This document shows, piece by piece, positions 1-64,000 of a DNA stretch of 64,000 nucleotides. Under the pieces are notes generated by a model. The model did no database searches and was not told the origin of the DNA. It worked only from the letters and a program-made list of their open reading frames with translations. The stretch is from sequence record LC788708.1, one strand, 5' to 3'. Numbering within the stretch: the stretch's first letter is position 1; each line of letters opens with the position of its first letter. Source of the stretch: Escherichia coli phage AZ21. Made by a program: the position numbers and the translations under genes.

Positions 1-467
1 TCGTACGTCCTAATGAACCTCTAGGCAAGTCTCTTGGTATGCTTCCTGGTGATCTAGCAGAAAAGCTAGAGCCTTGGTTGGAGCCAATAGCTGATGGTAT
101 GAAATGGGCCATCGGCGATCATGCATATAAAGGATATGTCGAACGTCAGAAAATTAAATTTTTGGCTATCGAACATGCTCGTGGCAGAACTTTCAACAAC
201 TCCTATGTAATTGTCGATGAAGCTCAGAATATTTCCGTTGAGGCAATGATTTGTCTCCTAACTCGTGTAGGACAAGACTGCCGTTTAATTATCTGCGGAG
301 ATATAGCTCAGAAAGACATTAAAGGTGACTCAGGTCTAGCACTCCTTATGGAAGTCTATGAGAAATACGAAAATGCCCCATTCTCAATGATCGAATTGAT
401 TGATAACGTTCGTTCTGTCGAGTCTAAAGCATTCTATGATATTTTTAAAGACATGGGGAAGGTGTAA
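1..467 (+). CDS. phoH: PhoH-like ATPase, C-terminal part (5' end lies outside window)
   Basis: Frame open to window start; Walker B-like VIVDEAQN and PhoH-like C-terminal sequence. Confidence 0.65.
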   Translation, partial: VRPNEPLGKSLGMLPGDLAEKLEPWLEPIADGMKWAIGDHAYKGYVERQKIKFLAIEHARGRTFNNSYVIVDEAQNISVEAMICLLTRVGQDCRLIICGDIAQKDIKGDSGLALLMEVYEKYENAPFSMIELIDNVRSVESKAFYDIFKDMGKV

Positions 468-468
468 T

Positions 469-690
469 ATGGGAAACGTCGTTCATCTGAGCCGTAAAAC
501 TAAAATACATCGTACTTCACTGAGTGCTGCTAATATTATTACACGTAAGGAAGGAGAAGAAAGTCCTAAGACAACCCTAGCGTGGAAAATTGTAACCTCA
601 AATCCAAATAAACCATTCAATTATAACGAGCTGAGCACCTCCATAGATATTCTATTAAAAGAAGTAGCTAGAGCTAAAGTAATTGAATAA
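469..690 (+). CDS. hypothetical small protein
   Basis: ATG after AAGGTG, 73 aa, between phoH-like gene and nrdA. Confidence 0.3.
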   Translation: MGNVVHLSRKTKIHRTSLSAANIITRKEGEESPKTTLAWKIVTSNPNKPFNYNELSTSIDILLKEVARAKVIE

Positions 691-832
691 GCTAAAAAGC
701 TAGACTGGTAATATACAGGGCCTGGGTATGAAAATACTCGGGCCTTTTCTATCAGAAAATTTTATTTGCCTAATGACCAATAATAATGTAGAATATTCCT
801 TAAATCCTGATAACTATAAAAAGGAAAGCCAA

Positions 833-3163
833 ATGAGCCATCGCATTGAAAAAGTAATTAAACGTGACGGTACTGTAGAAGACTTTGCTCCTGAAAAAAT
901 CAATGGTTGGGCAGAGTATGGTTGCAAAACAGTTGATGTAAGTTGGTCAGCCATTACTATGGCTGCTCAAAAAACTCTGCCTAAAGGGGTTGTAGATTCC
1001 GACACTCTGATGGATGCATTAATTAAAGCTGCTGAAAGTCTTATTAAAGATAATCCAGCATATGATGTGCCAGCAAAGGAATTACGTCTTGCGCAAATGC
1101 GTAAACGCCTTTATGATTCCTTCGAACCGCCTTCTCTGCGCTTCTTCCATGACCATATGGTTAGCGTAGGTGCATGGGAAGACATGAGTGCATGGATTAC
1201 CGATGAGCAATTTGAAGCTCTGAATCAGGTTATCGACCATGATCGTGACCGTCTTTTTACTAGTGGTGGGCTGAAGCAGTTCTTTGATAAGTATTCCCGC
1301 CGTAACATAGCCACTGGTGAAATTTATGAAACCCCGCAGTTTGCCTACATGGGTATGGCAATGGCGATGCTTTCTCAACCTAACTGGACAATTCTAGATG
1401 CAATCGACCTCTACAACGCAATGTCACTCCACAAAATCAACGTTCCTACGCCGCCACTGGTTGGTCTGCGCTCTAGTGACCGTGGATTTGCTAGTTGCTG
1501 TCTCGTGGATTCCACTGACACGTTGGATTCAATCGACACCGCCGAGCACATCGTCTTCAAAATGGTCGCAGCCAGAGCGGGAATCGGGTATCATCTTGAA
1601 AGCCGATCAATTGCTGATCCGGTGCGAAATGGGGCATTCCCGCATTCCGGAAAACTGCCATATTATCGACACATTGACCGCTCAGTAAAGGCCAATACTC
1701 AGCAAACTCGTGGTGGTTCTGCTACAGTGTCTTATCCATACTTCGACCCTGAAATCATTCAATTGATGCAGGTTAAGCAACAACGTGCTACAGATGAGAA
1801 TAAAATCGATAAGATGGATTATTCTCTGAGCTTTAACAATCTTTTGTTAAAACGTTATCTTAAAAACGAAGATATTACGCTAATGTCATACTTCTATGCT
1901 CCAGAAGTTCATGAAGCGTTTTATAGTGATGACGAGGCTAAATTTGAAGAAATCTACGTGGCAGCGGAGAAACGTGTGGCATCTCTTACAAAGATCGACC
2001 ACGAAGGAAAAACAGTTCCTGCAGCTCCTAAAGTCTCTGCAAAAGAAATCCTAGATACTTGGCTACGTATCCGAATGGAAACAGGACGTATGTATGCTCA
2101 TCACATCGGGGAATCTAATCGTCACGGTAACTTCCTTGATCCGATCCGTATGACAAACCTTTGTGTTGAAATTACTCAGCCTACACGCCCGTTCCATCAT
2201 ATCACAGAGCTGTATAAGACAAAAGAGCAGCTTGATCAAATGAAGCCGGAGGATATTGGTGAAGTATCTCTGTGTAACTTAGGCGGTGTTGTACTTGGAC
2301 GCATGGAATCTCTGGCTGAGTGGGAAAAAACTTGCTACATCCTTCTGAAATTCGTTGATACAATTATTGAGATTCAGGATTATCCGTTCCCAACTATGGA
2401 ATATACGGCTAAGAAACGTCGTAATGTTGGTATTGGCCTGATGAACGCAGCAGGTGCAATGGCAGCAGAAGGTCTGGCTTACGAAGGTATTGAAGCCCGT
2501 AACTGGATCCACCGTGAGGCTGAAAAACTGTCTTACTTCCTGCATAAAGCCTCTGTACGCCTAGCTAAAGAACAAGGTGCATGTGAGTGGTTTGATCGTA
2601 CTAAACCATCTAAAGGAATTCTGGTAATCGACACGTACAAGAAAACTGTTGATGAACTAGTATCCGTAGGCCTAGAAATGGATTGGGAGTCTCTGCGGGC
2701 AGATATTCTGAAATATGGTATGCGTAACTCTGTTCTAACTGCTCAGATGCCGGGAGAAAGTTCTTCTGTTCTGTTAGGTGTTACTAACTCTATTGAACCA
2801 CCTCGTAAGATTGTATCTATCAAGGGTAGTGCAGTAAATAAAGTAATTGCAATTGCTCCGGGTGCAACCGATTGGGAGACGTTAATGAGCTATAAACTGG
2901 CTTATGATGTAGATCGTATCGAGTGGATCAAGTGGGTAGCAACTATGCAGAAATTCTTCAGTCAGTCTATCAGTACGAATATGTACTATGACTACACCAA
3001 GTTTGAGAATGAAATCATTCCTGGCCCAGTAGTAGTTCGTGATTTCATGACTGCTGTTAAGTATGGGTGGAAAACTTTCTATTATGCTAACTTCAACACC
3101 GCAAATGGTGGAGGTGCTGGAGAAGAAGCAGCCGGTTGTGCATTCGGTGGTTGTACTATTTAA
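833..3163 (+). CDS. nrdA: ribonucleotide reductase class Ia large subunit
   Basis: ATP-cone-like N-terminus (MSHRIEKVIKRDGT) after RBS AAGGAAAG; active-site NLCVEI motif; C-terminal Cys pair CAFGGC; track ORF 728 trimmed to RBS-supported ATG. Confidence 0.9.
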   Translation: MSHRIEKVIKRDGTVEDFAPEKINGWAEYGCKTVDVSWSAITMAAQKTLPKGVVDSDTLMDALIKAAESLIKDNPAYDVPAKELRLAQMRKRLYDSFEPPSLRFFHDHMVSVGAWEDMSAWITDEQFEALNQVIDHDRDRLFTSGGLKQFFDKYSRRNIATGEIYETPQFAYMGMAMAMLSQPNWTILDAIDLYNAMSLHKINVPTPPLVGLRSSDRGFASCCLVDSTDTLDSIDTAEHIVFKMVAARAGIGYHLESRSIADPVRNGAFPHSGKLPYYRHIDRSVKANTQQTRGGSATVSYPYFDPEIIQLMQVKQQRATDENKIDKMDYSLSFNNLLLKRYLKNEDITLMSYFYAPEVHEAFYSDDEAKFEEIYVAAEKRVASLTKIDHEGKTVPAAPKVSAKEILDTWLRIRMETGRMYAHHIGESNRHGNFLDPIRMTNLCVEITQPTRPFHHITELYKTKEQLDQMKPEDIGEVSLCNLGGVVLGRMESLAEWEKTCYILLKFVDTIIEIQDYPFPTMEYTAKKRRNVGIGLMNAAGAMAAEGLAYEGIEARNWIHREAEKLSYFLHKASVRLAKEQGACEWFDRTKPSKGILVIDTYKKTVDELVSVGLEMDWESLRADILKYGMRNSVLTAQMPGESSSVLLGVTNSIEPPRKIVSIKGSAVNKVIAIAPGATDWETLMSYKLAYDVDRIEWIKWVATMQKFFSQSISTNMYYDYTKFENEIIPGPVVVRDFMTAVKYGWKTFYYANFNTANGGGAGEEAAGCAFGGCTI

Positions 3164-3172
3164 TAAAAACAA

Positions 3173-3198
3173 GGAGATCTTCGGGTCTCCTTTTTCTT
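3173..3198 (+). terminator. rho-independent terminator after nrdA
   Basis: GGAGATC-UUCG-GGTCTCC hairpin followed by TTTTT. Confidence 0.7.
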
Positions 3199-3209
3199 TG
3201 AAATTTTAC

Positions 3210-3239
3210 TTGCTAATCGCTACCAGATTTGCTATAATA
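3210..3239 (+). promoter_or_regulatory. sigma70 promoter (T5 early type)
   Basis: TTGCTA-18-TATAAT upstream of nrdB. Confidence 0.6.
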
Positions 3240-3269
3240 TTCCTGAAATAGTGAGAAAGAGGAAAATCA

Positions 3270-4415
3270 ATGACTACTTTACTAAACCTGAATTGGGATC
3301 ATACTAACGCTGACCTTTTCCTGGGAGATTCTCTCGGTATCGCAGATTATGTACGTGTAGCACATCCAGAACTAGAACGTCTGGCACTTCTGCAACGCTC
3401 TCAATTTTGGACTGAAACTGAAATCAGTCTGGAAGCAGATAAGAAACAATGGCCCAATCTCCCTCGTGAAATTCAGGAAATTACACTCCTGAACTTAGCA
3501 TGGCAAACTCAAACTGATTCCTTTATCAGTCGTGCCCCTGAAGCAGCTATTATGCCACTTGTAAGTCGTCCAGAATTGGAAGGTATGCTCAAACAGTGGA
3601 GCTATTTTGAAGACCTGCATAGTCGTGCTTATAGCAATATTATTCGTAATGTGCTGACTGATCCAGCAGAATTTATTGATTCTGTAACCAAAAACCAAGA
3701 AGCATTCGCGCGCATCGCTGATTCTGTTGAACTATTCGATGAACTGTACCAGTTAGGTCAGTATTTCATCGCAGTACGCGATCATCGTGGAGACAATACA
3801 TATCCAGAAACTGAGTTCCCTGAAGTTAAACGTGAAACTCAGGCTAAACTATTGGACGCTTACTTTGCGATCTATGGTCTGGAAGCAATGCAGTTTTACG
3901 CATCCTTTGCATGTACCTTTGCATTAGCAGAGAACGATATTCTGCAAGGTATTGCTAAAAATCTGCAATTAATCGCTAAAGATGAAGCTCTGCACACTCA
4001 GATGTCCAAAGCAATCATCCAGATTATGTTTCAGCAATTTGACAAAGATCTGGTAGATGAGGCAGTAGCTAAAGCACCAGCACAGCTCCTGAAAACTCTG
4101 AAAACTGAAATTGAATGGGGTCATTTCATTTTCAAAGGTCGTAGTCTGATTGGCTTGAATGCAGAACTTCTAGAAGAATATCTGTACTTTGTGGGGCGCA
4201 ATGCATTTATGCACATCGGTGTAGAATGGCCTAGTCACTTACCAGTAATCACCAAAAACCCTATTCCGTGGATCATGAACTGGTTGGATACTACTTCTCT
4301 ACAGCCTGCTCCGCAAGAAATCCAGATTGGTGCAGCTTACCGTGTAGGTCAGGTAACTGAGACCTCTACTGATACTCTGAAAGATCTGGGTAATGAATTT
4401 GGAGATTTCTTATGA
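3270..4415 (+). CDS. nrdB: ribonucleotide reductase small subunit
   Basis: 381 aa directly after nrdA with RBS; length and helical di-iron-type sequence consistent with NrdB. Confidence 0.8.
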   Translation: MTTLLNLNWDHTNADLFLGDSLGIADYVRVAHPELERLALLQRSQFWTETEISLEADKKQWPNLPREIQEITLLNLAWQTQTDSFISRAPEAAIMPLVSRPELEGMLKQWSYFEDLHSRAYSNIIRNVLTDPAEFIDSVTKNQEAFARIADSVELFDELYQLGQYFIAVRDHRGDNTYPETEFPEVKRETQAKLLDAYFAIYGLEAMQFYASFACTFALAENDILQGIAKNLQLIAKDEALHTQMSKAIIQIMFQQFDKDLVDEAVAKAPAQLLKTLKTEIEWGHFIFKGRSLIGLNAELLEEYLYFVGRNAFMHIGVEWPSHLPVITKNPIPWIMNWLDTTSLQPAPQEIQIGAAYRVGQVTETSTDTLKDLGNEFGDFL

Positions 4416-4945
4416 TTACAGCAATGTATGCAGTTGGGCCGAATGGGGAGTTCGGCCTCCGCGGTAAACTTCCATGGGGTTCCTTCAAAGAAGAACTAGA
4501 TGCTTTCTATTCTCAACTGGACGTATTAAATCCAGATAACATCATCATTGGTGCGGGTACTTATTTAGCTCTTCCATACGCCGTTAGAGAACGTATGATT
4601 AGGGCTTCTGACCTATTTATTCGTGTTGATCGTCCACTGCCAGACGATATTACGCATGATATTTACACTCCAATTTCTAAGATTGGGGATACATTACCTA
4701 CGTTTCTGAAAGATCAGCAGACAGTGGTTTTAGGTGGCGCAACATTATTGTACGAAATGTATATTCATGGACATATTGAGAGTGCTTTTGTATCCACAAT
4801 CTTTAGTAGTCAAAAACTAGAGGCAGATGTACATCTGGATAATATGATTCTAGATTACAACTATGAATCTACTCGTTTAGTTTACGCAACTGGCGCAAAC
4901 AGTGATAACAGCCTGCGATTTGTACAGGAATTGGTTACTTATTAA
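4412..4945 (+). CDS. frd: dihydrofolate reductase
   Basis: 177 aa; N-terminal GxxxxLPW and central GGATL pattern like FolA; start overlaps nrdB stop. Confidence 0.65.
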
Positions 4946-5799
4946 TGGATCAGTATATCGAAGTTGGAAAACGCATTCTATCAGATGGTCAGTGGGTAAC
5001 GAATCCTAGAACAGGGGTTCGTTGCCTCACTATTATTGATGCAGACTTTACTTTTAACGTAGGTGCAGGGGAATTTCCCCTTATTACTACTCGTAAGGCG
5101 TTTGCAAAACAAGCAATAATGGAAATGATTGGGTATCTACGTGGATATGACTCAGCAGCACAATTCCGTGCTATTGGTGTTAACACATGGAATGCTAATG
5201 CAAATGAAAACTCAGCTTGGCTAGACAATCCATACCGTAAAGGTGAGGATGATATGGGACGAGTCTATGGTGTTCAAGGACGTCAGTGGACTAATTCCGA
5301 TGGTCTTATGTTTGACCAACTAGCCAAGATTTATCATAATCTGAAAAGGGGCATTGATGATCGTGGGGAAATTCTAACCTTCTGGAATCCGGGAGAGTTC
5401 TCAAAGGGTTGCTTACGTCCATGTATGCACACTCATCAGTTCTCTATTTTGGGAGATACATTATACCTGAACTCTTTCCAGAGATCTAATGACTTCCTGT
5501 TAGGCCAAGTATTTAACATGGTTCAGTGCTATACGCTTCTAGCATTAATGGCTCAGATTACAGGCCTTAAACCAGGAATTGCACGCCAGAAGATTATCAA
5601 TCTTCATATCTATGAGGATCAGTATAATGTTTTGATGGAGCATAAGCAATTCGATCGTAAACCTTTTGCACCTCCTACTCTAGAAATTAATCCAAATATC
5701 CGAACTCTGGAGGATGTATTGACCTGGGTAAATAAGGATGATTTTACTGTTCGTGGTTACGAACACCACCCTGCTATTGCATACCCCTTTACGGTATAA
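4945..5799 (+). CDS. thyA: thymidylate synthase
   Basis: FWNPGEF and catalytic [10 protein letters not shown] motifs. Confidence 0.9.
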
Positions 5800-5802
5800 T
5801 AT

Positions 5803-6156
5803 ATGTTGACAATACTATTATTTGTTATATTCTTCCTGAAACATTTTATGGCTGATTATCCCCTCCAAACTCCATACATGTTAAGGAAGACCCACAAAAT
5901 AGGGTGGAAACTTCCATTACTAACCCATTCTCTAGTACATGCTGGACTAACCTTTATAATTCTTACTATGTTCACATCACTAGGAATGGCTATAACTTTA
6001 GCTATAATGGAATTAATTCTACACTTTATCATAGATTACTGGAAAGCACAATGCTGTAAATACGATATAAGTGATTCCAGGTTTTGGATAGCTTTAGGAT
6101 TTGATCAGTTACTCCATTACTTAACCTATGCTCTCATAATTTTAATTATAATTTAG
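5803..6156 (+). CDS. hypothetical membrane protein
   Basis: 117 aa, several hydrophobic helices. Confidence 0.4.
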   Translation: MLTILLFVIFFLKHFMADYPLQTPYMLRKTHKIGWKLPLLTHSLVHAGLTFIILTMFTSLGMAITLAIMELILHFIIDYWKAQCCKYDISDSRFWIALGFDQLLHYLTYALIILIII

Positions 6157-6159
6157 CTC

Positions 6160-6190
6160 AAATAGCCCTTCGGGGCTATTATATTTAAAT
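6160..6190 (+). terminator. terminator-like hairpin
   Basis: ATAGCCC-TTCG-GGGCTAT hairpin then AT-rich run. Confidence 0.55.
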
Positions 6191-6250
6191 TTCATTTGCT
6201 TATTTAGTGAAATTTAAATATAATATATTTTATAAATTGGAGGTACACAT

Positions 6251-6508
6251 ATGGGACTCTTTAGAAAGAAAGTTTATTTAACAGAAGAGCAAGAACACAA
6301 ACTTCTTACTCTATCAGAATACTATCATTTACCATATGATTATTTTGTAGATAGAGCAATAGAGGAATTCTTAGATAGAGAATTAGAGGCTATAAAACCT
6401 AAGCCTCCTGAGCCGTCTTTAGCATCAAAGGGTCACCAAAGAGAATCCCCAAGAGTTCCGCCAATGCCCCCAATTCCACCAAAAACTAGAGTTGTAACAG
6501 AGTTGTAA
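6251..6508 (+). CDS. hypothetical protein, proline-rich C-terminus
   Basis: RBS GGAGG then ATG. Confidence 0.4.
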   Translation: MGLFRKKVYLTEEQEHKLLTLSEYYHLPYDYFVDRAIEEFLDRELEAIKPKPPEPSLASKGHQRESPRVPPMPPIPPKTRVVTEL

Positions 6509-6524
6509 TAGAAGGTAAAAAATA

Positions 6525-7004
6525 ATGTCGGTTTTCCACATTTACACAGATGGTGCTTGTAAGTCTAACCCAGGTCCAGGTGCTTGGGGTTTTATTGTCT
6601 ATAATGATAACGACGATCGTTTAGGTTCTAAATCTGGTTATAATCCTAAAACTACAAATAATGAGATGGAACTCACAGCTATTGTAGAAGCTCTACGTTG
6701 GTCTGTTAAAAAAGATAATAGACCAATTGCTATCTATACTGACTCTGCTTATTGCAAAAATGGCATGGAAAGCTGGATGTTTTCTTGGCAAAGGAAAGGC
6801 TGGAAGAAAGCAGATGGTGAAGTTCCTCTTAATCTAGAACTTTGGCAGGAAGCATTTAAATTAACACAGCAGTATATCAACTTTCATAATACTAATCCTA
6901 CCTTTATTAAGGTTAAAGGACATTCTGGTATTAGTGGTAATGAAGCTGTAGACGCCTTATGTAATACAGTTATTACTGAAGCTGAAATGGCTGAGATGTT
7001 ATAA
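6525..7004 (+). CDS. rnh: ribonuclease H
   Basis: RNase HI motifs: IYTDGAC, EMELTAI, YTDSAY, GHSGISGNEAVDAL. Confidence 0.8.
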   Translation: MSVFHIYTDGACKSNPGPGAWGFIVYNDNDDRLGSKSGYNPKTTNNEMELTAIVEALRWSVKKDNRPIAIYTDSAYCKNGMESWMFSWQRKGWKKADGEVPLNLELWQEAFKLTQQYINFHNTNPTFIKVKGHSGISGNEAVDALCNTVITEAEMAEML

Positions 7005-7021
7005 ATAAATTAAAAATTTTC

Positions 7022-7050
7022 TTGCTTAAAGCCCTCTAATTTAGTATAAT
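7022..7050 (+). promoter_or_regulatory. sigma70 promoter (T5 early type)
   Basis: TTGCTT-17-TATAAT. Confidence 0.6.
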
Positions 7051-7077
7051 ATTCGTATTGAAAGTGAGGAGGGATTT

Positions 7078-7356
7078 ATGCGAATTTATAACTCAAATTC
7101 ATTAGGATTTAAACCATTGAGAAAACGTGCACAATCACCTCGTCAAATAAGAAAGGCTAATATTGGTGAGCCAGAGACACGCCTTCCACCTCCTCCAGAA
7201 CAACGTTTAGTTTATCTGGACGAAGAATTAGCTGAACGCGAAAGAAAAGCTCAAGAAGAGATTGAGCGTAAGAAAATGTGTACTGCTCCAGCGTATAATA
7301 AAGGGGCGTATCAATACGTCTCAGATGCCGAACAAGCTAAGATGGTTGGTAGATAA
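7078..7356 (+). CDS. hypothetical protein
   Basis: RBS GAGGAGGG then ATG. Confidence 0.4.
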   Translation: MRIYNSNSLGFKPLRKRAQSPRQIRKANIGEPETRLPPPPEQRLVYLDEELAERERKAQEEIERKKMCTAPAYNKGAYQYVSDAEQAKMVGR

Positions 7357-7372
7357 TTTTTAAAAAATTCAT

Positions 7373-7401
7373 TTGCTAAACGCTTCAAATTCTCGTATAA
7401 T
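7373..7401 (+). promoter_or_regulatory. sigma70 promoter (T5 early type)
   Basis: TTGCTA-17-TATAAT then CATAAATTGAT leader. Confidence 0.65.
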
Positions 7402-7439
7402 ATACTTCATAAATTGATAAACAAAAAGGAAAACAAATA

Positions 7440-7955
7440 ATGGCTAAGCAGAAAAACGCAAAAACTCAAGCAGCTCCGGCAGTTAAAACTTTCCCGAAGA
7501 CTGAGGCTAATCGCAAAGCTCGGCTGGAACGTCACCTGCGTAAGCATCCTACAGATGCTCAGGCTGCGCAAGCACTGAATAATCCGGCTCCGATTCGTCA
7601 GAAGCCTAAAGCTAAAAATGCCACCCGTAAATCCTACAAAATGGTTATGTATGTAGAAAATTACGGCCACAAATCTGTCCCAGTTTCCCTGAGCTTTAAC
7701 GCTGGGGCTGAATTGTTCTCTCGTAATGGTATGTCTATGAAAGACTATGAGAAGGCAGTTAACCAGAAGCGTAAACCAACAGCAGATGTATTGCGCGATA
7801 CTCGTGGACAGTTTGGTTCTGTTAAGCCAAGTATCTTTGGCGTAGAGTATAGTAAAGATAATGTTCGTGCTCTGTGTTACGGTGTAGGTATTAAGTTCAC
7901 GGGTGATTCTGCTCGTAAATCTGCTAAACCAGCTCGCAAGCGTAAAGCGAAGTAA
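7440..7955 (+). CDS. hypothetical basic (K/R-rich) protein
   Basis: 171 aa, lysine/arginine-rich termini. Confidence 0.45.
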   Translation: MAKQKNAKTQAAPAVKTFPKTEANRKARLERHLRKHPTDAQAAQALNNPAPIRQKPKAKNATRKSYKMVMYVENYGHKSVPVSLSFNAGAELFSRNGMSMKDYEKAVNQKRKPTADVLRDTRGQFGSVKPSIFGVEYSKDNVRALCYGVGIKFTGDSARKSAKPARKRKAK

Positions 7956-8019
7956 TAGATAAATAGGGGCGAAAGCCCCTACAATCGACTAATTCTCTAA
8001 CTAATCAAGGATATTTTTT

Positions 8020-8235
8020 ATGTTCTCTAAGAAACCACGTTCTGTTACTGAAATCGTTGCTTCCTTTACCACTATCACTGATGAGCTTCAAGCTCGTATT
8101 GAGGCTGATCAAAAAATCGCTGCTGATATTCAGAAACAGCAGGAAGAACTCGCTTTAAAGTTGGCTGAAACCAACAAGAGTGAAAAATCTGCCCAAACTA
8201 TTATGGAAAATATCCTTAAACTGCTGGGCAAGTGA
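8020..8235 (+). CDS. hypothetical protein
   Basis: RBS AAGGA then ATG. Confidence 0.35.
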   Translation: MFSKKPRSVTEIVASFTTITDELQARIEADQKIAADIQKQQEELALKLAETNKSEKSAQTIMENILKLLGK

Positions 8236-8279
8236 TTTAAATCAGGGGGGGGCGAAAGCCCCTCTTATTTGGAGAAACT

Positions 8280-8516
8280 ATGCGTAATTTTGTAGCAAAG
8301 AATGATTTTAACCGTGCTAGCACTCATAAGTCCGCTAGAGATTATACACGACTTTCTAGTCATGAGGTAATGGATACCTGTTATGAAGAGCTGGAAGGTA
8401 GCTGGAATGAGTGTCCCGACTTCTCTATGGAAGAGAACTGGGATGTCAGTGAGGATATGCTTCCTGGTTTTAAAGACCCCAAGAAGTGGGAGTCTATTAA
8501 AGAGACAGCTCTTTAA
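8280..8516 (+). CDS. hypothetical acidic protein
   Basis: RBS GGAGAAA then ATG. Confidence 0.35.
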   Translation: MRNFVAKNDFNRASTHKSARDYTRLSSHEVMDTCYEELEGSWNECPDFSMEENWDVSEDMLPGFKDPKKWESIKETAL

Positions 8517-8544
8517 TAGTTTTCTACACAATAAAGGATAAGTT

Positions 8545-9246
8545 ATGAAAGTAAAACCATTTGGTATGCTAGATATTGAATCTCTAGGAACTCCAGGAGA
8601 TTGTGGTACTACCCATATCGCAATGCCTTCATTCGCTTTTGTGGCTATGCATGGAATTGATAAAGACCCTGATCTAGTATTTGTTACTTTAGATGTACAA
8701 GATCAACTTAATTCTGGTGCCAAAGTTACAGCATCTACTCTAGCATTCTGGATGGATCAGGCTAAACATAGCCCGTCTGCTATCCACATTATGGAAGCTA
8801 TGAATGAGCGTAATCCAAAACTGGTTGCCTTCCAAAATGGTAAACATCATTGCACTAATAAACTTGGCTCTAACCATGCTGCCTTCTCTATGGCTCAAAA
8901 TATTATGGAGTTGGCTCTAGGCGAAAATGCTTTGTATTATGGCAATGGCCCAGAGTTTGATATGACTATCTACTCTGCAAACACTTTCCATGCTGGAACC
9001 AATGAAGAAATAGTTCCGTGGAAATTCTGGAACTTGGGTAATGTTAGATCTCTTCGTAATCTCTGGATGCAAACTGGCTATAGTTATAAAGCTCTAGAAA
9101 CCGAAGGTATTAGCTGGGCAATAGCTAAAATGGAGAAGATGGACACCATTCGTTATGGGATCTATCCGGTTAAGCACGACCCAGCATTCGATGCCCTAGT
9201 TGAGAGCTATTGTGTTGCAGCTATGATCGAAAAAATGAAAATTTGA
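8545..9246 (+). CDS. putative DEDDh-type 3'-5' exonuclease
   Basis: Exo I-like LDIESLG near N-terminus and Exo III-like YPVKHDPAFDA near C-terminus. Confidence 0.5.
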   Translation: MKVKPFGMLDIESLGTPGDCGTTHIAMPSFAFVAMHGIDKDPDLVFVTLDVQDQLNSGAKVTASTLAFWMDQAKHSPSAIHIMEAMNERNPKLVAFQNGKHHCTNKLGSNHAAFSMAQNIMELALGENALYYGNGPEFDMTIYSANTFHAGTNEEIVPWKFWNLGNVRSLRNLWMQTGYSYKALETEGISWAIAKMEKMDTIRYGIYPVKHDPAFDALVESYCVAAMIEKMKI

Positions 9247-9247
9247 T

Positions 9248-9276
9248 TTGCTTCCGGCTCCAAAATTCTGTATAAT
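9248..9276 (+). promoter_or_regulatory. sigma70 promoter (T5 early type)
   Basis: TTGCTT-17-TATAAT then CATAAATTTGAG leader. Confidence 0.65.
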
Positions 9277-9316
9277 ATATTCATAAATTTGAGAAAACAA
9301 TAAAAGGAAAACAAAT

Positions 9317-9499
9317 ATGCCAGTATCTAAAAATGTTCGTAAAAATGGTAAGAAAGCTACTCGTAATCTGGGTATCCGTCGTATGGCTGAACGTCAATCA
9401 GGTATCCAGAAAATCTTTGATCTGCTAAATCGTGCTAATCCTAAAATTGATAACAGTAACGATACTGTTCTGCGCACCCTGCTGGCAATTGGTCTGTAA
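9317..9499 (+). CDS. hypothetical basic small protein
   Basis: 60 aa. Confidence 0.35.
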   Translation: MPVSKNVRKNGKKATRNLGIRRMAERQSGIQKIFDLLNRANPKIDNSNDTVLRTLLAIGL

Positions 9500-9552
9500 T
9501 AGACCAAATTTAAACAAATTCAAATCTCAAACTTCATATAAGGAAGCAAATA

Positions 9553-10191
9553 ATGACTACTCGTATCTCTAAAACTCGCGCTCTGGCAACTATCAAATCT
9601 CTGGAAGCTAAAATCCGTAAAGCTACTGAACAACAGCTTCTGATCGCTGTTGGTGAAGGTAAGGATAAAAACCAGGTTGTAGTTGGCGCTGCAATCGAAG
9701 TAGATGCCCTGTCTACTCGTATTAAAACTGATTTCCAATCTCTGCTGGATATGATGTCTCAGCGTGATCGTATTAAATCTGCTCTGATTAAGAGCAATGC
9801 AGAAACAATCGTTGAGATTGGTTCTCGTAAGATGACTGTTGCGGAAGCAATTGAAGCTAAGCGTTCTATGGAGCTTAAAGCTCAGCTGCTGGCTAACATG
9901 CGTAAGCAGTTCCATGCCGCTACGATTAAGTTTAATACGCAGAAAGCACAGTTTGATGCTAAATATGAGCGTTTGCAGGATAGCATGGCTACCCGCGATA
10001 AGAAAACTTCCGAAGATGAAGTTAAAATGCAGCTCAATCTGCTGGAACTCAAGAATACTCCATTCTTGATTGATCCGCTGGAACTGGAGAAGCTGATTAA
10101 GCAGCATGACGAGGAATACCAGGACTTTGCAACAAATGTTGACTTTGTTCTATCCGAGTCTAACGCCTCTACCTTCATTGAAGTAGAGTAA
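9553..10191 (+). CDS. hypothetical coiled-coil protein
   Basis: RBS AAGGAAG then ATG; 212 aa. Confidence 0.45.
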   Translation: MTTRISKTRALATIKSLEAKIRKATEQQLLIAVGEGKDKNQVVVGAAIEVDALSTRIKTDFQSLLDMMSQRDRIKSALIKSNAETIVEIGSRKMTVAEAIEAKRSMELKAQLLANMRKQFHAATIKFNTQKAQFDAKYERLQDSMATRDKKTSEDEVKMQLNLLELKNTPFLIDPLELEKLIKQHDEEYQDFATNVDFVLSESNASTFIEVE

Positions 10192-10574
10192 TAATTTAAA
10201 AGCTAGTAAATCGGTAGACGAAAGCCCAAGCATCTTACCTCGCAGCAGCGGTTGAAATACGAGGTTAAATAAGACCGCTGACCATACTATAAAGTATAAT
10301 CTATTGGAGATTATGTTTATTACACCAGCCTCTTAAGCTGACACGTAAGAACAAAGCGTCGTTGATATTACCGACACAACTTCAAAGATCAACATTTAAG
10401 TATGAAAGCTGAAAAGTTTAAAGAACTCAAACTTCTAAACTTCTAAAGCTAAAAGATGCAAAGTATTCGTTGATGATTCAAACCCTAGATCAAAGGTACA
10501 TGGCTCATAAGATATGGCCTGTGGCGCCTCTAGGCTGTTTATCGGTTTACTAGTTTCACAATTTAAAAATGTAT

Positions 10575-10603
10575 TTGCTAATTTACTAAGTTATCTGTAT
10601 AAT
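10575..10603 (+). promoter_or_regulatory. sigma70 promoter (T5 early type)
   Basis: TTGCTA-17-TATAAT then AAATTGATGAAACGAGG leader. Confidence 0.65.
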
Positions 10604-10633
10604 ATATTTTTAAATTGATGAAACGAGGCTATT

Positions 10634-10951
10634 ATGACTTTTCATATTTTGATTGATGATGTGCGTAATCTTCACGGAATGGACATTATCATTCGAACCC
10701 CAGAAGCCGCTGTAGAGTTTCTGAATAAAACTGATACCACAGGCCACTTCGTTTATATGGATAATGACTTGGCTGTAGATGGTATGGAAGGTTATCAAAT
10801 TCTTCGTTTACTCTTAGAATTTGGGCAGAGACCAAAGAAAGTGGTACTAGTAACCTCAAACCCAGTAGCTAAGCAAAATATGCGTAATGATTTGCTTGAC
10901 TTAGGGTATAAAGAAAATCCCAATCGTGTTGAATATGATTGGCAGGAGTAA
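10634..10951 (+). CDS. CheY-like receiver-domain protein (stand-alone)
   Basis: ILIDDV acidic pocket, YMDNDLAVDGMEG (Asp + MDG-like), VVLVTSN (conserved Thr/Ser) in receiver-domain order; 105 aa. Confidence 0.4.
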   Translation: MTFHILIDDVRNLHGMDIIIRTPEAAVEFLNKTDTTGHFVYMDNDLAVDGMEGYQILRLLLEFGQRPKKVVLVTSNPVAKQNMRNDLLDLGYKENPNRVEYDWQE

Positions 10952-10956
10952 AAAGA

Positions 10957-11406
10957 ATGAAGGCAGCTTTGCTTTTAGTAGCTGCCCTTACCTTCAGCTT
11001 TAGTAGTCAGGCATCGCACGATGCAAAAGAAATAGATTGCATTGCTAAAAATATCTATTTCGAGAGTCGCGGTGAGGGCATAAAGGGAATGACGGCGGTT
11101 GCACATGTTACTAAAAACCGTGTAAACTCCGGTAAATTCCCAGATTCCTACTGTAAAGTAGTATATCAGTCTAACCAGTTCTCTTGGGTATCTAAGAGAC
11201 CAAAAGTTGATAAAACTGATGAGGCTTGGCAAACCGCTAAGAATTTAGCTAGAGTGATATACTACGTTGATTTACCACAAGATCCTACGTATGGAGCACT
11301 ATACTTCCATAGTGGTAAAGATAAACCTTACTGGACAAAGAAGTTTAAGAAAACAACTAAGATTAAGGGACATACGTTTTATAAACCTGTTGTCACTAAA
11401 ACTTAA
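10957..11406 (+). CDS. SleB-like cell wall hydrolase with signal peptide
   Basis: Signal peptide MKAALLLVAALTFSFSSQA; YFESRGEG...AVAHVTKNRV...QFSW pattern typical of the SleB hydrolase family. Confidence 0.55.
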   Translation: MKAALLLVAALTFSFSSQASHDAKEIDCIAKNIYFESRGEGIKGMTAVAHVTKNRVNSGKFPDSYCKVVYQSNQFSWVSKRPKVDKTDEAWQTAKNLARVIYYVDLPQDPTYGALYFHSGKDKPYWTKKFKKTTKIKGHTFYKPVVTKT

Positions 11407-11414
11407 AAATTTAC

Positions 11415-11443
11415 TTGCTTAGCTACTTAAATTTCTGTATAAT
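11415..11443 (+). promoter_or_regulatory. sigma70 promoter (T5 early type)
   Basis: TTGCTT-17-TATAAT. Confidence 0.65.
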
Positions 11444-11474
11444 ACTTTCATAAATTAATGAGAGGAAGCGAAAT

Positions 11475-11645
11475 ATGAAATCAGTTGTAATTATTGGTGT
11501 TAACACTCGCGGTATTCGTACTACGAAAACTGTTAAAACTTCTAACGTTGCTGAAATCACTACGAACCCTAAAAAGTTTGATTTCGCCAAAGTCTCAGCA
11601 GTTATGACAGAACAATCTTTTAACCAAGCATTGGGGATGAAATAA
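11475..11645 (+). CDS. hypothetical small protein (56 aa, below ORF-track cutoff)
   Basis: Promoter plus RBS GAGAGGAAG then ATG; stop overlaps next start (ATAATG). Confidence 0.4.
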   Translation: MKSVVIIGVNTRGIRTTKTVKTSNVAEITTNPKKFDFAKVSAVMTEQSFNQALGMK

Positions 11646-12079
11646 TGGGTGAAAATATTCTAATGACCCTTCGTGGACTGCTTAGTCTAGCACGTACCCA
11701 CGGTGATAAGGAGAGGGCACTTAATCTTCAGACCATGATTGGTGATCTGCAACGTATTGATAAAGACATTGTTACTCGAACCGAGTTCGTAGCCTATCTG
11801 AAAGCTCAGATTAAGGCTCTAGAAAATGCAAAACAACGCGCTATTAAAGTTGGTACGGAAGTTCCTACTGATGTAGACTATGAGCAACTGCTTTATTCCA
11901 TGCTGCAAGAGTATCAGCCAAGTCAACTGACTGAAGTTCAGATTCGTGAGTATTTTGCAGAACTGGTTAAATTAAACCCAGGTATTACCAAAGCTCTATT
12001 AATGAAAACTATTAAGGCAGAATTTCCTGGACGTTATGACGGTAAAACAACTGCTTTGATTGCTAGTGAATTTTTCTAA
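11645..12079 (+). CDS. hypothetical protein
   Basis: 144 aa, coupled to upstream small ORF. Confidence 0.45.
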   Translation: MGENILMTLRGLLSLARTHGDKERALNLQTMIGDLQRIDKDIVTRTEFVAYLKAQIKALENAKQRAIKVGTEVPTDVDYEQLLYSMLQEYQPSQLTEVQIREYFAELVKLNPGITKALLMKTIKAEFPGRYDGKTTALIASEFF

Positions 12080-12087
12080 AAATTCAC

Positions 12088-12116
12088 TTGCTAAATGCTT
12101 ATAAATTCTATATAAT
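12088..12116 (+). promoter_or_regulatory. sigma70 promoter (T5 early type) ahead of tRNA cluster
   Basis: TTGCTA-17-TATAAT. Confidence 0.65.
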
Positions 12117-12193
12117 ATATTCATAAATTAGATGATAATTAGGCATCTAATTTATAAATAGTGGGGTGTGGAAATCACTTATGTAGTAACACT

Positions 12194-12265
12194 GCCGTCC
12201 TAGTATAATTGGTATTATCAAGCCGTAACTGGTGGAAGATGTAGGTTCGAATCCTACGGTCGGTA
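12194..12265 (+). tRNA. tRNA-like element, isotype undetermined
   Basis: Perfect T-arm GTAGG-TTCGAAT-CCTAC and D-loop GG, but acceptor and anticodon stems did not pair cleanly by eye. Confidence 0.35.
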
Positions 12266-12767
12266 AGAACTGGATAACTGATGCTTTTAACGTAAAAGCT
12301 TCCGAGGTTAGTTGCGCACTGCCTAAACCACGCGGTAGTTGGTTCCAGACTAACCAACCAGTCTGCTGAATAGTTTTATTACGATTTAACTATGTCCAGG
12401 CTAAAGAAGAACTTTAGAAGGTATTCTAGGATAGTGAAGTTCTTTCTCCACATCGGAGTAGTTTTTCAAGCTATCCACAAAGTGGGAAATGCTGACATGA
12501 GAGATGTCACTAATGGTGCACAATAGCACAGGTAATTCGCGATAATTCCTGTTGAGTAGCAGCAAAAGGCGGGAAGTCATGACCCCAAGCCTAACCGAGT
12601 CCTCAATATACCGCAGGGCATAACCACTAAGTCACCCTGACTTAAACTGGAAAATAATAGACGTTACTGTATTTTGTCTTGAAATACTTAATGAGTGAGA
12701 CTTATGACTCTCCCGGTATCGTCTGTATTTTTAAGAGTTTTTACGAGAGTTCTTAAAAATACTTAAA

Positions 12768-12842
12768 CGGGGTGTAGTCTAAGGGAGAGGCAGGAGTCTT
12801 CTAAATTCCTTTATGCAGGTTCGAATCCTGTCACCTCGGCCA
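12768..12842 (+). tRNA. tRNA-Arg (anticodon UCU), CCA encoded
   Basis: Acceptor CGGGGTG/CACCTCG, anticodon stem GGAGT/ATTCC with loop CTTCTAA, T-arm GCAGG-TTCGAAT-CCTGT. Confidence 0.65.
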
Positions 12843-12876
12843 ATTTTATTAACTGTAACTAAAACAAAGGAAACAT

Positions 12877-13824
12877 ATGTTTAATACTAAAAATATGAAA
12901 GAATTGACTTCTGAGCAGAAAGTAATTCGTACTATTAAACGTTGGGGTATTGGTGCTGTAGTTGGTTTAGCAGGTTTAATCCTAGCTTTTAATTCGTATA
13001 CCATTGTTTCTGATGGTACGGTTAAAACCCAAACATTCCTGGGTAAAGTAGACCCTAATCCAGTATTACCTGGTTTCCATCTTGTAAACCCGTTTGCATC
13101 TTTCGATACTTTTAGTACGAAAGATATTTCTATGAAACTGGATAAACTTCAGGTTCCTAGCCAGGATAAGTTTAAGTCTACAGTTGACATTACCGTTATG
13201 TTGCAGTTTGATGGTGCTAAAGCTCCTATTAACCGTGTTAACGCAGGTACTCAGGATCAAGCTCTGAACAAGTACGTTGAAGAGAAGATGCTGTCTACGA
13301 TTCGTGAGTTTGGTAAGTCTGTACCAAAAGCACAAGATCTGTTCGACGCTAAGATTCAGGCTCAACTGCAAACCGCTATTCAGCAAGAAGTAGAAGAGTA
13401 TGCGCGTCCTTATGGCTACACCGTTAAGCAAGTATTCCTTCAGGATATTACTCTGCCACCGGTAATCATGGAACAGGTACAAAACACCAAAGTTCGTGAA
13501 GAACAAGTTAACGCTGCAAAAGCTGAACTAGCTCGTGTTGAACAAGAAGCACAGCAGAAAGTTAAGCAAGCTGAGGCTGATCGTTCTGCTCGTGAAAATA
13601 TGGCAGTAGCTAACGAACGTGACGCAGATGCTAAACTGTATGCGGCTAAGAAAGAAGCTGAAGCTAACACCGCTCTGCAGCGTACCATCACTCCAGAGAT
13701 GATTCGCTGGAAACAGCTGGAAGTTGATATGAAACGCGCTGAAAAATATCAGGGTGGCGTTCCTCAGACTGTTGTAGGTACTGGTTATGATGGCCAGATG
13801 ATTATGGATATGCGTAATAAGTAA
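12877..13824 (+). CDS. SPFH/band-7 (prohibitin/HflKC-like) membrane protein
   Basis: N-terminal TM helix, SPFH-like core, long Ala/Glu/Gln-rich coiled-coil tail. Confidence 0.55.
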   Translation: MFNTKNMKELTSEQKVIRTIKRWGIGAVVGLAGLILAFNSYTIVSDGTVKTQTFLGKVDPNPVLPGFHLVNPFASFDTFSTKDISMKLDKLQVPSQDKFKSTVDITVMLQFDGAKAPINRVNAGTQDQALNKYVEEKMLSTIREFGKSVPKAQDLFDAKIQAQLQTAIQQEVEEYARPYGYTVKQVFLQDITLPPVIMEQVQNTKVREEQVNAAKAELARVEQEAQQKVKQAEADRSARENMAVANERDADAKLYAAKKEAEANTALQRTITPEMIRWKQLEVDMKRAEKYQGGVPQTVVGTGYDGQMIMDMRNK

Positions 13825-13848
13825 TAGTTACACGTAATCTTCGAAACA

Positions 13849-13882
13849 AGCCCGCGTTTCCTCCGAGAGCGCGGGCTTTTCT
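13849..13882 (+). terminator. rho-independent terminator
   Basis: AGCCCGCG...CGCGGGCT hairpin followed by TTTTCTG. Confidence 0.7.
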
Positions 13883-14027
13883 GTATTTAAGGCAAAAGAA
13901 AAGCCCATAAGTTATTCAACTAAGGTCTTTAGTACTTAATTCTTTAGAATCATATACTATTATTGCAGCAACAACGTGCTACCACTAAATGCCCTACGAT
14001 TTTCCTCTAAAAAGTTAAAAAATTCGA

Positions 14028-14056
14028 TTGCTTGAATGCTAAATTCTCTGTATAAT
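14028..14056 (+). promoter_or_regulatory. sigma70 promoter (T5 early type)
   Basis: TTGCTT-17-TATAAT then TTATAAATTTGAGAGAGG leader. Confidence 0.65.
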
Positions 14057-14086
14057 ATATTTATAAATTTGAGAGAGGAATCAAAT

Positions 14087-14383
14087 ATGAAACGCATTGT
14101 ACTTGCATTGACTCTAGTATCTACTTCTGTATTTGCTGCTCCACAACAGGAACTTTGTCAAGTTCAAGTTTGTAATAAGCTAGAACGATTTACTTTGGAT
14201 ATTTGGTCACACATTAAAGATAATATGGGTGAGCAATGTTTTGATATTGTTCTGCCAAAAGAACAAGCTGTTCCTGGTGCTGTTCTCAGCTCAGAATCAC
14301 GTTGGTGGCAAGGTTCTTCTATCAATCCAACTAAGAAGTCAGTGACACGTATCAAACAAGTGTATCAGTGCAGTGTTCAGTAA
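14087..14383 (+). CDS. small secreted Cys-containing protein
   Basis: Signal peptide MKRIVLALTLVSTSVFA; track ORF trimmed to RBS-supported ATG. Confidence 0.45.
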   Translation: MKRIVLALTLVSTSVFAAPQQELCQVQVCNKLERFTLDIWSHIKDNMGEQCFDIVLPKEQAVPGAVLSSESRWWQGSSINPTKKSVTRIKQVYQCSVQ

Positions 14384-14391
14384 AATTTCAC

Positions 14392-14420
14392 TTGCTTAAT
14401 GCCGAAATTTTCTATATAAT
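14392..14420 (+). promoter_or_regulatory. sigma70 promoter (T5 early type)
   Basis: TTGCTT-17-TATAAT. Confidence 0.65.
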
Positions 14421-14451
14421 ATATTCTATAAATTATAGATAGGAGTCATAT

Positions 14452-14970
14452 ATGACTGTTGACGAGTTAAAACAACATCTTTTATCTAGGGGCTTTGATA
14501 GTGATAAGTATCACTGTTGGCTCTCTCCACATGGATGGTTAACAGTTCCACTGTATGATTTCTCTGGCATGTTACGTGGATATCAAACATATAACCCTAG
14601 TGCAGCTAAAGGTCATGGAAAATGTCCTTCTGAAGCTAAATATTTTACGCATTCTTCTACTCAATGTCTATGGGGTTTAGAAACTCTTACAGGTAATGAA
14701 GACCTAGTATTAGTTGCAGAATCTGTATTTAAAGCTGTGGCACTACACAACGCGGGATATCCCGCACTAGCAATGCTAGGATCTTCCCCTAGCAAAGCAC
14801 TGCTAAAGCAGCTAAAATTACAACCTTTTAAAGTAGTAGCCGTAGGCGATAATGATTCTGCTGGTGAGAAGTTTGCTAAAAAACTAAATGGGTTTACTTC
14901 CCTCATGGATTTAGATGAAATGAATACAGAAAACTTGAAAAATTTTCTTGCCATGAAGCTAAATTTCTAA
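14452..14970 (+). CDS. Toprim-domain protein (primase-like fold)
   Basis: Toprim-like conserved Glu (LVLVAESVF) and DxD (VAVGDNDSAG). Confidence 0.4.
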   Translation: MTVDELKQHLLSRGFDSDKYHCWLSPHGWLTVPLYDFSGMLRGYQTYNPSAAKGHGKCPSEAKYFTHSSTQCLWGLETLTGNEDLVLVAESVFKAVALHNAGYPALAMLGSSPSKALLKQLKLQPFKVVAVGDNDSAGEKFAKKLNGFTSLMDLDEMNTENLKNFLAMKLNF

Positions 14971-14976
14971 TATAAT
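14948..14976 (+). promoter_or_regulatory. sigma70 promoter inside the 3' end of the preceding CDS, ahead of tRNA pair
   Basis: TTGCCA-17-TATAAT then CATAAATTTGG; tRNA starts about 15 nt downstream. Confidence 0.55.
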
Positions 14977-14990
14977 ATATTCATAAATTT

Positions 14991-15084
14991 GGAAGATTAA
15001 CCCTAAAGGTAAGGGAGCTGTTTGCTAAACAGCCAGTAGCTGTGGAGACACGGTGTGCCAGTTCGAATCTGGCATCTTCCTCCA
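14991..15084 (+). tRNA. tRNA-Ser (anticodon GCU), long variable arm, CCA encoded
   Basis: Acceptor GGAAGAT/ATCTTCC, anticodon stem GCTGT/ACAGC with loop TTGCTAA, T-arm GCCAG-TTCGAAT-CTGGC. Confidence 0.7.
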
Positions 15085-15089
15085 AATTT

Positions 15090-15167
15090 GGTTCTCAAGC
15101 TCATTTGGTATGAGCCGTCGCCTCATAAGCGAAAGGTAGGCAGGTTCGAATCCTCCGGGAGCCACCA
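15090..15167 (+). tRNA. tRNA with CAU anticodon (Met or Ile2), CCA encoded
   Basis: Acceptor GGTTCTC/GGGAGCC with G-U pairs, anticodon loop CTCATAA, T-loop TTCGAAT. Confidence 0.65.
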
Positions 15168-15186
15168 AATTAAATAAGGACAACTA

Positions 15187-15375
15187 ATGGAATTATTCAT
15201 AGTTTCTATTAAATTTGCACAAGATAGAGAACATTCGGACGAGTTTAAACAAGGGTACAGACTAGTAAAGGCTACATCTGAACTACATGCTATGGACAAA
15301 GTAGTAGACTATATGTATAAAGTAGAAGACGTTTACTACGTCAATGCTTTAGAAGCCTCAAAAGTAATTAACTAG
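15187..15375 (+). CDS. hypothetical protein
   Basis: RBS AAGGA then ATG. Confidence 0.3.
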   Translation: MELFIVSIKFAQDREHSDEFKQGYRLVKATSELHAMDKVVDYMYKVEDVYYVNALEASKVIN

Positions 15376-15383
15376 GAGACTAT

Positions 15384-15569
15384 ATGTCCAAATTTCAAGA
15401 ACTCAAGCAAGAGCTAGAAGAGTGTGCCTGCCCAAAATGCTTCGGAGTAGGTGAGTGGAACGATGCTGAACCCGGTGATACACGGTATAATACATACGTT
15501 TGTACATATTGTAATGGTTCTGGTATTAATCCTGAATGTGGTATTTCTCTAGACATTGAGCGAGGTTAA
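15384..15569 (+). CDS. small zinc-finger-like protein
   Basis: Two CxxCxGxG-like motifs (CPKCFGVG, CTYCNGSG). Confidence 0.4.
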   Translation: MSKFQELKQELEECACPKCFGVGEWNDAEPGDTRYNTYVCTYCNGSGINPECGISLDIERG

Positions 15570-15909
15570 GATGGATATTTTTACTACTCCGGCAATAAAC
15601 CTTTTAGGTGTTGGCTTGTTCCAAGCTACGGTGTATCGTACTGATGATTCTACTGATGTGGTAACGTTCATCGTACCTGAGTTCTTCCTAGAAAAGTTCT
15701 TTGAAGAGTTTGAGCAGTTCCGTGAAGAACACAATGCTCATTCCGATATGGAAGATCTAGCAGCTATGTTCCCTGCGGTTTACGGCTATATCTTTGAAGG
15801 TAATGGCCTAGATCTTAATAAATCTGAACTCGTTGAACTTAACTGGGGCATCAATTTTGAAGTTGGCTCTCCATTCCCTCGATATTTCCAGGGTTTAGAG
15901 ATTCGCTAA
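15556..15909 (+). CDS. hypothetical acidic protein
   Basis: Start overlaps upstream stop. Confidence 0.4.
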   Translation: MSEVKMDIFTTPAINLLGVGLFQATVYRTDDSTDVVTFIVPEFFLEKFFEEFEQFREEHNAHSDMEDLAAMFPAVYGYIFEGNGLDLNKSELVELNWGINFEVGSPFPRYFQGLEIR

Positions 15910-15917
15910 GATTACAT

Positions 15918-15994
15918 GGGGGTGTAATCGAATTGGCATAGGTACTGGACTTAAAATTCAGGTTTTGTGGGTTCGAATCCCACCACCCCTACCA
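15918..15994 (+). tRNA. tRNA, anticodon apparently UAA (isotype uncertain), CCA encoded
   Basis: Acceptor GGGGGTG/CACCCCT, anticodon stem CTGGA/TTCAG with loop CTTAAAA, T-arm GTGGG-TTCGAAT-CCCAC; short variable loop is atypical for Leu. Confidence 0.5.
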
Positions 15995-16145
15995 AATTAA
16001 GGAAATAAAATGAAAGCTATTAAGAAAGCACTGCGTAAATTTATGTATTGTCGTTTTCATAGCATCAAGGCTTCAACTAATGGTACTACTTACGATCGCT
16101 ATGATCCTAAGTTTGGCTTACATTCTAAATAACTGGAGAAAACAA

Positions 16146-16352
16146 ATGGCTAATCCTGAAATTACGGCACAACGCTTTATGCTGAAAGGAATTATTGCTG
16201 AAGCAGGCATGACAGAAGAAGTTGCAGATTTTCAAAAGCAATTCCTCAATATTCTCACTCAAGCCAAAGAGCTAGGAGAGAAAGAACATGGCGCGGCTAT
16301 TATGGCAATCACATTGGTTGGGCTTGATCTGGCTGAAGAATCAGGAGTTTAA
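16146..16352 (+). CDS. hypothetical protein
   Basis: RBS CTGGAG then ATG; track ORF trimmed. Confidence 0.35.
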   Translation: MANPEITAQRFMLKGIIAEAGMTEEVADFQKQFLNILTQAKELGEKEHGAAIMAITLVGLDLAEESGV

Positions 16353-16382
16353 CTCCTCCAAGCAGAAATTTTAAAAATGTAC

Positions 16383-16412
16383 TTGCTTTTTGCTTAAGAT
16401 TTCTGCTATAAT
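16383..16412 (+). promoter_or_regulatory. sigma70 promoter (T5 early type)
   Basis: TTGCTT-18-TATAAT then AAGTTGATGAGAGG leader. Confidence 0.6.
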
Positions 16413-16441
16413 AGTTATATAAGTTGATGAGAGGAATCAGA

Positions 16442-16717
16442 ATGTTAAAACGTTTTGCAGCAACTGGTATTGAAAGCTCAGTATGTAAATCCTGGGGTGG
16501 TTGGGAAGGTGAGATCGAGTGGCTTCAGTTCTACAATGTAGAACTTCTTCCAGAGATCAAAGCTCAATGTATTGAGGCTGGTATGGCTCCTGATGCTACG
16601 GCTGATGTTGAAATCAGCATGAATAAGCTAGAGGGTCGAGTAGTCACTGTTACTGATGAAGGTGAAGAGGTATTCGAACTTCCATTCACTTTGAAAGTCA
16701 CTCCTTCATTTGATTAA
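16442..16717 (+). CDS. hypothetical protein
   Basis: RBS GAGAGGAATC then ATG. Confidence 0.4.
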   Translation: MLKRFAATGIESSVCKSWGGWEGEIEWLQFYNVELLPEIKAQCIEAGMAPDATADVEISMNKLEGRVVTVTDEGEEVFELPFTLKVTPSFD

Positions 16718-16753
16718 CTGATACAGCACTGAGCAAGTTCTTTAAAATTTGAC

Positions 16754-16782
16754 TTGCTCAGTGCCTTAAAACTTGATATAAT
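16754..16782 (+). promoter_or_regulatory. sigma70 promoter ahead of tRNA-Tyr
   Basis: TTGCTC-17-TATAAT. Confidence 0.6.
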
Positions 16783-16847
16783 ATTTATCTAATTTGGAAA
16801 CATATTTAAAAGTGTTTAAATGAGAATTTTTGAATACTTCTAAATAT

Positions 16848-16935
16848 GGGCGTTTATTCCGTAAGTGGTAGCGGAGGGGATTGTAAATCCCTGGTCATTG
16901 CGACTCGAGTGGTTCGACTCCATTAACGCCCACCA
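16848..16935 (+). tRNA. tRNA-Tyr (anticodon GUA), long variable arm, CCA encoded
   Basis: Acceptor GGGCGTT/AACGCCC, anticodon stem GGGGA/TCCCT with loop TTGTAAA, T-loop TTCGACT. Confidence 0.7.
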
Positions 16936-16952
16936 AATTAAAGGTAAAGGAT

Positions 16953-17144
16953 ATGTATATTGATCGGATAATTCAAGAAGCTGCAAATAGGGGTATTATA
17001 CAGTTGGGTTCACCCGCTGATATAAATAAAGATCTAATATTAGAAAGCCTCACATTTGGTACAGCTAACTTTGGTCGCGATAGTAATCGTCGATATAGCT
17101 TGAAGTTATCTGCACTATCTTTTATCAAGTATAACAAATTATAG
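16953..17144 (+). CDS. hypothetical protein
   Basis: 63 aa between two tRNAs; weak support. Confidence 0.25.
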   Translation: MYIDRIIQEAANRGIIQLGSPADINKDLILESLTFGTANFGRDSNRRYSLKLSALSFIKYNKL

Positions 17145-17218
17145 TTAGTTGGCAGAGTGGTTATGCACCTCCTTCATACGGAGCGACTACAGTGGTTCAA
17201 CTCCACTACTAACTACCA
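17143..17218 (+). tRNA. tRNA with CAU anticodon (Met or Ile2), CCA encoded
   Basis: Acceptor AGTTAGT/ACTAACT, anticodon loop TTCATAC, T-arm AGTGG-TTCAACT-CCACT. Confidence 0.6.
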
Positions 17219-17401
17219 AAGATAAGATCAGGCCTTTGTGCCAGATCTCTGTGTTTATTAAACTGAATGGGACTATCAATCCACAAGCCGGACTACGAGC
17301 GATTATCGGGTATTCACTTAATAAACAGCCTGCCTCCCAGTTTTTATCTTGCTTCTGGGTTAACAAAAAGCTGAGCCAAATTCTAACATCAGGGAGATCT
17401 A

Positions 17402-17770
17402 ATGAAAGCATATCAAAGTCTTAAGTCTGGCGTAATTAACCTTGTTCATGATAACCAGATCATTCAGCTATATTCTAAAGATGGTGAACTTAAACAAAAG
17501 GTTCTAGTTGAAGATCTAGAGGGTATCACACCTCATTTTGACCCTGAGGCCTTCCGCATTGTAGATGTAGAAGTGGTTCCTCAAGTCGAGGGTGGTCAGC
17601 ACCTAAATGTCAATGTGTTAAGCCGTGATCAGCTTTTGGATGCACAGAAACATCCTGAAAAATATCCTCAGTTGACCATCCGTGTCTCTGGCTATGCTGT
17701 TCGATTTAACGCATTGACGCGTGAACAACAGAACGACGTTATTAGTCGTACATTTACTCAGGCGATATAA
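17402..17770 (+). CDS. grcA: GrcA/YfiD-like autonomous glycyl-radical cofactor protein
   Basis: C-terminus [12 protein letters not shown]...[40 protein letters not shown] is near-identical to the PFL/GrcA glycyl-radical domain (RVSGYAVRF radical motif); RBS GGGAG. Confidence 0.8.
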
Positions 17771-17851
17771 TGGGGTTTGGATACGATTTCTCCCAACTAC
17801 GCAAGGTAGTCGAGCAAACTCCATTTATCTCCCAAGTTTTAGGAGAAATGT

Positions 17852-18151
17852 GTGGATCGAGCATTAAGACGCCATCACCGGCAACGTGTGAAAAACAATC
17901 GCAAGAAGTATTGGACAGTCTTCCCACATGAAGAAAGCCCTAAGAGGTTAGGCATTATCACTACCACTCCTTGCATCTGTTCTTGTTGGATGTGTGGGAA
18001 TCCTCGCAAATACTATAAGAATAGTAAAGCAGGCATGAAAATTTCGGAGATTAAAAAGATGGATGCAATGATTATGGGCATCACCTTTACAGGTGGTATC
18101 TCTGATGAATTCGACGGTTTTGTAACTCAGGATATTGTCGAAATTATCTAA
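17852..18151 (+). CDS. hypothetical Arg-rich, Cys-cluster protein (GTG start)
   Basis: RBS AGGAG 6 nt before GTG; CICSCWMCG cluster. Confidence 0.35.
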   Translation: MDRALRRHHRQRVKNNRKKYWTVFPHEESPKRLGIITTTPCICSCWMCGNPRKYYKNSKAGMKISEIKKMDAMIMGITFTGGISDEFDGFVTQDIVEII

Positions 18152-18161
18152 TTAATAATAA

Positions 18162-18196
18162 ACCCCAGCTATTGAATACGTAGTCTGGGGTTTTCT
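18162..18196 (+). terminator. rho-independent terminator
   Basis: CCCCAG...CTGGGG hairpin then TTTTCTTG. Confidence 0.65.
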
Positions 18197-18215
18197 TGTA
18201 TATAGGATTTTCGAA

Positions 18216-18401
18216 ATGAAAATTTTTAAAGTGAACTATAGCGGCCTGTGGTTAGGTGGTACAGCTATTGTTGTTGCGGAAACTGCGGAAGAAGCAATCG
18301 AACTGGCTAGAAATCATAGAAGTTCTATAGAATTCGAGAATGTGACAGCAGAAGAACTCCCTAGCAGTGGGGTAGTATACAACGATAACGGAGACTACTA
18401 A
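18216..18401 (+). CDS. hypothetical protein
   Basis: 61 aa. Confidence 0.3.
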   Translation: MKIFKVNYSGLWLGGTAIVVAETAEEAIELARNHRSSIEFENVTAEELPSSGVVYNDNGDY

Positions 18402-18460
18402 ATGTTATATTTTGAAGTTAGACCACATTAAGTTACTTTAACAGACTTAATGGAGGTATT

Positions 18461-18814
18461 ATGAGCCGTACATATCGTAAACAATCGGGGAATCGTCACT
18501 GGCGTGATGCACATCGTTCTAAATTCAACTTTACTCTTGGGTACAATCGTCGTTTCTTTGCTTTGAAGGAGCCAGCAGTCCCGTATACTAGAGAAGAAGT
18601 TGAAAAGGAATTACAAGACGATATCATTAAATATGAGAAGAAGGATGGTTATAACTGGAATTCCATTAGTAAGAATGTTAAGTGGCACTCTAATAAAATG
18701 GTTCGTCAAGGGAATCGTCAAGAACTTCACCGCGTGATGAAAGATCCAGAAAATTACGACTATAATCGCGATCATGACATGCGTAAGCGTGGGTTATGGT
18801 GGTGCTATGACTAA
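18461..18814 (+). CDS. hypothetical basic protein
   Basis: RBS GGAGG then ATG. Confidence 0.4.
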   Translation: MSRTYRKQSGNRHWRDAHRSKFNFTLGYNRRFFALKEPAVPYTREEVEKELQDDIIKYEKKDGYNWNSISKNVKWHSNKMVRQGNRQELHRVMKDPENYDYNRDHDMRKRGLWWCYD

Positions 18815-18831
18815 ATTCTGAAATAATTCAT

Positions 18832-18860
18832 TTGCTAAACCTCTCTTTTCTTGCTATAAT
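18832..18860 (+). promoter_or_regulatory. sigma70 promoter (T5 early type)
   Basis: TTGCTA-17-TATAAT then ATAAATTGATGAGAGAGG leader. Confidence 0.65.
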
Positions 18861-18890
18861 ATGTTTATAAATTGATGAGAGAGGTTTGAA

Positions 18891-19172
18891 ATGAAAACTC
18901 GTCTAGACTGTGCTGTTCATGTTCTTGAGCATGATGTTGCGGGAACCTGTATGTCCTACCATGAAGCAGGTCGTTTAATTAAAGAACGTGTGGCAGATGT
19001 GTGCGGATTGAAGATTACTGCTGAGGAAGCTGATGATCTTTTAGGTCAAGCACTGGAGAAAACCGAAATGTTCCTCTGCGATTCTTGTTCTTGGTGGTGT
19101 GAAGCTCACGAACGTTCTTTCAACGATTATGATGTATGTCGTGATTGTAGTGGGGAGGATGAAGATGAATAA
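18891..19172 (+). CDS. hypothetical Cys-rich acidic protein
   Basis: CDSCSWWC and CRDCSG motifs; C-terminus GEDEDE. Confidence 0.4.
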   Translation: MKTRLDCAVHVLEHDVAGTCMSYHEAGRLIKERVADVCGLKITAEEADDLLGQALEKTEMFLCDSCSWWCEAHERSFNDYDVCRDCSGEDEDE

Positions 19173-19464
19173 GTTTATTATTGCACTGATGATCTCCGCA
19201 GTTAGTTTCGGTTCTCTGGCGTCTACCAAAGTTTCTATGAAAAATGGTAATGTTAAAGTCCAACAGAACGGTATTATTACCGAGTATGGTAAAGTTCGCG
19301 ATGTTAAAGAACGTAATGGTAAAGTAGAAATCTATACTAATAAAAACTTCTCTACTCCAGCCGTTACTATTGGCAAACGTGGTGAAATAACCACTCAACG
19401 TACTAATAGTTCCAGCTCTTTTACTTGTCGTTATGATTGCGACTTTGAAGGTGAAGATGAATAA
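19165..19464 (+). CDS. small secreted protein
   Basis: Signal peptide MNKFIIALMISAVSFGSLAS; start inside GAAGATGAATAA coupling junction. Confidence 0.4.
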   Translation: MNKFIIALMISAVSFGSLASTKVSMKNGNVKVQQNGIITEYGKVRDVKERNGKVEIYTNKNFSTPAVTIGKRGEITTQRTNSSSSFTCRYDCDFEGEDE

Positions 19465-19852
19465 TTTAGACCCTAGAATTAAATTTGCAATTACAGAAAT
19501 CCAAGATCAAATTGATGAGGACTTCACTGTTTGGTCAAGGTCTGGTAATGGGGAATATTGCCAGCTTTATAGCATGAAAATGGGTATCTCAATTGAGCTT
19601 AATATCAACTCTGAAGGCAGAGTAGAAGCCCAACCCATGTTCAGTGTTCCAGGCTTCTCTGGATTTGTTGCAGGTATAAAATTGTGTCTACCAAATAACC
19701 ATCTTCATCGAATTATTTGTCAGCTAGAGACTATTAAGCATTTCTTGCCAGAAGATAACATTAATGACTACTACCACGAAGTTGTAGCAGCTCATATGAT
19801 GAAAGAATCTAAACGTCGGAGAGAAGAACGTGAAAAGACTAAACATCAATAG
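19457..19852 (+). CDS. hypothetical protein
   Basis: Start in a second GAAGATGAATAA junction. Confidence 0.4.
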   Translation: MNNLDPRIKFAITEIQDQIDEDFTVWSRSGNGEYCQLYSMKMGISIELNINSEGRVEAQPMFSVPGFSGFVAGIKLCLPNNHLHRIICQLETIKHFLPEDNINDYYHEVVAAHMMKESKRRREEREKTKHQ

Positions 19853-20126
19853 CACAGTGCAGATTCCAGCAACTAAGGATGTTTTAACATTCCTACGGAG
19901 TGAAAACGCTCAGTTTTGGCATGATCATGTTGTAAAGAACGGTAGTATTCCAGATGTAGTTGCCTTTGCCAAAAAACGTATTGAAGAATATAAAGATCCA
20001 GAGATTAAAGATGGGATGATCACTATACAATTGTGGGTAGCCATGAATACGTTTGGGCCTACTATGAGTCTAGGAGTTACTCCACTGTTTACTAATATTC
20101 TAATTAAGGAAAAGGATCTGAAATGA
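19830..20126 (+). CDS. hypothetical protein
   Basis: 98 aa. Confidence 0.35.
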   Translation: MKRLNINSTVQIPATKDVLTFLRSENAQFWHDHVVKNGSIPDVVAFAKKRIEEYKDPEIKDGMITIQLWVAMNTFGPTMSLGVTPLFTNILIKEKDLK

Positions 20127-20407
20127 TTATCTCTCCATTTGCTCTTTGGTTCGTCATTGGATCTATAGTAGCTATTTACAGCTTGGTTGATGATCTGTAT
20201 ATTTCTAAGAATAAAGATGTAATATTATACGTTATACATAAAACTCGACCGTTAGATCTGCCTCCTCTTGATGATAAAACATTACTCAGATGTGCTAGAT
20301 CTATGATATTTGTTGTGGATATTCTTCTAGGCCCAACATCTGTGTTTTTCTTTTATAGAAAGACTCGTAATATGAAAAAATTTAAAGCTGAAATGCAGAA
20401 TACCTAA
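20123..20407 (+). CDS. hypothetical membrane protein
   Basis: N-terminal TM helix. Confidence 0.35.
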   Translation: MIISPFALWFVIGSIVAIYSLVDDLYISKNKDVILYVIHKTRPLDLPPLDDKTLLRCARSMIFVVDILLGPTSVFFFYRKTRNMKKFKAEMQNT

Positions 20408-20481
20408 AGAACTCGCGTAGGACCGAGTTGCGTCACCTGCAACTGTTACGGATAAGGGAGTCGTGCCCCTTAGTGCGGTAA

Positions 20482-20862
20482 GTGGTGAGGTGGCTGCTAG
20501 CCATAACTGGAGATAATATGACTATATTACTAATTCTTGTTACAACTTGGTTTTTAATAGGTGCTGGATACGCAATAGCTATTATTAGACATTTGGACGA
20601 ATACTCTGCTGAATGGTTTGTTAAATATCTACGTATTGATGATCAAGAACAGAAGTTTAAAGATGAAAAGCAGAAAAAAGCAGTAAATAATATGACAGCC
20701 AAAGAATGCTTGTTCTACATGCGTATTGTAGGGTTCTTTGGACTATTAGTTGCTGGCCCAATTGGTTCTACCATTGCTCCCTATAAAGAAACAGTTGCTG
20801 ACATCAAATTGTGGAGAAATGCAGGGGTACTACGCAAAGCTAGAGAAACTAATATTACATAA
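20482..20862 (+). CDS. hypothetical membrane protein
   Basis: Two predicted TM helices. Confidence 0.35.
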   Translation: MVRWLLAITGDNMTILLILVTTWFLIGAGYAIAIIRHLDEYSAEWFVKYLRIDDQEQKFKDEKQKKAVNNMTAKECLFYMRIVGFFGLLVAGPIGSTIAPYKETVADIKLWRNAGVLRKARETNIT

Positions 20863-20956
20863 GATTGATACTAAATCAACTTACTAGCAAAAGCAAATAA
20901 TGACAAAGTCCAGCCTGCACTTTTGCGACTGGGCTATTTTTATAATAAAATTTTAG

Positions 20957-20985
20957 TTGCTTAGATGCCCAAACTTTTGTATAAT
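20957..20985 (+). promoter_or_regulatory. sigma70 promoter (T5 early type)
   Basis: TTGCTT-17-TATAAT. Confidence 0.65.
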
Positions 20986-21016
20986 ATGTTTATAGATTGA
21001 GGCAAGAGGATTAAAT

Positions 21017-21715
21017 ATGAGGATTATTTCTAAGTTCGCCGATGTGTATGATTTGCAGAACAGTTTGTTCGACCCAGATCGTGTTTGGGAACGTAAAACT
21101 GAAGAGTTGCTGGTTAAAGTAACCGATGATGCAGAAAAGAACATTGTGCATACTCGCCAGGTATTTCGTGATGGTTCGCTATCTTTCCGTGGTGATTTCG
21201 AATATTTTGTAAACCCACTATTTGTTGCAGGTGAAGTTTACTGGTTACACGAGCTGTACTGCTGGCATCCAGCATTTAGCTTCAAAACGTTTAATCTCGA
21301 CACTATGTTCGATAAAATGGAAGAGATGGGATTACATGCTCGCTCTTACTTAATGGATAAGAGTCGTGGAGATGTTCGTGAAACAGTACGTGATTTGCTC
21401 TCTGAAGCAAAACCTAAAGCAGAACGTATCTTATCCGAACTGCGTGTACCGATTGCATATGTGAAAGGTATTAAGAAGAACGATAACGATGATGTTCGTA
21501 ACTTCGTGATTCAGACTAACATTCGTTTCCATCAGTCAGGTATTCCGTGGCAGGAAATTGAAAGTAACTTATACCGTTTACACCAAGTTCTCGAACAGTA
21601 TATCTTCGGTGTACTAGGAACTGGTGAGCCTGATATGATTAAAGTATCAGATAAAGACAGGTTAGCAGCGCATGGATTTGATACAAAAACTTCTTTCAGG
21701 AATATGGCACGGTAA
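21017..21715 (+). CDS. hypothetical protein
   Basis: 232 aa, RBS GAGGATT. Confidence 0.45.
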   Translation: MRIISKFADVYDLQNSLFDPDRVWERKTEELLVKVTDDAEKNIVHTRQVFRDGSLSFRGDFEYFVNPLFVAGEVYWLHELYCWHPAFSFKTFNLDTMFDKMEEMGLHARSYLMDKSRGDVRETVRDLLSEAKPKAERILSELRVPIAYVKGIKKNDNDDVRNFVIQTNIRFHQSGIPWQEIESNLYRLHQVLEQYIFGVLGTGEPDMIKVSDKDRLAAHGFDTKTSFRNMAR

Positions 21716-22121
21716 GTGGTATATCCTGGGAGCAGGTCTAGCGATAGGCATCGGGTTCGGTGCTTATCACTTAGTAGATAAAGTGGAGACTTTAGCAGGA
21801 GATCTTGCGGTAGCTACTAAAAAGATTTCTTCTCTAGAAACTTCCCTTAATAAGGTGAAAGCTGAAAGTGAACTTCGGGAGACTCGGATGAATCAGTATT
21901 TCACGATGAATAATACTTCTCAAGCAGATCTAGACAAAAAGATTAAGCAGTTAGATAAAGCTCTTAGTCGACAAGATATTATAGCTGCAAAGCCTGGATT
22001 GGTAACATTAATTGCTAAAAAGCAGAGTAAAGAGTTCGAGGAAAGATTAGCGTGTTTAACTGGAAACTTGGAATACTGCTCGCAGCCGCAATCACAATCA
22101 CAGGCTGTGCAGAAGAAATAA
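21672..22121 (+). CDS. putative i-spanin (Rz-like)
   Basis: N-terminal TM helix (ILGAGLAIGIGFGAYHLV) then coiled-coil periplasmic domain; start uncertain. Confidence 0.45.
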   Translation: MDLIQKLLSGIWHGKWYILGAGLAIGIGFGAYHLVDKVETLAGDLAVATKKISSLETSLNKVKAESELRETRMNQYFTMNNTSQADLDKKIKQLDKALSRQDIIAAKPGLVTLIAKKQSKEFEERLACLTGNLEYCSQPQSQSQAVQKK

Positions 22122-22405
22122 AACCAGAGCCATCTCATGAGTTAAAGCAAGCTCATGTAGACTGGCCTAAAGGACTTCAACCTTGTAGCTTTGACTTTAA
22201 GTTTGAAAAGAAATTAGCTACAAATGGAGAAGATGGCGTAGTAGTTGTTGTACCATACAAAGATTGGAATGCAAAAGCAAAATGTGAGGAAGCAGTTTAC
22301 TCTTACATTTCACGACTGACTGGTATGGTTTGCTTCTATCGCCAAGATTTACAAGAAAAACGTTGCTTAGTTTACTATCCACCAATTAACAATAGGAAAG
22401 ATTAA
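22052..22405 (+). CDS. putative o-spanin (Rz1-like lipoprotein)
   Basis: Lipobox ITGC after signal sequence; gene starts inside the i-spanin gene in another frame. Confidence 0.45.
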   Translation: MFNWKLGILLAAAITITGCAEEIKPEPSHELKQAHVDWPKGLQPCSFDFKFEKKLATNGEDGVVVVVPYKDWNAKAKCEEAVYSYISRLTGMVCFYRQDLQEKRCLVYYPPINNRKD

Positions 22406-23157
22406 TGTCAGTATTAGTCGGTTTACATGGTGAAGCTGGTTCGGGAAAAGATACCGTTGCAAAATTAATTATCGATTGGTGTAATGACACGTATCCAACG
22501 TGTTTATCCCGTCGTTATAGTTTTGCTAAGCCCGTTTATGAACTTGCATCCGTAATCCTCGGTGTAACTCCGGAGTTTCTAGGAGAGCGCAGGGGAAAAG
22601 AGATTGACCAATGGTTTACTGTCACACAATCTCAATTGGAGCGAGCCAGAGATGTGTGGTTTAAGTACGGTATCGATAAGTTTGAAGACTTCTCGTACAT
22701 TTGGCCTATTTTTGAGGAAAAGTATCTTAATCCTCAACAACTTATCTCAGAGAATAAAGAAGACGGATTTTATAGTTTATTTATTTCTCCGAGAAAAATG
22801 TTACAGCTCGTAGGGACAGAGCTAGGAAGGCAGCTGGTGCATGAACGCATTTGGCTCATAATTCTGGAGCAATCCATCGCTAAAGACGACCCAGATGTCG
22901 CCGTAATAACAGATGTTAGATTCCCCAATGAAGGAGAGTTACTCAGAGAAACAAACCATTTAGATATGGATTCTTTGATAGTAAATGTAGTACCCGCTGA
23001 GCAGAAGTTCACTATTAAATCAGATCATCCATCTGAAAGTGGTATTCCTGCAAAATATATTACTCACGAATTAGTTAATAAATTCGATGGTATCAATAAC
23101 CTTAAACTAGAAGTTTATAACTTCTGTGACTTAGAGCTAGAACCACTAGTTGGATAA
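22405..23157 (+). CDS. dnk: P-loop kinase, putative deoxynucleoside monophosphate kinase
   Basis: Walker A GEAGSGKDT; 250 aa. Confidence 0.5.
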   Translation: MSVLVGLHGEAGSGKDTVAKLIIDWCNDTYPTCLSRRYSFAKPVYELASVILGVTPEFLGERRGKEIDQWFTVTQSQLERARDVWFKYGIDKFEDFSYIWPIFEEKYLNPQQLISENKEDGFYSLFISPRKMLQLVGTELGRQLVHERIWLIILEQSIAKDDPDVAVITDVRFPNEGELLRETNHLDMDSLIVNVVPAEQKFTIKSDHPSESGIPAKYITHELVNKFDGINNLKLEVYNFCDLELEPLVG

Positions 23158-23169
23158 TCAAGGATCGCT

Positions 23170-23769
23170 ATGACTAATAAAAAAGAAGAAAAGACTAACC
23201 TGTTTCACTCCATTCGCCAATCTAACGAGTATACCTTTTTCTTTGATGAAGAATTAGGCCCGCCTGATGAATACCGTGATTTATCAATGGTACTTATGCA
23301 GGCAAATGAGGACGACGAAATTAATCTGATGATTAATGGCCCAGGTGGTTATGTTGATACTGCTGCACAGTTAGCTAACTTAATTGCTAATTGCCGTGGA
23401 ACAGTTATAGGGCATCTGATTGGTCCTAGTGCTTCTGCTTACTGCACAATTTTCCTATCCTGTCATGGATGGGTAGTACATCCACATGCTACGTTAATGG
23501 GACACACGTTCTCTGGCGGATTCTGTGAGAAAGGTCAGGAAATCAAGAAAGCCTATGAATCTTACAACAAGTTTGTAGAAGATATGATGCTAGATGTCTA
23601 CTATCCCTTTTTCTCAATAGATGAAATCGACGAGATGGTAAAAGACAACAAAAATATCTATCTAGATAGCAAGGAAATCCATAAGCGTATTGAAATCTTG
23701 GCGAAATATCGATCTGAGCAATATAATAAAGCCCAGTTACCTCAATCCGAGGAGTACAACGAAGAGTAA
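23170..23769 (+). CDS. ClpP-like serine peptidase
   Basis: INGPGGYVDTAAQL and GPSASAY...LMGH resemble ClpP nucleophile Ser and His regions. Confidence 0.45.
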   Translation: MTNKKEEKTNLFHSIRQSNEYTFFFDEELGPPDEYRDLSMVLMQANEDDEINLMINGPGGYVDTAAQLANLIANCRGTVIGHLIGPSASAYCTIFLSCHGWVVHPHATLMGHTFSGGFCEKGQEIKKAYESYNKFVEDMMLDVYYPFFSIDEIDEMVKDNKNIYLDSKEIHKRIEILAKYRSEQYNKAQLPQSEEYNEE

Positions 23770-23777
23770 GTAATTTT

Positions 23778-23810
23778 AAGCCAGGGTTTAACGACCCTGG
23801 CTTTTCTTTT
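23778..23810 (+). terminator. rho-independent terminator
   Basis: AGCCAGGG...CCCTGGCT hairpin then TTTTCTTTT. Confidence 0.7.
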
Positions 23811-23873
23811 ATCTAAAATTCTTCTTGACAACGACAAAATTTTGTGCTCCAAAGAAAATCTTTAAAAACACAT

Positions 23874-23901
23874 TGTAATTTTCCTCCAAAATTAGTATAA
23901 T
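23874..23901 (+). promoter_or_regulatory. sigma70 promoter ahead of lysis cassette
   Basis: TTGTAA-16-TATAAT then RBS GAGGAGG. Confidence 0.5.
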
Positions 23902-23925
23902 GGTACTGGTTAGAGGAGGTTACAA

Positions 23926-24582
23926 TTGGAAAAGTTCTTACAATTATTAACGGTACTGCTCCAAGAAGCGAAAGATCCAGCATCGCTTCTTAAACGTCTG
24001 CTAACTATCTTAGTTGCTGTCATTATTTTCTTATTTGTTAGTAATACTAGCGAGGTGATGTCATTCTTAAAGACTTTCTCCACGTCTGCGGTTCTACAGG
24101 ATGTTCAAACTCAAAGGATAGATAACTTTCCTAATGTAGCTAGAGAAAAGAGCATGGTACTCTTTTCTCAAACGGGTGCGGATGCTGTTTTTGTAGTCAA
24201 GTATAAACCCGATGCCATTAATGATTATTCTAACATTATTGCATGGGAAAGCAATGCGCAATTAGATAGGGCTGACTTGGCCGATAAAGCAGTAAATAAA
24301 ACGTCTGAGCTATACAGACGTCACTTAGAGGGCTTTAACTACGCATCGGATTTAAGTGTAAGAGTAAATAAATATACGGGGTTAAATATACCTGCGTTTA
24401 AGAACGTTACTTTTAATTACATATACACTTGTCCATATTTCAATCTAAACAATATCTATGCTGGATATATTGGTATTGCTTGGAAAGATAATCCTGTAGA
24501 TGCAGCCGATTCTGAGAGATTTAAGGAATATTTAACAAAGCTCTGTTCTCCACAACAGAGATCTTTAGGTAGATCAATATGA
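23926..24582 (+). CDS. putative holin (TTG start)
   Basis: N-terminal TM segment, directly upstream of and overlapping endolysin. Confidence 0.5.
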   Translation: MEKFLQLLTVLLQEAKDPASLLKRLLTILVAVIIFLFVSNTSEVMSFLKTFSTSAVLQDVQTQRIDNFPNVAREKSMVLFSQTGADAVFVVKYKPDAINDYSNIIAWESNAQLDRADLADKAVNKTSELYRRHLEGFNYASDLSVRVNKYTGLNIPAFKNVTFNYIYTCPYFNLNNIYAGYIGIAWKDNPVDAADSERFKEYLTKLCSPQQRSLGRSI

Positions 24583-24992
24583 GTTTTAAATTTGGTAAAA
24601 ATAGCGAAAAACAATTAGCTACCGTTAAGCCAGAGCTACAAAAAGTAGCTCGTAGAGCGTTAGAATTATCCCCATATGATTTCACAATCGTACAGGGTAT
24701 TCGTACAGTAGCACAAAGTGCCCAGAATATTGCTAATGGTACTTCATTTTTAAAAGATCCTAGTAAAAGCAAGCATATTACTGGGGATGCGCTTGATTTT
24801 GCTCCATATATTAATGGCAAAATTGATTGGAATGACTTAGAAGCATTTTGGGCGGTTAAAAAGGCTTTTGAACAAGCGGGTAAAGAACTAGGTATTAAAC
24901 TTCGTTTTGGTGCTGATTGGAATAATTCTGGAGACTATCACGATGAAATAAAACGTGGTACCTATGATGGCGGTCATGTCGAACTAGTTTAA
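24579..24992 (+). CDS. endolysin, L-alanyl-D-glutamate peptidase (M15-type)
   Basis: Zinc-ligand motifs HITGDALDF and DGGHVEL; 137 aa. Confidence 0.75.
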   Translation: MSFKFGKNSEKQLATVKPELQKVARRALELSPYDFTIVQGIRTVAQSAQNIANGTSFLKDPSKSKHITGDALDFAPYINGKIDWNDLEAFWAVKKAFEQAGKELGIKLRFGADWNNSGDYHDEIKRGTYDGGHVELV

Positions 24993-25001
24993 TTAATAAT
25001 T

Positions 25002-25028
25002 GAGGCGGGAATATTCCCGCCTTTTTAG
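25002..25028 (+). terminator. rho-independent terminator
   Basis: AGGCGGGA-ATAT-TCCCGCCT then TTTTT. Confidence 0.7.
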
Positions 25029-25069
25029 GCAAAGGGGGCTTTAATAATTTTTGAAGATAGGAGAAAGCC

Positions 25070-25486
25070 ATGTTTGCAGAACTATTCACTATGATGCTGC
25101 TAAGTATCTGGAAAATAAGTCTAGTAGTATTCGTTTTAATGATAGTCTTTACTATCCTTGCATTAACTACCCGAAATAGCTTATTAATAAAGGTTATTCA
25201 CGGACTAGAGTATATAATTATGGGTTCATTCGGCGTTTGTAAATGCAATTGCCATAGAGATACGAAATATTGTTGGTTATGGATGGAACTAGAGAATCCT
25301 ATATCCATAGCTTTGGCTGTTTCATTCGGCATGATTCTTATGGCCCTTACTCTAGCATTAATACCTTTGATGTTAGCTGGGGGAGTTACAGCGTATTTCA
25401 CCCTTTTCTCCCCGATACTTATGTACTCAATTTACCCGATAACTATGTATCTAGTTAGGAAAAGATTTATCCATGCAGTAGATTAA
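25070..25486 (+). CDS. hypothetical multi-pass membrane protein
   Basis: Several TM helices. Confidence 0.35.
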   Translation: MFAELFTMMLLSIWKISLVVFVLMIVFTILALTTRNSLLIKVIHGLEYIIMGSFGVCKCNCHRDTKYCWLWMELENPISIALAVSFGMILMALTLALIPLMLAGGVTAYFTLFSPILMYSIYPITMYLVRKRFIHAVD

Positions 25487-25499
25487 GATAAAAAAGTAG

Positions 25500-25528
25500 T
25501 TGACTTTTAGCCCTACTTATTATATAAT
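25500..25528 (+). promoter_or_regulatory. sigma70 promoter (T5 early type)
   Basis: TTGACT-17-TATAAT then CATAAATTAG. Confidence 0.6.
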
Positions 25529-25563
25529 ATATACATAAATTAGTTAAGAGAGGTATATATATT

Positions 25564-25992
25564 ATGTCTGATCGTTTCTATACTCAAATGGCGGAACATT
25601 TTCGTATACCACATTACGAGCTAAACATTGCACTCCGTGATCATGACTCTCCTGAGTACAAAAAGCTCGAAAAGAAAGCGGAAAAATCTATTGATACAAA
25701 GGTAGGTGCATCTATGTCTAAGGGCAAAAAGTTAACTCGTCTTGATCTTAATAAAATTTTAACTGAACTTTTGGGTACTGATATTGAAGGTGCTAAATTA
25801 CCGCTTCTTGTACTAGAGACTATGATTAAAAAGGTCAAAAATAAAGAATATAAGAAGGTAGAAGTCCCGGAAGGCAGATTAAAAGCTCCTTATCAGGAAG
25901 CATTAACCGAGTGTTTGGGTGTAAATCTTGATCTGAGCACCGCAACCGTAAAAACTATGAAAAACTTCTTAGAGGCCATTAATAAATTGTGA
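25564..25992 (+). CDS. hypothetical protein
   Basis: 142 aa. Confidence 0.4.
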   Translation: MSDRFYTQMAEHFRIPHYELNIALRDHDSPEYKKLEKKAEKSIDTKVGASMSKGKKLTRLDLNKILTELLGTDIEGAKLPLLVLETMIKKVKNKEYKKVEVPEGRLKAPYQEALTECLGVNLDLSTATVKTMKNFLEAINKL

Positions 25993-26495
25993 TTACTAGG
26001 GAAAGATTATTAGAGGTACTAGAGTATCACGAAGATGGTACTCTAACCTGGAAACCTAGACCAGAAGGTACAAGAGGTTGGAATACCAGCCTTAACAATA
26101 TGCCTGCTGGGTCTATTAATGCTGATGGCTATCTAATGCTCTCTATTGATAGAGAACGAATACTTGCGCATAGGGCAATCTTCTTTATGCACAAAGGCTA
26201 TTTACCTGATATAGTAGATCATGATGATACCAATACTCTAGATAATCGTATTGGTAACTTAAGAGAAGCTACAAAAGCTCAAAATGCTTTTAATAGGAAA
26301 TCGGCTAATAAAAATAACCTATTGGGATTAAAAAATATATCTCAAAGAGGGAAGTCTTTTAGAGTAAAAATCTCTAGGGCAGGAATCAATTATATGAAAA
26401 CGTGCAGTTCTTTGGAAGAAGCAATTGCATGGAGAGATGAAAAACTAGAAGAACTCCACGGTGAGTTTGCCAGCAAAGGAAATAAAAATGTCTAA
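25989..26495 (+). CDS. HNH homing endonuclease (HNH plus AP2-like DNA-binding region)
   Basis: DHDDTNTLDNRIGNLREAT HNH motif; GTG start overlapping upstream stop. Confidence 0.65.
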   Translation: MITRERLLEVLEYHEDGTLTWKPRPEGTRGWNTSLNNMPAGSINADGYLMLSIDRERILAHRAIFFMHKGYLPDIVDHDDTNTLDNRIGNLREATKAQNAFNRKSANKNNLLGLKNISQRGKSFRVKISRAGINYMKTCSSLEEAIAWRDEKLEELHGEFASKGNKNV

Positions 26496-26778
26496 ATTAG
26501 TCTATCTATTAAAAGGTTCCACCTGTAACCCGTGTAAACTTTTCGAGCCAGTATTTGATAAAGTAGTCAGTGACTATAATTTGGAAATCCATAAAGAGAC
26601 TGATAATACAGAATTAATGCAGAAATTTGGTGTGCGCCAAGTTCCTGTAGTAGTTCTGGCGGATCGCTTACCTAATGGTCGAGTAGAAGCTAATCATATT
26701 CTGATTGGACGTCAGCTTCGTAAAGAAACTATGCACGAAGCTATTAAAAATTTCCTGGATGATAATCCAGAGGACTAA
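26488..26778 (+). CDS. thioredoxin/glutaredoxin-like protein
   Basis: CNPC redox motif near N-terminus; VRQVPVVV beta-strand. Confidence 0.5.
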   Translation: MSKLVYLLKGSTCNPCKLFEPVFDKVVSDYNLEIHKETDNTELMQKFGVRQVPVVVLADRLPNGRVEANHILIGRQLRKETMHEAIKNFLDDNPED

Positions 26779-26783
26779 TAAAC

Positions 26784-26816
26784 AAAGCCTGATTTTAGCT
26801 GATCAGGCTTTTATTT
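26784..26816 (+). terminator. rho-independent terminator
   Basis: AGCCTGAT...ATCAGGCT hairpin then TTTATTTT. Confidence 0.65.
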
Positions 26817-26819
26817 TAC

Positions 26820-26848
26820 TTGCTTTTTGCTAAAAATTTTGGTATAAT
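26820..26848 (+). promoter_or_regulatory. sigma70 promoter (T5 early type)
   Basis: TTGCTT-17-TATAAT. Confidence 0.65.
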
Positions 26849-26875
26849 ACTTATATAAATTGATTGGAGGATTAA

Positions 26876-27121
26876 ATGTTAGCGGAACAAGCAAAACGTT
26901 TAGCTAGAATAAATAGAGCTGCACTCCTTAAGAGCAAGAAGAAAACGTATAAGTATGTTAAAAAGAGAATAGTTTCTTCTGTAGGGATTGGAAGTTCTTT
27001 TGTACAGTTTAATCGTGATGAAATTAGTTATGAAGTTATAAAAGCCCTCTATAAAGAGGGTTATACTCTCCAACTATCTAATGATTATGGCACAACTATT
27101 TTAACTGTTATTTGGGAATAA
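26876..27121 (+). CDS. hypothetical basic protein
   Basis: 81 aa. Confidence 0.35.
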   Translation: MLAEQAKRLARINRAALLKSKKKTYKYVKKRIVSSVGIGSSFVQFNRDEISYEVIKALYKEGYTLQLSNDYGTTILTVIWE

Positions 27122-27123
27122 TT

Positions 27124-27987
27124 ATGAAAAAAGAATTTAATGTACATAAAACTCTAGTAGTGCCTGATGATGCCAACTTGTTTTTCGTTGGTGATATTCA
27201 TGGATGCAATGATTTGCTAGAAGATGCGTTGAAGTTAGCTGGGTATAATAGCAAAAAAGATTGCGTAGTATGTGTCGGAGACTTAATAGACCGAGGCACA
27301 CAAAACCTACAAGTTTTAGCCAAATTCCTGTATAATCCACGTTTTATCAGTGTACGTGGTAATCATGACCAATTTATGATTGTAGGAGATTGGGCTAATT
27401 GGATGTATAATGGTGGTATGTGGGCTATGAATGAACTAGATGCAGACACCATTAAAAATATTGCCGAAGATATGGCTGAAAAAATGCCAGTATTCCTAAC
27501 TGTTAGACATCGTGGTAAGAAGTTTGGTGTTGTTCATGGTGGTGTACCTTTTACGTACAAAGAATGTGGTAATGAAGTAGAAACCCCAGTATGGGATAAT
27601 CTTATTGCACAAATAGAAGCAGCTAAGGAAAACCCACATGACCATCCTGAATACCATATTGAACCATATTTATGGGATCGAGATGTAATCCAAGAAATAG
27701 GCTTCTACTTGTCCAAAAATGGTGAGGAACACCCGTATTTCCAGCGTTATGCAGGATTTAAAGAAAAATACATGGTAGAAGTGCCAGAAGTTAAAGGTGT
27801 AGATTTCGTGTTTCACGGACATACTGGAGTTCCTTACCCACTTCTTTATAAGAACCGTGTTTATCTTGATACTGGCGGTGTTTTCAACGGGCAGTTGACG
27901 GTTGCGCAAGTTAACGATGAAACTGGCAAAATCACCACATTTACCACAGATAAAAATAATAGCTGCGGTGTACAGAGGATTCTTTAA
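27124..27987 (+). CDS. Ser/Thr protein phosphatase-type metallophosphatase
   Basis: GDIHG, GDLIDRG, GNHD motifs. Confidence 0.7.
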   Translation: MKKEFNVHKTLVVPDDANLFFVGDIHGCNDLLEDALKLAGYNSKKDCVVCVGDLIDRGTQNLQVLAKFLYNPRFISVRGNHDQFMIVGDWANWMYNGGMWAMNELDADTIKNIAEDMAEKMPVFLTVRHRGKKFGVVHGGVPFTYKECGNEVETPVWDNLIAQIEAAKENPHDHPEYHIEPYLWDRDVIQEIGFYLSKNGEEHPYFQRYAGFKEKYMVEVPEVKGVDFVFHGHTGVPYPLLYKNRVYLDTGGVFNGQLTVAQVNDETGKITTFTTDKNNSCGVQRIL

Positions 27988-28508
27988 TGAAAGTTCGCTT
28001 TTGGAGTGATCTCCACTTGGGGCATGCAAATATTACTAAATTCAGACCAATCTTCTCTACTATGGAAGAGCATGATGAATTTATTATGGATACTATTACA
28101 TCTATGAAAGATAAGCGTACAGTATTCTATATTTTAGGAGACGCATTTGTATCTAGAAATGGTTTGGAGAAGTTCGAAAAACTCTTTGGCAATGTTAGAA
28201 CTACGTTAGTTTTGGGAAACCACGACTTAGAACGAGAAGGATTATCTTTCAAAGACTTAATAGGGGTTGTAGATAATGTACAATCACTAGTTAAATATAA
28301 AAACTTCTGGCTTTCCCATGCTCCAGTGCACCCTGGGGAGCTGAGGGGTAAAAAGAACCTACATGGACATACTCACTTTGAGTTAATGGGAGACCCTCGT
28401 TATATTAACGTTTGTATCGAGTATGCAAAATCTCCAGTACGCCTGGAAGACATCATGAGTGGTAAGTACACTTCACATGATAAAACTAGCTGGATGTTAA
28501 ATGTCTGA
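27987..28508 (+). CDS. calcineurin-like metallophosphoesterase
   Basis: DLHLGH, GD, GNHD, GHTH motifs. Confidence 0.6.
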   Translation: MKVRFWSDLHLGHANITKFRPIFSTMEEHDEFIMDTITSMKDKRTVFYILGDAFVSRNGLEKFEKLFGNVRTTLVLGNHDLEREGLSFKDLIGVVDNVQSLVKYKNFWLSHAPVHPGELRGKKNLHGHTHFELMGDPRYINVCIEYAKSPVRLEDIMSGKYTSHDKTSWMLNV

Positions 28509-28616
28509 GTATATAGCTGAGGGTATTATTAAACGAATCATACAAGCGATAGCAATACTTATAATCATTTGTATTGCTATTGGTGCGGGATTAGGCATTT
28601 TAATTAAAAGTTTTAT

Positions 28617-28645
28617 TTGCTAAAATGCTTAAGTTTCTGTATAAT
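28617..28645 (+). promoter_or_regulatory. sigma70 promoter (T5 early type)
   Basis: TTGCTA-17-TATAAT then ATAAATTGATGAGAAGG. Confidence 0.65.
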
Positions 28646-28675
28646 TACTTTATAAATTGATGAGAAGGAATCAAA

Positions 28676-29104
28676 ATGAACAAAGTTGATAAAGCTCTAG
28701 TTTTCGCAGCAGCAGATAAGTTTGAACAAGTTAAGGCAACTTTCCGAACCTTGTTCCAGTCTTACGTTCAAGATAAGTCTAATCCTATCTCTGAACGTTT
28801 GATGGTCTGGGAATGCTACGCAACTGATGCCCTATTAATGGCATATTACAGGGGTGAGGCAGACGAAGAGATCGAAGAACTTTTTACTGAAGATACTCCA
28901 CGTTATCAGGCAGTTTATTTCCAAGACCTAGCTGAGCGCATCATTCCTGATGATCTTTGGAATAAATACTACGGTGATCCTGAAGATGAAGGAATGACTC
29001 CAGAAGCCTGTATTGAGCTGATCTGCAAAGATCATCCTGAAATTGCAGAGAAATTTGAAAAAGTTTTTGCTTCTGAGTTCTCCGGCGTTGTTAACGATTG
29101 GTAA
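28676..29104 (+). CDS. hypothetical acidic protein
   Basis: 142 aa. Confidence 0.4.
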   Translation: MNKVDKALVFAAADKFEQVKATFRTLFQSYVQDKSNPISERLMVWECYATDALLMAYYRGEADEEIEELFTEDTPRYQAVYFQDLAERIIPDDLWNKYYGDPEDEGMTPEACIELICKDHPEIAEKFEKVFASEFSGVVNDW

Positions 29105-29121
29105 GTAATTAAAAAATTCAG

Positions 29122-29150
29122 TTGCTTTAAGCCTTAAAATTCTGTATAAT
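29122..29150 (+). promoter_or_regulatory. sigma70 promoter (T5 early type)
   Basis: TTGCTT-17-TATAAT then CATAAATTAATGAGAGAGG. Confidence 0.65.
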
Positions 29151-29182
29151 AAGTTCATAAATTAATGAGAGAGGAAATTCTA

Positions 29183-29461
29183 ATGAAAAACATGACTAAA
29201 GACTTCGACGCCTCTAACCTTACCAAGACTGAAATGGCCAATGTATTAGCAATTCTCCTCGACATGCAAGGATTTGAGGGGCAACTGATGAAAATGTCTA
29301 TTCCAGCGATGAAGAAGATGTACGATTCCCTTAACAAGAACGCTATGGCCTTTAACTTAGCAAAACAAGAGGCGCGCTTTGCTAAGGAGCATCAAGCAGT
29401 GGCAGAACGCCGAGCAGCTAGCTTTGAGCGTGAAGTTAAGCAACTGAAAGGTAAGAAATAA
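29183..29461 (+). CDS. hypothetical protein
   Basis: RBS GAGAGG then ATG; track ORF trimmed. Confidence 0.35.
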   Translation: MKNMTKDFDASNLTKTEMANVLAILLDMQGFEGQLMKMSIPAMKKMYDSLNKNAMAFNLAKQEARFAKEHQAVAERRAASFEREVKQLKGKK

Positions 29462-29483
29462 GGACTAAGGGAGTATATAATTA

Positions 29484-29765
29484 ATGTTAATTGAAATTCT
29501 CATTGGATTGCTAGTGCTTATGACACTAGCAGCGATTGGTGGGGTTATTGGTATTGTAAGCATACGAAAAAACATGGAGAGTATGCTTATTACTAATAGT
29601 GGACTTCACTGCCGCTTAATAGAACAAGAACAAGATATTGAACTAGCACAAAGACGCTCGGATATTCTAAAAGAAAAATTAAACAATATTGAAGCAATAG
29701 CTGGGAATACAAAACTACCTAATAAAGTAATGCGTGCTCAGATAATTACGGAGATTAAAAAATGA
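29484..29765 (+). CDS. hypothetical membrane protein
   Basis: N-terminal TM helix. Confidence 0.3.
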   Translation: MLIEILIGLLVLMTLAAIGGVIGIVSIRKNMESMLITNSGLHCRLIEQEQDIELAQRRSDILKEKLNNIEAIAGNTKLPNKVMRAQIITEIKK

Positions 29766-30007
29766 TGATGTTTATTCTAGCGTTTTATCTAATTGTGGTT
29801 GGTGTACTGGTTACTAAATATCACACATGGACGCCAAAGAATGTTGTTAAGGTAGCCTTATTTGTTATTCCAGTTCCACTTATTATCTTTTCTATGTTAC
29901 TAGTGATGTTAGTTGGTAAAGTAACAAAAACCGATATTAAACGAATTGCGGATGAATTGCAACAGTCTTGTGATATGGTAGAGGATATTCTTAAAGATGA
30001 AGCTTAA
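29762..30007 (+). CDS. hypothetical membrane protein
   Basis: Two TM helices. Confidence 0.3.
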   Translation: MMMFILAFYLIVVGVLVTKYHTWTPKNVVKVALFVIPVPLIIFSMLLVMLVGKVTKTDIKRIADELQQSCDMVEDILKDEA

Positions 30008-30323
30008 TTTTAATGAATTAAATACCTTACATGAGATATTACAGTTTGTGAATAACAATATTAGTATTCCGGACGATACACTAGAAGTTCTCAGGATAAT
30101 TGAGAAAAAGGTAGGAATTGAAATTGAGGACTCTTGGAAACCACTTTCTGTATTAACACCACTTAATATGAAAGTGATAGTTAAAAATATCAATACTGGT
30201 GAAGAGTGTGAAATGATTCGTAAAGAACTAGCTGATAGCTATTCACCAAAGTCTGTAGTAATGTACCATGATGATACTGCTAAGACTCTACAGACAGCTA
30301 ATTACGTATGGCGTCTCCCATGA
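29997..30323 (+). CDS. hypothetical protein
   Basis: 108 aa. Confidence 0.3.
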   Translation: MKLNFNELNTLHEILQFVNNNISIPDDTLEVLRIIEKKVGIEIEDSWKPLSVLTPLNMKVIVKNINTGEECEMIRKELADSYSPKSVVMYHDDTAKTLQTANYVWRLP

Positions 30324-30619
30324 TTGATTTAGTACCAATTACTGCTGGGCTAATAGCACTATTAGTGCTTGCAGTTTTTATTATTGTGGAGCAGGCCAAA
30401 GTAATAAGGAGACTTAAAAACAATGATAAAACGTCTTGTTTATCAGGCACCAAAGATTGTAACTGAGTATTTTGTATTACTGCCTCAGATTGTATTTCTA
30501 ACAGCATTATTTAATATACTTTTTCGGCATCTAGGAATAACGGAAAATATCTTCTACACTTCTGAACTACTTCCTTTTATGTACGAAGGCATCATCGTGG
30601 CAATTAACGGAGTTCGTAA

Positions 30620-31081
30620 ATGACAGCACTACAACAACTACAGAATTACTGGTTTGATAACCAATTTAACGATCTCTTCATCCAGTTGTTTGTCGAAACG
30701 AACGGACGCTTCAACTACCGATTCTTTAATAAGTTTCACGAAACAAAATTCTCGCATACAGAAATTAATGCAGCGATCCAAGACCTAACTGGTTCTAAAG
30801 TAATTCAGTATCGTGAAGTAGACTTTACACCAGATTGTTTTGGGTTTGAATTGTTTAAGAAAGCATATAAATTTGGTAAGTTTGAGGATGCTCGTCAATG
30901 GGTTCATGATTTCTGGTACAACACTGATATTGTTCCTAGTCGTGTGCTGATTCTTAACTGGATTGCTAAACAACATCCACCTAAAGCTCAATCGTCCTTC
31001 TTACCAACTGACACAGGAAACCTTTACCATGACAGAAAAGAAAAATCCATTGCTGGAGCAGATGAAGGAATGGGAGAGTAA
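30620..31081 (+). CDS. hypothetical protein
   Basis: 153 aa. Confidence 0.35.
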   Translation: MTALQQLQNYWFDNQFNDLFIQLFVETNGRFNYRFFNKFHETKFSHTEINAAIQDLTGSKVIQYREVDFTPDCFGFELFKKAYKFGKFEDARQWVHDFWYNTDIVPSRVLILNWIAKQHPPKAQSSFLPTDTGNLYHDRKEKSIAGADEGMGE

Positions 31082-31400
31082 TATTGAATCTGGTCTGGTA
31101 GACGGAGAAGATATTGTTAACTCTATGCTAGAAGTAACAATAGATAATATAAATCCTATTTTGGCCAGTGAAACCTCAGATCTTATAGGACTTTCTAGTA
31201 CTTTCGATTCTTTGGCTAAATTAGCCTTAGATGACAAAGAGATAACCAAAGAAGATCTCGCCTCAGCTATGAATATGGCTATTAACGCTTACATTGGCAA
31301 ACGTACCGATGAACTCGACAAACAAATCAAAAAGCGTGATACAACACTAAATCTTATGGAAACGGCCACTATTTTAAGAAGTGGTAAACAACTTCATTAA
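31029..31400 (+). CDS. hypothetical acidic protein
   Basis: RBS AGGAAA then ATG; track ORF trimmed. Confidence 0.35.
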   Translation: MTEKKNPLLEQMKEWESNIESGLVDGEDIVNSMLEVTIDNINPILASETSDLIGLSSTFDSLAKLALDDKEITKEDLASAMNMAINAYIGKRTDELDKQIKKRDTTLNLMETATILRSGKQLH

Positions 31401-31454
31401 TTCTAGAGGCCGGGACTTGATTGTTCTGGCCTTTTGTGTTTCAAGGAATATAAT

Positions 31455-31652
31455 ATGAAAGCACTAGATAATTACTTAAAGGCTAAATATAGTCCTATAG
31501 AAGATCAATCTGCTGTAACTTGTGAAATAAGTCGAAATAATACAGTACGATTAGCTCAAAAAGGCGGAGGAACATCTGCTAATATTATTTGGCTATCCGA
31601 AGAACAAGCAAAAGACTTGTACCATAAACTAGACAAGTTATTTAATAAGTAG
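31455..31652 (+). CDS. hypothetical protein
   Basis: RBS AAGGAAT then ATG. Confidence 0.3.
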   Translation: MKALDNYLKAKYSPIEDQSAVTCEISRNNTVRLAQKGGGTSANIIWLSEEQAKDLYHKLDKLFNK

Positions 31653-31653
31653 T

Positions 31654-32094
31654 ATGAGAGAAAAAGTAAATGAATTACTAATCGAGGAAGCTAACAACTT
31701 TCCAATAAATAGGTTTGTCAAATCTGATGGATCTATTAATAGAACTAAGATTAAGCAGCTACATCCCGACTTTCAACAAGAAGCACTAAACCTTATATTT
31801 ATCAAGAAAGCTGTTGCAGTTCATGGGGCTTTCTTTGGGTATGAGCGTGTAAATTACAAAACAATGCAACAGCAAGTCGAGATCTACTGTCCAGATCATG
31901 AAGGGTATTATTGGCAAACTGCTAGATCTCATTTAGAAGGGCATGGTTGTCGACTGTGTGCACACAAGGTTGTGCAGCGTGTCACGGATTATGGAACTTA
32001 TACCGTACCAGCATGTTATCATAAATTTGTAGTTGACGATAATCATATAGTTTGGTATAATAAGTTTTCAAAGTTAAGAATGGAGATAAAATAA
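31654..32094 (+). CDS. hypothetical Cys/His-rich protein
   Basis: CPDHEG...HGCRLCAH motif. Confidence 0.35.
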   Translation: MREKVNELLIEEANNFPINRFVKSDGSINRTKIKQLHPDFQQEALNLIFIKKAVAVHGAFFGYERVNYKTMQQQVEIYCPDHEGYYWQTARSHLEGHGCRLCAHKVVQRVTDYGTYTVPACYHKFVVDDNHIVWYNKFSKLRMEIK

Positions 32095-32279
32095 TGGAAA
32101 CTCTTTTTCTTTTAATGCTCGTAGGTTCTCTGTTACTAATACTAGCACTTCTACTAATCTGCAATATTCTTAACAACAAGAATCTAGAGCTAAAGTGTGA
32201 GAACCAAATCCTTAATCGTGAACTTAAACAATATAACATCGCAGCCCATAAACTGTTAGACAAACTGGAGAATAAATAA
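32094..32279 (+). CDS. small membrane protein
   Basis: Single TM helix. Confidence 0.3.
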   Translation: METLFLLMLVGSLLLILALLLICNILNNKNLELKCENQILNRELKQYNIAAHKLLDKLENK

Positions 32280-32884
32280 TGACTTTTAATACACAACAAT
32301 CTATTCAAGTAGTGCCAGATCATGAACTGAACACATGGGATTATAGCTTTAAAGATTTAACTGCTACTATACAATTTAAATCTATGAAGCTAACATTTGC
32401 ACACACTGATCTTAGAGCCTGTAAAGATCTTGAGGATAAGCTCGAAGATGCTCGTAAGATTTTTGGCAAGGCTCGCATCCCGGCTGATAATCTAATTAAC
32501 GCATTAATCGATGTAGGATACAAACTCGTGAAGACTGAGGTGAACCGCCCTAGTACTCCAGTGACTGTTAGAGATCCGTGGCAGCCAGGGACAATCTCAA
32601 TGCTAAATAAATCATCGGATATACACAATGTTCCATGCGGTGGTGTGGTAAGTAGTACGCAGTCATACAAGTTTGGTGAAGATTACGGCCCTTCTGTGCA
32701 GTTGAAACATACTCAAGAAGCTTTTGAATCTGATATGCGAAGCGTAGCACCTGTGGATGCTGGAGTTTCTAGGAGTTCTGTTTGTACTATTCATTTTAAT
32801 AATCCTAGTAAACATGGAAGTTTAGAGGATGCTATCCTTGAAGCGTTGGGAGCTGCTATTAATGAAGATAAAAGAGGTAGTTAA
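32279..32884 (+). CDS. hypothetical protein
   Basis: 201 aa. Confidence 0.4.
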   Translation: MTFNTQQSIQVVPDHELNTWDYSFKDLTATIQFKSMKLTFAHTDLRACKDLEDKLEDARKIFGKARIPADNLINALIDVGYKLVKTEVNRPSTPVTVRDPWQPGTISMLNKSSDIHNVPCGGVVSSTQSYKFGEDYGPSVQLKHTQEAFESDMRSVAPVDAGVSRSSVCTIHFNNPSKHGSLEDAILEALGAAINEDKRGS

Positions 32885-33774
32885 TGGGATTTTATAGTAA
32901 TAGAAAACCAAAAGGTGTAACTGGTAAATTCGCAGTTGAAGAAAGACCTTTTCCACCGGTCGATGTAGAGAAACTACGTGAACTTCTAGAAATGCTAGAA
33001 GGTTGCCATGAACGTTGTTATTCTGAACTCTCTTTAAATGAGAAACGTGTTGTTGAGATGTTCTGTATTCGTTCAGCTAGAACAGCTAAAGGTACTTCTC
33101 CAAAAGATGAAGTAAAAGAGTACAGAGTTCTAGTGATGCATGCTTGGGCACAACGTTTTGCAGTTCATTCGCTTCAGGAATGGTTTAATCTTCCAGCCTA
33201 TAAAGATTTTCATGTTTACGAAGATGAGGTTATGAATTATAATGAGTTGTATGGTTTGTCCTTCAAAAAGACAGGCTCACCGATGCATGATGCACTCAAT
33301 TCATTCCCTGATCATTACCTTCCAGTTCGTGAATATAGAGATCGTGAAGGAAATAAACCCTGCTTCACTATTTGGAATAAGTCTAAGACGATATCTGATC
33401 TAGATAATTATTGGTTTCGCACAAAAGAAGGATTCCTAGGAACAGAACCTTTACCTAAGGATCTCAAACCTATCCTTCCGCCTGCGAAACCTAAACATGA
33501 AGTAACGATTGCTATTAATAGAATAATTCTAGGAGCAGATGATCTTACTAAACAAATCGCCGCAGTTATCGCAGTTCTGTTTGACGGTACAAATTCTTCT
33601 GCACGTTATGAGAAGCTAACGGATAACAAATTGCAGATACCTAACGAGTTGTATGAGAGTTCGTGCAAGATCTATGATAACTTTAGTAAAGTAGATTACC
33701 CCGTGAGATCCATTAAAGAACTCATGGAGTATGCGGAGATGGGGATGAAAGGAAATCTCATGTTCGATGAATAA
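32884..33774 (+). CDS. hypothetical protein
   Basis: 296 aa; last early-type gene before repeat region. Confidence 0.45.
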   Translation: MGFYSNRKPKGVTGKFAVEERPFPPVDVEKLRELLEMLEGCHERCYSELSLNEKRVVEMFCIRSARTAKGTSPKDEVKEYRVLVMHAWAQRFAVHSLQEWFNLPAYKDFHVYEDEVMNYNELYGLSFKKTGSPMHDALNSFPDHYLPVREYRDREGNKPCFTIWNKSKTISDLDNYWFRTKEGFLGTEPLPKDLKPILPPAKPKHEVTIAINRIILGADDLTKQIAAVIAVLFDGTNSSARYEKLTDNKLQIPNELYESSCKIYDNFSKVDYPVRSIKELMEYAEMGMKGNLMFDE

Positions 33775-33781
33775 ACTCTAC

Positions 33782-33810
33782 TTGACGTTATGATTTCTGC
33801 ATGTTATAAT
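33782..33810 (+). promoter_or_regulatory. sigma70 promoter pointing into the gene-free repeat region
   Basis: TTGACG-17-TATAAT; no convincing ORF downstream. Confidence 0.5.
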
Positions 33811-34138
33811 AACTCTATGAAATAACATAGAATAAAGAGATCCACCCGGATACGGATGGTGGATGGGAAACTTCTATTTCCCCCGTAGCTTGTCGGAGGG
33901 CTAGGGAAATCTTAAGAAGTTTTGTACCATCTCACGCAATTCGTATCCCAGGGGTGGAGCATCTCTTCCAATCTTTGGGGATCTTATACTTAAATTAAAG
34001 GTAAAACTTTTGGTCACATAATTTACATTCAAGATGATACACTGGTTGCCGCCATTCTTCCTAGGATGGCACAACACTTTCTTCTAGACTCCTAAGTTTC
34101 TAGGAATACTAACTCTAGAGTTTACACTAAACTTTGAA

Positions 34139-34876
34139 TCGGATTCGCACATGCTCTAGGGCAGTTTTTCATCTACTATAAATATCCTAGGCCGGTTTTC
34201 CTATACAGGGCGGTTATGGGGAGGGCGGTTATTTCTAGACAATAAAATTTACTCTTGTCAGTCCAGAAATTACTGTCGGATTTGCACATTGTGTTTCTAG
34301 AAATTTATGGTCGGATTTGCACAATTGCCTAAGTTTTTAGGAACATATAATCTCCTGAAAATGGCAGCATTATTTCGGGCCGAAGGCCCATGATTGCCTG
34401 AGTTTTTTTAGAGACACAGAAATTTTCACTTGTCAAGCTATTTTGCCCCATTTTGCTAATAAAATTTTACTTTATCTCCCCTAATCTCAAATTAACCCAA
34501 ATCTTCTCAACTCTTCTCCAAAATCCCCGCAAATCAGGTGCTCCGCACCAAACATGCGCCCCTCCCGTAGTTCCCCCAAGTTTCTCTCGATCTCTCAACT
34601 TCTCCCCAAACTCATACAATCACACACCCTCCAATCGAAGTCACAAAAATCTTGTCGGATTCGCACAAATAAACCCATGTCGGATTTGCACATATTCTAG
34701 TTAATTCCACAGGATTGATGCGCAGCATCGGATTGCTGGAGTTTTTGGGAGAATTCATTGTCGGATTCGCACACTATAAAAATTTTTCGGGTCGGATTTG
34801 CACACTACCAAAAATTGTCGGATTCGCACATACACGCCCACGCGTAATCCATGGGGGCAAATGTCGGATTTGCACA
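34139..34876 (+). repeat. array of nine direct copies of GTCGGATT(T/C)GCACA
   Basis: Copies at about 34139, 34275, 34310, 34654, 34679, 34760, 34791, 34817, 34863, irregular spacing. Confidence 0.85.
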
Positions 34877-34881
34877 AAAGC

Positions 34882-34899
34882 GCAGGGCAATTGCCCTGC
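34882..34899. repeat. perfect 18 bp palindrome GCAGGGCAATTGCCCTGC
   Basis: Read directly. Confidence 0.85.
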
Positions 34900-34904
34900 T
34901 TGCC

Positions 34905-35098
34905 TGAATGCGAATGATAATGAGAATCATTTGCATTTAAAAAGCGGAATGAGAATGATAATAATTCGCATTTAAGAATGGAAGTGAGAATTATTCAGGA
35001 AGTGAAACGATTCTCATTTAAAAAGTGAAACGATTCTCATTTAGAAAGTGAAACGCGAATGATAATGATTCGTATTTAAGAATGGAAGTGAGAAACAC
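34905..35098. repeat. GAATGATAATGA / AGTGAAACGATTCTCATTTA / CGCATTTAAGAATGGAAGTGAGAA repeat block
   Basis: AGTGAAACGATTCTCATTTA twice in tandem (35001, 35025); C(G/A)(C/T)ATTTAAGAATGGAAGTGAGAA twice (34968, 35071). Confidence 0.8.
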
Positions 35099-35109
35099 TA
35101 TTATTTAAG

Positions 35110-35118
35110 TTATCCACA
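35110..35118 (+). promoter_or_regulatory. DnaA-box consensus TTATCCACA
   Basis: Exact 9-mer; TTATCAACA variants at about 35122, 35171, 35183. Confidence 0.6.
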
Positions 35119-35199
35119 GACTTATCAACAGCACGATTTGACTTGACAGAATCCTAGCCATTTTGAGGCGTTATCAACAGACTTATCAACAGCTTATCC

Positions 35200-35219
35200 T
35201 ACTGTATAAATATACAGTA
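35200..35219. promoter_or_regulatory. LexA-box-like palindrome TACTGTATAAATATACAGTA
   Basis: CTGT-N8-ACAG with AT-rich core, close to the E. coli SOS-box consensus. Confidence 0.55.
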
Positions 35220-35413
35220 TTCCTATGCAGTGAATAATTCTAATATACAGCTAAAACGCTCTCAAACGCATTCTAACGCGTTTAATTTTGGTGGGGATAC
35301 TAAAACAAGGGCAAAATTGGAGGAGGCTTGAAAATTAGTTAGCTCGCTAATGATCACACACGGCGACACGTAACACCCTAACCATTAGCAGGCTAACCAT
35401 CGCGGGCGTGGTC

Positions 35414-35434
35414 AAATGAGAATGATTCTCATTT
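35414..35434. repeat. 21 bp palindrome AAATGAGAATGATTCTCATTT
   Basis: Same GAGAATGAT core as the upstream repeat block. Confidence 0.8.
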
Positions 35435-35585
35435 GTGGATTGGGGGCGCTTCCTGATAGTTGCGCCCCGTGATTATTATAGTAGGGGGCAACCGTTACGC
35501 TTTGCCCACTCCCGCCACTCATCTTGGTGCCTAGACTTGCGACGGCGTACTAAAAACCGCTTGTACCAGTGATTAAACCATCGTT

Positions 35586-35789
35586 TCATAAATCCTCCTC
35601 CGGTAGTCGATGCGTGATCTTTTCCTCCTCCCCATAGGAATCCACCAAATACTGATAATAACCATCGTGATCATAAATCACTTTATCATATTCCCCACGC
35701 TCGACCGCTTGCCGATTTTCCAACGTATCAGGCACAAAGAAAGTATCAACGGTAACAGTAGTTTTAGTTACAACAATTTTATCACTCAT
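35586..35789 (-). CDS. hypothetical pre-early protein
   Basis: 67 aa acidic; last gene of minus-strand block. Confidence 0.4.
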   Translation of the reverse strand: MSDKIVVTKTTVTVDTFFVPDTLENRQAVERGEYDKVIYDHDGYYQYLVDSYGEEEKITHRLPEEDL

Positions 35790-35915
35790 AATGCCATCGC
35801 CCCTAGAATGAGAATGATTATCAATATCATTGTGAAGCCATTACCAAATCGTAAACGCTGGGAATGTTTCCCAGCGGTATTATTAGACTTATGGCTTTGT
35901 GTTTTTCGCCACCAG

Positions 35916-36116
35916 CTATTCACGGTAGACGCTCCATCCGTCTAGCTTCCATTCTTCCCCCTTGCGAATATTGAAAAACCAATCATTAAAATTGTAACCA
36001 TCTTCTGACATGATCACGCCGTTTTCTTTCATGTACAAAAATTCATCACTAGTAAAATATTGATTACTAACTTTAAAACCTTGTTTCATTTTTTCTAGTG
36101 CTTCATCTTTAGTCAT
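35916..36116 (-). CDS. hypothetical pre-early protein
   Basis: 66 aa; start overlaps upstream stop. Confidence 0.4.
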   Translation of the reverse strand: MTKDEALEKMKQGFKVSNQYFTSDEFLYMKENGVIMSEDGYNFNDWFFNIRKGEEWKLDGWSVYRE

Positions 36117-36457
36117 TGCGCCACCTTTCGAAACGCTGTTTCAATACTATCCGCAGTGGATTGAATATATGCGCCTTTGAGTATCAGCCGCTCGGTGCAT
36201 ATCTTGCGAAAAATATTAATAAAATCGTCCTCATTTTCTGCGATTAATGCCTCACCCATAACCTGAACGTCGCAAGATGCAAAGGTCAAAAATTGAAACG
36301 CTAGTTCACGGGCAACGACCGCATTGATTTTATAATGCGCCTTGCCTTCATAGATATTAATAACGCCCTTATAAGCTGGCGAAAGCTGATTTAAGTAGTT
36401 TGCTAATAATGCCGGACGGCAATTAGCAACAAAACGATTGCCCTCATAAATAACCAT
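36113..36457 (-). CDS. hypothetical pre-early protein
   Basis: 114 aa. Confidence 0.4.
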   Translation of the reverse strand: MVIYEGNRFVANCRPALLANYLNQLSPAYKGVINIYEGKAHYKINAVVARELAFQFLTFASCDVQVMGEALIAENEDDFINIFRKICTERLILKGAYIQSTADSIETAFRKVAQ

Positions 36458-36580
36458 TTGATAGTCTCCCGATTAGATAGCCAGATAATAACATAAAGAT
36501 CCCCAATAAAAGAGGATCATTCTTAAATAAGGTGGCGGTAAAACCGCCAACCATTGCAAGGAGAATAACAATAATGCTTT

Positions 36581-36793
36581 TCATAGTACCCCACGAAACG
36601 CAGCGTAAAAGGTGGCAAAGTGTTTAACTGTTTCAGCAATCACGTTGCCGCGCTTATCAAATTTCTTTTCTGTAACACGAAAGGCATTTTTATTACGTGC
36701 TACATATTCGATTTTACAATCTTCCCGCTCGAACGTGTTAACATCCACCAGCTTAAAGCCTTTCGAACGTGCAAGAGAAACGTTGCGGATCAT
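36581..36793 (-). CDS. hypothetical pre-early basic protein
   Basis: 70 aa. Confidence 0.35.
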   Translation of the reverse strand: MIRNVSLARSKGFKLVDVNTFEREDCKIEYVARNKNAFRVTEKKFDKRGNVIAETVKHFATFYAAFRGVL

Positions 36794-36795
36794 TT

Positions 36796-36978
36796 TTATT
36801 CCCCTTTACTAGTCATGCAGCCCAGCAGATAAGAAAATACAGCGATGCCAGCACCAATAGTAACCATTGGTTTTATATTTACTAAACCGCAATAGGAATC
36901 CTGAATACCATAAGCGGTGGCGAAAAGAGTCAAAATAGCGCCCAAGATACCCGCTAAAATAGCTCGAAAAATAACCAT
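36796..36978 (-). CDS. hypothetical small membrane protein
   Basis: 60 aa, two hydrophobic helices. Confidence 0.35.
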   Translation of the reverse strand: MVIFRAILAGILGAILTLFATAYGIQDSYCGLVNIKPMVTIGAGIAVFSYLLGCMTSKGE

Positions 36979-37027
36979 TTGTAATACTCCTCTAGTTAGT
37001 GGGGCGAAAGTAACGCCCCGTTATTAA

Positions 37028-37258
37028 TTACATTAAAATAATTTTTGCCGCTTGTTTTTTGGTACAGTGTTCCGCTTTCAGGGTGTCCAGCAAAAAGCCC
37101 GCCGTTTGCTGATCGATTTTATCGGCATTATATAGTTCTTGGATGGTGTTATAAGTTTTAGCAATGCCGTATTCTTGTACCATTTCTTGAATAATCCAGC
37201 GATTTGATACCCAGCCTTTACCAGTGAAAAGAGCGTCAGAAGAAGAGTAAGCAACCAT
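37028..37258 (-). CDS. hypothetical pre-early protein
   Basis: RBS GGAGG then ATG on minus strand; track ORF trimmed. Confidence 0.4.
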   Translation of the reverse strand: MVAYSSSDALFTGKGWVSNRWIIQEMVQEYGIAKTYNTIQELYNADKIDQQTAGFLLDTLKAEHCTKKQAAKIILM

Positions 37259-37364
37259 TTTAAGCCTCCAAATTTTTGGGAAAATTTTCAACCGTCCTCA
37301 AACGGTGTAAAGGCATTATAACAAAAAAGGCCGCCATAAAAGGCGACCTTTACAAAACTTTACA

Positions 37365-37859
37365 TTAAACTACTTGTAAGGATTCAATATTGAAACATCG
37401 TTTCAGTTCGTCATGCAAAACGGCATATTCATCCCATCGGGTACTATCAGGAATATAAACAAGCTGTTTTAATCGGTTTGCATATATTACCGCTTTGTTA
37501 TCAATTATCTCGACGCCACCATATTTAATAATTAATTTCATGACGGAATTAATAGGATCGCCGCCGTTTACATATGCGCCGGATTTACTTAATTGATAAT
37601 GATAAAGGCTTGCATATACGTTTTCATTTTCATACCATTCGCCAGTCTCTTCGTCTTCATAGCCATCGCTACCAAAACGAGAAGCATTATCAACAGCCAT
37701 TTCATGAGCAAAAGCGTCCAGATCCGTACCAGCAGGAACAAAATATTCCTCGGTATTCCCTTCCCCGCAATAGCCAGTATGACAATCGACTAAAATGATC
37801 ATATCATGTTTAGCCTTGCTCACTTCCCCTAGCGAGAAGCCGTATTTTTCTTCTAACAT
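37365..37859 (-). CDS. hypothetical pre-early acidic protein
   Basis: RBS AGGAGA then ATG on minus strand; 164 aa. Confidence 0.45.
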   Translation of the reverse strand: MLEEKYGFSLGEVSKAKHDMIILVDCHTGYCGEGNTEEYFVPAGTDLDAFAHEMAVDNASRFGSDGYEDEETGEWYENENVYASLYHYQLSKSGAYVNGGDPINSVMKLIIKYGGVEIIDNKAVIYANRLKQLVYIPDSTRWDEYAVLHDELKRCFNIESLQVV

Positions 37860-37923
37860 AATTAGTCTCCTATTAATTAACAAGGAAATAGTAAAGCGGG
37901 GAAATAATCCCCGCTAGATATTA

Positions 37924-38157
37924 TTACTCGTTTTCGGTGTTAGTGGTAAAAGTAGAGATATCGATACCTTTTACCATTTCATCGATCATCTCAGCGATGT
38001 TAAAACTTTGCACCATTTCTAACATTGCCGCTTCCATAGCCGCCCCTGCTACCGCTTTCGCTTTCTGATTAGTCGGGGCGTACTGGTCAACCGCTACACT
38101 CAGCAGGTTAGCGATCACTACACGACCAATCGGCGTATCAATATAGCCTTTGATCAT
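37924..38157 (-). CDS. hypothetical pre-early protein
   Basis: 77 aa; start overlaps upstream gene end by 20 nt. Confidence 0.4.
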   Translation of the reverse strand: MIKGYIDTPIGRVVIANLLSVAVDQYAPTNQKAKAVAGAAMEAAMLEMVQSFNIAEMIDEMVKGIDISTFTTNTENE

Positions 38158-38929
38158 AAACGGTGCTTTTTTTAGCCGCTACTTTCGTGATTTGAGTTAG
38201 TGCAATTTTACCAGCTTCCAGTTTTGCAGCGTTTACAACAGCGGATTTATTAGCGGCAACGATATTAGCGATCTTGGTCATGGTATTTTTTCCTTTGTTT
38301 TCAGTAGTTTGAGTATTAACGCTTTGAGTGTTAGAGCTTACAACCTGTTTTTCAATATTGTCAACTGGTTTTAGTGTAAATCCAGCATTTGCAACGTTTG
38401 ATTCATTCCCATACTCTAAATAATCACTAGGGATCAACATGTTGCCACTAGCGCGTTCAAAACATAACACGCCAGTTGTAGAAATTACATTACTATCAGC
38501 ACTTTTGTAATTAGCTGATAGTTCACGCCAAATGCTAGTTAATAACGATCCGACACTATCAGTCCTGATATTACTTACTTTTGTTGCTGTTACTTGCTCT
38601 TTTTCTTGCACGTTATATAATCGCGCAATGTAACCACTATTAGATTCACTATAACCAACAATGATAAAATCAATATCTCTTCCACGTTGATTGCGGAAAA
38701 TGTGATAATCACGGTTGAAAATTACTAGCGCCCTTTTCTGGTCTAGTAATTGTGTGAAATCTTCAACTGAATAATGAGTACCCTCATCGTCTAAAATTCT
38801 ATCATGAATCTTTTCGATAATAGTAGCGGTATGCTGTACGCTTGCCGCGCTACTACCCTCTAACAGATTGCGCAAACTGCCTTTAATAATAGTGGCGTTT
38901 GCTGGTACTGCAATTCTTACAGTAGACAT
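38138..38929 (-). CDS. hypothetical pre-early protein (first gene of minus-strand block)
   Basis: 263 aa; RBS GGGAGA then ATG on minus strand. Confidence 0.5.
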   Translation of the reverse strand: MSTVRIAVPANATIIKGSLRNLLEGSSAASVQHTATIIEKIHDRILDDEGTHYSVEDFTQLLDQKRALVIFNRDYHIFRNQRGRDIDFIIVGYSESNSGYIARLYNVQEKEQVTATKVSNIRTDSVGSLLTSIWRELSANYKSADSNVISTTGVLCFERASGNMLIPSDYLEYGNESNVANAGFTLKPVDNIEKQVVSSNTQSVNTQTTENKGKNTMTKIANIVAANKSAVVNAAKLEAGKIALTQITKVAAKKSTVYDQRLY

Positions 38930-39195
38930 TTTATTTTGTCTCCCTCGTTAATCGGTGAGTGAATGATAAGGGTAATTTTCTAGCATAGGCAAATATTATT
39001 TTACTTTTTTATTTTCCTTGCCTAGCGTCTAATTTTATGCTAACCGCGCAGCGGTGCAATAAAGAGCAAACCACGGCGAAGCCACCAGCCCGACGCATTG
39101 AGGCTTTACTTTAATATTACCTTACAGCGTTTAGCTCGTTAGAATGCGTTTTGGGCCACTTAAAATTGATTGCAGTTGTTAACACTACCTTTCTA

Positions 39196-39215
39196 CCCTG
39201 TATATTTATACAGTG
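39196..39215. promoter_or_regulatory. LexA-box-like palindrome CTGTATATTTATACAG
   Basis: Exact reverse complement of the 35202-35217 core; lies upstream of the minus-strand block. Confidence 0.55.
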
Positions 39216-39224
39216 GAATAACCT

Positions 39225-39233
39225 GTGGATAAG
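39225..39233 (-). promoter_or_regulatory. DnaA-box consensus (TGTGGATAA on + strand)
   Basis: Exact reverse complement of TTATCCACA; second copy at about 39298-39306. Confidence 0.6.
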
Positions 39234-39554
39234 TCTGTGCAAAAGTCCTTATATCACCGCCTATCGTGTCAAGTTATTTTGTGCTGTGGAAAACATTGTG
39301 GATAACTTAAATGATAGTGCTTCTCACTTAGGCTAATGATTTCTTATAGTTATTATTTCTCATTAATTTATAAGTATATTATATATTATCAAATAGTTAG
39401 TTGGCTAATGAGATTTTCCGTGATTAATAGTCTGCTAATAATTCAGGTCGTTACAATCCACCAGCATGATTATCATTCTAGCAATTATTAGTCTGCTATC
39501 TTTCCGATACATACTAACAAATAAAAGTCAATTAATTTATTTCATAAAATAAGT

Positions 39555-39591
39555 AGTTATCCACTGGAAAATAAAAGTCAAGTGGATAACT
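39555..39591. repeat. perfect 11 bp inverted repeat AGTTATCCACT-N15-AGTGGATAACT
   Basis: Each arm contains a DnaA-box variant TTATCCACT. Confidence 0.8.
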
Positions 39592-39978
39592 AGGAAAATT
39601 TCATTTTTGCTTTTGGGGATAAGTTATCAACAAGGCTAGAATGCGCCTAAAACGCTCCAGAACGCGATGAAGTTTTTAGCCACCCCATCATAAGGGGATA
39701 GGCCGTTTATCGCTGCCACGAGCTTTTTAGATTTTGTCAAGTAGGGGAAAGCAAATATAAATGAAAAAATTACTTGCCTATTTGCTTTATTTTGTGGTAT
39801 TCGCGCCCGTTTCTTTTAATTTTAGGCCGTCGCCGGACGTGGTGCGGTGAATTTTGTCTTTACGTTTCTTTACAAAAATAAGGTTGCGCCATTTTCGGGA
39901 ATCCCCTATTATTTATCACGTAGGGCGGCAATGACGAACTACACGGCGGGAAGTTTACCGCCACGCTCTTTAAAAATT

Positions 39979-40002
39979 GGGTACATCTTAAAGCCTATCG
40001 GC
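39979..40002. repeat. left arm of 24 bp inverted repeat (GGGTACATCTTAAAGCCTATCGGC)
   Basis: 23/24 match to the reverse complement of 40247-40270. Confidence 0.85.
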
Positions 40003-40034
40003 GGTAAACTTATTTATTATAAGGAATCGACGAT

Positions 40035-40247
40035 ATGAAACAAACTTTATTGATCACTGGCAAGCCTATTAAGGCACTAGATAGCAAAACAAAAAATTTG
40101 TTGACAGTAGCGCAAAGATCGGTAAAATACCGATTCACGCAGTACAAGAAAGACCGCCAGCAAGGTTTAGAAATGATCTGGCGAAACATTATGATTGACT
40201 TGAAAGAAAATCATAAAAAACTGCAAAAAAATTATTTGACAACCTAG
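40035..40247 (+). CDS. hypothetical basic pre-early protein bracketed by the 24 bp inverted repeat
   Basis: 70 aa; stop codon TAG lies in the right repeat arm. Confidence 0.4.
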   Translation: MKQTLLITGKPIKALDSKTKNLLTVAQRSVKYRFTQYKKDRQQGLEMIWRNIMIDLKENHKKLQKNYLTT

Positions 40248-40270
40248 CCGATAGGTTTTAAGATGTACCC
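40247..40270. repeat. right arm of 24 bp inverted repeat (GCCGATAGGTTTTAAGATGTACCC)
   Basis: See left arm. Confidence 0.85.
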
Positions 40271-40391
40271 AGTTCGATAAGAGCGATAACTTGATAAAAT
40301 TTGACGGTCGGTGCTTACCATAATGCGCCCCGCCCCCTAACGGGATATAGCGGCCTACGTGGAGTTCTTTAAATTGATTATAGCGGCGAGA

Positions 40392-40445
40392 GGATTGTTA
40401 CTTATTACCTGCTAGTATTTTCTAGTAGGTAATAAGTAACAATCC
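40392..40445 (+). other. long hairpin, 24 bp stem (23/24) with 6 nt loop
   Basis: GGATTGTTACTTATTACCTGCTAG-TATTTT-CTAGTAGGTAATAAGTAACAATCC, just upstream of the next RBS. Confidence 0.8.
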
Positions 40446-40468
40446 ATCAAATAACTGGAGTTTATATT

Positions 40469-40720
40469 ATGCAAAACGTTATTACCGCGCCTAAAATTGG
40501 TCAATCCGTCTTTATTCCTTTCGTTACTAAAACGGATGAATTAACCGGAAAGGCCGAACGTATTAAAGGTGCGGCGCTTATGCCGTTCGATACAATCGAC
40601 GCGGTATATGCTGAAAATGAACGCAGTAACAACGGCAAGCCCGTTTTTAGCGTTCGCGTTAAATCCGGCGATGTTGTAAAGGTTGTTCAACGCAACGAAA
40701 AATGGGAAGCTGTGTTGTAA
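40469..40720 (+). CDS. hypothetical pre-early protein
   Basis: RBS CTGGAG then ATG; 83 aa. Confidence 0.45.
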   Translation: MQNVITAPKIGQSVFIPFVTKTDELTGKAERIKGAALMPFDTIDAVYAENERSNNGKPVFSVRVKSGDVVKVVQRNEKWEAVL

Positions 40721-40818
40721 TTTAGTGTTAACTTTATATCCCCCTTATTTCAGGGGGATATAACGATTAACATTAAGTTAATCTAATCCCTTAAATTAAA
40801 CTAATAGGAGTTTTTACC

Positions 40819-41226
40819 ATGACTAACGCAAAAACCGCAAAATTCGCATGGAATGAAGAAAACACTCAGAAAGCTGTTACCATGTACCAGCAGTTAATCA
40901 ACGAAAACGGTTTAGATTTTGCAAATAGCGACGGCCTGAAAGAGATTGCAAAAGCAGTAGGCGCGGCCTCCCCCGTATCCGTTCGGTCAAAATTGACCAG
41001 TGCAAAAGCCTATCAAAAAAGCGATAAGCCGCGTAAAGTTGGCGGCGGTAGCTCTGTGCGTAAAGCTCACTATGTGCGAGTAATTGCAAAACACGCTATC
41101 GATTCCGGTATTATCAAAGACGCCGATGATCTGGCAAGCCTTGAAAGTGCTAAACTGGAAACGCTGGACGCGGTGGCGCAACTGTTAGGCGTTGCCGATG
41201 AAGTAAAACAAGCCGTAGGTGAATAA
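40819..41226 (+). CDS. hypothetical pre-early protein, possible A2 homolog
   Basis: 135 aa; RBS TAGGAG; sits on the inner side of the A1-like gene with one small ORF between; name assigned by position and size only. Confidence 0.4.
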   Translation: MTNAKTAKFAWNEENTQKAVTMYQQLINENGLDFANSDGLKEIAKAVGAASPVSVRSKLTSAKAYQKSDKPRKVGGGSSVRKAHYVRVIAKHAIDSGIIKDADDLASLESAKLETLDAVAQLLGVADEVKQAVGE

Positions 41227-41316
41227 TAGTTATACCTTGCCCCCTTCTAGTGAGGGGGCACTAATATAACTGTTTAGCGATAGTTATTTTCTTCCCTTAA
41301 ATCAGGAGTTTTAAAA

Positions 41317-41514
41317 ATGGTTTTCTTCCCTACTGAATCTTTGATTCTAGGCTTGTTTATTATGGCGGCCTCATTATTGTTCGCTTATTTTCAGAATGAT
41401 TTAGATTCGTATTATTTTAAACGTAAATCTAAATTAGCAAAACGTTTGGGCTTGCTTTGTTTTATCGCTGCCGTTGCCTGTGGTGTTAGTTCGAGTCTAG
41501 TACCATTAAATTAA
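41317..41514 (+). CDS. small membrane protein
   Basis: Two TM helices; RBS CAGGAG. Confidence 0.35.
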   Translation: MVFFPTESLILGLFIMAASLLFAYFQNDLDSYYFKRKSKLAKRLGLLCFIAAVACGVSSSLVPLN

Positions 41515-41601
41515 TGTTGCAAATTATAACGCCTATTATTCGAGGCGTTATATTTGGCAATATTGCCATTATTAACCTAATCCCTTTAATGGAGTTTTAT
41601 T

Positions 41602-43272
41602 ATGATTATTTCCGCAGAAAAACAAACCGTTATCCTGAAAATGGCCGCTGATTTCAATTTCTACGGTAAACGCCTGCGCGCCACTAAACTGGAGGTCTGC
41701 GACGATATTTCAAAAGCGGTCTACGATACAACGAAACACTCCACCGCTATCTGCGACTGGCTGGAAGCAAATAAACCAGCGAAACCAAAAGCGGCAAAAG
41801 TAGCAAAAGCCATTAAAAACGGTGAGCGCCCCGAAGCGGCTGGGATTGTTTCTAGTACCGTGGAGCAGTGGGAAGTAAAACAAGGTAAACGCTTTATTAT
41901 TACATCGATTCAGAATAATACTTTCCCGCATAAAAACTTTTTAGCCTCACTGGAGCAATTTGCTAAATATATCGGGGCTGATTTGCTCGTTTCTAAGTAT
42001 ATTTATAATAAAAACGGTTTTCAAAATGGGGAAGGTGCTGACGGAATCAAATATGATTCCGCGTTTGATAAATATATTTGCAGCAAAAACGTGTTTTTGA
42101 ATAACCGCCGCTTTGCTTTCATGGCTGAAATTAATGTTTTGCCTACCGCAGATTATCCGCTTTCTGGATTCGCAGAAACTGCAACGGCTTTAAATATTGA
42201 AGGTCTGGCAATTGGTCACGCTAAAATTACCGCTGAAAGCGTACCAGCTTTAAAAGGTGAAGTAGTGCGCCGTATGTACTCAACCGGAACGGCAACGCTC
42301 AAAAACTACATTCAGCAGAAAGCAGGACAAAAGGCCGAGGCGCTGCATAACTTCGGTGCGCTTATTGTTGAGTTCGACGAGGACGGGGAATTTTTTGTAC
42401 GCCAGCTTGAAACGATGGACGAAAGCGGGGTATTTTATGATCTGAATGTGTGTGCTACTCCTGCCGGATGCTATGAAACATCGGGGCATGTTTTAGGCTT
42501 GCAGTATGGCGATATTCACGCCGAAAAATTAGATGAGGAGTGCGCCGCCGCGTCATGGGGGCATGGTGATACTTATGGGCTAGTAGATATTCTTAAACCA
42601 AAATATCAGTTTGTGCATGACGTGCATGATTTTACATCGCGCAATCATCATAACCGCGCATCGGGTGTATTCCTAGCAAAACAGTACGCCGCCGGACGTG
42701 ATAAGGTTATTGATGATCTTATCGATACGGGGCGCGTGCTGGAATCAATGGAGCGTGATTTTTCTCAAACAATCATTGTTGAATCGAATCACGATTTGGC
42801 GTTATCCCGTTGGCTTGATGATCGTAATGCTAACATCAAAGACGATCCAGCAAACGCAGAACTGTATCACCGCCTGAATGCTGCAATTTACGAGGCAATC
42901 GGTGAACATGACGAAACGTTCAACGTGCTAGATTATGCGCTGCGCAAGGTTGCAGGTTGTGAGTTTAACGCCATTTTCCTGACCACTGACCAATCTTTCA
43001 AGATTGCAGGCATTGAATGCGGCGTACACGGTCACAACGGCATTAATGGCAGTCGTGGCAATCCCAAACAATTTAAGAAATTGGGCAAGTTAAACACTGG
43101 TCATACTCATACGGCAAGCATTTACGGCGGGGTATATACCGCTGGCGTAGCTGGTAGTCTGGATATGGGTTACAACGTTGGCGCGTCAAGCTGGACGCAA
43201 ACTCATTTAATTACCTATGCAAACGGTCAGCGCACTTTGATTGACTTTAAGAACGGTAAATTTTTTGCGTAA
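41602..43272 (+). CDS. A1: A1-like pre-early protein, calcineurin-like metallophosphoesterase/nuclease
   Basis: 556 aa, the length I recall for T5 A1; metallophosphoesterase motifs YGDIHAE, HDVHDF, ESNHD, GVHGHNG, GHTHT; RBS AATGGAG. Confidence 0.75.
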   Translation: MIISAEKQTVILKMAADFNFYGKRLRATKLEVCDDISKAVYDTTKHSTAICDWLEANKPAKPKAAKVAKAIKNGERPEAAGIVSSTVEQWEVKQGKRFIITSIQNNTFPHKNFLASLEQFAKYIGADLLVSKYIYNKNGFQNGEGADGIKYDSAFDKYICSKNVFLNNRRFAFMAEINVLPTADYPLSGFAETATALNIEGLAIGHAKITAESVPALKGEVVRRMYSTGTATLKNYIQQKAGQKAEALHNFGALIVEFDEDGEFFVRQLETMDESGVFYDLNVCATPAGCYETSGHVLGLQYGDIHAEKLDEECAAASWGHGDTYGLVDILKPKYQFVHDVHDFTSRNHHNRASGVFLAKQYAAGRDKVIDDLIDTGRVLESMERDFSQTIIVESNHDLALSRWLDDRNANIKDDPANAELYHRLNAAIYEAIGEHDETFNVLDYALRKVAGCEFNAIFLTTDQSFKIAGIECGVHGHNGINGSRGNPKQFKKLGKLNTGHTHTASIYGGVYTAGVAGSLDMGYNVGASSWTQTHLITYANGQRTLIDFKNGKFFA

Positions 43273-43328
43273 TTAAATTATTTCCCTAGCGGCTTGAAAT
43301 ACAGCCGCTATTACAGGAGCTAAATTAA

Positions 43329-43607
43329 ATGGCTATTAAAATTAATCTTCCCAATATTAAAAACACCGCTGATATATGGTCGATTGATACTATATTGCGT
43401 GGCACTGTATACCGTAATTTAAAAGATAATAATTGTTATATTTATCAAAATGAATTAAACGGCCATATTTACATAATCGAGTCCGATGGTTTTTGTTCTT
43501 TTGAGACTGATTATGAAGCGCAAGATCATATACAGGCAAATGATATTCCTGACGTATGGAAAGAAACAAACCTTGCTTTTGTTGTAAGTCTTGAAGCTAA
43601 CAAATAA
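43329..43607 (+). CDS. hypothetical pre-early protein
   Basis: RBS CAGGAG; 92 aa. Confidence 0.4.
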   Translation: MAIKINLPNIKNTADIWSIDTILRGTVYRNLKDNNCYIYQNELNGHIYIIESDGFCSFETDYEAQDHIQANDIPDVWKETNLAFVVSLEANK

Positions 43608-43645
43608 ATTAAATATCTTATTAAATTAATTGGAGTTTTACAAAT

Positions 43646-44038
43646 ATGAAAAAGCAAAATATTCCATTCGATCGCGCTCAGTCTTCTATTGTTCTGGTTT
43701 ATTCTAATGGTGAGCGTTACCACGTCGAGGCGGGGCACGTTATTGATGAATTATTAGATTTCAATGACGCTTTACAGGTTACTACCTTTGCCTACACGCA
43801 AGGCCGCGCAAGTAGTTACATTAAGGCCGCAGGCGTTTATGTTGACACGGTGAAACAAGAAACGATTATCATCGACGCAGTAAAATCCGGTCTAGCCTTT
43901 GCAGTTGTCGCGCCTTGCCCCTCTTGTCTTGATGATCAGCTAACGAGTGCGAAAGTATACACCTGCGCGGGCATTCGTTCCCATGTATCAGGAGAGGATA
44001 TTAGTTTTATCGCTGATGCGTTGGCTTATGGTCTTTAA
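43646..44038 (+). CDS. hypothetical pre-early protein
   Basis: RBS TTGGAG; 130 aa. Confidence 0.45.
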   Translation: MKKQNIPFDRAQSSIVLVYSNGERYHVEAGHVIDELLDFNDALQVTTFAYTQGRASSYIKAAGVYVDTVKQETIIIDAVKSGLAFAVVAPCPSCLDDQLTSAKVYTCAGIRSHVSGEDISFIADALAYGL

Positions 44039-44118
44039 TAGTTGATTTATTATTGCCCGCTGATAGATAGCGGGCAATGCTGGATAAACTACATCCCTTT
44101 AATGGAGAACGTAACAAA

Positions 44119-44853
44119 ATGAATCAAGTTAAAACGAATATTTCCCGTAACTTCCCGCATATTTCCCGCGTCATGATCTGGGATCTTGATGGCACTATCG
44201 TTAATTCATTCCATCGTGTAGCGCCTTGCTTTGATAGTGAGGGTAATCTAGATTTAAATAAGTATAAGAATGAGGCTTGCAAACATGATTTAATAATGCA
44301 GGATACTTTATTGCCTTTGGTGGAATATATGCGCCAATGCATGAATGACGCAAATACTTTAAACATTATTTGTACCGCTCGATTAATGAGCAAATCGGAT
44401 TATTATTATTTGCGCAAACAAGGCTTGCGAGGGCGTGGGGATAGCAATATCCGCGTGTTTTCCCGCGACACGCTGCATAAATATTTTGAAGCTGATAAGG
44501 TTAGCGAGATATACCACAGTAAAGACGCAGTTTATAAATCGTATTACTTTGAATTATTTAAACAGCTATATCCGAACGCTGATTTCACAATGATTGATGA
44601 TCATAAAGGTGTATTATCAGCGGCGGCGTCATACGGATTTAAAACGCTAGACGCGCAAGCCGTTAACGATATTCTATCAATCGGCGTGGCATTGATAGGC
44701 GGAACCTTTATTGATGAATCTCTCGATGATGATAATGATTATCAGTTCCTAGCCGATCGATTGAAATTATGTTGGGAAAGTATGACCGAAGAAGAACGCG
44801 CAGAATATAGTTGCAGCCCGCAACAATATATTGAGAAATTAAAAGTTGCGTAA
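44119..44853 (+). CDS. dmp: HAD-family 5'-deoxyribonucleotidase (Dmp-like)
   Basis: HAD motif I VMIWDLDGT near N-terminus; 244 aa from the RBS-supported ATG; same CCCTTTAATGGAG leader as the A1-like gene. Confidence 0.7.
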   Translation: MNQVKTNISRNFPHISRVMIWDLDGTIVNSFHRVAPCFDSEGNLDLNKYKNEACKHDLIMQDTLLPLVEYMRQCMNDANTLNIICTARLMSKSDYYYLRKQGLRGRGDSNIRVFSRDTLHKYFEADKVSEIYHSKDAVYKSYYFELFKQLYPNADFTMIDDHKGVLSAAASYGFKTLDAQAVNDILSIGVALIGGTFIDESLDDDNDYQFLADRLKLCWESMTEEERAEYSCSPQQYIEKLKVA

Positions 44854-45017
44854 TAATTAAAGTTGAAATAGTTTCATCCTGCAATTAAAATGGTTGCGGG
44901 ATGAAACAATTACCCTGCTAATAGTAACGGGGGTGGCGGTTAGCAGACTAAGTATTCTCCCCCAACCCACTGGACACACCTCCATGTGTAATCCTATGAA
45001 ATTTGGCAAAAGTCAAA

Positions 45018-45263
45018 TTAGCGCATAGAAGGGTCATCAAACCTGTGCTCTGGTCTGAACTCACGGAATCTCTTCCACGACGCCCGAGATCCATCAGACC
45101 ACTCCCGCTCAAACTCCGCACGTTTCTCGTCAAACTTCCGCTCCCTTTCCGCAATCTCTCGCGTCACCCCCGCGATATATTCCCGATGCTTGTTAATTGC
45201 CGCAGTTGTCCCGAAAACTCCCGCGAGTATCCCGATAATAAAAGCAATTACAATACTAAACAT
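45018..45263 (-). CDS. small membrane protein
   Basis: N-terminal TM helix; RBS GAGAGGG on minus strand. Confidence 0.35.
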   Translation of the reverse strand: MFSIVIAFIIGILAGVFGTTAAINKHREYIAGVTREIAERERKFDEKRAEFEREWSDGSRASWKRFREFRPEHRFDDPSMR

Positions 45264-45450
45264 CTAATTCCCTCTCAATTTGCAGAATACGGGTACTATC
45301 ACAACGTTGCAGTAGTGCTAGCTTTTCTAGAGTAACTTGTTGTTGTTTTACCTGAGCTTCTAGAGTTTTTAGGCGGAGATACACGATACGAGAGACAATG
45401 AGGATTACCCAGACTAATATTACCATTAGTGTAATTGCCGCTTCCATCAT
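45256..45450 (-). CDS. small membrane protein
   Basis: TM helix; RBS GGAGAAA on minus strand. Confidence 0.35.
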   Translation of the reverse strand: MMEAAITLMVILVWVILIVSRIVYLRLKTLEAQVKQQQVTLEKLALLQRCDSTRILQIERELDV

Positions 45451-45553
45451 TTACGTTTCTCCAATAATAAGGTTTCAATTCTAGCTAAATGATTATCTAA
45501 AATACATTGTCCAATAATCACAATCCCTAGTAGTGCAATAATTACCCATTCCA

Positions 45554-45745
45554 TTAAATCCACCCCGCCATAGCTGCTAACCAAAAACCTACGAAGATTA
45601 GGAATAATACAAAACCAAATCCGTAAATATTAATCCACGCTTCATATACTTCTCCGCGTCTGTTCTTTCTTTTATTTGACATATCTTTCATGCTCCAATA
45701 AATGTGGTATCTGGAATATTTTACAGTTTGTGCACAACCAACCAT
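45554..45745 (-). CDS. small membrane protein
   Basis: C-terminal TM helix; RBS AGGAAG on minus strand. Confidence 0.35.
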   Translation of the reverse strand: MVGCAQTVKYSRYHIYWSMKDMSNKRKNRRGEVYEAWINIYGFGFVLFLIFVGFWLAAMAGWI

Positions 45746-45858
45746 GCTTGTGACTTCCTAGAAGGACTTCTCATTTTCTTGCATAGTGGTTTCTGCCAAT
45801 ATACCATCCAAAAAATAAAAAATTTAGTTTACTTGGATGTCGTTTTGCTTTATACTAA

Positions 45859-46125
45859 TTACAGGTAGTTAGATTGCTCTAGTTTAAATTTACAATCACC
45901 GTATTTAAGATCAAACTGACTGAGATCCCACCACCCAAACTTAGTACGGAGCTGTACTACTGGGAAGCGATCTCCCTTAATACGAACTTTTTGAACTTTG
46001 AGGCCATAATGTTCTTCTCCTGCACCTCCAAAAGATTTTACAAATCCCGTACAAAATGGTTTGGGAGCAGGTGCACAACCAGATAACATAACTGCGGCAA
46101 CTAGTGCAATCACAAACTTTTTCAT
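45859..46125 (-). CDS. llp: lipoprotein, Llp-like receptor-blocking candidate
   Basis: Signal peptide with lipobox LSGC; divergent from and adjacent to the receptor-binding protein gene; own early-type promoter. Confidence 0.6.
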   Translation of the reverse strand: MKKFVIALVAAVMLSGCAPAPKPFCTGFVKSFGGAGEEHYGLKVQKVRIKGDRFPVVQLRTKFGWWDLSQFDLKYGDCKFKLEQSNYL

Positions 46126-46156
46126 ATTTATCTCTCCATTTCTAATTTATGAATCT

Positions 46157-46185
46157 ATTATAGCAAAATAGAGGGATGAAAGCAA
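46157..46185 (-). promoter_or_regulatory. sigma70 early-type promoter for llp-like gene (minus strand)
   Basis: On minus strand TTGCTT-17-TATAAT then AGATTCATAAATT and RBS GGAGAG. Confidence 0.65.
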
Positions 46186-46210
46186 ATACATTTTTATAAT
46201 AGGAGATTAT

Positions 46211-47968
46211 ATGGGTTTTTTCGCTGGTAAGTATAGCGATGGTAAGACCGTACTATCTTTAAATACTGAATCTGGTGGTGACATTAATCGTCACTATAGT
46301 CCAAATGCCAATAGTATTTTTCATAGTGATATGCCATTTGTCCTAGTTGATGGTACTTATGAGTCTGGGTTAGGTGATGCCGGTAATGGGTTTTTTGTAT
46401 GTCAGATGCCCTCTGACATAATAAATATTAAATCTAACGATCCTGGTAGAGTTATACTAACTGCTATTGAAATTAATGGTACTCACAGAGCTTTTCTTAA
46501 CGGTACTCAGAGTAAAGTAGGTCAAACTATAGCTGCCACTCAAGCAGATCCTTTTAGATCTTTTGCTAGTGTTTCCCAGACTAGTGGATTTGCATTTGGT
46601 AATAGCCTGGCATCTGGTACATATAACTATAATCCATCTATAGGGCATGAAGAATCTATTTCTAGAAATGGTACTGGTGGAACCACCCTACATAGTACGT
46701 ATCATGGTATAGTTAGGCCAGGTGCAGGAGCTCCAGTAGGGGTTACTGTTGCAGAAGCTTTTGCACAGTTGGGTTTTCCTACTAATAGTAGTACAGTACC
46801 TATAGATGGTAATAATCAATATTACTGGGACCCAGGATGGATGTCTCCTTTAGGATCAGCACACAGAGGGCACGATTGGTTTTATGTTTGTAACTCTAAC
46901 ATACGTGGGTATGGTGGGGTAAGACAAGGTCTTCCTGGTAGTGTAAATACTATGTATCATGATGGTGGCAACAGATTTGTTTGTAGGGGTTCTACAACTA
47001 ATTTAGCTAATCAATCTAGTGATTCTACAATACTACAAGATTGGTATAACATAACTCCTACTAAGGTTATTTGGTACGTCTTGAATTTAAGATATTCTGG
47101 CGGCAATATGAGTATCTCTGGTAATCCTTTTACTGGTTCAGATATTCTTATATCTCCTTCTAATTTCATAATTAAAGGGGTTAGTCTTCCCAATACTGGA
47201 TACAAGTTTATTAACCAGAACGCTTTCGGTAACTTAGGTTATAGACCAGATATGGAATATATTGGAAATAATGCAGCGTACACTGGGGCCTTCGGAGATA
47301 CTACTGCAAGGTGTGAACTTGTAGGTTCTAGTAATGGGGGTTTATGGTCTCCTGTGGACTATGGAGGGGCTAAGTCTCAAATTAGTATTTACAAATTCGG
47401 AGCTGGTAAGCAATGGTACGTAAACTCTAATGATAATACTATCGGTAATGAACACGGGGTTGTTTGGGGGCCTTCAGCAGTTCCACTACGACTTTTTAGC
47501 GGAAATGTTGGTAGTTCTTACATGGGGGATGATATTACTCCCAGCTATCCAGGAACTGGAGATAGATACGTTGGTTTATCAACTATTGGGCTAGGTATAC
47601 CGGGTGGCAATGCTACCGTAATTCTTACCACTGAAGTTATATCAGGTAATCTTAACTGCGCGGGTGTTCCCGCTAATACATGGAATAACGGTGTATTTCA
47701 GGTTCAAGGAAGAAGAGCATATAGTTATAGTAATGGGGATGCAATATTTCATCAGATTTTAACATTACCAGTAGGGTATTTAGTACCTTTTCATACTACA
47801 TCTGCTTTTAGATACACACCTAACAATGCCCTAAGTAGAAATAGTTTTATATACACTGCTAAAAATCTGGGGAATGGAAATGTAGAGCTAGGGGTAGTTA
47901 TGCACGTAAGTTTAGGTAGTGCAGTTTTCCTACCTAGATTAAGAGTAACAGTTCAACGCCTAACCTAA
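46211..47968 (+). CDS. receptor-binding tail protein (pb5/Oad-like)
   Basis: 585 aa, Gly/Asn/Ser/Thr/Tyr-rich, adjacent to divergent llp-like gene. Confidence 0.55.
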
Positions 47969-47978
47969 AGGAGGATAT

Positions 47979-48461
47979 ATGGCAAATGATGTATTAGTTC
48001 CCGATCTCATGTCTCCCGAAGGCATGGATGTTATTGAAGCCTATTTACAGTGCGGTAGTGATGTTCCTGCCGCCGCTCGTAGTCTTGGAATGTCCGAGAT
48101 TGCATTTCGTGATATAATGAATCGTGGGGAAGTTAAAAACTATCTCAACGATATCTTTATGGAAAGCGGCTTCCGTAATCGTGACCGCTTATTCGGAGTT
48201 CTTGATGAAGTTATCAAACGCAAGTTGGAAGAACTCGAAGAAACTGGCATGGGTTCTGACCAGGATATCATGGATATTCTCTGGAAGGCGCACAAGATGA
48301 AGATGGAAGAAATGAAAATGATGGTAGAACTGGAGAAAGTGAAGGCAGCAGCCCGTACTCCGGCTAACCAGACTAATATTCAGAATAATATTATTGCTGG
48401 AAGTGGTGACGAAAACTATATGAATCTTATTACCGCTCTAGCAGGAGGAGGTAAGAGATAA
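47979..48461 (+). CDS. terminase small subunit
   Basis: HTH-like [17 protein letters not shown]; directly upstream of and overlapping terminase large subunit. Confidence 0.5.
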
Positions 48462-49777
48462 TGAAAGTCTCTAGAGATTATATTAACACCACAGATGTTA
48501 TTGACTTTGGTATTGACAAACGATTTTTTCGTCTGCCAGTCTCTAGCATTCTAGCTCAAGAGGGGATTACACCTAACGCCCCTCAGGTTGCAATTATTAA
48601 TGCGTTAGAAGATCCTAGACACCGTTTCGTAACTGCGTGTGTATCACGTCGTGTAGGTAAGTCATTCATCGCATATACACTTGGGTTCCTAAAACTTCTG
48701 GAACCCAATGTGAAGGTGCTGGTAGTTGCACCTAACTACTCACTGGCTAACATAGGTTGGTCACAGATTCGTGGTCTTATTAAGAAGTATGGATTACAGA
48801 CTGAACGTGAGAACGCAAAAGATAAAGAGATTGAACTAGCGAATGGTTCTCTCTTTAAGCTGGCTTCTGCGGCGCAGGCTGACTCCGCGGTTGGTCGTTC
48901 ATATGACTTCATCATTTTTGACGAAGCAGCGATTTCCGACGTTGGTGGTGCAGCTTTCGATATTCAGTTACGTCCTACTCTAGATAAGCCAAACTCTAAA
49001 GCTCTGTTTATTTCCACACCTCGTGGTGGTAACTGGTTTAAAGAGTTCTATGAGAAAGGATTTAACGAAACTCTACCTAACTGGGTATCTATTCATGGTA
49101 CATATCGTGATAACCCACGTGCTGATCTGAACGATATCGAAGAAGCGCGTCGTACTGTTAGTAAAAACTACTTCCGTCAAGAATATGAGGCTGACTTCTC
49201 TGTATTCGAAGGTCAGATCTTTGACACCTTCAATGCTATCGAACATGTTAAAGACCTCAAAGGTATGCGCCACTTCTTTAAAGATGATGAGGCTTTCGAA
49301 ACATTACTTGGTATCGACGTTGGTTATCGTGACCCTACAGCAGTTCTTACTATCAAGTATCACTATGATACTGATGTTTATTACGTACTGGAAGAATATC
49401 AGCAAGCTGAAAAGACTACAGCTCAACACGCTGCTTATATCCAACACTGCATAGATCGTTATAATGTTGATCGTATATTTGTAGACTCCGCCGCTGCTCA
49501 GTTCCGTCAGGACTTAGCATATGAACATGAAATCGCTTCTGCTCCTGCTAAGAAATCTGTCCTAGATGGTCTGGCATGCCTACAAGCACTGTTCCAGCAA
49601 GGTAAGATCATCGTAGATGCTTCATGTACCTCATTGATCCACGCCCTAGCGAACTACAGGTGGGACTTCCAGGAGGGCGAAGAGAAATTATCACGTGAAA
49701 AACCACGTCATGATGCGAACTCTCACCTTTGTGACGCACTGCGTTATGGAATTTACTCAATTTCCCGTGGGAAATAA
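48461..49777 (+). CDS. terminase large subunit
   Basis: Walker A-like VSRRVGKS, Walker B DFIIFDEAA, C-terminal nuclease-like acidic motifs (GIDVGYRDPT, FVDSAAA); 438 aa. Confidence 0.85.
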   Translation: MKVSRDYINTTDVIDFGIDKRFFRLPVSSILAQEGITPNAPQVAIINALEDPRHRFVTACVSRRVGKSFIAYTLGFLKLLEPNVKVLVVAPNYSLANIGWSQIRGLIKKYGLQTERENAKDKEIELANGSLFKLASAAQADSAVGRSYDFIIFDEAAISDVGGAAFDIQLRPTLDKPNSKALFISTPRGGNWFKEFYEKGFNETLPNWVSIHGTYRDNPRADLNDIEEARRTVSKNYFRQEYEADFSVFEGQIFDTFNAIEHVKDLKGMRHFFKDDEAFETLLGIDVGYRDPTAVLTIKYHYDTDVYYVLEEYQQAEKTTAQHAAYIQHCIDRYNVDRIFVDSAAAQFRQDLAYEHEIASAPAKKSVLDGLACLQALFQQGKIIVDASCTSLIHALANYRWDFQEGEEKLSREKPRHDANSHLCDALRYGIYSISRGK

Positions 49778-49948
49778 ATAAGTATAGGATGGGATACTAC
49801 TCAGTTGGTATCCCATTCCTGCATTTTAAAATCCCCTTTACAAATTCGACATGATTATGTATACTATATTCATTGATCGGGAGAACTTCTCCCCTAATAG
49901 AACGTAAACAAGAAAAATTAGTGCTCTATACGGAGTGTAGGAGATTCT

Positions 49949-50623
49949 ATGGGTCGACAAAAGCTAACAATAAAAGATATAAATACTAGATTAGCTGATC
50001 GTGGAATCCAAATTGTCGGTGAATATGTAAACCAACGTACAAAAACAGTATTTAAGTGCCAAAGAGCACACGTTTGGGAAGCAACGCCACATTCTATACT
50101 CCATATTAAGAGGGGTTGCCCACACTGCGCACCTAATACTATATTGCTAGATGAAGTTAATAACAGGATATCCAGTATAGGGTATACACTGTTAAATAAC
50201 TATACTAATGCAAAAACAAAACTACATCTACGCTGTAATAATGGTCATGAATGCGATATTACCTTAGATGGGTTGACGCAAGGTAGAAGATGTCCTTATT
50301 GCTCCCTTAAATGGGATAATGGTGGATTTCTCTATATCATGTCCTCTTCTAGGGGTACTAAAGTAGGTATAGGTTTATACCCCGAGAAGCGATTGAACGA
50401 GGTTAAAAGAGAGTCTGGATTTTCAGATCTATACTTATTTACCACGTATCACTTACCTGATAGAGAAACTGCTCTAGATTTAGAAAAAGAAGTCCATAGA
50501 GAATATTATAATAAAAACTGTGGGTTTTCAAAATTTACAGGAAGCACAGAATTTTTTAATGTTGCTCCAGAGGATATAGTAGTCTTTCTAAGTAACTTTG
50601 GATTGGAGGAATATGGCCACTAA
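49949..50623 (+). CDS. zinc-ribbon plus T5orf172/GIY-YIG-like domain protein
   Basis: Two CxxC pairs then GFLYIMSSSRGTKVGIGLYPEKRLNE pattern. Confidence 0.5.
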   Translation: MGRQKLTIKDINTRLADRGIQIVGEYVNQRTKTVFKCQRAHVWEATPHSILHIKRGCPHCAPNTILLDEVNNRISSIGYTLLNNYTNAKTKLHLRCNNGHECDITLDGLTQGRRCPYCSLKWDNGGFLYIMSSSRGTKVGIGLYPEKRLNEVKRESGFSDLYLFTTYHLPDRETALDLEKEVHREYYNKNCGFSKFTGSTEFFNVAPEDIVVFLSNFGLEEYGH

Positions 50624-51050
50624 TACTAAGTACAAACGTGATGCCATTTCCATAATGAGGGATGGTATAAAATCTAGGTATAGTAAGGATGGTTGCTGTG
50701 CTATATGCGGTAGTGATGAAGCCCTAGAACTTCATCACTATCATACTATATCTCAACTAATTAAAAATTTTGCTAAAGAACTCCAGCTGGATTTCACTGA
50801 TGAGAATATCGTCCTTTCAAATAGGGAAGCATTCTATAAGAAATATGAGCATGAATTAGTTAGAGACGTAGTAACATTATGCCAGCATCATCACCAATTA
50901 TTACATAAGGTTTACACAAAAGAACCTCCTTTATTTTCTGCTAATAAGCAAAAAGTGTGGGTTCAAAAGCAGAAAGACAAATTACAGAATCCTCAAGAAA
51001 AGACACAAGTCAAGACTGAAACAAAATCAGGATTCGCAAGGTTCTTATAA
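50598..51050 (+). CDS. HNH endonuclease
   Basis: CCAICGSDEALELHHYH ... CQHHHQLLH. Confidence 0.6.
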   Translation: MDWRNMATNTKYKRDAISIMRDGIKSRYSKDGCCAICGSDEALELHHYHTISQLIKNFAKELQLDFTDENIVLSNREAFYKKYEHELVRDVVTLCQHHHQLLHKVYTKEPPLFSANKQKVWVQKQKDKLQNPQEKTQVKTETKSGFARFL

Positions 51051-52267
51051 TGGGTTTTAAAAGCTGGATTACTGAAAAGCTAAATCCGGGTCAACGTATT
51101 ATAAGAGACATGGAACCAGTTAGTCATCGCACTAACCGTAAGCCTTTTACCACTGGACAAGCCTACAGTAAAATTGAGATTCTCAATAGAACTGCTAATA
51201 TGGTTATAGATAGTGCGGCGGAGTGTTCTTATACTGTCGGAGATAAATATAATATTGTCACGTATGCCAATGGCATCAAGGCAAAGACTCTAGACACTCT
51301 CTTAAATGTACGACCTAATCCATTCATGGATATAAGCACATTCCGTAGACTTGTAGTCACTGACCTACTTTTTGAAGGTTGTGCATACATCTATTGGGAT
51401 GGCACAGCACTTTACCATGTCCCTGCTGCACTAATGCAAGTAGAGGCAGATGCCAATAAGTTTATCAAAAAATTTATATTTAATAACCAGATAGACTATC
51501 GCGTAGATGAGATTATCTTTATAAAGGATAACAGTTACGTGTGTGGCACAAATTCTCAAATTTCTGGACAATCTCGTGTTGCTACTGTTATTGATTCTCT
51601 TGAGAAGCGTTCTAAGATGCTTAACTTTAAAGAGAAGTTCCTAGATAACGGAACCGTGATTGGTCTTATTCTTGAGACGGATGAAATCCTGAACAAGAAA
51701 TTGCGTGAGCGTAAACAAGAAGAATTACAACTAGATTATAATCCTAGTACTGGTCAGTCCTCTGTCCTGATTCTAGATGGTGGTATGAAAGCTAAACCGT
51801 ACTCCCAAATATCCTCTTTTAAAGATCTAGACTTTAAGGAAGACATTGAAGGATTTAATAAATCTATCTGTCTAGCCTTTGGTGTTCCGCAAGTGCTACT
51901 TGATGGTGGTAATAATGCGAACATTAGACCAAATATCGAACTGTTCTATTATATGACTATCATCCCTATGCTGAACAAGCTGACTAGTTCTCTTACTTTC
52001 TTTTTTGGTTATAAGATTACTCCTAATACTAAGGAAGTAGCTGCATTAACACCAGATAAAGAATCTGAGGCTAAACATTTAACCTCATTGGTTAATAATG
52101 GTATTATAACTGGTAATGAAGCTCGCTTAGAGCTGAACCTTGAACCTTTAGATGATGAGCAGATGAATAAGATTCGTATTCCTGCTAACGTTGCTGGTTC
52201 TGCAACAGGTGTATCCGGTCAAGAAGGTGGTAGACCTCAAGGTTCCACCGAGGGAGATAAAGAATGA
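51050..52267 (+). CDS. portal protein
   Basis: 405 aa immediately downstream of terminase region and upstream of protease and capsid; assigned by synteny and size. Confidence 0.6.
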   Translation: MGFKSWITEKLNPGQRIIRDMEPVSHRTNRKPFTTGQAYSKIEILNRTANMVIDSAAECSYTVGDKYNIVTYANGIKAKTLDTLLNVRPNPFMDISTFRRLVVTDLLFEGCAYIYWDGTALYHVPAALMQVEADANKFIKKFIFNNQIDYRVDEIIFIKDNSYVCGTNSQISGQSRVATVIDSLEKRSKMLNFKEKFLDNGTVIGLILETDEILNKKLRERKQEELQLDYNPSTGQSSVLILDGGMKAKPYSQISSFKDLDFKEDIEGFNKSICLAFGVPQVLLDGGNNANIRPNIELFYYMTIIPMLNKLTSSLTFFFGYKITPNTKEVAALTPDKESEAKHLTSLVNNGIITGNEARLELNLEPLDDEQMNKIRIPANVAGSATGVSGQEGGRPQGSTEGDKE

Positions 52268-52752
52268 TTGATTATAGTGGTCTAAAGACCATTTTTGGAG
52301 AAAAACTGCCAGAATCTCATATCTTCTTTGCTACGGTTGCTGCGCATAAATATGTTCCTAGCTATGCTTTTCTGCGTAGAGAACTAGGACTTTCATCTGC
52401 GCATACTAACCGTAAAGTATGGAAGAAATTTGTAGAGGCTTATGGTAAGGCTGGTCCAGTAGACGTTGTCCCTGGAGCCCCTACGTTGCAGGTAACTCCG
52501 GGTGAAAATTCAGTAACTTATATAATTACTGAGGGTACTAATACCGACTCACCAATCACCCAGTATAAAGTATACTATACTGATGGGGTTACTGCGAAAA
52601 CCTATAACTCTGGATCTTCTAAAACAGGTACTATTCCTACCTTAGAAGCAAAAGAGTATACTTTCCAGGCAGTAGCTGTTAATGGGGCGGGAGAATCTCC
52701 TAAGTCTACAGCAGTAAAAGCTACCCCAACTGCACCTGGTGTTGGAGGCTAA
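52264..52752 (+). CDS. putative capsid decoration protein with Ig/FN3-like domain
   Basis: Beta-rich C-terminal domain (TYNSGSSKTGTIPTLEAKEYTFQAVAVNGAGESP). Confidence 0.4.
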   Translation: MIDYSGLKTIFGEKLPESHIFFATVAAHKYVPSYAFLRRELGLSSAHTNRKVWKKFVEAYGKAGPVDVVPGAPTLQVTPGENSVTYIITEGTNTDSPITQYKVYYTDGVTAKTYNSGSSKTGTIPTLEAKEYTFQAVAVNGAGESPKSTAVKATPTAPGVGG

Positions 52753-52755
52753 TAA

Positions 52756-53388
52756 ATGACACAAGCTGCTATTGACTATAACAAGTTAAAATCAGCACCG
52801 GTTCATTTAGATGCTTATATTAAATCTATTGATAGCGAATCCAAAGAGGGTGTTGTAAAAATCCGTGGATTCGCTAATACAATTAGTAAAGATCGCGCTG
52901 GTGATGTAATTCCTGCTTCGGCATGGAAAACATCTAATGCACTTGCTAACTACATGAAAAACCCGATTATTCTTTTCGGACATGACCATCGTCGTCCAAT
53001 CGGCAAGTGTATTGATCTTAACCCTACTGAAATGGGTCTCGAAATCGAATGCGAGATCTATGAAAGTTCTGATCCGGCTATCTTTTCACTAATTAAAAAC
53101 GGTGTACTGAAAACTTTTAGTATCGGATTCCGCTGCCTAGATGCAGAGTGGGATGAAGCTACTGATATATTTATTATTAAAGATTTAGAACTATACGAAG
53201 TTTCGGTAGTTTCTGTACCTTGTAATCAGGACTCAACATTCAACCTCGCTAAGAGTATGAATGGTCATGATTATACTGAATGGCGTAAATCTTTTACTGC
53301 AATAAGTTCTAAAGCTGTCCCAGCTCAAGAACGTAATCTTTCTGAACTAGAAAAACTTGCGATAGCTTTAGGCTACGTTAAAGAATAA
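52756..53388 (+). CDS. prohead protease
   Basis: 210 aa directly upstream of major capsid gene; His/Ser-containing protease-like core. Confidence 0.55.
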   Translation: MTQAAIDYNKLKSAPVHLDAYIKSIDSESKEGVVKIRGFANTISKDRAGDVIPASAWKTSNALANYMKNPIILFGHDHRRPIGKCIDLNPTEMGLEIECEIYESSDPAIFSLIKNGVLKTFSIGFRCLDAEWDEATDIFIIKDLELYEVSVVSVPCNQDSTFNLAKSMNGHDYTEWRKSFTAISSKAVPAQERNLSELEKLAIALGYVKE

Positions 53389-53405
53389 CGGAGAATTATT
53401 TAAAA

Positions 53406-54782
53406 ATGACTATTGATATTAATAAGCTGAAAGAAGAACTTGGTCTGGGTGATCTGGCTAAATCTCTGGAAGGTCTGACCGCTGCTCAGAAAGCTGCTGA
53501 AGCTGAACGTATGCGTAAAGAGCAGGAAGAAAAAGAACTGGCTCGTATGAATGATCTGGTTTCTAAAGCAGTTGGCGAAGATCGTCAGAAGCTAGAAGAA
53601 GCTCTGGAACTGGTTAAATCCCTGGATGAAAAATCTAAGAAGAGCGCAGAACTGTTTGCACAGACTGTAGAAAAACAGCAGGAAACTATTGTTGGTCTTC
53701 AGGACGAAATCAAATCTCTGCTAGCAGCTCGTGAAGGTCGTTCCTTCGTCGGTGATAGCGTAGCTAAAGCACTGTATGGTACTCAAGAAAACTTTGAAGA
53801 CGAAGTGGAGAAACTGGTTCTTCTGTCCTACGTGATGGAAAAAGGTGTATTTGATACCGAACATGGCCAGAGACACCTGAAAGCTGTAAACCAGTCCTCT
53901 TTAGTAGAAGTTTCTAGTGAAAGCTATGAAACTATTTTCTCCCAGCGTATTATTCGTGATCTGCAGAAAGAACTGGTAGTTGGTGCACTGTTCGAAGAAT
54001 TGCCGATGTCCAGCAAATTGCTGACTATGCTGGTTGAACCAGAAGCTGGTAAAGCTACTTGGGTAGATGCTAGTGCATATGGTACTGATGCTACTACTGG
54101 TGACGAAGTTAAAGGTGCTCTGACTGAAATTCAGTTCAAAACCTATAAACTGGCTGCTAAGTCCTTCATTACTGATGAAACTGAAGAAGATGCAATCTTC
54201 TCCCTGCTACCGTTGCTGCGTAAGCGTCTGATTGAAGCACACGCTGTTTCTATCGAAGAAGCATTTATGACTGGTGACGGTACTGGTAAGCCTAAGGGTC
54301 TGCTGAAACTGGCTGAAGGCGATAAGGCTAAAGTTATTACTGAAGCTAAAGCTGATGGTTCTGTTCTGGTAACTGCTAAAACTATCTCTAAACTGCGTCG
54401 TAAACTGGGCCGTCATGGTCTGAAACTGAGCAAACTGGTACTGATCGTATCTATGGATGCTTATTACGATCTGCTGGAAGATGAAGAATGGCAGGATGTT
54501 GCCCAGGTTGGTAACGATGCTGTTAAACTGCAAGGTCAGGTTGGTCGTATTTACGGTCTGCCGGTTGTAGTTTCTGAGTTCTTCCCGGCTAAAGCTAACT
54601 CTGCAGAGTTCGCAGTTATTGTTTATAAAGATAACTTCGTAATGCCGCGTCAGCGTGCTGTTACTGTTGAACGTGAGCGCCAAGCTGGTAAACAACGTGA
54701 TGCGTACTACGTTACTCAGCGTGTTAACCTGCAACGTTACTTCGAAAACGGCGTTGTATCCGGTACTTACGCTGCATCTTAA
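53406..54782 (+). CDS. major capsid protein (with N-terminal coiled-coil delta domain)
   Basis: 458 aa; N-terminal ~150 aa coiled coil, HK97-like order protease-capsid. Confidence 0.8.
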   Translation: MTIDINKLKEELGLGDLAKSLEGLTAAQKAAEAERMRKEQEEKELARMNDLVSKAVGEDRQKLEEALELVKSLDEKSKKSAELFAQTVEKQQETIVGLQDEIKSLLAAREGRSFVGDSVAKALYGTQENFEDEVEKLVLLSYVMEKGVFDTEHGQRHLKAVNQSSLVEVSSESYETIFSQRIIRDLQKELVVGALFEELPMSSKLLTMLVEPEAGKATWVDASAYGTDATTGDEVKGALTEIQFKTYKLAAKSFITDETEEDAIFSLLPLLRKRLIEAHAVSIEEAFMTGDGTGKPKGLLKLAEGDKAKVITEAKADGSVLVTAKTISKLRRKLGRHGLKLSKLVLIVSMDAYYDLLEDEEWQDVAQVGNDAVKLQGQVGRIYGLPVVVSEFFPAKANSAEFAVIVYKDNFVMPRQRAVTVERERQAGKQRDAYYVTQRVNLQRYFENGVVSGTYAAS

Positions 54783-54802
54783 TACAGGCTTTTCAGCCGA
54801 TA

Positions 54803-54830
54803 AGGAGAGCTTCGGCTCTCCTTTTTTATT
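54803..54830 (+). terminator. rho-independent terminator after capsid gene
   Basis: GGAGAGC-TTCG-GCTCTCC then TTTTTT. Confidence 0.75.
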
Positions 54831-54841
54831 GGGAAAAATAA

Positions 54842-55354
54842 ATGCAAATCATCACAGCCGAAGATTATAGATTATATGGTGGTTTAAAACGACCTGAATT
54901 AGAATCTGGTGTAGAAATGATGATTACTGCTGCCAATGCGCTGATTACGAGCCTTCTAGGCATGGATGATGCTGATGCGGTAGACCAGTTAATCAATACA
55001 AAACCTACACGTAGGAAATATTTTCTGAGCTCACCATCTGCTACCTCCGTAACTAAAGTGACGATTAACGATAATGAGATTGACCCAGAGCAGTATAAGC
55101 TATACTCTGATGGTATTATCCTTCTCAAATTTAATCCTCCAGAAGGTTATATGGATGTAGCATATACACAAGGTGGATTCAATCCAATACCTGAAGATCT
55201 CAAACTTGCAGCATGTATGTTAGTAGATCATTGGCACAAACAAGATTACCGCCAAGCTAAAACAATTGGTGGTGAAACAGTAACCTTCAATAGCACTAAG
55301 TCTGGTATCCCAGAGCATATTCGTACTATTATTGAAGTGTATAGGAGAGTATAA
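54842..55354 (+). CDS. putative head completion/connector protein
   Basis: Position between capsid and tail genes. Confidence 0.35.
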   Translation: MQIITAEDYRLYGGLKRPELESGVEMMITAANALITSLLGMDDADAVDQLINTKPTRRKYFLSSPSATSVTKVTINDNEIDPEQYKLYSDGIILLKFNPPEGYMDVAYTQGGFNPIPEDLKLAACMLVDHWHKQDYRQAKTIGGETVTFNSTKSGIPEHIRTIIEVYRRV

Positions 55355-56121
55355 TGTCTCTTTCCGATCTAGCTAAACAAATTATTAAAGAGCAGCTAGA
55401 TACTGCAGGACGATCTGAAAATAATAAGAATACTGTTGTGTATTCTGTTGAGACAGGGTTAAAAGATCCTACCAGAGATGGTACTGTTGCTCAAGTATCT
55501 TTTAAGTTTTCAAAACCCGTATCACAAGATCTTCTTGATGTTAGAACAGCCTCTATACTAAAAGCAGTATCCTCTAGTTTAGATCTTTCGGGGGATTTAG
55601 GTGCTCTAGAGAACTTAATACAAGCAACCGCGGGTAAAAAATCCTCTGTAGGTAAAAAACGTTCTACAGGCAGAGTACAGGTAAACTTTGGGGATCCTAG
55701 AGACGTAGAGGATGGATACTCAGGTGCAATAACAGGTGCTTCCGGACGTTTTGTATCAAATAGCAATATGAAGGTTATATTAGAGATAGTTGCTAAAGAG
55801 TACTTAATAAAGGATATGAAAAAGACAGGAGCGCCATTAAAATTTAGAACTGGCAGGTTTGCAAATTCTCTGAAAATTAAGGATGTTATGCTTAGAGATG
55901 CAGAGACTAGTAAAGGTGCTCCTGAATTAAACGTGACGTATAATTATATGGTACGTCCATATTCTGTATTTAATCCAGCAGTATCTACATATCGAAGATT
56001 ATCTCTACGACCTTACCCAGGCGCTAGAAACCCCCAAAAACTTATTGGTGAGGCTATAGCAAAAGCTGCAAGAGACCTGATTCACTCTAGATATAAAATC
56101 AAGGTTAATCAAGGAACCTAA
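55354..56121 (+). CDS. putative head-tail joining protein
   Basis: Position. Confidence 0.35.
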   Translation: MSLSDLAKQIIKEQLDTAGRSENNKNTVVYSVETGLKDPTRDGTVAQVSFKFSKPVSQDLLDVRTASILKAVSSSLDLSGDLGALENLIQATAGKKSSVGKKRSTGRVQVNFGDPRDVEDGYSGAITGASGRFVSNSNMKVILEIVAKEYLIKDMKKTGAPLKFRTGRFANSLKIKDVMLRDAETSKGAPELNVTYNYMVRPYSVFNPAVSTYRRLSLRPYPGARNPQKLIGEAIAKAARDLIHSRYKIKVNQGT

Positions 56122-56124
56122 TAA

Positions 56125-56610
56125 ATGGATTATAGAACAAGTATTGCACAAGCTCTGGTTGACCGTATATCTAAACAGTTGGATGGTTCTCAACCTGACG
56201 AATATTTTAATAACCTATATGGAAACGTTTCTCGTCAAACTTATAAATTTGAGGAAATACGAGAGTTTCCTTATGTGGCAGTTCATATCGGAACTGAAAC
56301 TGGGCAGTATCTTCCTTCGGGCCAACAGTGGATGTTTTTAGAACTTCCAATCCTGGTGTACGATAAAGAGAAAACAGACATTCAAGAGCAACTTGAAAAA
56401 CTCGTAGCGGATATAAAAACCGTTATTGACACAGGTGGAAATTTAGAATATACTGTTAGTAAACCTAATGGATCGACCTTCCCATGTGAGGCAACTGATA
56501 TGATCATTACATCAGTTAATACAGATGAGGGTCTACTGGCCCCATATGGTTTAGCAGAAATAAATGTAACAGTGAGGTATCAGCCTCCACGTAGGTCACT
56601 TCGCAGATAA
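56125..56610 (+). CDS. putative tail terminator/completion protein
   Basis: 161 aa immediately upstream of tail tube gene. Confidence 0.4.
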   Translation: MDYRTSIAQALVDRISKQLDGSQPDEYFNNLYGNVSRQTYKFEEIREFPYVAVHIGTETGQYLPSGQQWMFLELPILVYDKEKTDIQEQLEKLVADIKTVIDTGGNLEYTVSKPNGSTFPCEATDMIITSVNTDEGLLAPYGLAEINVTVRYQPPRRSLRR

Positions 56611-56636
56611 GTTACAGATTAGGAGAAAATAATTAA

Positions 56637-58031
56637 ATGTCTTTACAACTATTACGTAATACTCGAATCTTCGTGTCTACGGTTAAGACTGGTCATAATA
56701 AGACCAACACGCAAGAGATTCTAGTTCAGGATGATATTTCTTGGGGTCAGGACAGTAACTCAACAGATATTACTGTTAATGAAGCTGGTCCGCGTCCAAC
56801 TCGTGGTTCTAAACGTTTTAACGACTCTTTAAACGCGGCTGAGTGGAGTTTCTCTACTTACATCCTGCCCTATATCAATAAAGATGATCAGAAGCAAATC
56901 GTTCCTGACTATATGTTATGGCATGCACTTTCTAGTGGTAAAGCTATTAACTTAGAAGGTAATACAGGGGCACACAATAACGAGGCTAACTTCATGGTTA
57001 ACTTCAAAGATAACTCCTATCATGAGTTAGCAATGTTACATATTTATATTCTGACTGATAAAGCATGGAGTTATATCGATTCCTGTCAGATTAATCAGGC
57101 AGAAGTTAACGTTGATATCGAAGATATTGGCCGTGTAACTTGGTCCGGTAATGGTAATCAGCTTATTCCTCTGGATGAGCAACCATTTGACCCAGATGAG
57201 TTAGGTATTGATGATGAAACTTATATGACTATCCAGGGTTCTTATATTAAGAACAAACTAACGATCTTGAAGATCAAGGATATGGATACCAATAAGTCTT
57301 ATGACATACCTATTACTGGTGGTACTTTCACCATTAATAATAACATCACGTATCTAACCCCGAATATTATGTCCCGTGTAAATATTCCGATCGGTTCATT
57401 TACTGGCGCATTTGAACTAACTGGTTCATTAACTGCTTATCTGAATGATAAATCTCTTGGTTCTATGGAGCTGTATAAAGATCTTATCAAAACTCTGAAG
57501 GTAGTTAACCGCTTCGAAATTGCTCTAGTACTTGGTGGTGAATACGATGAAGAACGTCCTGCGGCTATTTTGGTAGCTAAACAAGCACACGTTAATATTC
57601 CTACTATTGAAACTGATGATGTACTTGGTACTTCAGTAGAGTTTAAAGCTATTCCATCTGATCTGGATGCTGGTGATGAAGGTTACTTAGGCTTCTCTAG
57701 TAAATATACCAAAACAACTATTAATAACTTGATTGTTAATGGTGATGGTGCTACTAATGCTGTAACCGCAATTACTGTTAAATCTGCTGGTGATGTTACT
57801 ACAGTAAATAACTCGGCTACTCTTCAAATGAGTGTTGAAATTACTCCTTCTTCCGCAAAGAATAAAGAAGTTACTTGGGCTATCACTGCTGGTGATGCAG
57901 CTACTATCAATGCAGCAGGACTATTAACAGCCCATGCTAGTAAAACAGGTGCGGTAACTGTTGAAGCTACAGCTAAGGATGGTTCTGGAGTTAAAGGTAC
58001 TAAACAGATTACTGTAACAGCAGGTGGTTAA
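56637..58031 (+). CDS. tail tube protein with C-terminal Ig-like (BIG2-type) domain
   Basis: 464 aa; C-terminal Ig-like domain; upstream of chaperone and tape-measure genes. Confidence 0.75.
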   Translation: MSLQLLRNTRIFVSTVKTGHNKTNTQEILVQDDISWGQDSNSTDITVNEAGPRPTRGSKRFNDSLNAAEWSFSTYILPYINKDDQKQIVPDYMLWHALSSGKAINLEGNTGAHNNEANFMVNFKDNSYHELAMLHIYILTDKAWSYIDSCQINQAEVNVDIEDIGRVTWSGNGNQLIPLDEQPFDPDELGIDDETYMTIQGSYIKNKLTILKIKDMDTNKSYDIPITGGTFTINNNITYLTPNIMSRVNIPIGSFTGAFELTGSLTAYLNDKSLGSMELYKDLIKTLKVVNRFEIALVLGGEYDEERPAAILVAKQAHVNIPTIETDDVLGTSVEFKAIPSDLDAGDEGYLGFSSKYTKTTINNLIVNGDGATNAVTAITVKSAGDVTTVNNSATLQMSVEITPSSAKNKEVTWAITAGDAATINAAGLLTAHASKTGAVTVEATAKDGSGVKGTKQITVTAGG

Positions 58032-58035
58032 TTAA

Positions 58036-58935
58036 ATGTACTACTCTCTAATGAGAGAGTCAAAAGTTATAGTTGAGTATGATGGTAGGGCATTTCATTT
58101 TGATGCCCTATCAAACTATGATATACAGACTTCCTACGAGGAATTCAAGACTCTTCGTAGGACTGTTCATCGTAGAACTAACTATGCAGACTCTATTATA
58201 AATGCTCAAACTCCCTCTTCTATCTCTCTAGCCGTAAATTTCAGTAATACTCTTACGGAGGCTAACTTCTTTGAATGGTTAGGTTTTGATAGAAAAGGTA
58301 ATACTTTCTTACTCCCACTATATAGTAGTAATATTGAACCTATTATGTTCAATATCTATATAGTAAACAAAGATAGTAACTGTGTATATTTTGAAAACTG
58401 TTATGTATCTACGGTAGATTTTTCTTTAGATAAGAACATACCAATTCTTAATGTTGGTATTGAGTCTGGGAAATTCTCAGAAGTATCTACCTATAGAGAA
58501 GCAGCTTCTATTATACAGGGTGAAGTAATGTCTTACAGCCCAGTAATAGCTTCTACTAATGGCAGCATCTTACCAGGTCTTATTTCTGCCTCTTTATCTT
58601 TCCAACAGCAGTGTTCCTGGAGAGAGGATAAGAGTGTTTTTGATATAAATAAAATTTATAATAATAAAAGAGCCTATGTAACTGAAATGAATGCTTCGGC
58701 AACCATTTCTCTATACTACTTAAAACGTTTTGCAGGAGATATGGTTTATAATATAGAACCGGAGATAGATATACCTTTAACAATAAGAAATAATAATATT
58801 TCTATAGATTTTCCTTCAGCACGTATTACAAAACGCCTAGATTTCTCAGATGTGTATAGAGTTGAGTGGGATATTATACCTACTGCTTCTTCAGACCCAG
58901 TGAGAATAGATTTCTTTGGAGAAATTAAAAAATGA
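58036..58935 (+). CDS. hypothetical tail-associated protein
   Basis: 299 aa between tail tube and chaperone genes. Confidence 0.4.
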   Translation: MYYSLMRESKVIVEYDGRAFHFDALSNYDIQTSYEEFKTLRRTVHRRTNYADSIINAQTPSSISLAVNFSNTLTEANFFEWLGFDRKGNTFLLPLYSSNIEPIMFNIYIVNKDSNCVYFENCYVSTVDFSLDKNIPILNVGIESGKFSEVSTYREAASIIQGEVMSYSPVIASTNGSILPGLISASLSFQQQCSWREDKSVFDINKIYNNKRAYVTEMNASATISLYYLKRFAGDMVYNIEPEIDIPLTIRNNNISIDFPSARITKRLDFSDVYRVEWDIIPTASSDPVRIDFFGEIKK

Positions 58936-59336
58936 TTAATTTAAAAGATATTACTCTTGATACTCGTACTATTACTCTTTCCTACCCAGGTATGCCGAAC
59001 TTTAAACTAGAACTTAACTATATGTCTCGTGCTACCTCTAAACGTGTTATTTCTTCTGCTAAACGCGATGAATGGGTTAACGGTACTTTGGTTCAGGTAC
59101 AGGATGATGATAAGTTCATTGAAGCCTTTGTTGACGCAGCTATTAAAGGTTGGACTGGTTTGACTGTAGGTGACGTTGAAAAACTAATGCTGATTGAAAC
59201 AGATGCTGATCCTGCTACTGAAGTTCCTTTTAGCCGCGATAATGCTGTAATGCTTATGCAGAACTCTGCTGCGTTTGATTCTTGGATCAACCAGACAGTG
59301 TTCCACTTAGACACTTTTCGTAGCCCAAAAGCGTAA
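58932..59336 (+). CDS. tail assembly chaperone (short form)
   Basis: 134 aa acidic protein immediately upstream of tape measure gene. Confidence 0.45.
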   Translation: MINLKDITLDTRTITLSYPGMPNFKLELNYMSRATSKRVISSAKRDEWVNGTLVQVQDDDKFIEAFVDAAIKGWTGLTVGDVEKLMLIETDADPATEVPFSRDNAVMLMQNSAAFDSWINQTVFHLDTFRSPKA

Positions 59337-59766
59337 AGAACTTCTGGATGCTGTTGCTGATTTTGCAGATAAATGTATTAAGAGCTCAGCATCTAAAATG
59401 ACCAAACAACAATATTTAATACTTTGCGAGTCAATGGGTATAGAGCCTGATCCTAAGGCTATGCCCGTTGAACTTGAGGATTTTCCACCTATTGTATCTA
59501 TTAGTATGAATATTTATAACAGTCTGATTGACTGTTTCATACCGGGTGACTTTCCTATTTTTATAGGTAAGGATAAAGCTGCATTAGGTGTTTTATTTGA
59601 TATTTATGGGATTACTGATCCTATAGAAAAAGAATTTGTTCTACACATTATCAATATATTTGATGCTAAAGCTGTAGACGCTGCACGTAAACATGCTGAG
59701 AAGCATAAACCGCAAAACGGGAGGATCCCTAACGTTAAGCCACATGCTAGATCTCGTGCACGGTAA
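59311..59766 (+). CDS. tail assembly chaperone extension (probably expressed by +1 frameshift from 58932-59336)
   Basis: Frame open from 59311, overlapping the upstream ORF end; no convincing RBS before the first ATG at 59398. Confidence 0.35.
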   Translation, partial: TLFVAQKRKELLDAVADFADKCIKSSASKMTKQQYLILCESMGIEPDPKAMPVELEDFPPIVSISMNIYNSLIDCFIPGDFPIFIGKDKAALGVLFDIYGITDPIEKEFVLHIINIFDAKAVDAARKHAEKHKPQNGRIPNVKPHARSRAR

Positions 59767-59801
59767 AAGTTTCCTCCAATGGGCGTTCCACGATGAGGCT
59801 T

Positions 59802-59833
59802 GGCTCTGGGTGATTTGCCCAGAGCCTTTTTTA
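59802..59833 (+). terminator. rho-independent terminator
   Basis: GGCTCTGGG-TGATTTG-CCCAGAGCC then TTTTTT. Confidence 0.75.
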
Positions 59834-59849
59834 TTGGGAAAAATAAAAC

Positions 59850-62800
59850 ATGACTGATAAGCTAATACGAGAATTACTAATAGACGTTAAACAGAAGGGG
59901 GCAACTCGTACTGCAAAGTCTATTGAAAACGTATCTGATGCGTTGGAAAATGCTGCTGCTGCTTCCGAACTGACAAATGAGCAGTTAGGTAAAATGCCCA
60001 GAACTCTTTATTCCATTGAGAGGGCAGCAGACAGAGCAGCGAAAAGTCTTACTAAAATGCAAGCTAGTAGGGGTATGGCTGGTATCACTAAATCCATTGA
60101 TGGTATTGGTGATAAGCTAGATTACCTGGCTATCCAACTTATTGAAGTAACAGATAAACTAGAAATTGGATTTGATGGAGTTTCTAGATCTGTTAAAACA
60201 ATGGGTAATGATGTTGCAGCTGCAACAGAAAAAGTCCAGGATAGATTATATGATACTAATAGAGCATTAGGTGGTACAGCTAGAGGTTTTAACGACACTG
60301 CTGGTGCCGCTGGTAGAGCTTCTAGAGCTATTGGTAATACTTCTGGTTCAGCACGTGGTGCAACTCGTGATTTTGCGGCAATGGCTAAGATCGGTGGTAG
60401 TCTACCTATTATGTACGCAGCTCTTGCTTCCAACATCTTCGTTTTGCAATCAGCATTTGAACAACTTAAACTAGGTGATCAGCTAAATCGTCTAGAAAAA
60501 TTTGGTGTTATAGTAGGTACTCAGACAGGTACTCCTGTTCAGACCCTTGCTAGATCACTACAAGAAGCTGCTGGATATGCTATTTCTTTTGAGGAAGCAA
60601 TGAGACAGGCATCTTCAGCATCTGCTTATGGATTTGATGCTGAACAGCTTAATAAATTTGGTTTAGTAGCTCGTCGTGCGGCTGCTGTTCTTGGCGTTGA
60701 TATGACTGATGCACTTAACCGTGTAATTAAGGGCGTATCTAAACAAGAAATCGAACTTCTGGATGAACTTGGTGTCACCATCCGTCTTAATGACGCATAC
60801 GCTGATTATGTTAAACAGTTAAATGCTGCAAACACAGGTATAACATATAATGTTAATAGTCTTACCACTTTCCAGAAGCAACAAGCATACGCTAATGCGG
60901 TAATTGCTGAATCTACTAAGCGTTTCGGCTACCTAGATGAAGTACTACGTGCAACTCCATGGGAGCAGTTTGCTGCTAATGCAGATGCTGCACTAAGAAA
61001 AATACAACAAGCTGCTGCTAAGTATTTAGGGCCAGTAATTGATGCTATCAACACAGTATTTTATACGTCTCAGGCTTCTATATCTGCTGAGGCAGCTAGG
61101 GCTCAAGAAAAAACTAATAGACAGATAGACCCTACCAACGTTGGTGCTGTTGCTTTAAGTTTAGCTGCTTCTGAAGAAGGCTATAATAAAGCTCTAGATA
61201 TGTATAAGGAATCTCTTGATAAGCGTAATAAGCTAAAATCTGAGTTTGATAAACGAATGGAACAAGCAGATTTCTATACAAAATTAGCTATACGTCAAGT
61301 TGGTGAAGGTATTCCTATTGGTATTGCAGCAGCAGGTGCTTCGGAGGCCAATAAGCAATTTGTAGCAGAAACTGCAGCTATGGGTCTACAAGTAACTAGA
61401 CTTGGTAAGGAAGTAGAGGATTCTACAGAGAATCTCAATGCTTGGAAATCAGCGTATCAAGCTGCTGGGGCTGCTGCTGCAAATGCTAGTCCAGAGTTTC
61501 AGAAGCAAATTAATCTCCAGAGAGATACTACTGATCCTGATGCTGTATACGATTTTAACTCTACTGTATTAAAAGGACTAACTGAGCAGCAGAAAGCGTA
61601 CAATCAGACTAAGAAAACTGCTAGTGACTTAGCTAATGACTTTCAAAATATAGCTAGTAGCACAGATACTGCTGCTAAAACCAGTGCAACTTTTGAAGAG
61701 GTAATTAAAAACATATCGTCTCTATCCGCAGGAACTGGTAAGAGTGCTGATGATTATGTTAAAAGCCTCAACTTAGGGTTTAACACTCTGTCTGAAATGA
61801 AAACTGCGTCTCAGGCCTTATCTGAGTACGTTAAACTAACGGGTAATGAGACTAAGAACCAGTTAGCAGTTCAACAGAAGATAGCGGATGTATATAACCA
61901 AACTAAGGATAAAGAAAAAGCACAGGAAGCTGGTAGACGTTTAGAGTTGCAACAGTTAGAAGAGCAAGAAACTGCTTTACACCGTGTTCTTCAAACAAAC
62001 CAGGGAAATAAAGCTGTTGAAAAAGAAATTGAAAAAATTCAGCTGGAGAAACTTAAACTTACTAATCAGGGTATGGAGGCTCAGAAGAAGGTTAAGGATT
62101 ACACAGATAAAATTCTGGGTGTAGATCGTGAGATAGCCCTCTTAAATAACCGTACTATGACAGATACTCAGTATCGTCTAGCACAGTTAAATCTTGAATT
62201 GACCGTTGAAAAAGAGAAGTACGAATGGTACACAAAACAAGCTGATAAACAGAAAGAGGCAGAACAGTCTAGACGTGCTCAAGCTCAAATTGAACGTGAA
62301 ATCTGGAAATTCCGCCAAGATCAGATTGCTTCAATGGCTGCTGGTAGAGAGGAAGAACAGCAAAGACAATTTACTGCTAAACCATTAATGGGAAATGCGG
62401 AGCGCCTACAGGAACAGCTAAAATTATATGAAGACTTAAAGCAGAAAACATTAGGTAATGCTGCGGCACAAGCGGAATATAATAAAAAGATAGCTGAAAC
62501 TAGGGCACAACTAGCAGGTTTAAGGGCACAGAGAAATGCGGAGATGCAAGCTTCTGTTGGATCTTCTTTAGGTGCTGTGTACACCCCTACAACTGGACTA
62601 TCTGGAGAAGATAAAGATTTTGCTGATATGGGAAATAGGATGGCTTCTTATGACCAGGCAATATCTAAACTATCCGAGCTAAACTCTGAAGCAACCGCTG
62701 TAGCTCAAAGCATGGGTAACCTAACCAATGCTATGATTCAGTTCTCTATGGGGTCTTTAGACACGACTTCCACGATCGCAGTAGGTATGCAAGCTGTATC

Positions 62801-63530
62801 CTCTATGATTCAATATAGTACTAGTCAACAGGTTAGTGCAATTGATCAGGCTATCGCAGCAGAGCAGAAACGTGATGGTAAATCAGAAGCATCTAAAGCT
62901 AAGTTGAAGAAGTTGGAAGCTGAAAAGCTGAAGATTCAACAAGACGCAGCTAAGAAGCAGATTATCATCCAAACTGCGGTAGCAGTAATGCAAGCGGCAA
63001 CAGCTGTACCGTACCCGTTCTCTATTCCTTTGATGGTGGCGGCAGGTTTGGCAGGTGCCTTAGCTCTTGCTCAAGCATCTTCTGCATCTGGCATGTCTTC
63101 TATTGCAGATTCTGGGGCGGATACAACTAGTTATTTAACCTTAGGAGAACGTCAGAAGAATATAGATGTGTCCATGTCTGCTAATGCTGGTGAATTATCT
63201 TATATTCGTGGCGATAAAGGCATAGGTGGTGCTAACTCTTTCGTTCCCCGTGCTGAGGGTGGTAATATGTACCCTGGGGTTAGCTATCAAATGGGTGAGC
63301 ATGGTACAGAAGTAGTTACCCCTATGGTTCCTATGAAAGCTACACCTAATGATGAGCTAAAAATCTCATCTAACTCAACTTCAGGAAGACCTATCATCTT
63401 GAATATTAGTGCTATGGATGCTGCAAGTTTTAGAGAGTTTGCTTCTAGTAATAGTAGTGCTCTAAGAGACGCAGTAGAATTAGCTCTGAATGAGAACGGT
63501 GCTAGTCTGAAAACATTAGGAAATTCTTAA
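59850..63530 (+). CDS. tail tape measure protein (pb2-like)
   Basis: 1226 aa, Ala/Gln-rich coiled-coil central region, TM-like segment near C-terminus. Confidence 0.85.
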   Translation: MTDKLIRELLIDVKQKGATRTAKSIENVSDALENAAAASELTNEQLGKMPRTLYSIERAADRAAKSLTKMQASRGMAGITKSIDGIGDKLDYLAIQLIEVTDKLEIGFDGVSRSVKTMGNDVAAATEKVQDRLYDTNRALGGTARGFNDTAGAAGRASRAIGNTSGSARGATRDFAAMAKIGGSLPIMYAALASNIFVLQSAFEQLKLGDQLNRLEKFGVIVGTQTGTPVQTLARSLQEAAGYAISFEEAMRQASSASAYGFDAEQLNKFGLVARRAAAVLGVDMTDALNRVIKGVSKQEIELLDELGVTIRLNDAYADYVKQLNAANTGITYNVNSLTTFQKQQAYANAVIAESTKRFGYLDEVLRATPWEQFAANADAALRKIQQAAAKYLGPVIDAINTVFYTSQASISAEAARAQEKTNRQIDPTNVGAVALSLAASEEGYNKALDMYKESLDKRNKLKSEFDKRMEQADFYTKLAIRQVGEGIPIGIAAAGASEANKQFVAETAAMGLQVTRLGKEVEDSTENLNAWKSAYQAAGAAAANASPEFQKQINLQRDTTDPDAVYDFNSTVLKGLTEQQKAYNQTKKTASDLANDFQNIASSTDTAAKTSATFEEVIKNISSLSAGTGKSADDYVKSLNLGFNTLSEMKTASQALSEYVKLTGNETKNQLAVQQKIADVYNQTKDKEKAQEAGRRLELQQLEEQETALHRVLQTNQGNKAVEKEIEKIQLEKLKLTNQGMEAQKKVKDYTDKILGVDREIALLNNRTMTDTQYRLAQLNLELTVEKEKYEWYTKQADKQKEAEQSRRAQAQIEREIWKFRQDQIASMAAGREEEQQRQFTAKPLMGNAERLQEQLKLYEDLKQKTLGNAAAQAEYNKKIAETRAQLAGLRAQRNAEMQASVGSSLGAVYTPTTGLSGEDKDFADMGNRMASYDQAISKLSELNSEATAVAQSMGNLTNAMIQFSMGSLDTTSTIAVGMQAVSSMIQYSTSQQVSAIDQAIAAEQKRDGKSEASKAKLKKLEAEKLKIQQDAAKKQIIIQTAVAVMQAATAVPYPFSIPLMVAAGLAGALALAQASSASGMSSIADSGADTTSYLTLGERQKNIDVSMSANAGELSYIRGDKGIGGANSFVPRAEGGNMYPGVSYQMGEHGTEVVTPMVPMKATPNDELKISSNSTSGRPIILNISAMDAASFREFASSNSSALRDAVELALNENGASLKTLGNS

Positions 63531-63537
63531 AACTGGA

Positions 63538-63562
63538 GGAGGACTTTGAGTCCTCCTTTTCT
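63538..63562 (+). terminator. rho-independent terminator
   Basis: GGAGGACT-TTG-AGTCCTCC then TTTT. Confidence 0.75.
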
Positions 63563-63583
63563 TTATGGAAAAATAAAAATTTC

Positions 63584-63612
63584 TTGATAAAATTTTCTAA
63601 TACTATTATAAT
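63584..63612 (+). promoter_or_regulatory. sigma70-like promoter in late region
   Basis: TTGATA-17-TATAAT upstream of RBS AGAGGAG. Confidence 0.5.
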
Positions 63613-63639
63613 ATTGTTATTAAAGAGGAGAAATTAACT

Positions 63640-64000
63640 ATGAGATTACCAGACCCATACACGAATCCAGAACTTTCAGGCTTAGGATTCGAAAGTGTTA
63701 ACCTGATTGATAATGACCCAGTAATTCGTGATGAGTTACCAAATGGTAAAGTTAACGAAGTTAAGGTATCTGCTCAATACTGGGGTATAAATATTTCTTA
63801 TCCAGAATTATTTCCAGATGAATATAGTGTTCTAGATGCTTTTATTCTAGAATACAAAAGGACTGGTGGTTATATAGATGTTATATTACCCCAATACGAA
63901 GCTTTCAGAGTTAGAGGTAATACTAGTCTAGTAAATATACCTGCTGGACAGAAGGGTTCTAATATAACTATGGATACAAAAGGACTTCTTACAGGTACTC
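63640..64000 (+). CDS. distal tail protein (Dit-like), N-terminal part; 3' end outside window
   Basis: First gene after tape measure; ORF runs to window end. Confidence 0.45.
   Translation, partial: MRLPDPYTNPELSGLGFESVNLIDNDPVIRDELPNGKVNEVKVSAQYWGINISYPELFPDEYSVLDAFILEYKRTGGYIDVILPQYEAFRVRGNTSLVNIPAGQKGSNITMDTKGLLTGT

What the first reader, a model, noticed from the sequence alone, without database searches (positions are those of the whole stretch)
3210..33810. About 20 near-identical early promoters with a conserved transcribed leader
Each has an AT-rich upstream tract, TTGCT(T/A), a 17 bp spacer, TATAAT, then a conserved CATAAATTGATGAGAGG-like start region and RBS. The conserved downstream box goes beyond what sigma70 alone needs and may be a downstream promoter element or a shared translation-initiation/RNA stability signal.
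Basis: partly seen in the sequence, partly recalled or inferred. Interest (0 to 1): 0.4.

Follow-up and report, generated by a model that had tools for sequence, protein, structure and literature searches.

The report
T5-type early promoters with conserved start box
These are the well-known, very strong early promoters of a T5-like coliphage, whose conserved A/T-rich start region (ATAAATT) followed by a ribosome-binding site was described for phage T5 in the 1980s, so the finding is real but ordinary.

Summary
The window is a Tequintavirus (T5-like) genome, 99.99% identical to E. coli phage AZ23. Between 3210 and 33810 there are 20 plus-strand sites of the form A-tract / TTGCTW / 17 bp / TATAAT. 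The pattern gives 20 hits against 2.4 expected. In 16 of the 20, an ATAAATT-like box lies 6-7 nt after the -10 (13 exact).

Eighteen window promoters map base-for-base onto 'promoter' features of the T5 reference genome, including the named P-H207, P-D/E33, P16-17, P15a/b/c, P14a and P-F30. By homology with T5 P-N25, the A of ATAAATT is +1.

The 'box' has two parts:
- An initial transcribed sequence (+1 to +7). It is fixed relative to the -10 and is kept even in promoters that drive tRNA or stable-RNA genes.
- A purine-rich Shine-Dalgarno (GAGAGG). It is present only before protein genes and lies at variable distance.

Published work on P-N25 shows that this downstream region controls promoter escape. 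The same consensus (TTGCTw, TATAATA, -43 AAAAATT, +1 TAAATT) is already published for the 93%-identical phage AKFV33. The motif recurs across Demerecviridae genera and is absent from the mapped late and pre-early T5 promoters.

Verdict: already known, low interest. One side observation: identical promoter-leader segments flank a nadR-pnuC cassette indel.

The parts
3195..3264 (+). Early promoter before nrdB (-35 3210 TTGCTA, -10 3233; putative +1 3245). A-tract overlaps terminator 3171-3192. No ATAAATT box.
   Evidence: Counterpart is T5 50061-50135; homology breaks at 3240/3245, where T5 carries hegH.
6181..6251 (+). Early promoter (-35 6196, -10 6219, +1 6232 ATAAATT, 7-nt discriminator); ATG at +20.
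   Evidence: Partial match to T5 46937.
7007..7076 (+). Early promoter (-35 7022, -10 7045), box absent (ATTGAAA); SD GAGGAGGG, ATG at +22.
   Evidence: Matches T5 promoter 46337-46411, 93/95 identical.
7358..7428 (+). Early promoter, orthologue of T5 P-H207 (-35 7373, +1 7409 ATAAATT); ATG at +32.
   Evidence: 94/95 identical to T5 P-H207.
9233..9302 (+). Early promoter (-35 9248, +1 9283 ATAAATT); ATG at +35.
   Evidence: Matches T5 44393-44467.
10560..10629 (+). Early promoter (-35 10575, +1 10610 TTAAATT, 6/7); ATG at +25.
   Evidence: Matches T5 43067-43141.
11400..11469 (+). Early promoter, orthologue of T5 P-D/E33 (-35 11415, +1 11450 ATAAATTAATGAGAGG); ATG at +26.
12073..12155 (+). Early promoter, orthologue of T5 P16-17 (-35 12088, +1 12123 ATAAATT). 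It drives the RNAX-like stable RNA and tRNA-Arg and has no RBS. The box forms the 5' arm of a 12-bp terminal hairpin (12123-12155).
   Evidence: MFE -10.3 kcal/mol, z = -3.29
14013..14090 (+). Early promoter, orthologue of T5 P15a (-35 14028, +1 14063 ATAAATTTGAGAGAGG); ATG at +25. Positions 14041-14090 are the junction of the nadR-pnuC indel relative to AZ23.
14377..14447 (+). Early promoter (-35 14392, +1 14428 ATAAATT, 7-nt discriminator) before the T5.076 orthologue. No separate counterpart in T5.
14933..15002 (+). Early promoter, orthologue of T5 P15b (-35 14948 TTGCCA, +1 14983 ATAAATT). It drives tRNA-Ser and tRNA-Met and has no RBS.
16368..16438 (+). Early promoter, orthologue of T5 P15c (-35 16383, 18-bp spacer, +1 16419 ATAAGTT); ATG at +24.
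16739..16808 (+). Early promoter, orthologue of T5 P14a (-35 16754 TTGCTC, +1 16789 CTAATTT, 5/7). It drives tRNA-Tyr and has no RBS.
18817..18886 (+). Early promoter (-35 18832, +1 18867 ATAAATTGATGAGAGAGG); ATG at +25.
   Evidence: Matches T5 26722-26796.
20942..21011 (+). Early promoter (-35 20957, +1 20992 ATAGATT, 6/7); ATG at +26.
   Evidence: Matches T5 24443-24517.
25485..25554 (+). Early promoter (-35 25500 TTGACT, +1 25535 ATAAATT); ATG at +30.
   Evidence: Matches T5 19368-19442.
26805..26874 (+). Early promoter (-35 26820, +1 26855 ATAAATT); ATG at +22. Abuts the bidirectional terminator at 26784-26811.
   Evidence: Matches T5 18550-18624.
28602..28671 (+). Early promoter, orthologue of T5 P-F30 (-35 28617, +1 28652 ATAAATTGATGAGAAGG); ATG at +25.
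29107..29176 (+). Early promoter (-35 29122, +1 29157 ATAAATTAATGAGAGAGG); ATG at +27. Best PWM score of the set (51 bits).
   Evidence: Matches T5 16245-16319.
33767..33859 (+).
   Evidence: The surrounding 277 bp have no T5 homologue.
46131..46200 (-). It is in the position of the T5 llp (lpp) promoter at 110349 but differs from it in sequence (discriminator AGATTC here, AGTATT in T5).
23858..23927 (+). Box-less promoter inside the range (TTGTAA-17-TATAAT GGTACT...) before the holin gene. Shows that the box is not universal.
   Evidence: Matches T5 20998-21071.
32018..32087 (+). Box-less promoter inside the range (TTGACG-17-TATAAT with TGn).
   Evidence: Matches T5 13212-13286.
63569..63638 (+). 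Orthologue of the T5 late promoter P-G25 (TTGATA-17-TATAAT ATTGTT ATTAAAGAGGAG). Lacks the ATATT discriminator and the ATAAATT box.

Best explanation
These are the host-RNA-polymerase (sigma70) early promoters of a T5-like phage, and each is a composite module. In order it contains:
- an A-rich UP-element-like tract (AAAAATT at about -45 to -39);
- a -35 hexamer TTGCTW and a 17-bp spacer;
- a perfect -10, TATAAT, followed by A at -6, and an A/T-rich discriminator (ATATTY);
- initiation at the A of ATAAATT.

The 'box' is two juxtaposed signals. ATAAATT (+1 to +7) is the initial transcribed sequence, the 'downstream sequence region' of the Bujard laboratory. Together with the -10 and the discriminator it forms a run of about 19 bp with almost no G/C, and it continues into a purine-rich non-template strand. 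Inferred from work on P-N25: this lets a polymerase that is bound extremely tightly melt, scrunch and escape quickly, so promoter clearance does not cap output. The following GAGAGG is simply the Shine-Dalgarno of the first gene, placed on a short unstructured A/U-rich leader (+19 to +35 to the start codon).

Shown here: the motif, its statistics, its orthology to annotated T5 promoters, its anchoring to the -10, and its conservation across the family. Inferred from literature on T5 P-N25, not from this window: the start site and the escape mechanism.
For: Identity of the genome: 99.99% identical to AZ23, a Tequintavirus.

Orthology: 18 window promoters coincide with T5 AY543070 'promoter' features, including the named P-H207, P-D/E33, P16-17, P15a-c, P14a and P-F30. 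A P-N25 70-mer recalled from memory matches the T5 feature 'promoter P-N 25' at 100%.

Start site: TATAATAGATTCAT is given as -12 to +2 of N25 (PMC7472727). The N25 ITS from +1 to +11 is described as 9 A/T and 2 G/C (PMC12464699). So +1 is the A of ATAAATT.

Anchoring: the box lies 6-7 nt from the -10 in every case but 19-35 nt from the start codon. It is retained at the three promoters that drive tRNA or RNAX genes, where GAGAGG is missing. The non-promoter ATAAATT copies on the plus strand inspected within 1-35 kb (7005, 12101, 32021) lie inside or beside promoters, not before internal genes.

Constraint: window-versus-T5 substitutions are 3/126 in the box. The other regions give 0/108 (-10), 4/108 (-35), 16/306 (spacer), 9/108 (discriminator) and 23/234 (+8 to +20).

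Family-wide: exact ATAAATT at +1 occurs in 8/14 core-defined promoters of Pectobacterium phage My1, 6/16 of Klebsiella phage Sugarland, 7/15 of Proteus phage PM135 and 2/10 (5/10 at 6/7 or better) of Vibrio phage VspSw_1.

Composition: G+C of -12 to +7 is 7.6%, against 39% for the genome. Purines at +1 to +20 are 70%, against 52%.

Function in T5: the antiDSR lowers full-length RNA to 1/10 and lengthens the escape half-life from 3.0 to about 45 min (PMC12464699; PMC5961368).

Prior description: the same consensus, including '+1 region (TAAATT)', is published for AKFV33 (PMC3326045).
Against: - No 5'-end data exist for this phage, and no genome-wide start-site map of T5 was found in the searchable library.
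- The functional data concern one promoter (N25) and a block substitution of +3 to +20, so they do not isolate ATAAATT from the purine-rich part.
- Two good family members (3210, 7022) and the holin promoter lack the box, so it is not obligatory.
- The constraint signal against T5 rests on small numbers: 3/126 against 48/648, roughly p = 0.04 by my own estimate.
- Many boxes are followed by a T-G step at +7/+8, a step that PMC5961368 associates with slower escape.
Confidence: 0.85

Rival explanations
1. The box is mainly an RNA-level signal. A common 5'-AUAAAUU... end and an A/U-rich unstructured leader would enhance ribosome loading (for example through protein S1) or set mRNA stability, rather than acting on RNA polymerase.
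For: All protein-coding leaders are short (19-35 nt) and A/U-rich. They are predicted to be essentially unstructured, with z-scores from -1.3 to +1.2 and no shared fold. The GAGAGG half is indeed an RBS. In RNAX the box forms a 5'-terminal hairpin, a classic stabiliser.
Against: The box is kept at the promoters of untranslated tRNA and RNAX transcripts. It is fixed relative to the -10 and variable relative to the start codon. The non-promoter copies inspected are not upstream of internal genes. The antiDSR defect in N25 is seen in vitro with purified polymerase.
Confidence: 0.15
2. The ATATT discriminator plus ATAAATT start region is a temporal-class signature. A phage factor bound to RNA polymerase (gpT5.026 or another early protein) would read it to shut off early promoters at the early-to-late switch.
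For: The box is absent from the mapped late promoters P-G25 (orthologue at window 63584) and P-J5, and from the pre-early P-H22. It is present in the early P31A, P31B and llp promoters. PMC7472727 reports that gpT5.026 lowers polymerase binding to the -5/+2 non-template segment about 8-fold, that all known early promoters share ATATT, and that a 026 mutant over-produces early transcripts.
Against: The reported effect of gpT5.026 is moderate and the mutant is viable. The authors implicate the discriminator, not +1 to +7. Early promoters without the box exist (3210, 7022). Only two late and one or two pre-early promoters are available for the contrast.
Confidence: 0.2
3. The similarity is maintained mainly by recombination or copying of a mobile promoter-leader cassette (concerted evolution, like the PeSL cassettes of T4-type phages) rather than by selection on each base.
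For: In AZ23 two promoters share an identical segment of about 43-50 bp from the -10 to the ATG, flanking nadR-pnuC, and the window is the exact recombinant. T5 joins the same leader to a third gene. Four of 15 window/T5 homology breaks fall within a promoter module. Several promoters abut terminators, the PeSL-like arrangement.
Against: The copies are only 59% identical overall. Spacers and upstream flanks are randomised while the box stays fixed, which is the signature of selection. The box persists in genera whose flanks share no detectable similarity. The breakpoint enrichment is not significant: about 1.8 expected, roughly p = 0.09 by my own estimate.
Confidence: 0.1
4. TAAATT at +2 to +7 acts as a -10-like element that re-engages sigma70 region 2 and causes a promoter-proximal pause.
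For: Sequence only. TAAATT matches TATAAT at 4 of 6 positions, including the critical A2 and T6 (my reading of the sequences).
Against: No pause has been reported at native N25 in the papers read. A 4/6 match is weak. There is no antiterminator context.
Confidence: 0.04

Closest known systems
Bacteriophage T5 early promoters (P-N25, P-H207, P-D/E33, P15a-c and others; Gentz & Bujard 1985) and their 'downstream sequence region' or initial transcribed sequence (Kammerer et al. 1986; Hsu laboratory)
   Same: Direct orthologues. 18 of the window's promoters coincide with annotated T5 promoters; P-H207 is 94/95 identical. The architecture is identical: -43 A-tract, TTGCTW, 17 bp, TATAAT(A), AT-rich discriminator, +1 ATAAATT, then a purine-rich region.
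   Different: Only gene content around some promoters differs: no hegH after the nrdB promoter, an extra promoter at 14392, and far fewer tRNA genes after P14a. Nothing differs in kind.
Promoter consensus published for T5-like phage AKFV33 (Niu et al. 2012, PMC3326045)
   Same: The paper lists 32 promoters with TTGCTw, a 17-18 bp spacer, TATAATA, AAAAATT at the -43 region and TAAATT at the +1 region.
   Different: That paper treats the +1 region only as 'AT-richness'. It does not separate the ITS from the RBS and does not note that the box is absent from late promoters.
UP-element promoters such as E. coli rrnB P1 (my own knowledge)
   Same: An A/T-rich tract upstream of the -35 in the position of the proximal UP subsite. 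AAAA(A)TT is conserved in 16-19 of 20 copies at -45 to -39.
   Different: rRNA promoters have G/C-rich discriminators and short-lived open complexes. The T5 type has an A/T-rich discriminator and, for N25, a 180-min open-complex half-life, with escape as the limiting step.
PeSL (promoter-early stem-loop) cassettes of T4-type phages (PMC2839356, PMC4122927)
   Same: A repeated composite of a terminator hairpin and an early promoter between small early genes. One indel in this lineage has its junction exactly within a shared promoter-leader segment.
   Different: The motif and the phage family are different. A role in shuffling is only suggested here: one exact case, and breakpoint enrichment that is not significant.

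Membership tests
T5-type sigma70 early promoter | -35 TTGCT(A/T), 17 (rarely 18) bp spacer, -10 TATAAT | tested here: met
   20 hits against 2.4 expected. T, T and G of the -35 and all six -10 bases are invariant in 20/20. One copy has an 18-bp spacer.
T5-type sigma70 early promoter | A-rich block around -43 (AAAAATT) | tested here: met
   Positions -45 to -39 are A16 A19 A18 A19 A11 T19 T16 out of 20, at 0.4-1.4 bits each. 33782 and 26820 are weak.
T5-type sigma70 early promoter | A/T-rich discriminator (ATATT) and conserved +1 region (A)TAAATT | tested here: met
   A at -6 in 19/20. ATAAATT is exact in 13/20 and at 6/7 or better in 16/20, always 6-7 nt after the -10. Not met by 3210, 7022 and 33782.
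T5-type sigma70 early promoter | Positional orthology to T5 promoters mapped by function or in vitro transcription | tested here: met
   18 window promoters map onto AY543070 promoter features, 8 of them named ones.
T5-type sigma70 early promoter | Transcription actually starts at the A of ATAAATT, with early timing, by host E-sigma70 | not testable with these tools
   Inferred from N25 numbering in PMC7472727 and PMC12464699. No start-site map for T5-like phages was found.
Downstream sequence region / ITS element controlling promoter escape | Sequence within +1 to +20 that changes productive against abortive output without changing polymerase binding | not testable with these tools
   Shown for T5 N25 against N25anti in the literature. 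Here there is only indirect support: anchoring to the -10, retention at RNA-gene promoters, low substitution, and 7.6% G+C over -12 to +7.
Extended -10 (TGn) promoter | TG at -15/-14 | tested here: not met
   Among the 20 sites in the range, TGn is present only at 3210, 18832 and 33782; the box-less 32033 also has it. The frequent 'ctgTATAAT' places TG one base too close.
Structured RNA leader or known RNA family | Conserved secondary structure, or a match to an Rfam model | tested here: not met
   Rfam at gathering threshold returns only tRNAs. The mRNA leaders have no significant or shared fold.
Dispersed DNA repeat / mobile cassette (PeSL-like) | Copies similar along their whole length, and indel junctions at the element | tested here: inconclusive
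   Copies are 59% identical, with conservation confined to functional blocks. But there is one exact indel junction in a shared 43-50 bp promoter-leader, and 4 of 15 homology breaks lie at promoters (not significant).

The most novel reading that the evidence does not exclude
The early-class signature (ATATT discriminator plus ATAAATT at +1 to +7) is not only an escape-optimised start region. It would also be the cis-element through which a T5-encoded polymerase-binding factor, such as gpT5.026, selectively switches off early promoters. This would explain why the mapped late and pre-early promoters lack it. A second non-excluded reading is that the identical promoter-leader segments serve as recombination junctions for gain and loss of early-gene cassettes, like PeSL cassettes.
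Probability: 0.2. Interest if true: 0.45.

Novelty: already known. Interest (0 to 1): 0.12.

Why it matters
T5 early promoters are among the strongest known sigma70 promoters, and P-N25 remains a standard model for promoter escape. This window adds no new kind of element. It only shows that the motif is conserved in one more Tequintavirus.

Three points go modestly beyond the genome papers read here:
- The 'box' separates cleanly into a promoter-anchored ITS and a gene-anchored RBS.
- The ITS motif persists across five Demerecviridae genera infecting different hosts.
- It is missing from the mapped late and pre-early promoters.

These make the T5 temporal switch somewhat more testable.

Tried and rejected
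- Generic sigma70 consensus scan. It finds 47 and 62 sites, against 54.6 and 65.6 in shuffles. So a generic match carries no information; only the specific T5-type pattern is enriched.
- Chance or plain A/T-richness. Rejected: ATAAATT as a word is not over-represented (22 on the plus strand, 16 expected). But 13 copies sit exactly 6-7 nt after a family -10, while the equally A/T-rich discriminators vary.
- Recent duplication or dispersed repeat as the whole explanation. Rejected: copies are 59% identical and the spacers are randomised.
- Common RNA structure, riboswitch or known RNA family in the leader. Nothing found. A small hairpin that presents the SD in its loop (for example 14067-14086 and 28657-28674) occurs in a few leaders only and is no better than shuffles.
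- Extended -10 promoters. Not met.
- Reading the primary papers of 1985-86 (PMC214212, PMC1167251, PMC1167252). They are not held in the library, so their content is cited through later papers.
- Search for genome-wide T5 start-site data. None found.
- Test of whether window/T5 homology breaks cluster at promoters. Four of 15, against about 1.8 expected; suggestive but not significant.

Full report
**What the window is.** Window 3000-23000 matches 551 phage records. The best is E. coli phage AZ23 (LC788707; Demerecviridae, Markadamsvirinae, Tequintavirus) at 100% in two pieces. T5-like phages of Escherichia and Salmonella follow at 93-95%. Over the whole window the identity to AZ23 is 99.99%, apart from one 1,842-bp indel. 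The window's plus strand is the minus strand of the T5 reference AY543070. Window 1 to about 33,900 is the T5 early region, running from nrdA down to T5.018. After that the window enters the terminal-repeat/pre-early block: window 33,977-35,311 corresponds to T5 10,659-9,317.

**Checking the observation.** The pattern TTGCTW-N17-TATAAT with at most 1 mismatch occurs 20 times, against 2.40 +/- 1.60 expected (maximum 7 in 100 shuffles). Allowing an 18-bp spacer or TTGAC adds 16383, 25500 and 33782, which gives exactly 20 sites between 3210 and 33810.

- A PWM built only from the upstream tract to the -10 scores these sites at 34-51 bits. The best of 20 shuffles scored 15.3.
- ATAAATT lies 6 nt (sometimes 7) after the -10. 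It is exact in 13 of 20, at 6/7 in 3 and at 5/7 in 2. It is absent at 3210 and 7022.
- Information content is about 7.3 bits for +1 to +7, 8.6 for the -35 and 9.6 for the -10. There is also an A-tract (AAAA(A)TT, -45 to -39), A at -6 in 19/20, and a weaker purine-rich block from +8 to +16.
- A generic sigma70 scan is not enriched over shuffles (47 against 54.6; 62 against 65.6). The signal therefore belongs to this specific family.
- 'Near-identical' is too strong. Pairwise identity over -45 to +20 averages 59% (38-78%), and spacers and flanks are essentially randomised.

**What the sites are.** The T5 reference annotates 75-nt 'promoter' features throughout its early region. Alignment and anchored matching place 18 window promoters on those features:

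| Window | T5 feature |
|---|---|
| 7022 | 46337 |
| 7373 | P-H207 (94/95 identical) |
| 9248 | 44393 |
| 10575 | 43067 |
| 11415 | P-D/E33 |
| 12088 | P16-17 |
| 14028 | P15a |
| 14948 | P15b |
| 16383 | P15c |
| 16754 | P14a |
| 18832 | 26722 |
| 20957 | 24443 |
| 23873 | 20998 |
| 25500 | 19368 |
| 26820 | 18550 |
| 28617 | P-F30 |
| 29122 | 16245 |
| 32033 | 13212 |

- A 70-nt P-N25 sequence that I recalled from memory matched T5 at 100%, on the feature 'promoter P-N 25'.
- PMC7472727 gives TATAATAGATTCAT as -12 to +2 of N25. PMC12464699 describes +1 to +11 of N25 as 9 A/T plus 2 G/C. Both fix +1 at the A of ATAAATT.
- The same consensus is already in print for phage AKFV33, which is 93% identical to the window: 'TTGCTw ... 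TATAATA ... [quoted passage not shown]

- The 5' part sits at a fixed distance from the -10, but 19-35 nt from the start codon.
- It is retained at the three promoters that lead into untranslated genes, and there the GAGAGG part is missing. These are 12088 (RNAX-like RNA and tRNA-Arg), 14948 (tRNA-Ser and tRNA-Met) and 16754 (tRNA-Tyr).
- The non-promoter plus-strand copies of ATAAATT inspected within 1-35 kb (7005, 12101, 32021) lie in or beside promoters, not before internal genes.
- So ATAAATT belongs to the promoter as its initial transcribed sequence, and GAGAGG is the first gene's Shine-Dalgarno.
- From -12 to +7 the DNA is 7.6% G+C (genome 39%). The non-template strand from +1 to +20 is 70% purine (genome strand 52%).
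- The mRNA leaders have no significant or shared fold, and Rfam finds only tRNAs.

**Evidence of constraint.** Between the window and T5, for 18 orthologous pairs:

| Region | Substitutions |
|---|---|
| -10 | 0/108 |
| Box, +1 to +7 | 3/126 |
| A-tract | 6/180 |
| -35 | 4/108 |
| Spacer | 16/306 |
| Discriminator | 9/108 |
| +8 to +20 | 23/234 |

The numbers are small, but the box behaves like the core elements. I also defined promoters by core elements only (TTG[AC]NN-17/18-TATAAT). On that definition, exact ATAAATT at the start position occurs as follows:

| Phage | Exact ATAAATT |
|---|---|
| Window | 14/23 |
| T5 (two regions) | 14/29 and 3/6 |
| Pectobacterium phage My1 | 8/14 |
| Klebsiella phage Sugarland | 6/16 |
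| Proteus phage PM135 | 7/15 |
| Vibrio phage VspSw_1 | 2/10 (5/10 at 6/7 or better) |

The element is therefore a family-wide feature of Demerecviridae early promoters.

**Mechanism.** This step rests on literature, not on this window.

- N25 forms open complexes very fast and holds them for about 180 min, so escape limits output.
- Replacing +3 to +20 with the 'anti' sequence gives 1/10 of the full-length RNA, more and longer abortive products, and an escape half-life of about 45 min instead of 3 min.
[quoted passage not shown] PMC5961368 restates the Kammerer 1986 result.
- The most likely role of the conserved box is therefore to keep promoter clearance fast at promoters that bind polymerase extremely tightly. 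The RBS then follows immediately on an open leader.
- What is not shown: that ATAAATT itself, rather than the purine-rich +8 to +20, carries the effect; and where transcripts start in this phage.

**Class specificity.** In T5 the late promoters P-G25 and P-J5 and the pre-early P-H22 lack both ATATT and ATAAATT. The window orthologue of P-G25 is at 63584. The early promoters P31A and P31B and the llp promoter have them; window 46185 on the minus strand, in the position of the llp promoter, also has the box. PMC7472727 notes the ATATT discriminator as the early-class mark and links it to gpT5.026. This leaves room for a regulatory reading of the start region, which I rate at about 0.2.

**Side observation.** AZ23 carries nadR-pnuC between two promoters. 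These share an identical segment of about 43-50 bp, running from the -10 through ATAAATTTGAGAGAGGAATCAAAT to the ATG.

- The window is the exact recombinant: the upstream half of copy 1 joined to the gene after copy 2.
- T5 joins the same P15a leader directly to T5.076, which in the window has its own promoter at 14392.
- Other window/T5 homology breaks lie at 3240/3245, 14382, 16805 and 32080/32090, all within promoter modules. But 4 of 15 against about 1.8 expected is not significant.
- This resembles the PeSL cassettes of T4-type phages and deserves a proper test on the several hundred available genomes.

**Verdict.** The element is a textbook feature of T5 and its relatives, so it is already known and of low interest.

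Noticed in passing
window 14041-14090 (AZ23 LC788707 46112-46161 and 47954-48003): The only large difference from AZ23 is a 1,842-bp nadR-pnuC cassette that the window lacks. In AZ23 it is flanked by two promoters that share an identical segment of about 43-50 bp from the -10 to the ATG, and the window is the exact recombinant. T5 joins the same P15a leader to a third gene (T5.076). Promoter-leader modules may act as recombination junctions, as PeSL cassettes do.
   Followed up: partly
window 12123-12155 and 12194-12265: The transcript from promoter 12088 (homologue of T5 'RNAX', a stable RNA of unknown function) begins with a 12-bp hairpin whose 5' arm is the ATAAATT box (MFE -10.3 kcal/mol, z = -3.3). 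T5 keeps the stem through compensatory changes (GATG/CATC against GAGA/TCTC). Rfam also finds a tRNA-like element at 12194-12265 (35.5 bits) that ARAGORN does not call.
   Followed up: partly
window 33782-33859: An orphan strong-looking promoter (TTGACG-17-TGnTATAAT) with no ORF downstream, followed by a G+C-rich hairpin (33842-33859). It lies in a 277-bp segment with no T5 homologue, exactly at the border between the early region and the terminal-repeat/pre-early block. It points towards convergently transcribed pre-early genes.
   Followed up: partly
window 16805-17393: The tRNA region is much reduced: 6 tRNA genes here against about 24 in T5. The homology break lies at +16 of the P14a-type promoter (16754), where T5 carries about 7.5 kb more of tRNA, small ORF and homing-endonuclease genes.
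   Followed up: partly
window 3240-3245: T5 has the HNH homing-endonuclease gene hegH inserted precisely between the -10 of the nrdB promoter and nrdB. The window lacks it, and its homology to T5 breaks right at the putative start site.
   Followed up: partly
window 23873-23927, 32033-32087, 63584-63638: Promoters orthologous to annotated T5 promoters that lack the ATATT/ATAAATT signature: the holin promoter, T5 13212, and the late P-G25. The signature therefore marks a subset (most early promoters), not all phage promoters.
   Followed up: yes
window 3171-3192, 13848-13878, 23778-23803, 26784-26811: Terminator hairpins, some bidirectional, lie upstream of promoters. At 3171-3192 and 26784-26811 the terminator's T-run merges into the promoter's A/T tract; the other two lie about 70-150 bp upstream of the next -35. 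The abutting pairs are compact terminator-promoter composites.
   Followed up: no
window 16848-16935 and 17143-17218: tRNA-Tyr and a second tRNA-Met called by ARAGORN do not reach the Rfam tRNA gathering score.
   Followed up: no
window 14067-14086, 28657-28674, 16423-16440: In a few leaders, AUUUGA/UCAAAU-type arms could present the GAGAGG Shine-Dalgarno in a hairpin loop. The energies are no better than shuffles and the feature is not general.
   Followed up: yes

Follow-up and report, generated by a model that had tools for sequence, protein, structure and literature searches.

A reduced receiver-fold protein of the cRec family in a T5-type phage is a candidate phosphoesterase

What does a phage gain from a protein that carries the acidic residues of a response-regulator receiver and stands alone? 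An open reading frame (ORF) of this kind lies in Escherichia coli phage AZ21, in the 64,000-nucleotide stretch (LC788708.1) that we analysed and refer to here as the window. The original prediction described its product as a CheY-like receiver with no output domain and no kinase partner nearby, and proposed that it could serve as a phosphate sink or decoy that rewires host two-component signalling. We therefore asked whether the ORF is a genuine gene, whether its product is a receiver and, if so, which kind of chemistry its conserved residues point to.

The ORF is a genuine gene that looks expressed and is subject to strong selection. It was found exactly where predicted, at 10634–10951 on the + strand, with the quoted peptides in its translation; it starts with ATG, encodes 105 amino acids followed by a stop codon, and is the orthologue of T5 ORF079, with matches to the family models PF20274 and phrog_1479. 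A Shine-Dalgarno sequence, GAGG, can be read 5 nt 5′ of the ATG (10625–10628, + strand), and a σ70 promoter on the same strand (10575–10603), consisting of TTGCTA (10575–10580), a 17-nt spacer and TATAAT (10598–10603), agrees with the consensus at 10 of 12 positions. Its position is that of the putative early promoter T5P23, which directly precedes the orthologue in T5 (AY587007). No Rfam match was obtained in the 440 bp of untranslated sequence before the gene. The next gene (10957–11406), which starts 6 nt past the stop codon, encodes a SleB-type cell-wall hydrolase with an N-terminal signal peptide, and because no terminator-like site was found between the two ORFs they are probably co-transcribed. 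The SleB-like gene lies in the early region, distant from the lysis cassette. A functional tie between the two proteins was rejected since their genes are no longer neighbours in phage My1.

The window comes from the genome of a T5-type phage. Its positions 9000–13000 match Escherichia coli phage AZ23 at 100% identity and many Tequintavirus genomes at ~98%. The AZ21 protein is 96% identical to the product of the corresponding T5 ORF, and T5-group orthologues of the gene have a dN/dS of 0.06–0.09. In the T5 reference record AY587007 the equivalent of window positions 10634–10951 is found at 42669–42983 on the minus strand (5001–5315 of our locus L002), where the full 105-aa ORF is intact and accompanied by T5P23. 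The record annotates ORF079 merely as a 55-aa C-terminal fragment (L002 5151–5318); the gene is under-called there.

The AZ21 protein belongs to a family that has already been described and annotated in databases, its T5-like members included. Pfam PF20274 (cREC_REC, “cyclic-phosphate processing receiver domain”) matched residues 4–87, corresponding to model positions 2–86 of 88, with 56.8 bits (cut-off 27; E 3.8e-15), and the same model matched all 109 aligned relatives. There was also a match to phrog_1479 (function unknown; E 3.8e-30), and searches of NCBIfam and PADLOC with the protein gave no match. The name cRec or cREC_REC is already attached to T5-like orthologues in UniRef and NCBI, and in at least two GenBank phage records this gene bears it. 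The definition of the family comes from Iyer, Anantharaman, Krishnan, Burroughs and Aravind (Viruses 2021, PMC7824862), who described a divergent receiver that never occurs together with histidine kinases. The same study reported NAD+/ADP-ribose enzymes, RNA ligases and WYL domains in cRec gene neighbourhoods and, because of these links, predicted that cRec hydrolyses cADPR or 2′,3′-cyclic phosphates. Since cRec was thus described and annotated before, our finding is a re-discovery. The AZ21 protein resembles the described family in its full-length match, its set of invariant Asp residues and its occurrence as a stand-alone, phage-borne protein without kinase partners; it differs in that the T5-type gene shows no link to NAD+/ADP-ribose enzymes, WYL domains or RNA ligases. 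In the literature searched we found no experimental study, biochemical or genetic, of any cRec member, and a search on T5 and receiver domains returned nothing.

The family is large and almost uniform in architecture. A profile search recovered at least 4,587 protein clusters at 90% identity, and at E≤1e-3 the family comprises 232 clusters at 50% identity; with few exceptions its members are ~100-aa proteins that stand alone. The gene is carried by 493 phage records, mainly Demerecviridae, and also by KVP40-like Vibrio phages, whose proteins are ~37% identical. Members occur in phages of Proteobacteria, Firmicutes and Actinobacteria, and the invariant pocket is common to all of them. Departures from this architecture were seen in a few genomes. 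In some Epseptimaviruses, as in Salmonella phage bux (locus L013, 2985–3806), the cRec domain forms the C-terminal part of a 273-aa ORF, the N-terminal half of which is an HNH_3 homing-endonuclease domain (Pfam 4e-12). P0033 and BFVD UPI0001D25F73 are further instances, and the HildyBeyeler record lists an “intein-containing hypothetical protein” under the homologous match. It may be a true fusion or a mobile-element insertion in which the stop codon was lost. One viral contig (L021) carries a tandem pair, an intact cRec gene (6001–6312) followed by a paralogue (6314–6640) that is degenerate in each motif (DD to HD, DHDLG to ECSFCG and TSNPVGR to TYDSPGR) and may be an inactive partner or regulator.

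To place the protein structurally we built an AlphaFold2 model from 109 diverse relatives. The model has a mean pLDDT of 96.2 and a pTM of 0.89, and describes a stripped-down receiver fold, with a five-stranded core and three helices only, from which α1 and α5 are missing. DSSP assigned no helix to the model between β1 and β2 (residues 8–17) and none after β5, and the complete (βα)5 topology is absent from the AZ21 protein. No output domain is present either. Profile-profile alignment with hhalign of the cRec family against the CheY, Spo0F, PhoB, OmpR and NarL receivers recovered a receiver match (probability 78%, E 1.8e-5); the CheY mapping depends on these five canonical sequences. In this mapping D8/D9 correspond to CheY D12/D13, D43 to D57, T74 to T87 and G53 to G65, while D45 and N76 fall on CheY N59 (D+2) and E89 (T+2), respectively. 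A gap of 10 residues opens opposite CheY α1, and the C-terminal part could not be aligned. HMMER alignments of the cRec profile to regulators in the PDB gave the same equivalences for D43 and T74, independently of hhalign. The three motifs that the prediction had singled out, ILIDDV, the central Asp and the Thr/Ser of VVLVTSN, are hence the right ones. When the PDB was searched by sequence, with either the protein or the family profile, only marginal receiver matches came up, apart from designed β-trefoils, TALE Hax3 and NLRP3, which we discounted as spurious repeat-protein matches. Fold comparison returned receivers, not Toprim domains, as structural neighbours. The AZ21 protein is a receiver by fold and ancestry.

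Conservation in the family is concentrated in a small set of residues. Mean column identity of the cRec alignment is only 24%, and D8, D9, R11, D17, R21, D43, D45, G47, G53, P67, T/S74, N76, P77 and Y92 are invariant or nearly so. Residue percentages were taken from 150 sequences and invariance from the 109-sequence alignment. D8 and D9 (codons at 10655–10660, + strand), the acidic pair that follows β1 and provides the predicted Mg2+ ligands, are conserved in 100% and 99% of sequences. The putative phospho-acceptor, D43, is present in 99%; it occupies the acceptor or nucleophile position of CheY D57 at the end of β3, where D43-N44-D45 (10760–10768, + strand) form a D-x-D motif in which position 44 is H in 67% and N in 29%. 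D8, D9, D43 and D45 are all invariant in the 109-sequence alignment and all present in the AZ21 protein. The prediction survives both outcomes that had been named as refuting it, profile searches that recover no receiver and an acceptor Asp that homologues do not conserve. The two Asp residues of YMDNDL are D43 and D45; the third Asp of the peptide quoted in the prediction, D49, is not conserved. At the end of β4, T74-S75-N76-P77 (10853–10864, + strand) make up a T/S-x-N-P motif: position 74 is T or S in 100% of sequences (T 76%, S 24%), N76 is found in 99% and P77 in 86%. The short loop that replaces α1, as seen both by DSSP and by the hhalign gap, runs with β2 from 10664 to 10696 (+ strand) and contains R11 (93%), D17 (88%) and R21 (97%). 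Three features set cRec apart from receivers: the invariant D+2 Asp of the D-x-D motif, the invariant T+2 Asn, and the conserved arginines, which are located in the loop replacing α1 and at the end of β2.

These features make the protein a poor match for a canonical two-component receiver such as CheY or Spo0F. It shares with them the core fold, the placement of DD, D and T, the G-Y at the start of β5 and a Gly at D+8, but lacks α1, α5 and the β5 Lys, and has a D+2 Asp, a T+2 Asn and a Gly in place of Pro at D+4 together with the conserved R11, D17 and R21. The Pfam Response_reg model (PF00072) gave 12.5 bits (E 0.17), below its cut-off of 30.2, and weak matches to it were obtained for just 15 of the 109 relatives. 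The β5 Lys is the fifth residue of the receiver active-site quintet, of which the DD pair, the acceptor Asp and the β4 Thr/Ser are present in the AZ21 protein. Three residues past the conserved G91-Y92, which correspond to CheY G105-Y106, position 95 is Asn in AZ21 and Lys in 13% of the family, and we found no conserved C-terminal Lys column in the cRec family. Moreover, α1 is the main docking surface for the kinase or Hpt domain in complexes of histidine kinases with response regulators, and α4-β5-α5 is the usual output face of receivers. As predicted, no histidine kinase was found within ±6 kb of the gene in the window. HisKA, HATPase_c and Hpt domains were likewise absent from eight metagenomic contexts of cRec and from the families listed for 275 neighbour proteins at 48 non-redundant loci. 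The AZ21 protein should not carry the label “response regulator”.

We next considered the genomic neighbourhood of the family. Loci were retrieved with a 27-sequence alignment via the DHDLG and TSNPVGR motifs, so that the sample represents the mainstream of the family; the 66 loci fell into 48 groups at <80% cRec identity, and their 1,222 neighbour ORFs were clustered. There is no conserved partner gene, as no neighbour cluster occurred in more than 5 of the 48 groups; the most recurrent one, in five groups, was thymidylate synthase. Pfam annotation, which covered three genes on either side of cRec, gave single matches across the 48 loci to RtcB, RNA_lig_T4_1, RNA_ligase, HAD_SAK_2, SIR2, Tad3 and a Nudt16-like domain, all raw counts, and HD_4 was also among these sporadic domains of RNA repair and NAD conflict. 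RtcB is one small gene away from cRec in L022, a further RNA_ligase lies 2.4 kb from cRec in L005, and an Rv2179c-like exoribonuclease was encoded by 3 of 137 neighbour proteins scanned. Such RNA-repair and NAD-conflict neighbours cover at most about one-fifth of the loci, in a direction that agrees with the prediction of PMC7824862. Most cRec neighbours are small ORFs of unknown function, as expected for any accessory gene.

In T5-type genomes the cRec gene is situated between a nucleotide-metabolism block (RNR, DHFR, thymidylate synthase, RNase H and an Rv2179c-like exoribonuclease) and the tRNA cluster. The NAD-using genes of these phages, two Sir2-like ORFs and a split NAD-dependent DNA ligase, are 12–24 kb from cRec, and no RNA ligase was found in T5-type genomes. 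Because of these distances, the missing RNA ligase and a neighbour recurrence of at most 5 in 48, guilt-by-association for the stand-alone cRec subfamily is weak. Several features of this region deserve mention in their own right. The product of window positions 8545–9246, called “metallopeptidase” or “exonuclease” in relatives, matches the Rv2179c-like 3′-5′ exoribonuclease (E 3.2e-08). Many T5-like records call the product of the 212-aa ORF at 9553–10191 (T5 ORF080) a “tail fiber protein”; the ORF is located in the early region, has no Pfam match and is followed by the 440-bp untranslated gap, and the label looks like a propagated annotation error. At 12194–12265 Rfam found a tRNA-like element (35.5 bits) that ARAGORN did not report and that relatives annotate as a pseudo or “OTHER” tRNA. 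The window holds 6–7 tRNAs (12768–17218) compared with 23 in phage MM-1, and the AZ23 genome measures 104 kb compared with 118–122 kb in relatives; these differences point to the classic tRNA-region deletion of T5. Elsewhere in the family, cRec often occurs in arrays of small ORFs with ArdA anti-restriction, AbiEii, Tad3, DNA methylase, UDG-superfamily and SprT-like proteins (for example L004 4394–4795 and 6880–7797, and the neighbour sets); these arrays fit phage accessory “counter-defence” islands.

The invariants of the family, DD, D-x-D, T/S-x-N-P, R11 and R21, suggest a Mg2+-dependent aspartyl phosphoesterase resembling the HAD DxDxT enzymes. We consider it an evenly balanced question whether cRec is such an enzyme, made early in infection and acting on a nucleotide-linked phosphate, rather than a signalling switch. 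From the conserved residues we infer the following catalytic course, residue roles and substrate. The protein would be produced early from its own strong promoter. D8 and D9, perhaps with D17, would hold Mg2+, and D43 would attack the phosphoester to form an aspartyl-phosphate intermediate. D45 would serve as the general acid/base, much as the second Asp does in DxDxT acylphosphatases of the HAD type. T74 and N76 would position the phosphate and the water, and R11, R21 and K80 could stand in for the missing β5 Lys. The substrate would be a nucleotide-linked phosphate, cyclic or terminal, and candidates are RNA 2′,3′-cyclic or 3′-phosphate ends, 2′,3′-cNMPs and ADP-ribose-derived phosphates; the role would accordingly lie in phage counter-defence, RNA end-healing or nucleotide salvage.

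A chemistry through an aspartyl-phosphoenzyme is favoured because the D-x-D motif and the T+2 Asn coincide with positions of established importance in related active sites. In receivers the D+2 and T+2 residues touch the attacking and leaving groups and set the rates of phosphorylation and dephosphorylation. The HAD active site superposes on that of CheY, and the HAD D-x-D supplies the nucleophile and the general acid/base. In the DxDxT domain of T4 Pnkp, a 3′-phosphatase and 2′,3′-cyclic phosphodiesterase, the Asp pair opens the RNA 2′,3′-cyclic phosphate and then removes the resulting phosphate (PMC3592404). cRec has several things in common with these HAD acylphosphatases: the first Asp of the D-x-D takes the place of the nucleophile, the following strand carries a Ser/Thr, an acidic pair is available for Mg2+, and the fold is Rossmann-like. 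In contrast, the cRec motif is on β3 of a receiver fold and not on β1 of a HAD fold, and cRec has no sequence relationship to these enzymes, no cap domain and no motif-III Lys. Since no HAD family was among the Pfam matches listed for the 109 relatives, the D-x-D analogy is convergent at best; the resemblance is one of function, by analogy, and not of membership. The missing β5 Lys, a loss that usually cripples receiver phosphochemistry, also counts against the enzyme.

A more specific reading of the candidate enzyme is that T5 cRec destroys or remodels a nucleotide-derived immune signal or damage product of the host, which would make it a widespread, unrecognised counter-defence enzyme; we regard this as possible but rather unlikely. 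Its targets may be an ADP-ribose phosphate or cyclic phosphate, a 2′,3′-cyclic nucleotide or the ends of cleaved tRNAs. A precedent for such a niche is the phage ADPR-1″-phosphate phosphatase Adpp of the NARP1-AP pathway, a Macro-domain protein that defeats RES-type NAD+ depletion (bioRxiv 10.64898/2026.01.28.702374). Adpp is a small phage phosphatase that acts on ADP-ribose-derived phosphates against an NAD+-depleting defence, as predicted for cRec, but it has a Macro fold and is operon-linked to NARP1 genes, whereas T5 cRec is in no such operon. That 2026 work on RES defence involves no cRec protein.

An alternative is that cRec binds without catalysing, either as a sponge for a nucleotide immune signal of the host or, in the manner of a pseudo-receiver, as a protein-protein regulator of a host or phage factor. 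Known phage sponges are similar to cRec in size, and a stand-alone, early protein of ~100 aa among accessory genes of the anti-defence type (ArdA, AbiEii, Tad3) would suit this role; a receiver without the Lys is also a pseudo-receiver by the definition of the Bourret laboratory. However, four invariant Asp residues in the metal and nucleophile geometry of receivers, together with T/S-x-N, exceed what simple binding needs. The degenerate paralogue on contig L021 has lost these very residues beside an intact copy, which indicates that they are not structurally obligatory. We therefore judge a non-catalytic binder unlikely.

Two other enzymatic readings share part of the evidence for an aspartyl phosphoesterase. 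The protein might be a two-metal phosphodiesterase or nuclease that acts on nucleic acid or oligonucleotides by Toprim-like chemistry, with no covalent intermediate. Toprim domains carry a DxD motif, which the D-x-D-L-G of cRec at the end of a β-strand resembles, and cRec has five conserved acidic residues (D8, D9, D17, D43 and D45); RNase H and the Rv2179c-like 3′-5′ exoribonuclease are encoded nearby in T5, and HNH and cRec share one ORF in Epseptimaviruses. Against this, no Toprim match was among the families listed for the 109 relatives, the structural neighbours of the model are receivers, and a conserved T/S followed by Asn at T+2 is the mark of phospho-aspartyl chemistry, so that we hold this reading to be quite improbable. 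The second possibility retains the aspartyl chemistry and assigns it to housekeeping, with cRec as a nucleotide-salvage phosphatase (for example from 2′,3′-cNMP or 3′-NMP to the nucleoside) that feeds T5 nucleotide metabolism. In T5-like phages and in My1 the gene does have the RNR/DHFR/thymidylate-synthase/RNase H block on one side and the tRNA cluster on the other, and beside the thymidylate synthase of 5 of the 48 groups DHFR and thymidylate kinase are also among its neighbours. Yet such neighbours recur at few loci, part of the recurrence reflects common descent within Demerecviridae, and most loci have no nucleotide-metabolism genes; a salvage function is accordingly quite doubtful.

Least probable, and very unlikely in our view, is that host histidine kinases or Hpt proteins phosphorylate cRec as a stand-alone receiver that drains phosphate from, or acts as a decoy in, host two-component pathways: the DD pair, acceptor Asp, β4 Thr, REC-like fold and the few weak Response_reg matches would permit it, but the sub-cut-off Response_reg score, the absence of the β5 Lys and α5, the 10-residue loop in place of α1 and the lack of any kinase family among neighbour matches, in a family described as never linked to His kinases (PMC7824862), speak against it, and one pocket kept in phages whose hosts differ widely is easier to reconcile with a small, universal substrate than with kinases particular to each host. 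The CheY-like fold of the original prediction stands, and its phosphate sink or decoy role is unlikely.

The cRec family has a wider interest. Its active site seems to combine the chemistry of receivers with that of HAD phosphatases, and the family combines thousands of members with strong selection in a model phage that has good genetics. An activity, if shown, would establish a receiver-fold enzyme and could mean that phages have one more class of tool against defences that target NAD+, nucleotides or RNA. If the more specific counter-defence reading is true, cRec would be the first member of the receiver superfamily to work not in signalling but as a catalyst on a substrate other than protein, and a classic model phage would be at hand for its study.

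Follow-up and report, generated by a model that had tools for sequence, protein, structure and literature searches.

The open reading frame (ORF) at 14452-14970 of the window (the whole stretch of 64,000 nt analysed here, from Escherichia coli phage AZ21, record LC788708.1) is an orthologue of the retron anti-defense protein Rad, which is T5.076 in phage T5 and ORF75 in phage PhiSP15, and it is a dispensable early accessory gene of T5-like phages. Taken together, the results make it likely that this Rad orthologue is a minimal DnaG-type core that disarms retrons by acting on their msr-msd RNA or msDNA, and that the 3' end of its gene forms a promoter of the P15b type. The T5 reference annotation already contains the gene with its Toprim domain, the promoter that overlaps it and the tRNAs that follow, and the genome feature itself is thus a rediscovery. 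What this analysis adds is the DnaG-core fold, a survey of the family, the separate primases of T5 and Kagunavirus, the tRNA and CCA context, the two forms of the active site, and the third codon positions that are frozen under the promoter. Few inhibitors of retrons are known, and Rad is among them; the interest that remains is in its mechanism. The features discussed below are as follows.

14392-14420, plus strand: putative early-type promoter upstream of rad, the counterpart of T5 P15a, with the -35 TTGCTT at 14392-14397, a 17-base spacer and the -10 TATAAT at 14415-14420.
14452-14970, plus strand: rad, the orthologue of T5.076 and PhiSP15 ORF75, 172 aa, a predicted stand-alone minimal DnaG-type catalytic core (N-terminal subdomain and Toprim).
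14704-14922, plus strand: Toprim half of Rad, residues 85-157, with E90, K94, D133, D135, D153, D155 and E156, drawn from the Pfam stretch 85-146, the DnaG residue map and family conservation.
14937-14989, plus strand: putative internal early-type promoter, the counterpart of T5 P15b, with an A-tract at 14937-14942, the -35 TTGCCA at 14948-14953, the -10 TATAAT at 14971-14976 and the downstream box ATATTCATAAATT at 14977-14989.
14991-15084, plus strand: tRNA-Ser, anticodon GCU (ARAGORN), syntenic with T5 tRNA-Ser3(GCU) and the first gene 3' of the internal promoter.
15090-15167, plus strand: tRNA with anticodon CAU, called Met by ARAGORN, whose T5 orthologue is annotated as tRNA-Ile2(CAU).

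The 172-aa ORF described by the sequence-only reading was confirmed, running from the ATG at 14452 to the TAA at 14968-14970 with a ribosome-binding site, AGGAG, at 14441-14445. That reading had also seen a Toprim-like Glu and a DxD motif, which are E90 and D133-N-D135, and had proposed a Toprim profile search as a check; both Toprim_2 (31.4 bits against a cut-off of 22.1, E 2.6e-7) and Toprim (25.0 bits against 23.1) exceeded their Pfam thresholds, and there were no further Pfam matches. Its statement that the protein is without a primase zinc-binding or helicase part also held, as the domain profile searches found no zinc-ribbon, DnaB-binding or helicase domain in the ORF. Zn_ribbon_DnaG, the CHC2 zinc-binding domain, gave no match in Rad, which starts at the equivalent of DnaG residue ~135. 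The make-up of RNase M5, a Toprim-only catalytic domain with an RNase M5 C-terminal domain, was not found in Rad either, and the score against the MG010-type primase-like family TIGR00646 (25.1 bits) lies below the NCBIfam cut-off of 260.65. PHROG 849, named 'DNA primase', matches the ORF with an E-value of 1.1e-56, and the ORF covers profile positions 146-337 of 435.

The window comes from a T5-like phage, and its stretch 14000-15400 shares 99.6-99.9% DNA identity with Escherichia phage AZ23, Salmonella phage oselot and numerous further Epseptimavirus and Tequintavirus genomes. PhiSP15 ORF75 (E0157_075) shares 86% protein identity with the ORF over 172 aa, and the order of promoter, rad, tRNA-Ser and tRNA-CAU is common to PhiSP15 and AZ21. 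T5.076 occupies the same genomic position in T5 as rad in AZ21, and the two genes are 78% identical at the DNA level. The length of 189 aa quoted for SP15 ORF75 results from a start codon placed inside the promoter spacer. In the T5 record NC_005859, T5.076 is annotated as 'DNA primase' (519 bp, 37279-37797) with a Toprim InterPro match; promoter P15a lies directly upstream of it, and promoter P15b (37247-37321) overlaps its 3' end and is followed by tRNA-Ser3(GCU) and tRNA-Ile2(CAU). The AZ21 tRNA with anticodon CAU is identical to T5 tRNAI2(CAU) at 66 of 78 bases, and on this comparison it is probably tRNA-Ile2, following the T5 annotation, and not tRNA-Met. Other T5 promoters in NC_005859 likewise overlap gene ends, and the arrangement is therefore ordinary in the T5 phage family.

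The sequence-only reading had placed a complete early-type promoter (TTGCCA-17-TATAAT) within the last 25 codons of the ORF. The hexamers and their spacing are there, and the ORF contains the A-tract, the -35 and the spacer, within the last 12 codons of rad and the stop (L-K-N-F-L-A-M-K-L-N-F-stop), but not the -10, which begins one base past the stop codon. The same reading had this promoter drive the downstream tRNA-Ser/tRNA-CAU pair, and its position just upstream of the pair is borne out: tRNA-Ser(GCU) starts 15 bases beyond the -10, and the T5 record annotates the same arrangement. With TTGCCA, a 17-base spacer and TATAAT, the site agrees with the consensus at 11 of 12 positions and has the best score within 12000-18500. 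Sites of the generic sigma-70 kind are no more frequent here than chance predicts (15 observed against 17.8 expected); the extended T5 motif TATAATANATTCATAAATT is strongly enriched in the window, with 14 matches against 0.44 expected, and its copy at 14971-14989 is an exact 19-mer match. The promoter upstream of rad was read from the sequence and aligned with the other early-type promoters of the window, and the aligned sites have in common an A-tract near -43, a TTGCTx -35, a 17-base spacer, TATAAT and ATATTCATAAATT. All elements of a T5 early (sigma-70) promoter were found at the internal site.

Between T5 and AZ21, the third codon positions of rad are 93% identical in the last 14 codons (13 of 14) and 56% identical in codons 1-159. 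Third positions that are frozen in this way under the internal promoter indicate that the DNA itself is under selection. The last 12 codons of rad would double as a sigma-70 T5 early promoter equivalent to P15b. Transcription from this promoter, whose firing and start site we infer, probably starts ~8 bases before tRNA-Ser(GCU); by analogy with T5 PN25 we take the start to be near 14983, 8 bases 5' of the tRNA. The tRNA-Ser/tRNA-Ile2(CAU) pair and later genes would be reached by read-through from the rad promoter and would also be transcribed without it. The literature searched yielded no transcription-start data for this promoter or for the T5 tRNA region.

The whole Rad protein is a predicted minimal DnaG-type primase core. 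The AF2 model of Rad is compact and confident, and its predicted fold is the RNA-polymerase-domain fold of DnaG-type primases, with an N-terminal subdomain and a Toprim domain. The first 80 residues of Rad are part of the DnaG catalytic core, and Rad is thus more than a bare Toprim domain. There was no solved Rad structure in the PDB copy searched, where the best sequence match was DnaG (E 0.8). In the residue map, E. coli DnaG R146 corresponds to Rad R13, G217 to G43, R221 to Y47, K229-Y230 to K63-Y64, N232 to T66, E265 to E90, D269 to K94, D309/D311 to D133/D135, and D345/D347 to D153/D155. Five of the six acidic metal ligands of DnaG (E265, D269, D309, D311, D345, D347) are therefore present in Rad, D269 being the one replaced. 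R146, R221, K229 and N232 contact the NTP in S. aureus DnaG complexes, where they are residues 146/222/230/233 (PMC5429622), and two of these four contacts are kept in Rad (R13 and K63). The segment of ~45 residues that carries the template-tracking W165/R199/R201 is deleted or replaced in the Rad alignment, with S25 and H27 at R199/R201 and no equivalent of W165. Rad ends 17 residues past the last Toprim motif, and neither a helicase-binding domain nor a fused or adjacent replicative helicase was found.

A profile search of 1.84 billion representative proteins gave 905 relatives of Rad, and 154 homologues were retrieved, namely the best 150 of the 905 and the first close hits. Judged on this retrieved set, most relatives appear to be stand-alone proteins of ~175 aa, since 131 of the 154 are stand-alone and 150-215 aa long. 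The partial alignment with PHROG 849 had prompted the idea that Rad is a truncated remnant of a longer primase, which was rejected on this length distribution and on the AF2 model. The 131 stand-alone relatives and the AZ21 ORF were aligned, and among these 132 sequences R13, G43, Y47, K/R63, Y64, G75, E90, D133, D135 and D153 are 88-100% conserved (R13 97%, K/R63 100%, Y64 100%, E90 99%, D133 88%, D135 93%, D153 90%). Position 94 is Asp/Glu in 73 sequences and Lys/Arg in 53, and it covaries with position 155: D/E94 occurs with G155 in 53 of 73 cases, and K/R94 with D155 in 51 of 53. The acidic active site is kept in two alternative, covarying layouts, and the T5-like phages have the K94/D155 form. 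That the equivalent of DnaG D269 is Lys in the T5-like clade speaks against the mechanism favoured below, an action on retron RNA or msDNA through the Toprim metal site.

The longer relatives are fusions, in which the Rad domain is joined to parts of CCA-adding enzymes (P0082, P0091), a DUF3268 zinc finger, Mom, HAD, ParB_N, Arr alone or with GNAT, or a cytidylyltransferase. P0082 is a CCA-adding enzyme with a C-terminal Rad domain; in P0091 the Rad domain is fused to a PolyA_pol head, and the next gene has HD and tRNA_NucTran2 domains; P0059 has the DUF3268 zinc finger at its N-terminus. We rejected the idea that Lys94 marks accessory copies and Asp94 replicative ones, because the Kagunavirus copy beside a helicase is of the K type and both types are fused to CCA-enzyme parts.

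Rad is not the replicative primase. In T5 this is pri (T5.121), which has zinc ribbon, DNAG_N and Toprim domains and lies two genes downstream of the DnaB-like D6, with only an HNH endonuclease gene between them. A recent paralogy of rad and T5.121 was rejected, as BLASTP finds only the DxD motif (E 0.022). Likewise, Kagunavirus JSSK01 has a K-type Rad homologue after an SNF2 helicase and a separate 740-aa 'replicative helicase/primase'. We collected 160 IMG/VR loci with two sub-alignments of the family, and among them there were no DnaB-, DnaG- or gp4-like neighbours. A replication-gene neighbourhood was also rejected, as phmmer searches gave no matches for T5 D6, pri, pol, D10 or D2, for T7 gp4 or for E. 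coli DnaG. An SNF2 helicase and PolA stand near the rad homologue in only 9 Kagunavirus-like loci of the 160, and the common neighbours are GIY-YIG, Dam methylase, Asn-synthase-like and NAMPT genes.

These neighbourhoods bear on the proposal that Rad is a working second DNA primase, which would supply phage replication or origin-specific initiation with RNA primers. The proposal draws on the many records that annotate Rad as a DNA primase, on the DnaG core of the predicted fold, on the N-terminal zinc finger of some relatives, e.g., the DUF3268 of P0059, and on the position of the Kagunavirus homologue after an SNF2 helicase and near a DNA polymerase. We nevertheless consider it very improbable: Rad is without the zinc-binding domain, the template-tracking segment and the helicase-binding part, T5 and Kagunavirus own full primases, the rad gene is dispensable, and its usual neighbours are accessory and not replication genes. 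The 'DNA primase' labels on phage Toprim proteins of ~170 aa should therefore not be taken as replication functions.

The role for which Rad is known is directed against retrons. Researchers named PhiSP15 ORF75 Rad, for retron anti-defense, in a preprint (Azam et al., bioRxiv 10.1101/2023.03.15.532788), which reported that Rad neutralises the retrons Ec67, Ec78, Ec83, Ec48 and Se72, that it reduces msDNA and msr-msd RNA and not the mRNA of the RT and the effector, and that homologues from other phages are also active against retrons. In the same preprint, Rad was weakened by R13E, P33T, I88T, D135H and E156H; D135H and E156H singly caused a slight loss of activity, and double mutants at any pair of sites abolished it. 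The residue numbers fit the 172-aa protein of AZ21, in which the mutated residues map onto R13, P33, V88 (I88 being conservatively changed), D135 and E156. The peer-reviewed version of 2024 (PMC11555353) confirmed rescue from Eco2 and Eco7; the claim of ncRNA degradation is found only in the preprint, and the later version says that the mechanism could not be determined. CRISPRi-ART re-annotated T5.076 as 'subverts retron-mediated defense' and scored it 'Semi-Fit'. According to the BF23 paper, later work established the TOPRIM 'primase' of T5 as Rad, and BF23 has lost the gene; the phages BF23, T5n and SP15m all lack rad and are viable. A later mechanistic paper on Rad was not found in the literature searched.

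The primase-derived nucleic-acid groove of Rad and its Toprim metal site most likely act on the retron msr-msd RNA or msDNA, and the retron would thereby never become a functional sensor-effector complex. Cleavage catalysed by the Toprim domain is what we infer as the means. Among the possible mechanisms, we rank action on retron RNA or DNA first, followed by a non-catalytic binder, an activity at the level of tRNA, and a second primase; the first place is given by the ncRNA and msDNA data of the preprint together with the conserved acidic cluster. Later work found that msDNA degradation activates Eco2 and type I-A retrons. A lowered msDNA level is thus not obviously protective unless the complex never assembles, and a simple account in which Rad degrades the msDNA precursor is incomplete. 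The slight weakening of Rad by D135H and E156H is unexpected for a retron-RNA nuclease if Toprim catalysis is essential. No DnaG-type core is known to have nuclease activity.

The mutant phenotypes are also a point for an alternative in which Rad is a non-catalytic binder or decoy. In this alternative, the primase template groove would sequester the ncRNA, the msDNA or the RT, the retron would fail to mature or to trigger, and the drop in ncRNA and msDNA would be secondary, caused by host nucleases. A slight loss in the single mutants D135H and E156H with abolition in any double mutant looks more like a loss of folding or binding than the loss of a catalytic residue, and R13, K/R63, Y64 and Y47, which are conserved basic or aromatic residues on the surface, could serve binding alone. 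However, E90, D133, D135 and D153 are 88-99% conserved across clusters that share no more than 50% identity, a conservation that pure binders do not usually show; the covariation between D94/G155 and K94/D155 keeps the site acidic, and the His substitutions may keep some metal binding. We regard a binder as unlikely and continue to prefer a direct action on retron RNA or msDNA.

The genomic context of the relatives suggests a further alternative. tRNAs lie within 8 kb in 37 of the 160 IMG/VR loci and within 2 kb in 22, many of them less than 250 bases away, and the tRNA-adjacent loci are spread over 8 of 25 clusters at 60% identity. In Salmonella phage Arash (180 kb), the Rad homologue lies inside a tRNA cluster; in Vibrio phage F102, it overlaps with the end of a gene annotated as tRNA nucleotidyltransferase, and in Vibrio phage helene 12B3 the layout is the same, the neighbour being a 447-aa ORF without annotation. 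As tRNA clusters are general depots for accessory genes, the association of Rad with tRNAs is only suggestive. A general link to CCA-adding enzymes was examined and is unsupported, with one within 8 kb in 2 of the 160 loci (three-sequence HMM, of limited reach).

In this alternative, the Rad family would act on tRNAs and not on the retron, either trimming damaged acceptor stems as a nuclease or refilling them as an NTP-using polymerase together with a CCA-adding enzyme, and would so cancel the damage done by retron effectors. Cleavage of tRNA is the endpoint of both retrons for which rescue is peer-reviewed: the Eco2 effector nicks tRNA acceptor stems 6-7 nt upstream of the CCA end and, according to PMC11555353, Eco7 cuts tRNA-Tyr. 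The fusions P0082 and P0091, the overlapping gene in F102, the placement of rad inside tRNA clusters in T5-like phages and Arash, the tRNAs within 2 kb noted above, and the two kept NTP contacts (R146=R13, K229=K/R63) agree with such a role. Against it, the preprint reports lower ncRNA and msDNA and a rescue from two retrons, Ec48 and Se72, with effectors for which no tRNA cleavage is known; CCA-adding enzymes are rare near Rad in the IMG/VR loci, tRNA clusters are hot spots for accessory genes of all kinds, and the equivalents of R221 and N232 are replaced in Rad. We consider an action on tRNAs doubtful as the explanation of retron rescue. The more specific form, in which the family would be a tRNA-directed template-dependent RNA polymerase or trimming nuclease that rebuilds nicked acceptor stems with a CCA-adding enzyme, e.g., after the Eco2 Toprim, is improbable; if true, it would explain the CCA-enzyme fusions, the placement in tRNA clusters in several phage lineages, and why the family has kept a polymerase-type core and not just a bare Toprim domain. 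The complete minimal DnaG core, the two covarying acidic layouts, the exclusion of a replicative primase and the recurrence beside tRNAs and CCA-adding enzymes narrow the experiments that are worthwhile.

Compared with known systems, AZ21 Rad shows no substantive difference from the Rad of PhiSP15 and T5 (T5.076 = ORF071 in AY587007): it has the same length of 172 aa from the true start and the same site between promoter P15a and tRNA-Ser/tRNA-Ile2, and it is the same gene in another T5-like phage. The internal promoter shares the A-tract, the 17-base spacer, TATAAT and ATATTCATAAATT with the T5 early promoters (PN25; P15b in NC_005859) and stands at the same position as the annotated T5 P15b, but its -35 is TTGCCA, whereas it is TTGCTA in T5 and SP15. 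The DnaG-type RNA-polymerase domain found in E. coli and Aquifex DnaG, the primase half of T7 gp4 and T4 gp61 comes with parts that Rad lacks, namely the CHC2 zinc ribbon, the segment for template tracking, the C-terminal helical subdomain and the domain that binds the helicase, and DnaG R221, N232 and D269 are Tyr, Thr and Lys in Rad. The N-terminal primase-like domain of Twinkle in metazoan mitochondria is fused to an SF4 helicase and has lost its catalytic residues, whereas Rad is free-standing and has kept its cluster of acidic Toprim residues. RNase M5 and small stand-alone Toprim proteins (6tg6, 2i5r) are small Toprim proteins that work on RNA with an E and DxD metal site like that of Rad, and they provide a precedent for a Toprim RNase.

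In an alignment of 132 stand-alone members of the Rad (retron anti-defense) family, to which the ORF at 14452-14970 belongs, the residues at positions 94 and 155 vary together, with Lys or Arg at 94 being paired with Asp155 in 51 of 53 sequences and Asp or Glu at 94 being paired with Gly155 in 53 of 73. Judged from these sequences, the covariation resembles an exchange of charges within the metal site equivalent to D269/D347 of DnaG. Both forms of the Rad domain are also found joined to parts of CCA-adding enzymes, and in the fusion proteins P0082 and P0091 the Rad-like domain and the tRNA nucleotidyltransferase (CCA-adding) part occur in either order.

L011 4038-5786: P0082, Rad-like/CCA-adding fusion
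L012 5374-6447: P0091, Rad-like/CCA-adding fusion
L005 2703-4537 and L018 2116-3929: Rad homologue and its neighbouring gene (Vibrio phages F102 and helene 12B3)

The Rad homologue of F102 overlaps a gene annotated as a tRNA nucleotidyltransferase. The two genes are laid out in the same way in helene 12B3, where the neighbour is unannotated. The link between the Rad family and CCA-adding enzymes is rare on the whole, being seen in 2 of 160 IMG/VR loci.

Upstream of rad, the ATG of the ORF listed as 14036-14383 falls within the spacer of an early promoter (window 14022-14090; -10 at 14051-14056), and the true start is likely the ATG at 14087, which would give an N terminus (MKRIV...) similar to a signal peptide. 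The same promoter-spacer trap explains why ORF75 of phage SP15, the gene named Rad, was annotated with 189 rather than 172 aa (L007 11440-11510). All megablast matches to the closest phages start at 14041/14042, within the spacer of the promoter at 14022-14090, and the NadR-like and PnuC genes that are the upstream neighbours in Salmonella phage oselot are both missing here. The boundary at 14041-14042 has the look of a junction between mosaic segments that falls on a conserved promoter.

The region downstream of rad contains the following features.

14991-15084: tRNA-Ser(GCU), behind the promoter inside rad
15090-15167: CAU tRNA
15384-15569: 61-aa ORF with two CxxCxGxG (DnaJ-type zinc-finger) motifs
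16080-16352 and 16424-16717: two small ORFs just upstream of tRNA-Tyr, syntenic with the SP15 F7 ORFs
16848-16935: tRNA-Tyr, positional counterpart of T5/SP15 tRNA-Tyr

ARAGORN labels the CAU tRNA as Met; because it is identical to T5 tRNA-Ile2(CAU) at 66 of 78 bases and its anticodon-stem differences come in pairs, it is probably a lysidine-dependent Ile tRNA. The HNH effector of a type I-A retron depletes host tRNA-Ser (PMC12475279), the isotype to which the tRNA-Ser(GCU) belongs; this phage tRNA might serve to cancel such a defence. Relatives of the 61-aa ORF carry conflicting labels, either "antitermination protein Q-like" or "chaperone protein".

In a CRISPRi-ART screen of T5, knock-down of T5.076, the T5 orthologue of Rad, was scored "Semi-Fit" and its neighbours "Not Fit" (PMC11879866 supplement). 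If the screening host carried no retron, the score could reflect polarity on the tRNAs that follow, or else hint at a function that goes beyond retrons.

The tRNA-Tyr of T5/SP15 cancels PtuAB of retron Eco7 (PMC11555353), and the SP15 F7 ORFs, which the preprint numbers ORF71/72 in the text and ORF72/73 in a figure legend, are said to neutralise retron Ec83 (bioRxiv 10.1101/2023.03.15.532788). The entire stretch with the small ORFs and tRNA-Tyr makes up the "anti-defence island" that T5-like phages carry.

Follow-up and report, generated by a model that had tools for sequence, protein, structure and literature searches.

A GrcA-like glycyl-radical protein of the T5-like Escherichia coli phage AZ21, a putative spare part for pyruvate formate-lyase of the host

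Background

According to the passages of PMC8683613 that deal with Wagner et al. 2001, only two glycyl-radical spare-part proteins have been validated biochemically, Y06I of phage T4 and YfiD (GrcA) of E. coli; both have a glycyl radical put on by the activating enzyme of pyruvate formate-lyase (PFL), and both restore the activity of oxygen-cleaved PFL. Furthermore, GrcA rescues the PflB-G734A variant in vivo (PMC12338860). The T4 gene vs.6 carries the RefSeq product name 'autonomous glycyl radical cofactor GrcA'. On the basis of this name and of the reported size of approximately 14 kDa, vs.6 is here taken to be the Y06I of the literature. Proteins of this kind have been known since 2001 and constitute an established phage gene family, which is ordinary for T5-like phages. 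A literature search for T5 or T5-like phages together with PFL or glycyl radical found no paper on the T5-type protein.

Here we analyse such a gene of E. coli phage AZ21. The whole stretch of DNA that was studied, in the following called the window, has a length of 64,000 nt, and positions refer to it where not stated otherwise. An earlier note, made from the letters of the window without database searches, had described the gene as phage-encoded, host-derived and GrcA-like.

Results

Gene structure and radical domain

The GrcA-like open reading frame is intact, with an ATG at 17402 and a TAA at 17768-17770 on the plus strand. Its Shine-Dalgarno sequence (GAGATCTAATG) is kept in T5 and in Salmonella phage misterkot. 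The gene and its parts are as follows.

17402..17770, plus strand: GrcA-like coding sequence, 122 aa (open reading frame with Pfam, NCBIfam, PHROG and PDB matches; orthologue of T5.056, homologue of T4 vs.6/Y06I)
17392..17396, plus strand: Shine-Dalgarno sequence GGGAG, 5 nt before the ATG, read from the sequence
17402..17581, plus strand: N-terminal half, aa 1-60, diverged, beta-rich by AF2 prediction
17582..17767, plus strand: glycyl-radical domain, aa 61-122 (PF01228 and PDB alignments), containing the RVSGYA motif

G97 (codon 17690-17692), embedded in R94-V-S-G97-Y-A99, carries the radical site. In an alignment of 30 phage and bacterial homologues, the RVSGYA motif, whose radical glycine corresponds to G102 of GrcA and G734 of PflB, is invariant in 30 of 30 sequences, and the AZ21-type protein keeps all of the 36 columns that are invariant in this alignment.

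Compared with GrcA and PflB in database searches, the protein gives significant glycyl-radical alignments. BLASTP against PflB yields 5.8e-33, the aligned part being PflB 677-760 only; the phage protein covers the C-terminal ~8% of PflB. The best PDB matches concern YfiD/GrcA (6owr, 2.4e-29) and PflB (1.7e-26), aligned over YfiD 53-126 and PflB 698-758, the latter opposite aa 61-121 of the phage protein. Pfam PF01228 (Gly_radical) matches aa 62-103 (4.7e-18, 66 bits against a cut-off of 22.2), and the NCBIfam models GrcA, GrcA2, GrcA3 and PFL match at 1e-24 to 1e-34 (GrcA model 2.4e-34). The AF2 model of the domain shows a helix, a Gly-tipped hairpin and a second helix; in a Foldseek search against structures it retrieves 6owr (5e-6) and the PFL structure 1cm5 (4.5e-4).

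Over the last 62 aa, the identity is 83.9% to TdcE, 79.0% to GrcA and 77.4% to PflB of E. coli. For the 29-residue peptide that the earlier note had cited, which corresponds to residues 94-122, 27 of 29 positions are identical to TdcE, 24 of 29 to PflB and 22 of 29 to GrcA, counted by eye. The earlier description of the C-terminal ~60 residues as near-identical to the PFL/GrcA radical domain is thus right as to the domain, which is matched far beyond chance, but with 77-84% identity the wording was generous.

At the level of families, PHROG 1209 matches over the full length (7.5e-47, aa 1-122 on profile positions 1-121 of 121). Homologues were found in 1,583 phage records, among them T4-like phages, large phages of Vibrio and Aeromonas, and jumbo phages of approximately 350 kb infecting Klebsiella, Salmonella and Yersinia. 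Scored with the equivalog model for GrcA in NCBIfam (TIGR04365, IPR011140), the AZ21 protein reaches 118.3 bits over aa 54-121 only, below the cut-off of 170. With the same model, E. coli GrcA scores 234 bits, T4 Y06I 151 bits and a jumbo-phage homologue 137 bits. Since the validated Y06I also falls below 170, this cut-off shuts out known functional phage members. The PFL model (TIGR01255) is matched at profile positions 683-743 only, with 84 bits against a cut-off of 994. The similarity to PflB and TdcE (77-84% identity for aa 61-121 on PflB 698-758) does not extend to the ten-stranded barrel of ~700 residues, which is absent from the AZ21 protein together with the catalytic Cys418/Cys419. 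Therefore, it is not a formate-lyase. Taken at the level of sequence, these comparisons support the AZ21 protein as a phage member of the GrcA/YfiD-like spare-part group, with a radical domain of the PFL type and not of the NrdD type.

The N-terminal half

The earlier note had called the N-terminus diverged, and this is borne out: the bacterial GrcA model starts at aa 54, and a direct comparison of N-terminal profiles by hhalign (the N-terminal 61 aa against bacterial GrcA N-termini) aligns only aa 50-61, with a probability of 11%. Other phage types provide a bridge. The T5-type N-terminus matches other phage GrcA N-termini with 92% probability over aa 32-61, and these in turn match the bacterial GrcA N-termini over the whole region (96%, E 1.2e-9). 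Homology of the T5-type N-terminus to that of GrcA is accordingly supported by way of these phage types only, and least so in the first ~30 residues. In the 30-sequence alignment a loose N-terminal pattern is common to phage and bacterial proteins, with Q5 nearly invariant, and the T5-type proteins possess ~7 additional residues (DGELKQK) compared with the other homologues. Given this insertion and first ~30 residues without detectable similarity to bacterial GrcA, target recognition could differ.

Searched alone against 1.8 billion representatives, aa 1-60 occurred in no other protein; the only matches were a fragment of this very gene (46 aa) and a spurious one to a PPR repeat. Likewise, Foldseek against the PDB and viral models found no match to the N-terminal fold, only to the radical domain or to other phage GrcA-like proteins.

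AF2 predicts beta strands for the N-terminal half (pLDDT 83-89), followed by a linker of low confidence (62-71). A control prediction for E. coli-type GrcA gave a similar beta-rich N-terminus (pLDDT 82-87), so that the prediction supports likeness to GrcA and no phage-specific novelty. YfiD residues 1-60 in isolation are disordered by NMR, and the YfiD N-terminus matters in the binding and activation of cleaved PFL (cPFL; PMC8683613). A folded N-terminal domain as a novelty of the phage was therefore rejected: the control yields similar strands, yet NMR finds disorder. By analogy to YfiD residues 1-60, aa 1-60 of the phage protein are likely the element that binds damaged PFL.

Comparison with the T4, T5 and E. 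coli proteins

T4 vs.6/Y06I is similar to the AZ21 protein in length (120 versus 122 aa), in its MKAYQ start and in the two-part layout; the two are 51% identical from end to end, both belong to PHROG 1209, and the 10-residue core is the same. Together with the PFL-type domain and the full-length PHROG match, this resemblance supports the reading as a GrcA-like spare part that had been proposed from the letters alone. There are also clear differences. The radical domain of vs.6 is 95% identical to E. coli GrcA in protein and 95.7% to grcA in DNA (last 186 nt), whereas AZ21 reaches 70-74% in DNA. Moreover, vs.6 has the enterobacterial two-residue insertion, the AZ21/T5-type N-terminus is more diverged and ~7 residues longer, and vs.6 lies in the vs/regB region, in contrast to the tRNA cluster of T5-like phages.

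As a separate observation, T4 vs.6/Y06I (positions 11558-11920 of the T4 locus L002) looks chimeric, with an N-terminus of the phage type and the last 62 codons grcA-like. Judged by its sequence, this suggests a recent recombination with host grcA.

E. coli GrcA (YfiD, 6owr) shares with the AZ21 protein the radical domain (79% over 62 aa), a similar size, an N-terminal half predicted to be beta-rich and PflA as the presumed activase. It differs in that the AZ21 protein stays at 118 bits against the equivalog cut-off of 170 and in that the N-terminal ~50 residues lack a direct alignment. In addition, the AZ21 gene is phage-borne and is not expected to be under the regulation of host grcA.

T5.056 of phage T5, which has further orthologues in Markadamsvirinae, is the orthologue of the AZ21 gene with 93% identity; it likewise is located after a tRNA-Met and, like the AZ21 gene with its T5.055 homologue, before T5.055 and the conserved terminator. 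However, the spacer from the tRNA-Met to the gene is 13 nt in T5 and 183 nt in AZ21.

Selection, distribution and origin

For AZ21 versus the T5 gene we obtained dS 0.64, dN 0.041 and dN/dS 0.065. By halves, dN/dS is 0.09-0.15 for aa 1-60 (0.094 versus T5) and 0.01-0.03 versus T5 for aa 61-122 (0.026). These low values in both parts, with other pairs alike, indicate purifying selection on both halves. With tblastn, ~438 phage records have the gene at 80% identity or more, compared with ~440 records that have the NrdB of the clade at the same threshold. Thus, the GrcA-like gene belongs, in effect, to the core genes of the T5-like phages.

Compared with E. coli grcA, pflB and tdcE, the DNA identity over the last 186 nt amounts to 70-74%, which marks the gene as an old resident of the phage lineage and no recent capture. 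Its GC content is 41%, compared with 39% for the whole window and 48% for E. coli grcA. In a neighbour-joining tree of the radical domain, the T5-type proteins form a clade of their own with 92% bootstrap and are surrounded by other phage proteins; deeper nodes lack support. That the gene was captured recently from tdcE or pflB of E. coli was rejected on the basis of the DNA identity, the phage-like GC content and this tree. The term host-derived in the earlier note can consequently stand for the deep past only; a recent origin from the host disagrees with the DNA identity, the phage-like composition and the core status in the T5-like clade.

Genomic setting and expression

E. coli phage AZ23 (LC788707, Tequintavirus, Demerecviridae) matches the locus with 100% identity, which confirms that the gene is phage-encoded, and many T5-like phages of Salmonella and Escherichia match it with 99.7-99.9%. 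Position 1 of the window corresponds to AZ23 position 32073, and the two are essentially identical in sequence and collinear except for one cassette. The neighbourhood of the gene contains these elements.

17143..17218, plus strand: tRNA-Met (CAU), upstream of the GrcA-like gene (ARAGORN; Rfam tRNA 49.5 bits)
17852..18151, plus strand: 99-aa open reading frame, T5.055 homologue, PHROG 4499 of unknown function (2.7e-39), position conserved in T5 and other T5-like phages
18160..18199, plus strand: hairpin and U-run, predicted Rho-independent terminator (MFE -17.1 kcal/mol, z = -4.1), aligning with the T5 terminator at 27219-27251

The gene forms the end of the phage tRNA gene cluster, and the order tRNA-Met, GrcA-like gene is also found in T5, misterkot and EC148. 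A sigma-70 scan around the gene found no more sites than in shuffled sequence. With no promoter of its own above chance, we treated the gene as part of the transcription unit of the tRNA cluster and took the timing of its expression from its position and the T5 annotation. Transcription is probably on the plus strand together with the tRNA cluster, which in T5 lies among early genes. The 99-aa open reading frame and the GrcA-like gene are probably co-transcribed as far as the conserved terminator, and the hairpin at 18160-18199 is likely the Rho-independent terminator that ends this unit. In the 99-aa product the N-terminus is basic and the cysteines include a cluster (TPCICSCWMCGNPRK); a Pfam search with it gave no match. 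Eight neighbouring open reading frames, checked for functional partners, belong only to families of unknown function.

Several further observations concern this region. The spacer that separates tRNA-Met from the GrcA-like gene (17219-17401) varies in length, from 13 nt in T5 through 183 nt in AZ21 to 371 nt in misterkot, and in EC148 a 64-aa open reading frame is annotated inside it. Two short copies containing GATC, '...AGATCAGG' and 'GGGAGATCTAATG', flank the extra DNA. Scanned with Rfam, the region 14900-18300 yielded tRNAs only, and no RNA family in the 183-nt spacer. In the window, only six tRNA genes were detected, all within 12768-17218 (Arg, Ser, Met, Leu, Tyr, Met), whereas the T5 annotation lists about fifteen tRNAs and several stable RNAs in the corresponding 8 kb; the AZ21 cluster is thus much reduced or rearranged. 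The tRNA-Tyr at 16848-16935 gives in Rfam only a sub-threshold match resembling tRNA-Sec. At the junction 14041-14090, AZ21 is devoid of a nadR-pnuC cassette of about 1.8 kb present in AZ23 (locus L006, 12250-14041). In AZ23 this cassette is flanked by a direct repeat of ~47 bp consisting of a -10 box, a ribosome binding site and an ATG (TCTGTATAATATATTTATAAATTTGAGAGAGGAATCAAATATG), of which one copy is present in AZ21. The arrangement suggests that a cassette was gained or lost when promoter-RBS repeats recombined. No record of the phage collection matched the AZ21 junction with both high identity and high coverage.

Discussion

A probable spare part for host PFL

By analogy to T4 Y06I and E. 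coli GrcA, we consider it probable that the AZ21 protein serves as a spare radical part that repairs the PFL of the host and is activated by host PflA during infection. The course of events may be pictured as follows. The protein would be expressed from the tRNA-cluster transcription unit. Oxygen would cleave PflB, possibly also TdcE, at the radical glycine, and PFL would lose its C-terminal 26 residues. The phage protein might then dock onto the cleaved enzyme, with its C-terminal 62 residues standing in for the radical domain. Host PflA, the PFL-activating enzyme of the radical SAM type, would generate the radical on Gly97, from where it would move to Cys419 of PflB, and the cleavage of pyruvate could restart.

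With E. coli PflA and NrdG as queries, tblastn found nothing in AZ23 positions 1-97,913, a range which covers the window and all but the last ~6 kb of AZ23. From this we infer that activation must rely on host PflA. AZ23 also encodes an anaerobic ribonucleotide reductase, NrdD (locus L008, 28954-30801), ~1.3 kb upstream of position 1 of the window and sharing 54% identity with residues 113-705 of E. coli NrdD; with neither NrdG nor PflA found, both glycyl-radical proteins of the phage appear to be dependent on activating enzymes of the host. The pflB, tdcE and grcA paralogues are present in each of 5,426 out of 5,426 complete E. coli genomes.

T5 destroys the host DNA and shuts off host gene expression. 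Under such conditions, GrcA and PflB would no longer be resupplied, and a phage copy would sustain fermentation. It would replace the stress-induced GrcA of the host and might keep up fermentative energy and acetyl-CoA in the low-oxygen gut. If so, this is a clean case of a phage-borne repair part for a host enzyme of central metabolism. Furthermore, the GrcA-like gene and the phage NrdD together suggest that T5-like phages are adapted to a gut low in oxygen.

Alternative clients and functions

The same chemistry might serve another client, namely mainly TdcE, the 2-ketobutyrate/pyruvate formate-lyase, or TdcE and PflB together. It is to TdcE that the last 62 aa and the segment 94-122 are closest, and tdcE is the best blastn match in most E. 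coli genomes. However, the difference amounts to only 3-4 residues in 62, the signature DVISRTFT occurs in other phage homologues as well, and the neighbour-joining tree, with its deep nodes unsupported, places the T5 clade among phage proteins and not with TdcE. In addition, TdcE is a minor, threonine-induced enzyme. We therefore regard TdcE as an unlikely main or joint client and treat this possibility as a lesser variation on the repair of host PFL.

The N-terminal half, specific to the clade with its ~7 additional residues, under purifying selection and seen in no other protein, raises another thought. It might retarget the radical domain, for instance so that the radical is delivered to PflB or TdcE that is undamaged or of full length but inactive, or so that another partner is recognised. 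We give this little chance; if true, the phage would have its own control over host fermentation, beyond simple repair.

The diverged N-terminus with its clade-specific insertion would also suit a decoy or inhibitor that ties up host PflA or occupies PFL and in this way shuts down or redirects fermentation, the more so as the phage, having no activase of its own, must engage PflA. This appears quite improbable because all 36 invariant columns are kept, including the glycine and its flanks, and because the radical domain is the most constrained part (dN/dS 0.01-0.03 versus T5), as expected of a working cofactor. Moreover, according to the passages on the T4 homologue in PMC8683613, that protein restores PFL activity.

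NrdD is likewise a glycyl-radical enzyme, and a spare part for the phage's own NrdD could come to mind from the proximity of that gene in AZ23 and from records that label fragments of the GrcA-like gene 'ribonucleotide reductase subunit'. Yet BLASTP against phage or E. coli NrdD gave no alignment at E <= 10, compared with 5.8e-33 for PflB, and the NrdD motif is RVCGY in a zinc-ribbon context as opposed to RVSGY in the AZ21 protein. The lack of similarity and the different motif context render a role in NrdD repair very unlikely.

Finally, a decaying, functionless fragment captured from a host gene of the pfl family, as might be imagined from the coverage of only the C-terminal ~8% of PflB and from the many records that misname the gene, has practically no probability and is refuted by the data on selection and distribution, with an intact open reading frame and Shine-Dalgarno sequence, a dN/dS of about 0.06 over dS 0.64, a presence in ~438 of ~440 clade members and a conserved N-terminal half that is absent from PflB. 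Repair of host PFL remains the reading which we prefer.

Annotation of the gene in databases

The labels given to the same gene are inconsistent and could be corrected. T5.056 is annotated as 'putative acetyltransferase-related protein' from InterPro IPR001150, and across records the names 'pyruvate formate-lyase', '2-ketobutyrate formate-lyase', 'acetyltransferase(-related) protein', 'glycyl radical cofactor' and 'hypothetical protein' occur, the last of these in AZ23. The label 'ribonucleotide reductase subunit' is given to a C-terminal fragment of 67 aa. Genes with 98% identity are already labelled 'glycyl radical cofactor', and the T5 record has a glycine-radical InterPro match.

Two records show the T5-like gene under unexpected host names, 'Campylobacter phage A148' (MG065642, 113 kb) with 97.5% and 'Listeria phage LM 4-14-1' (OR848450, 6.3 kb) with 94.3% protein identity. 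This points to hosts that are mislabelled or to preparations contaminated with a T5-like phage.
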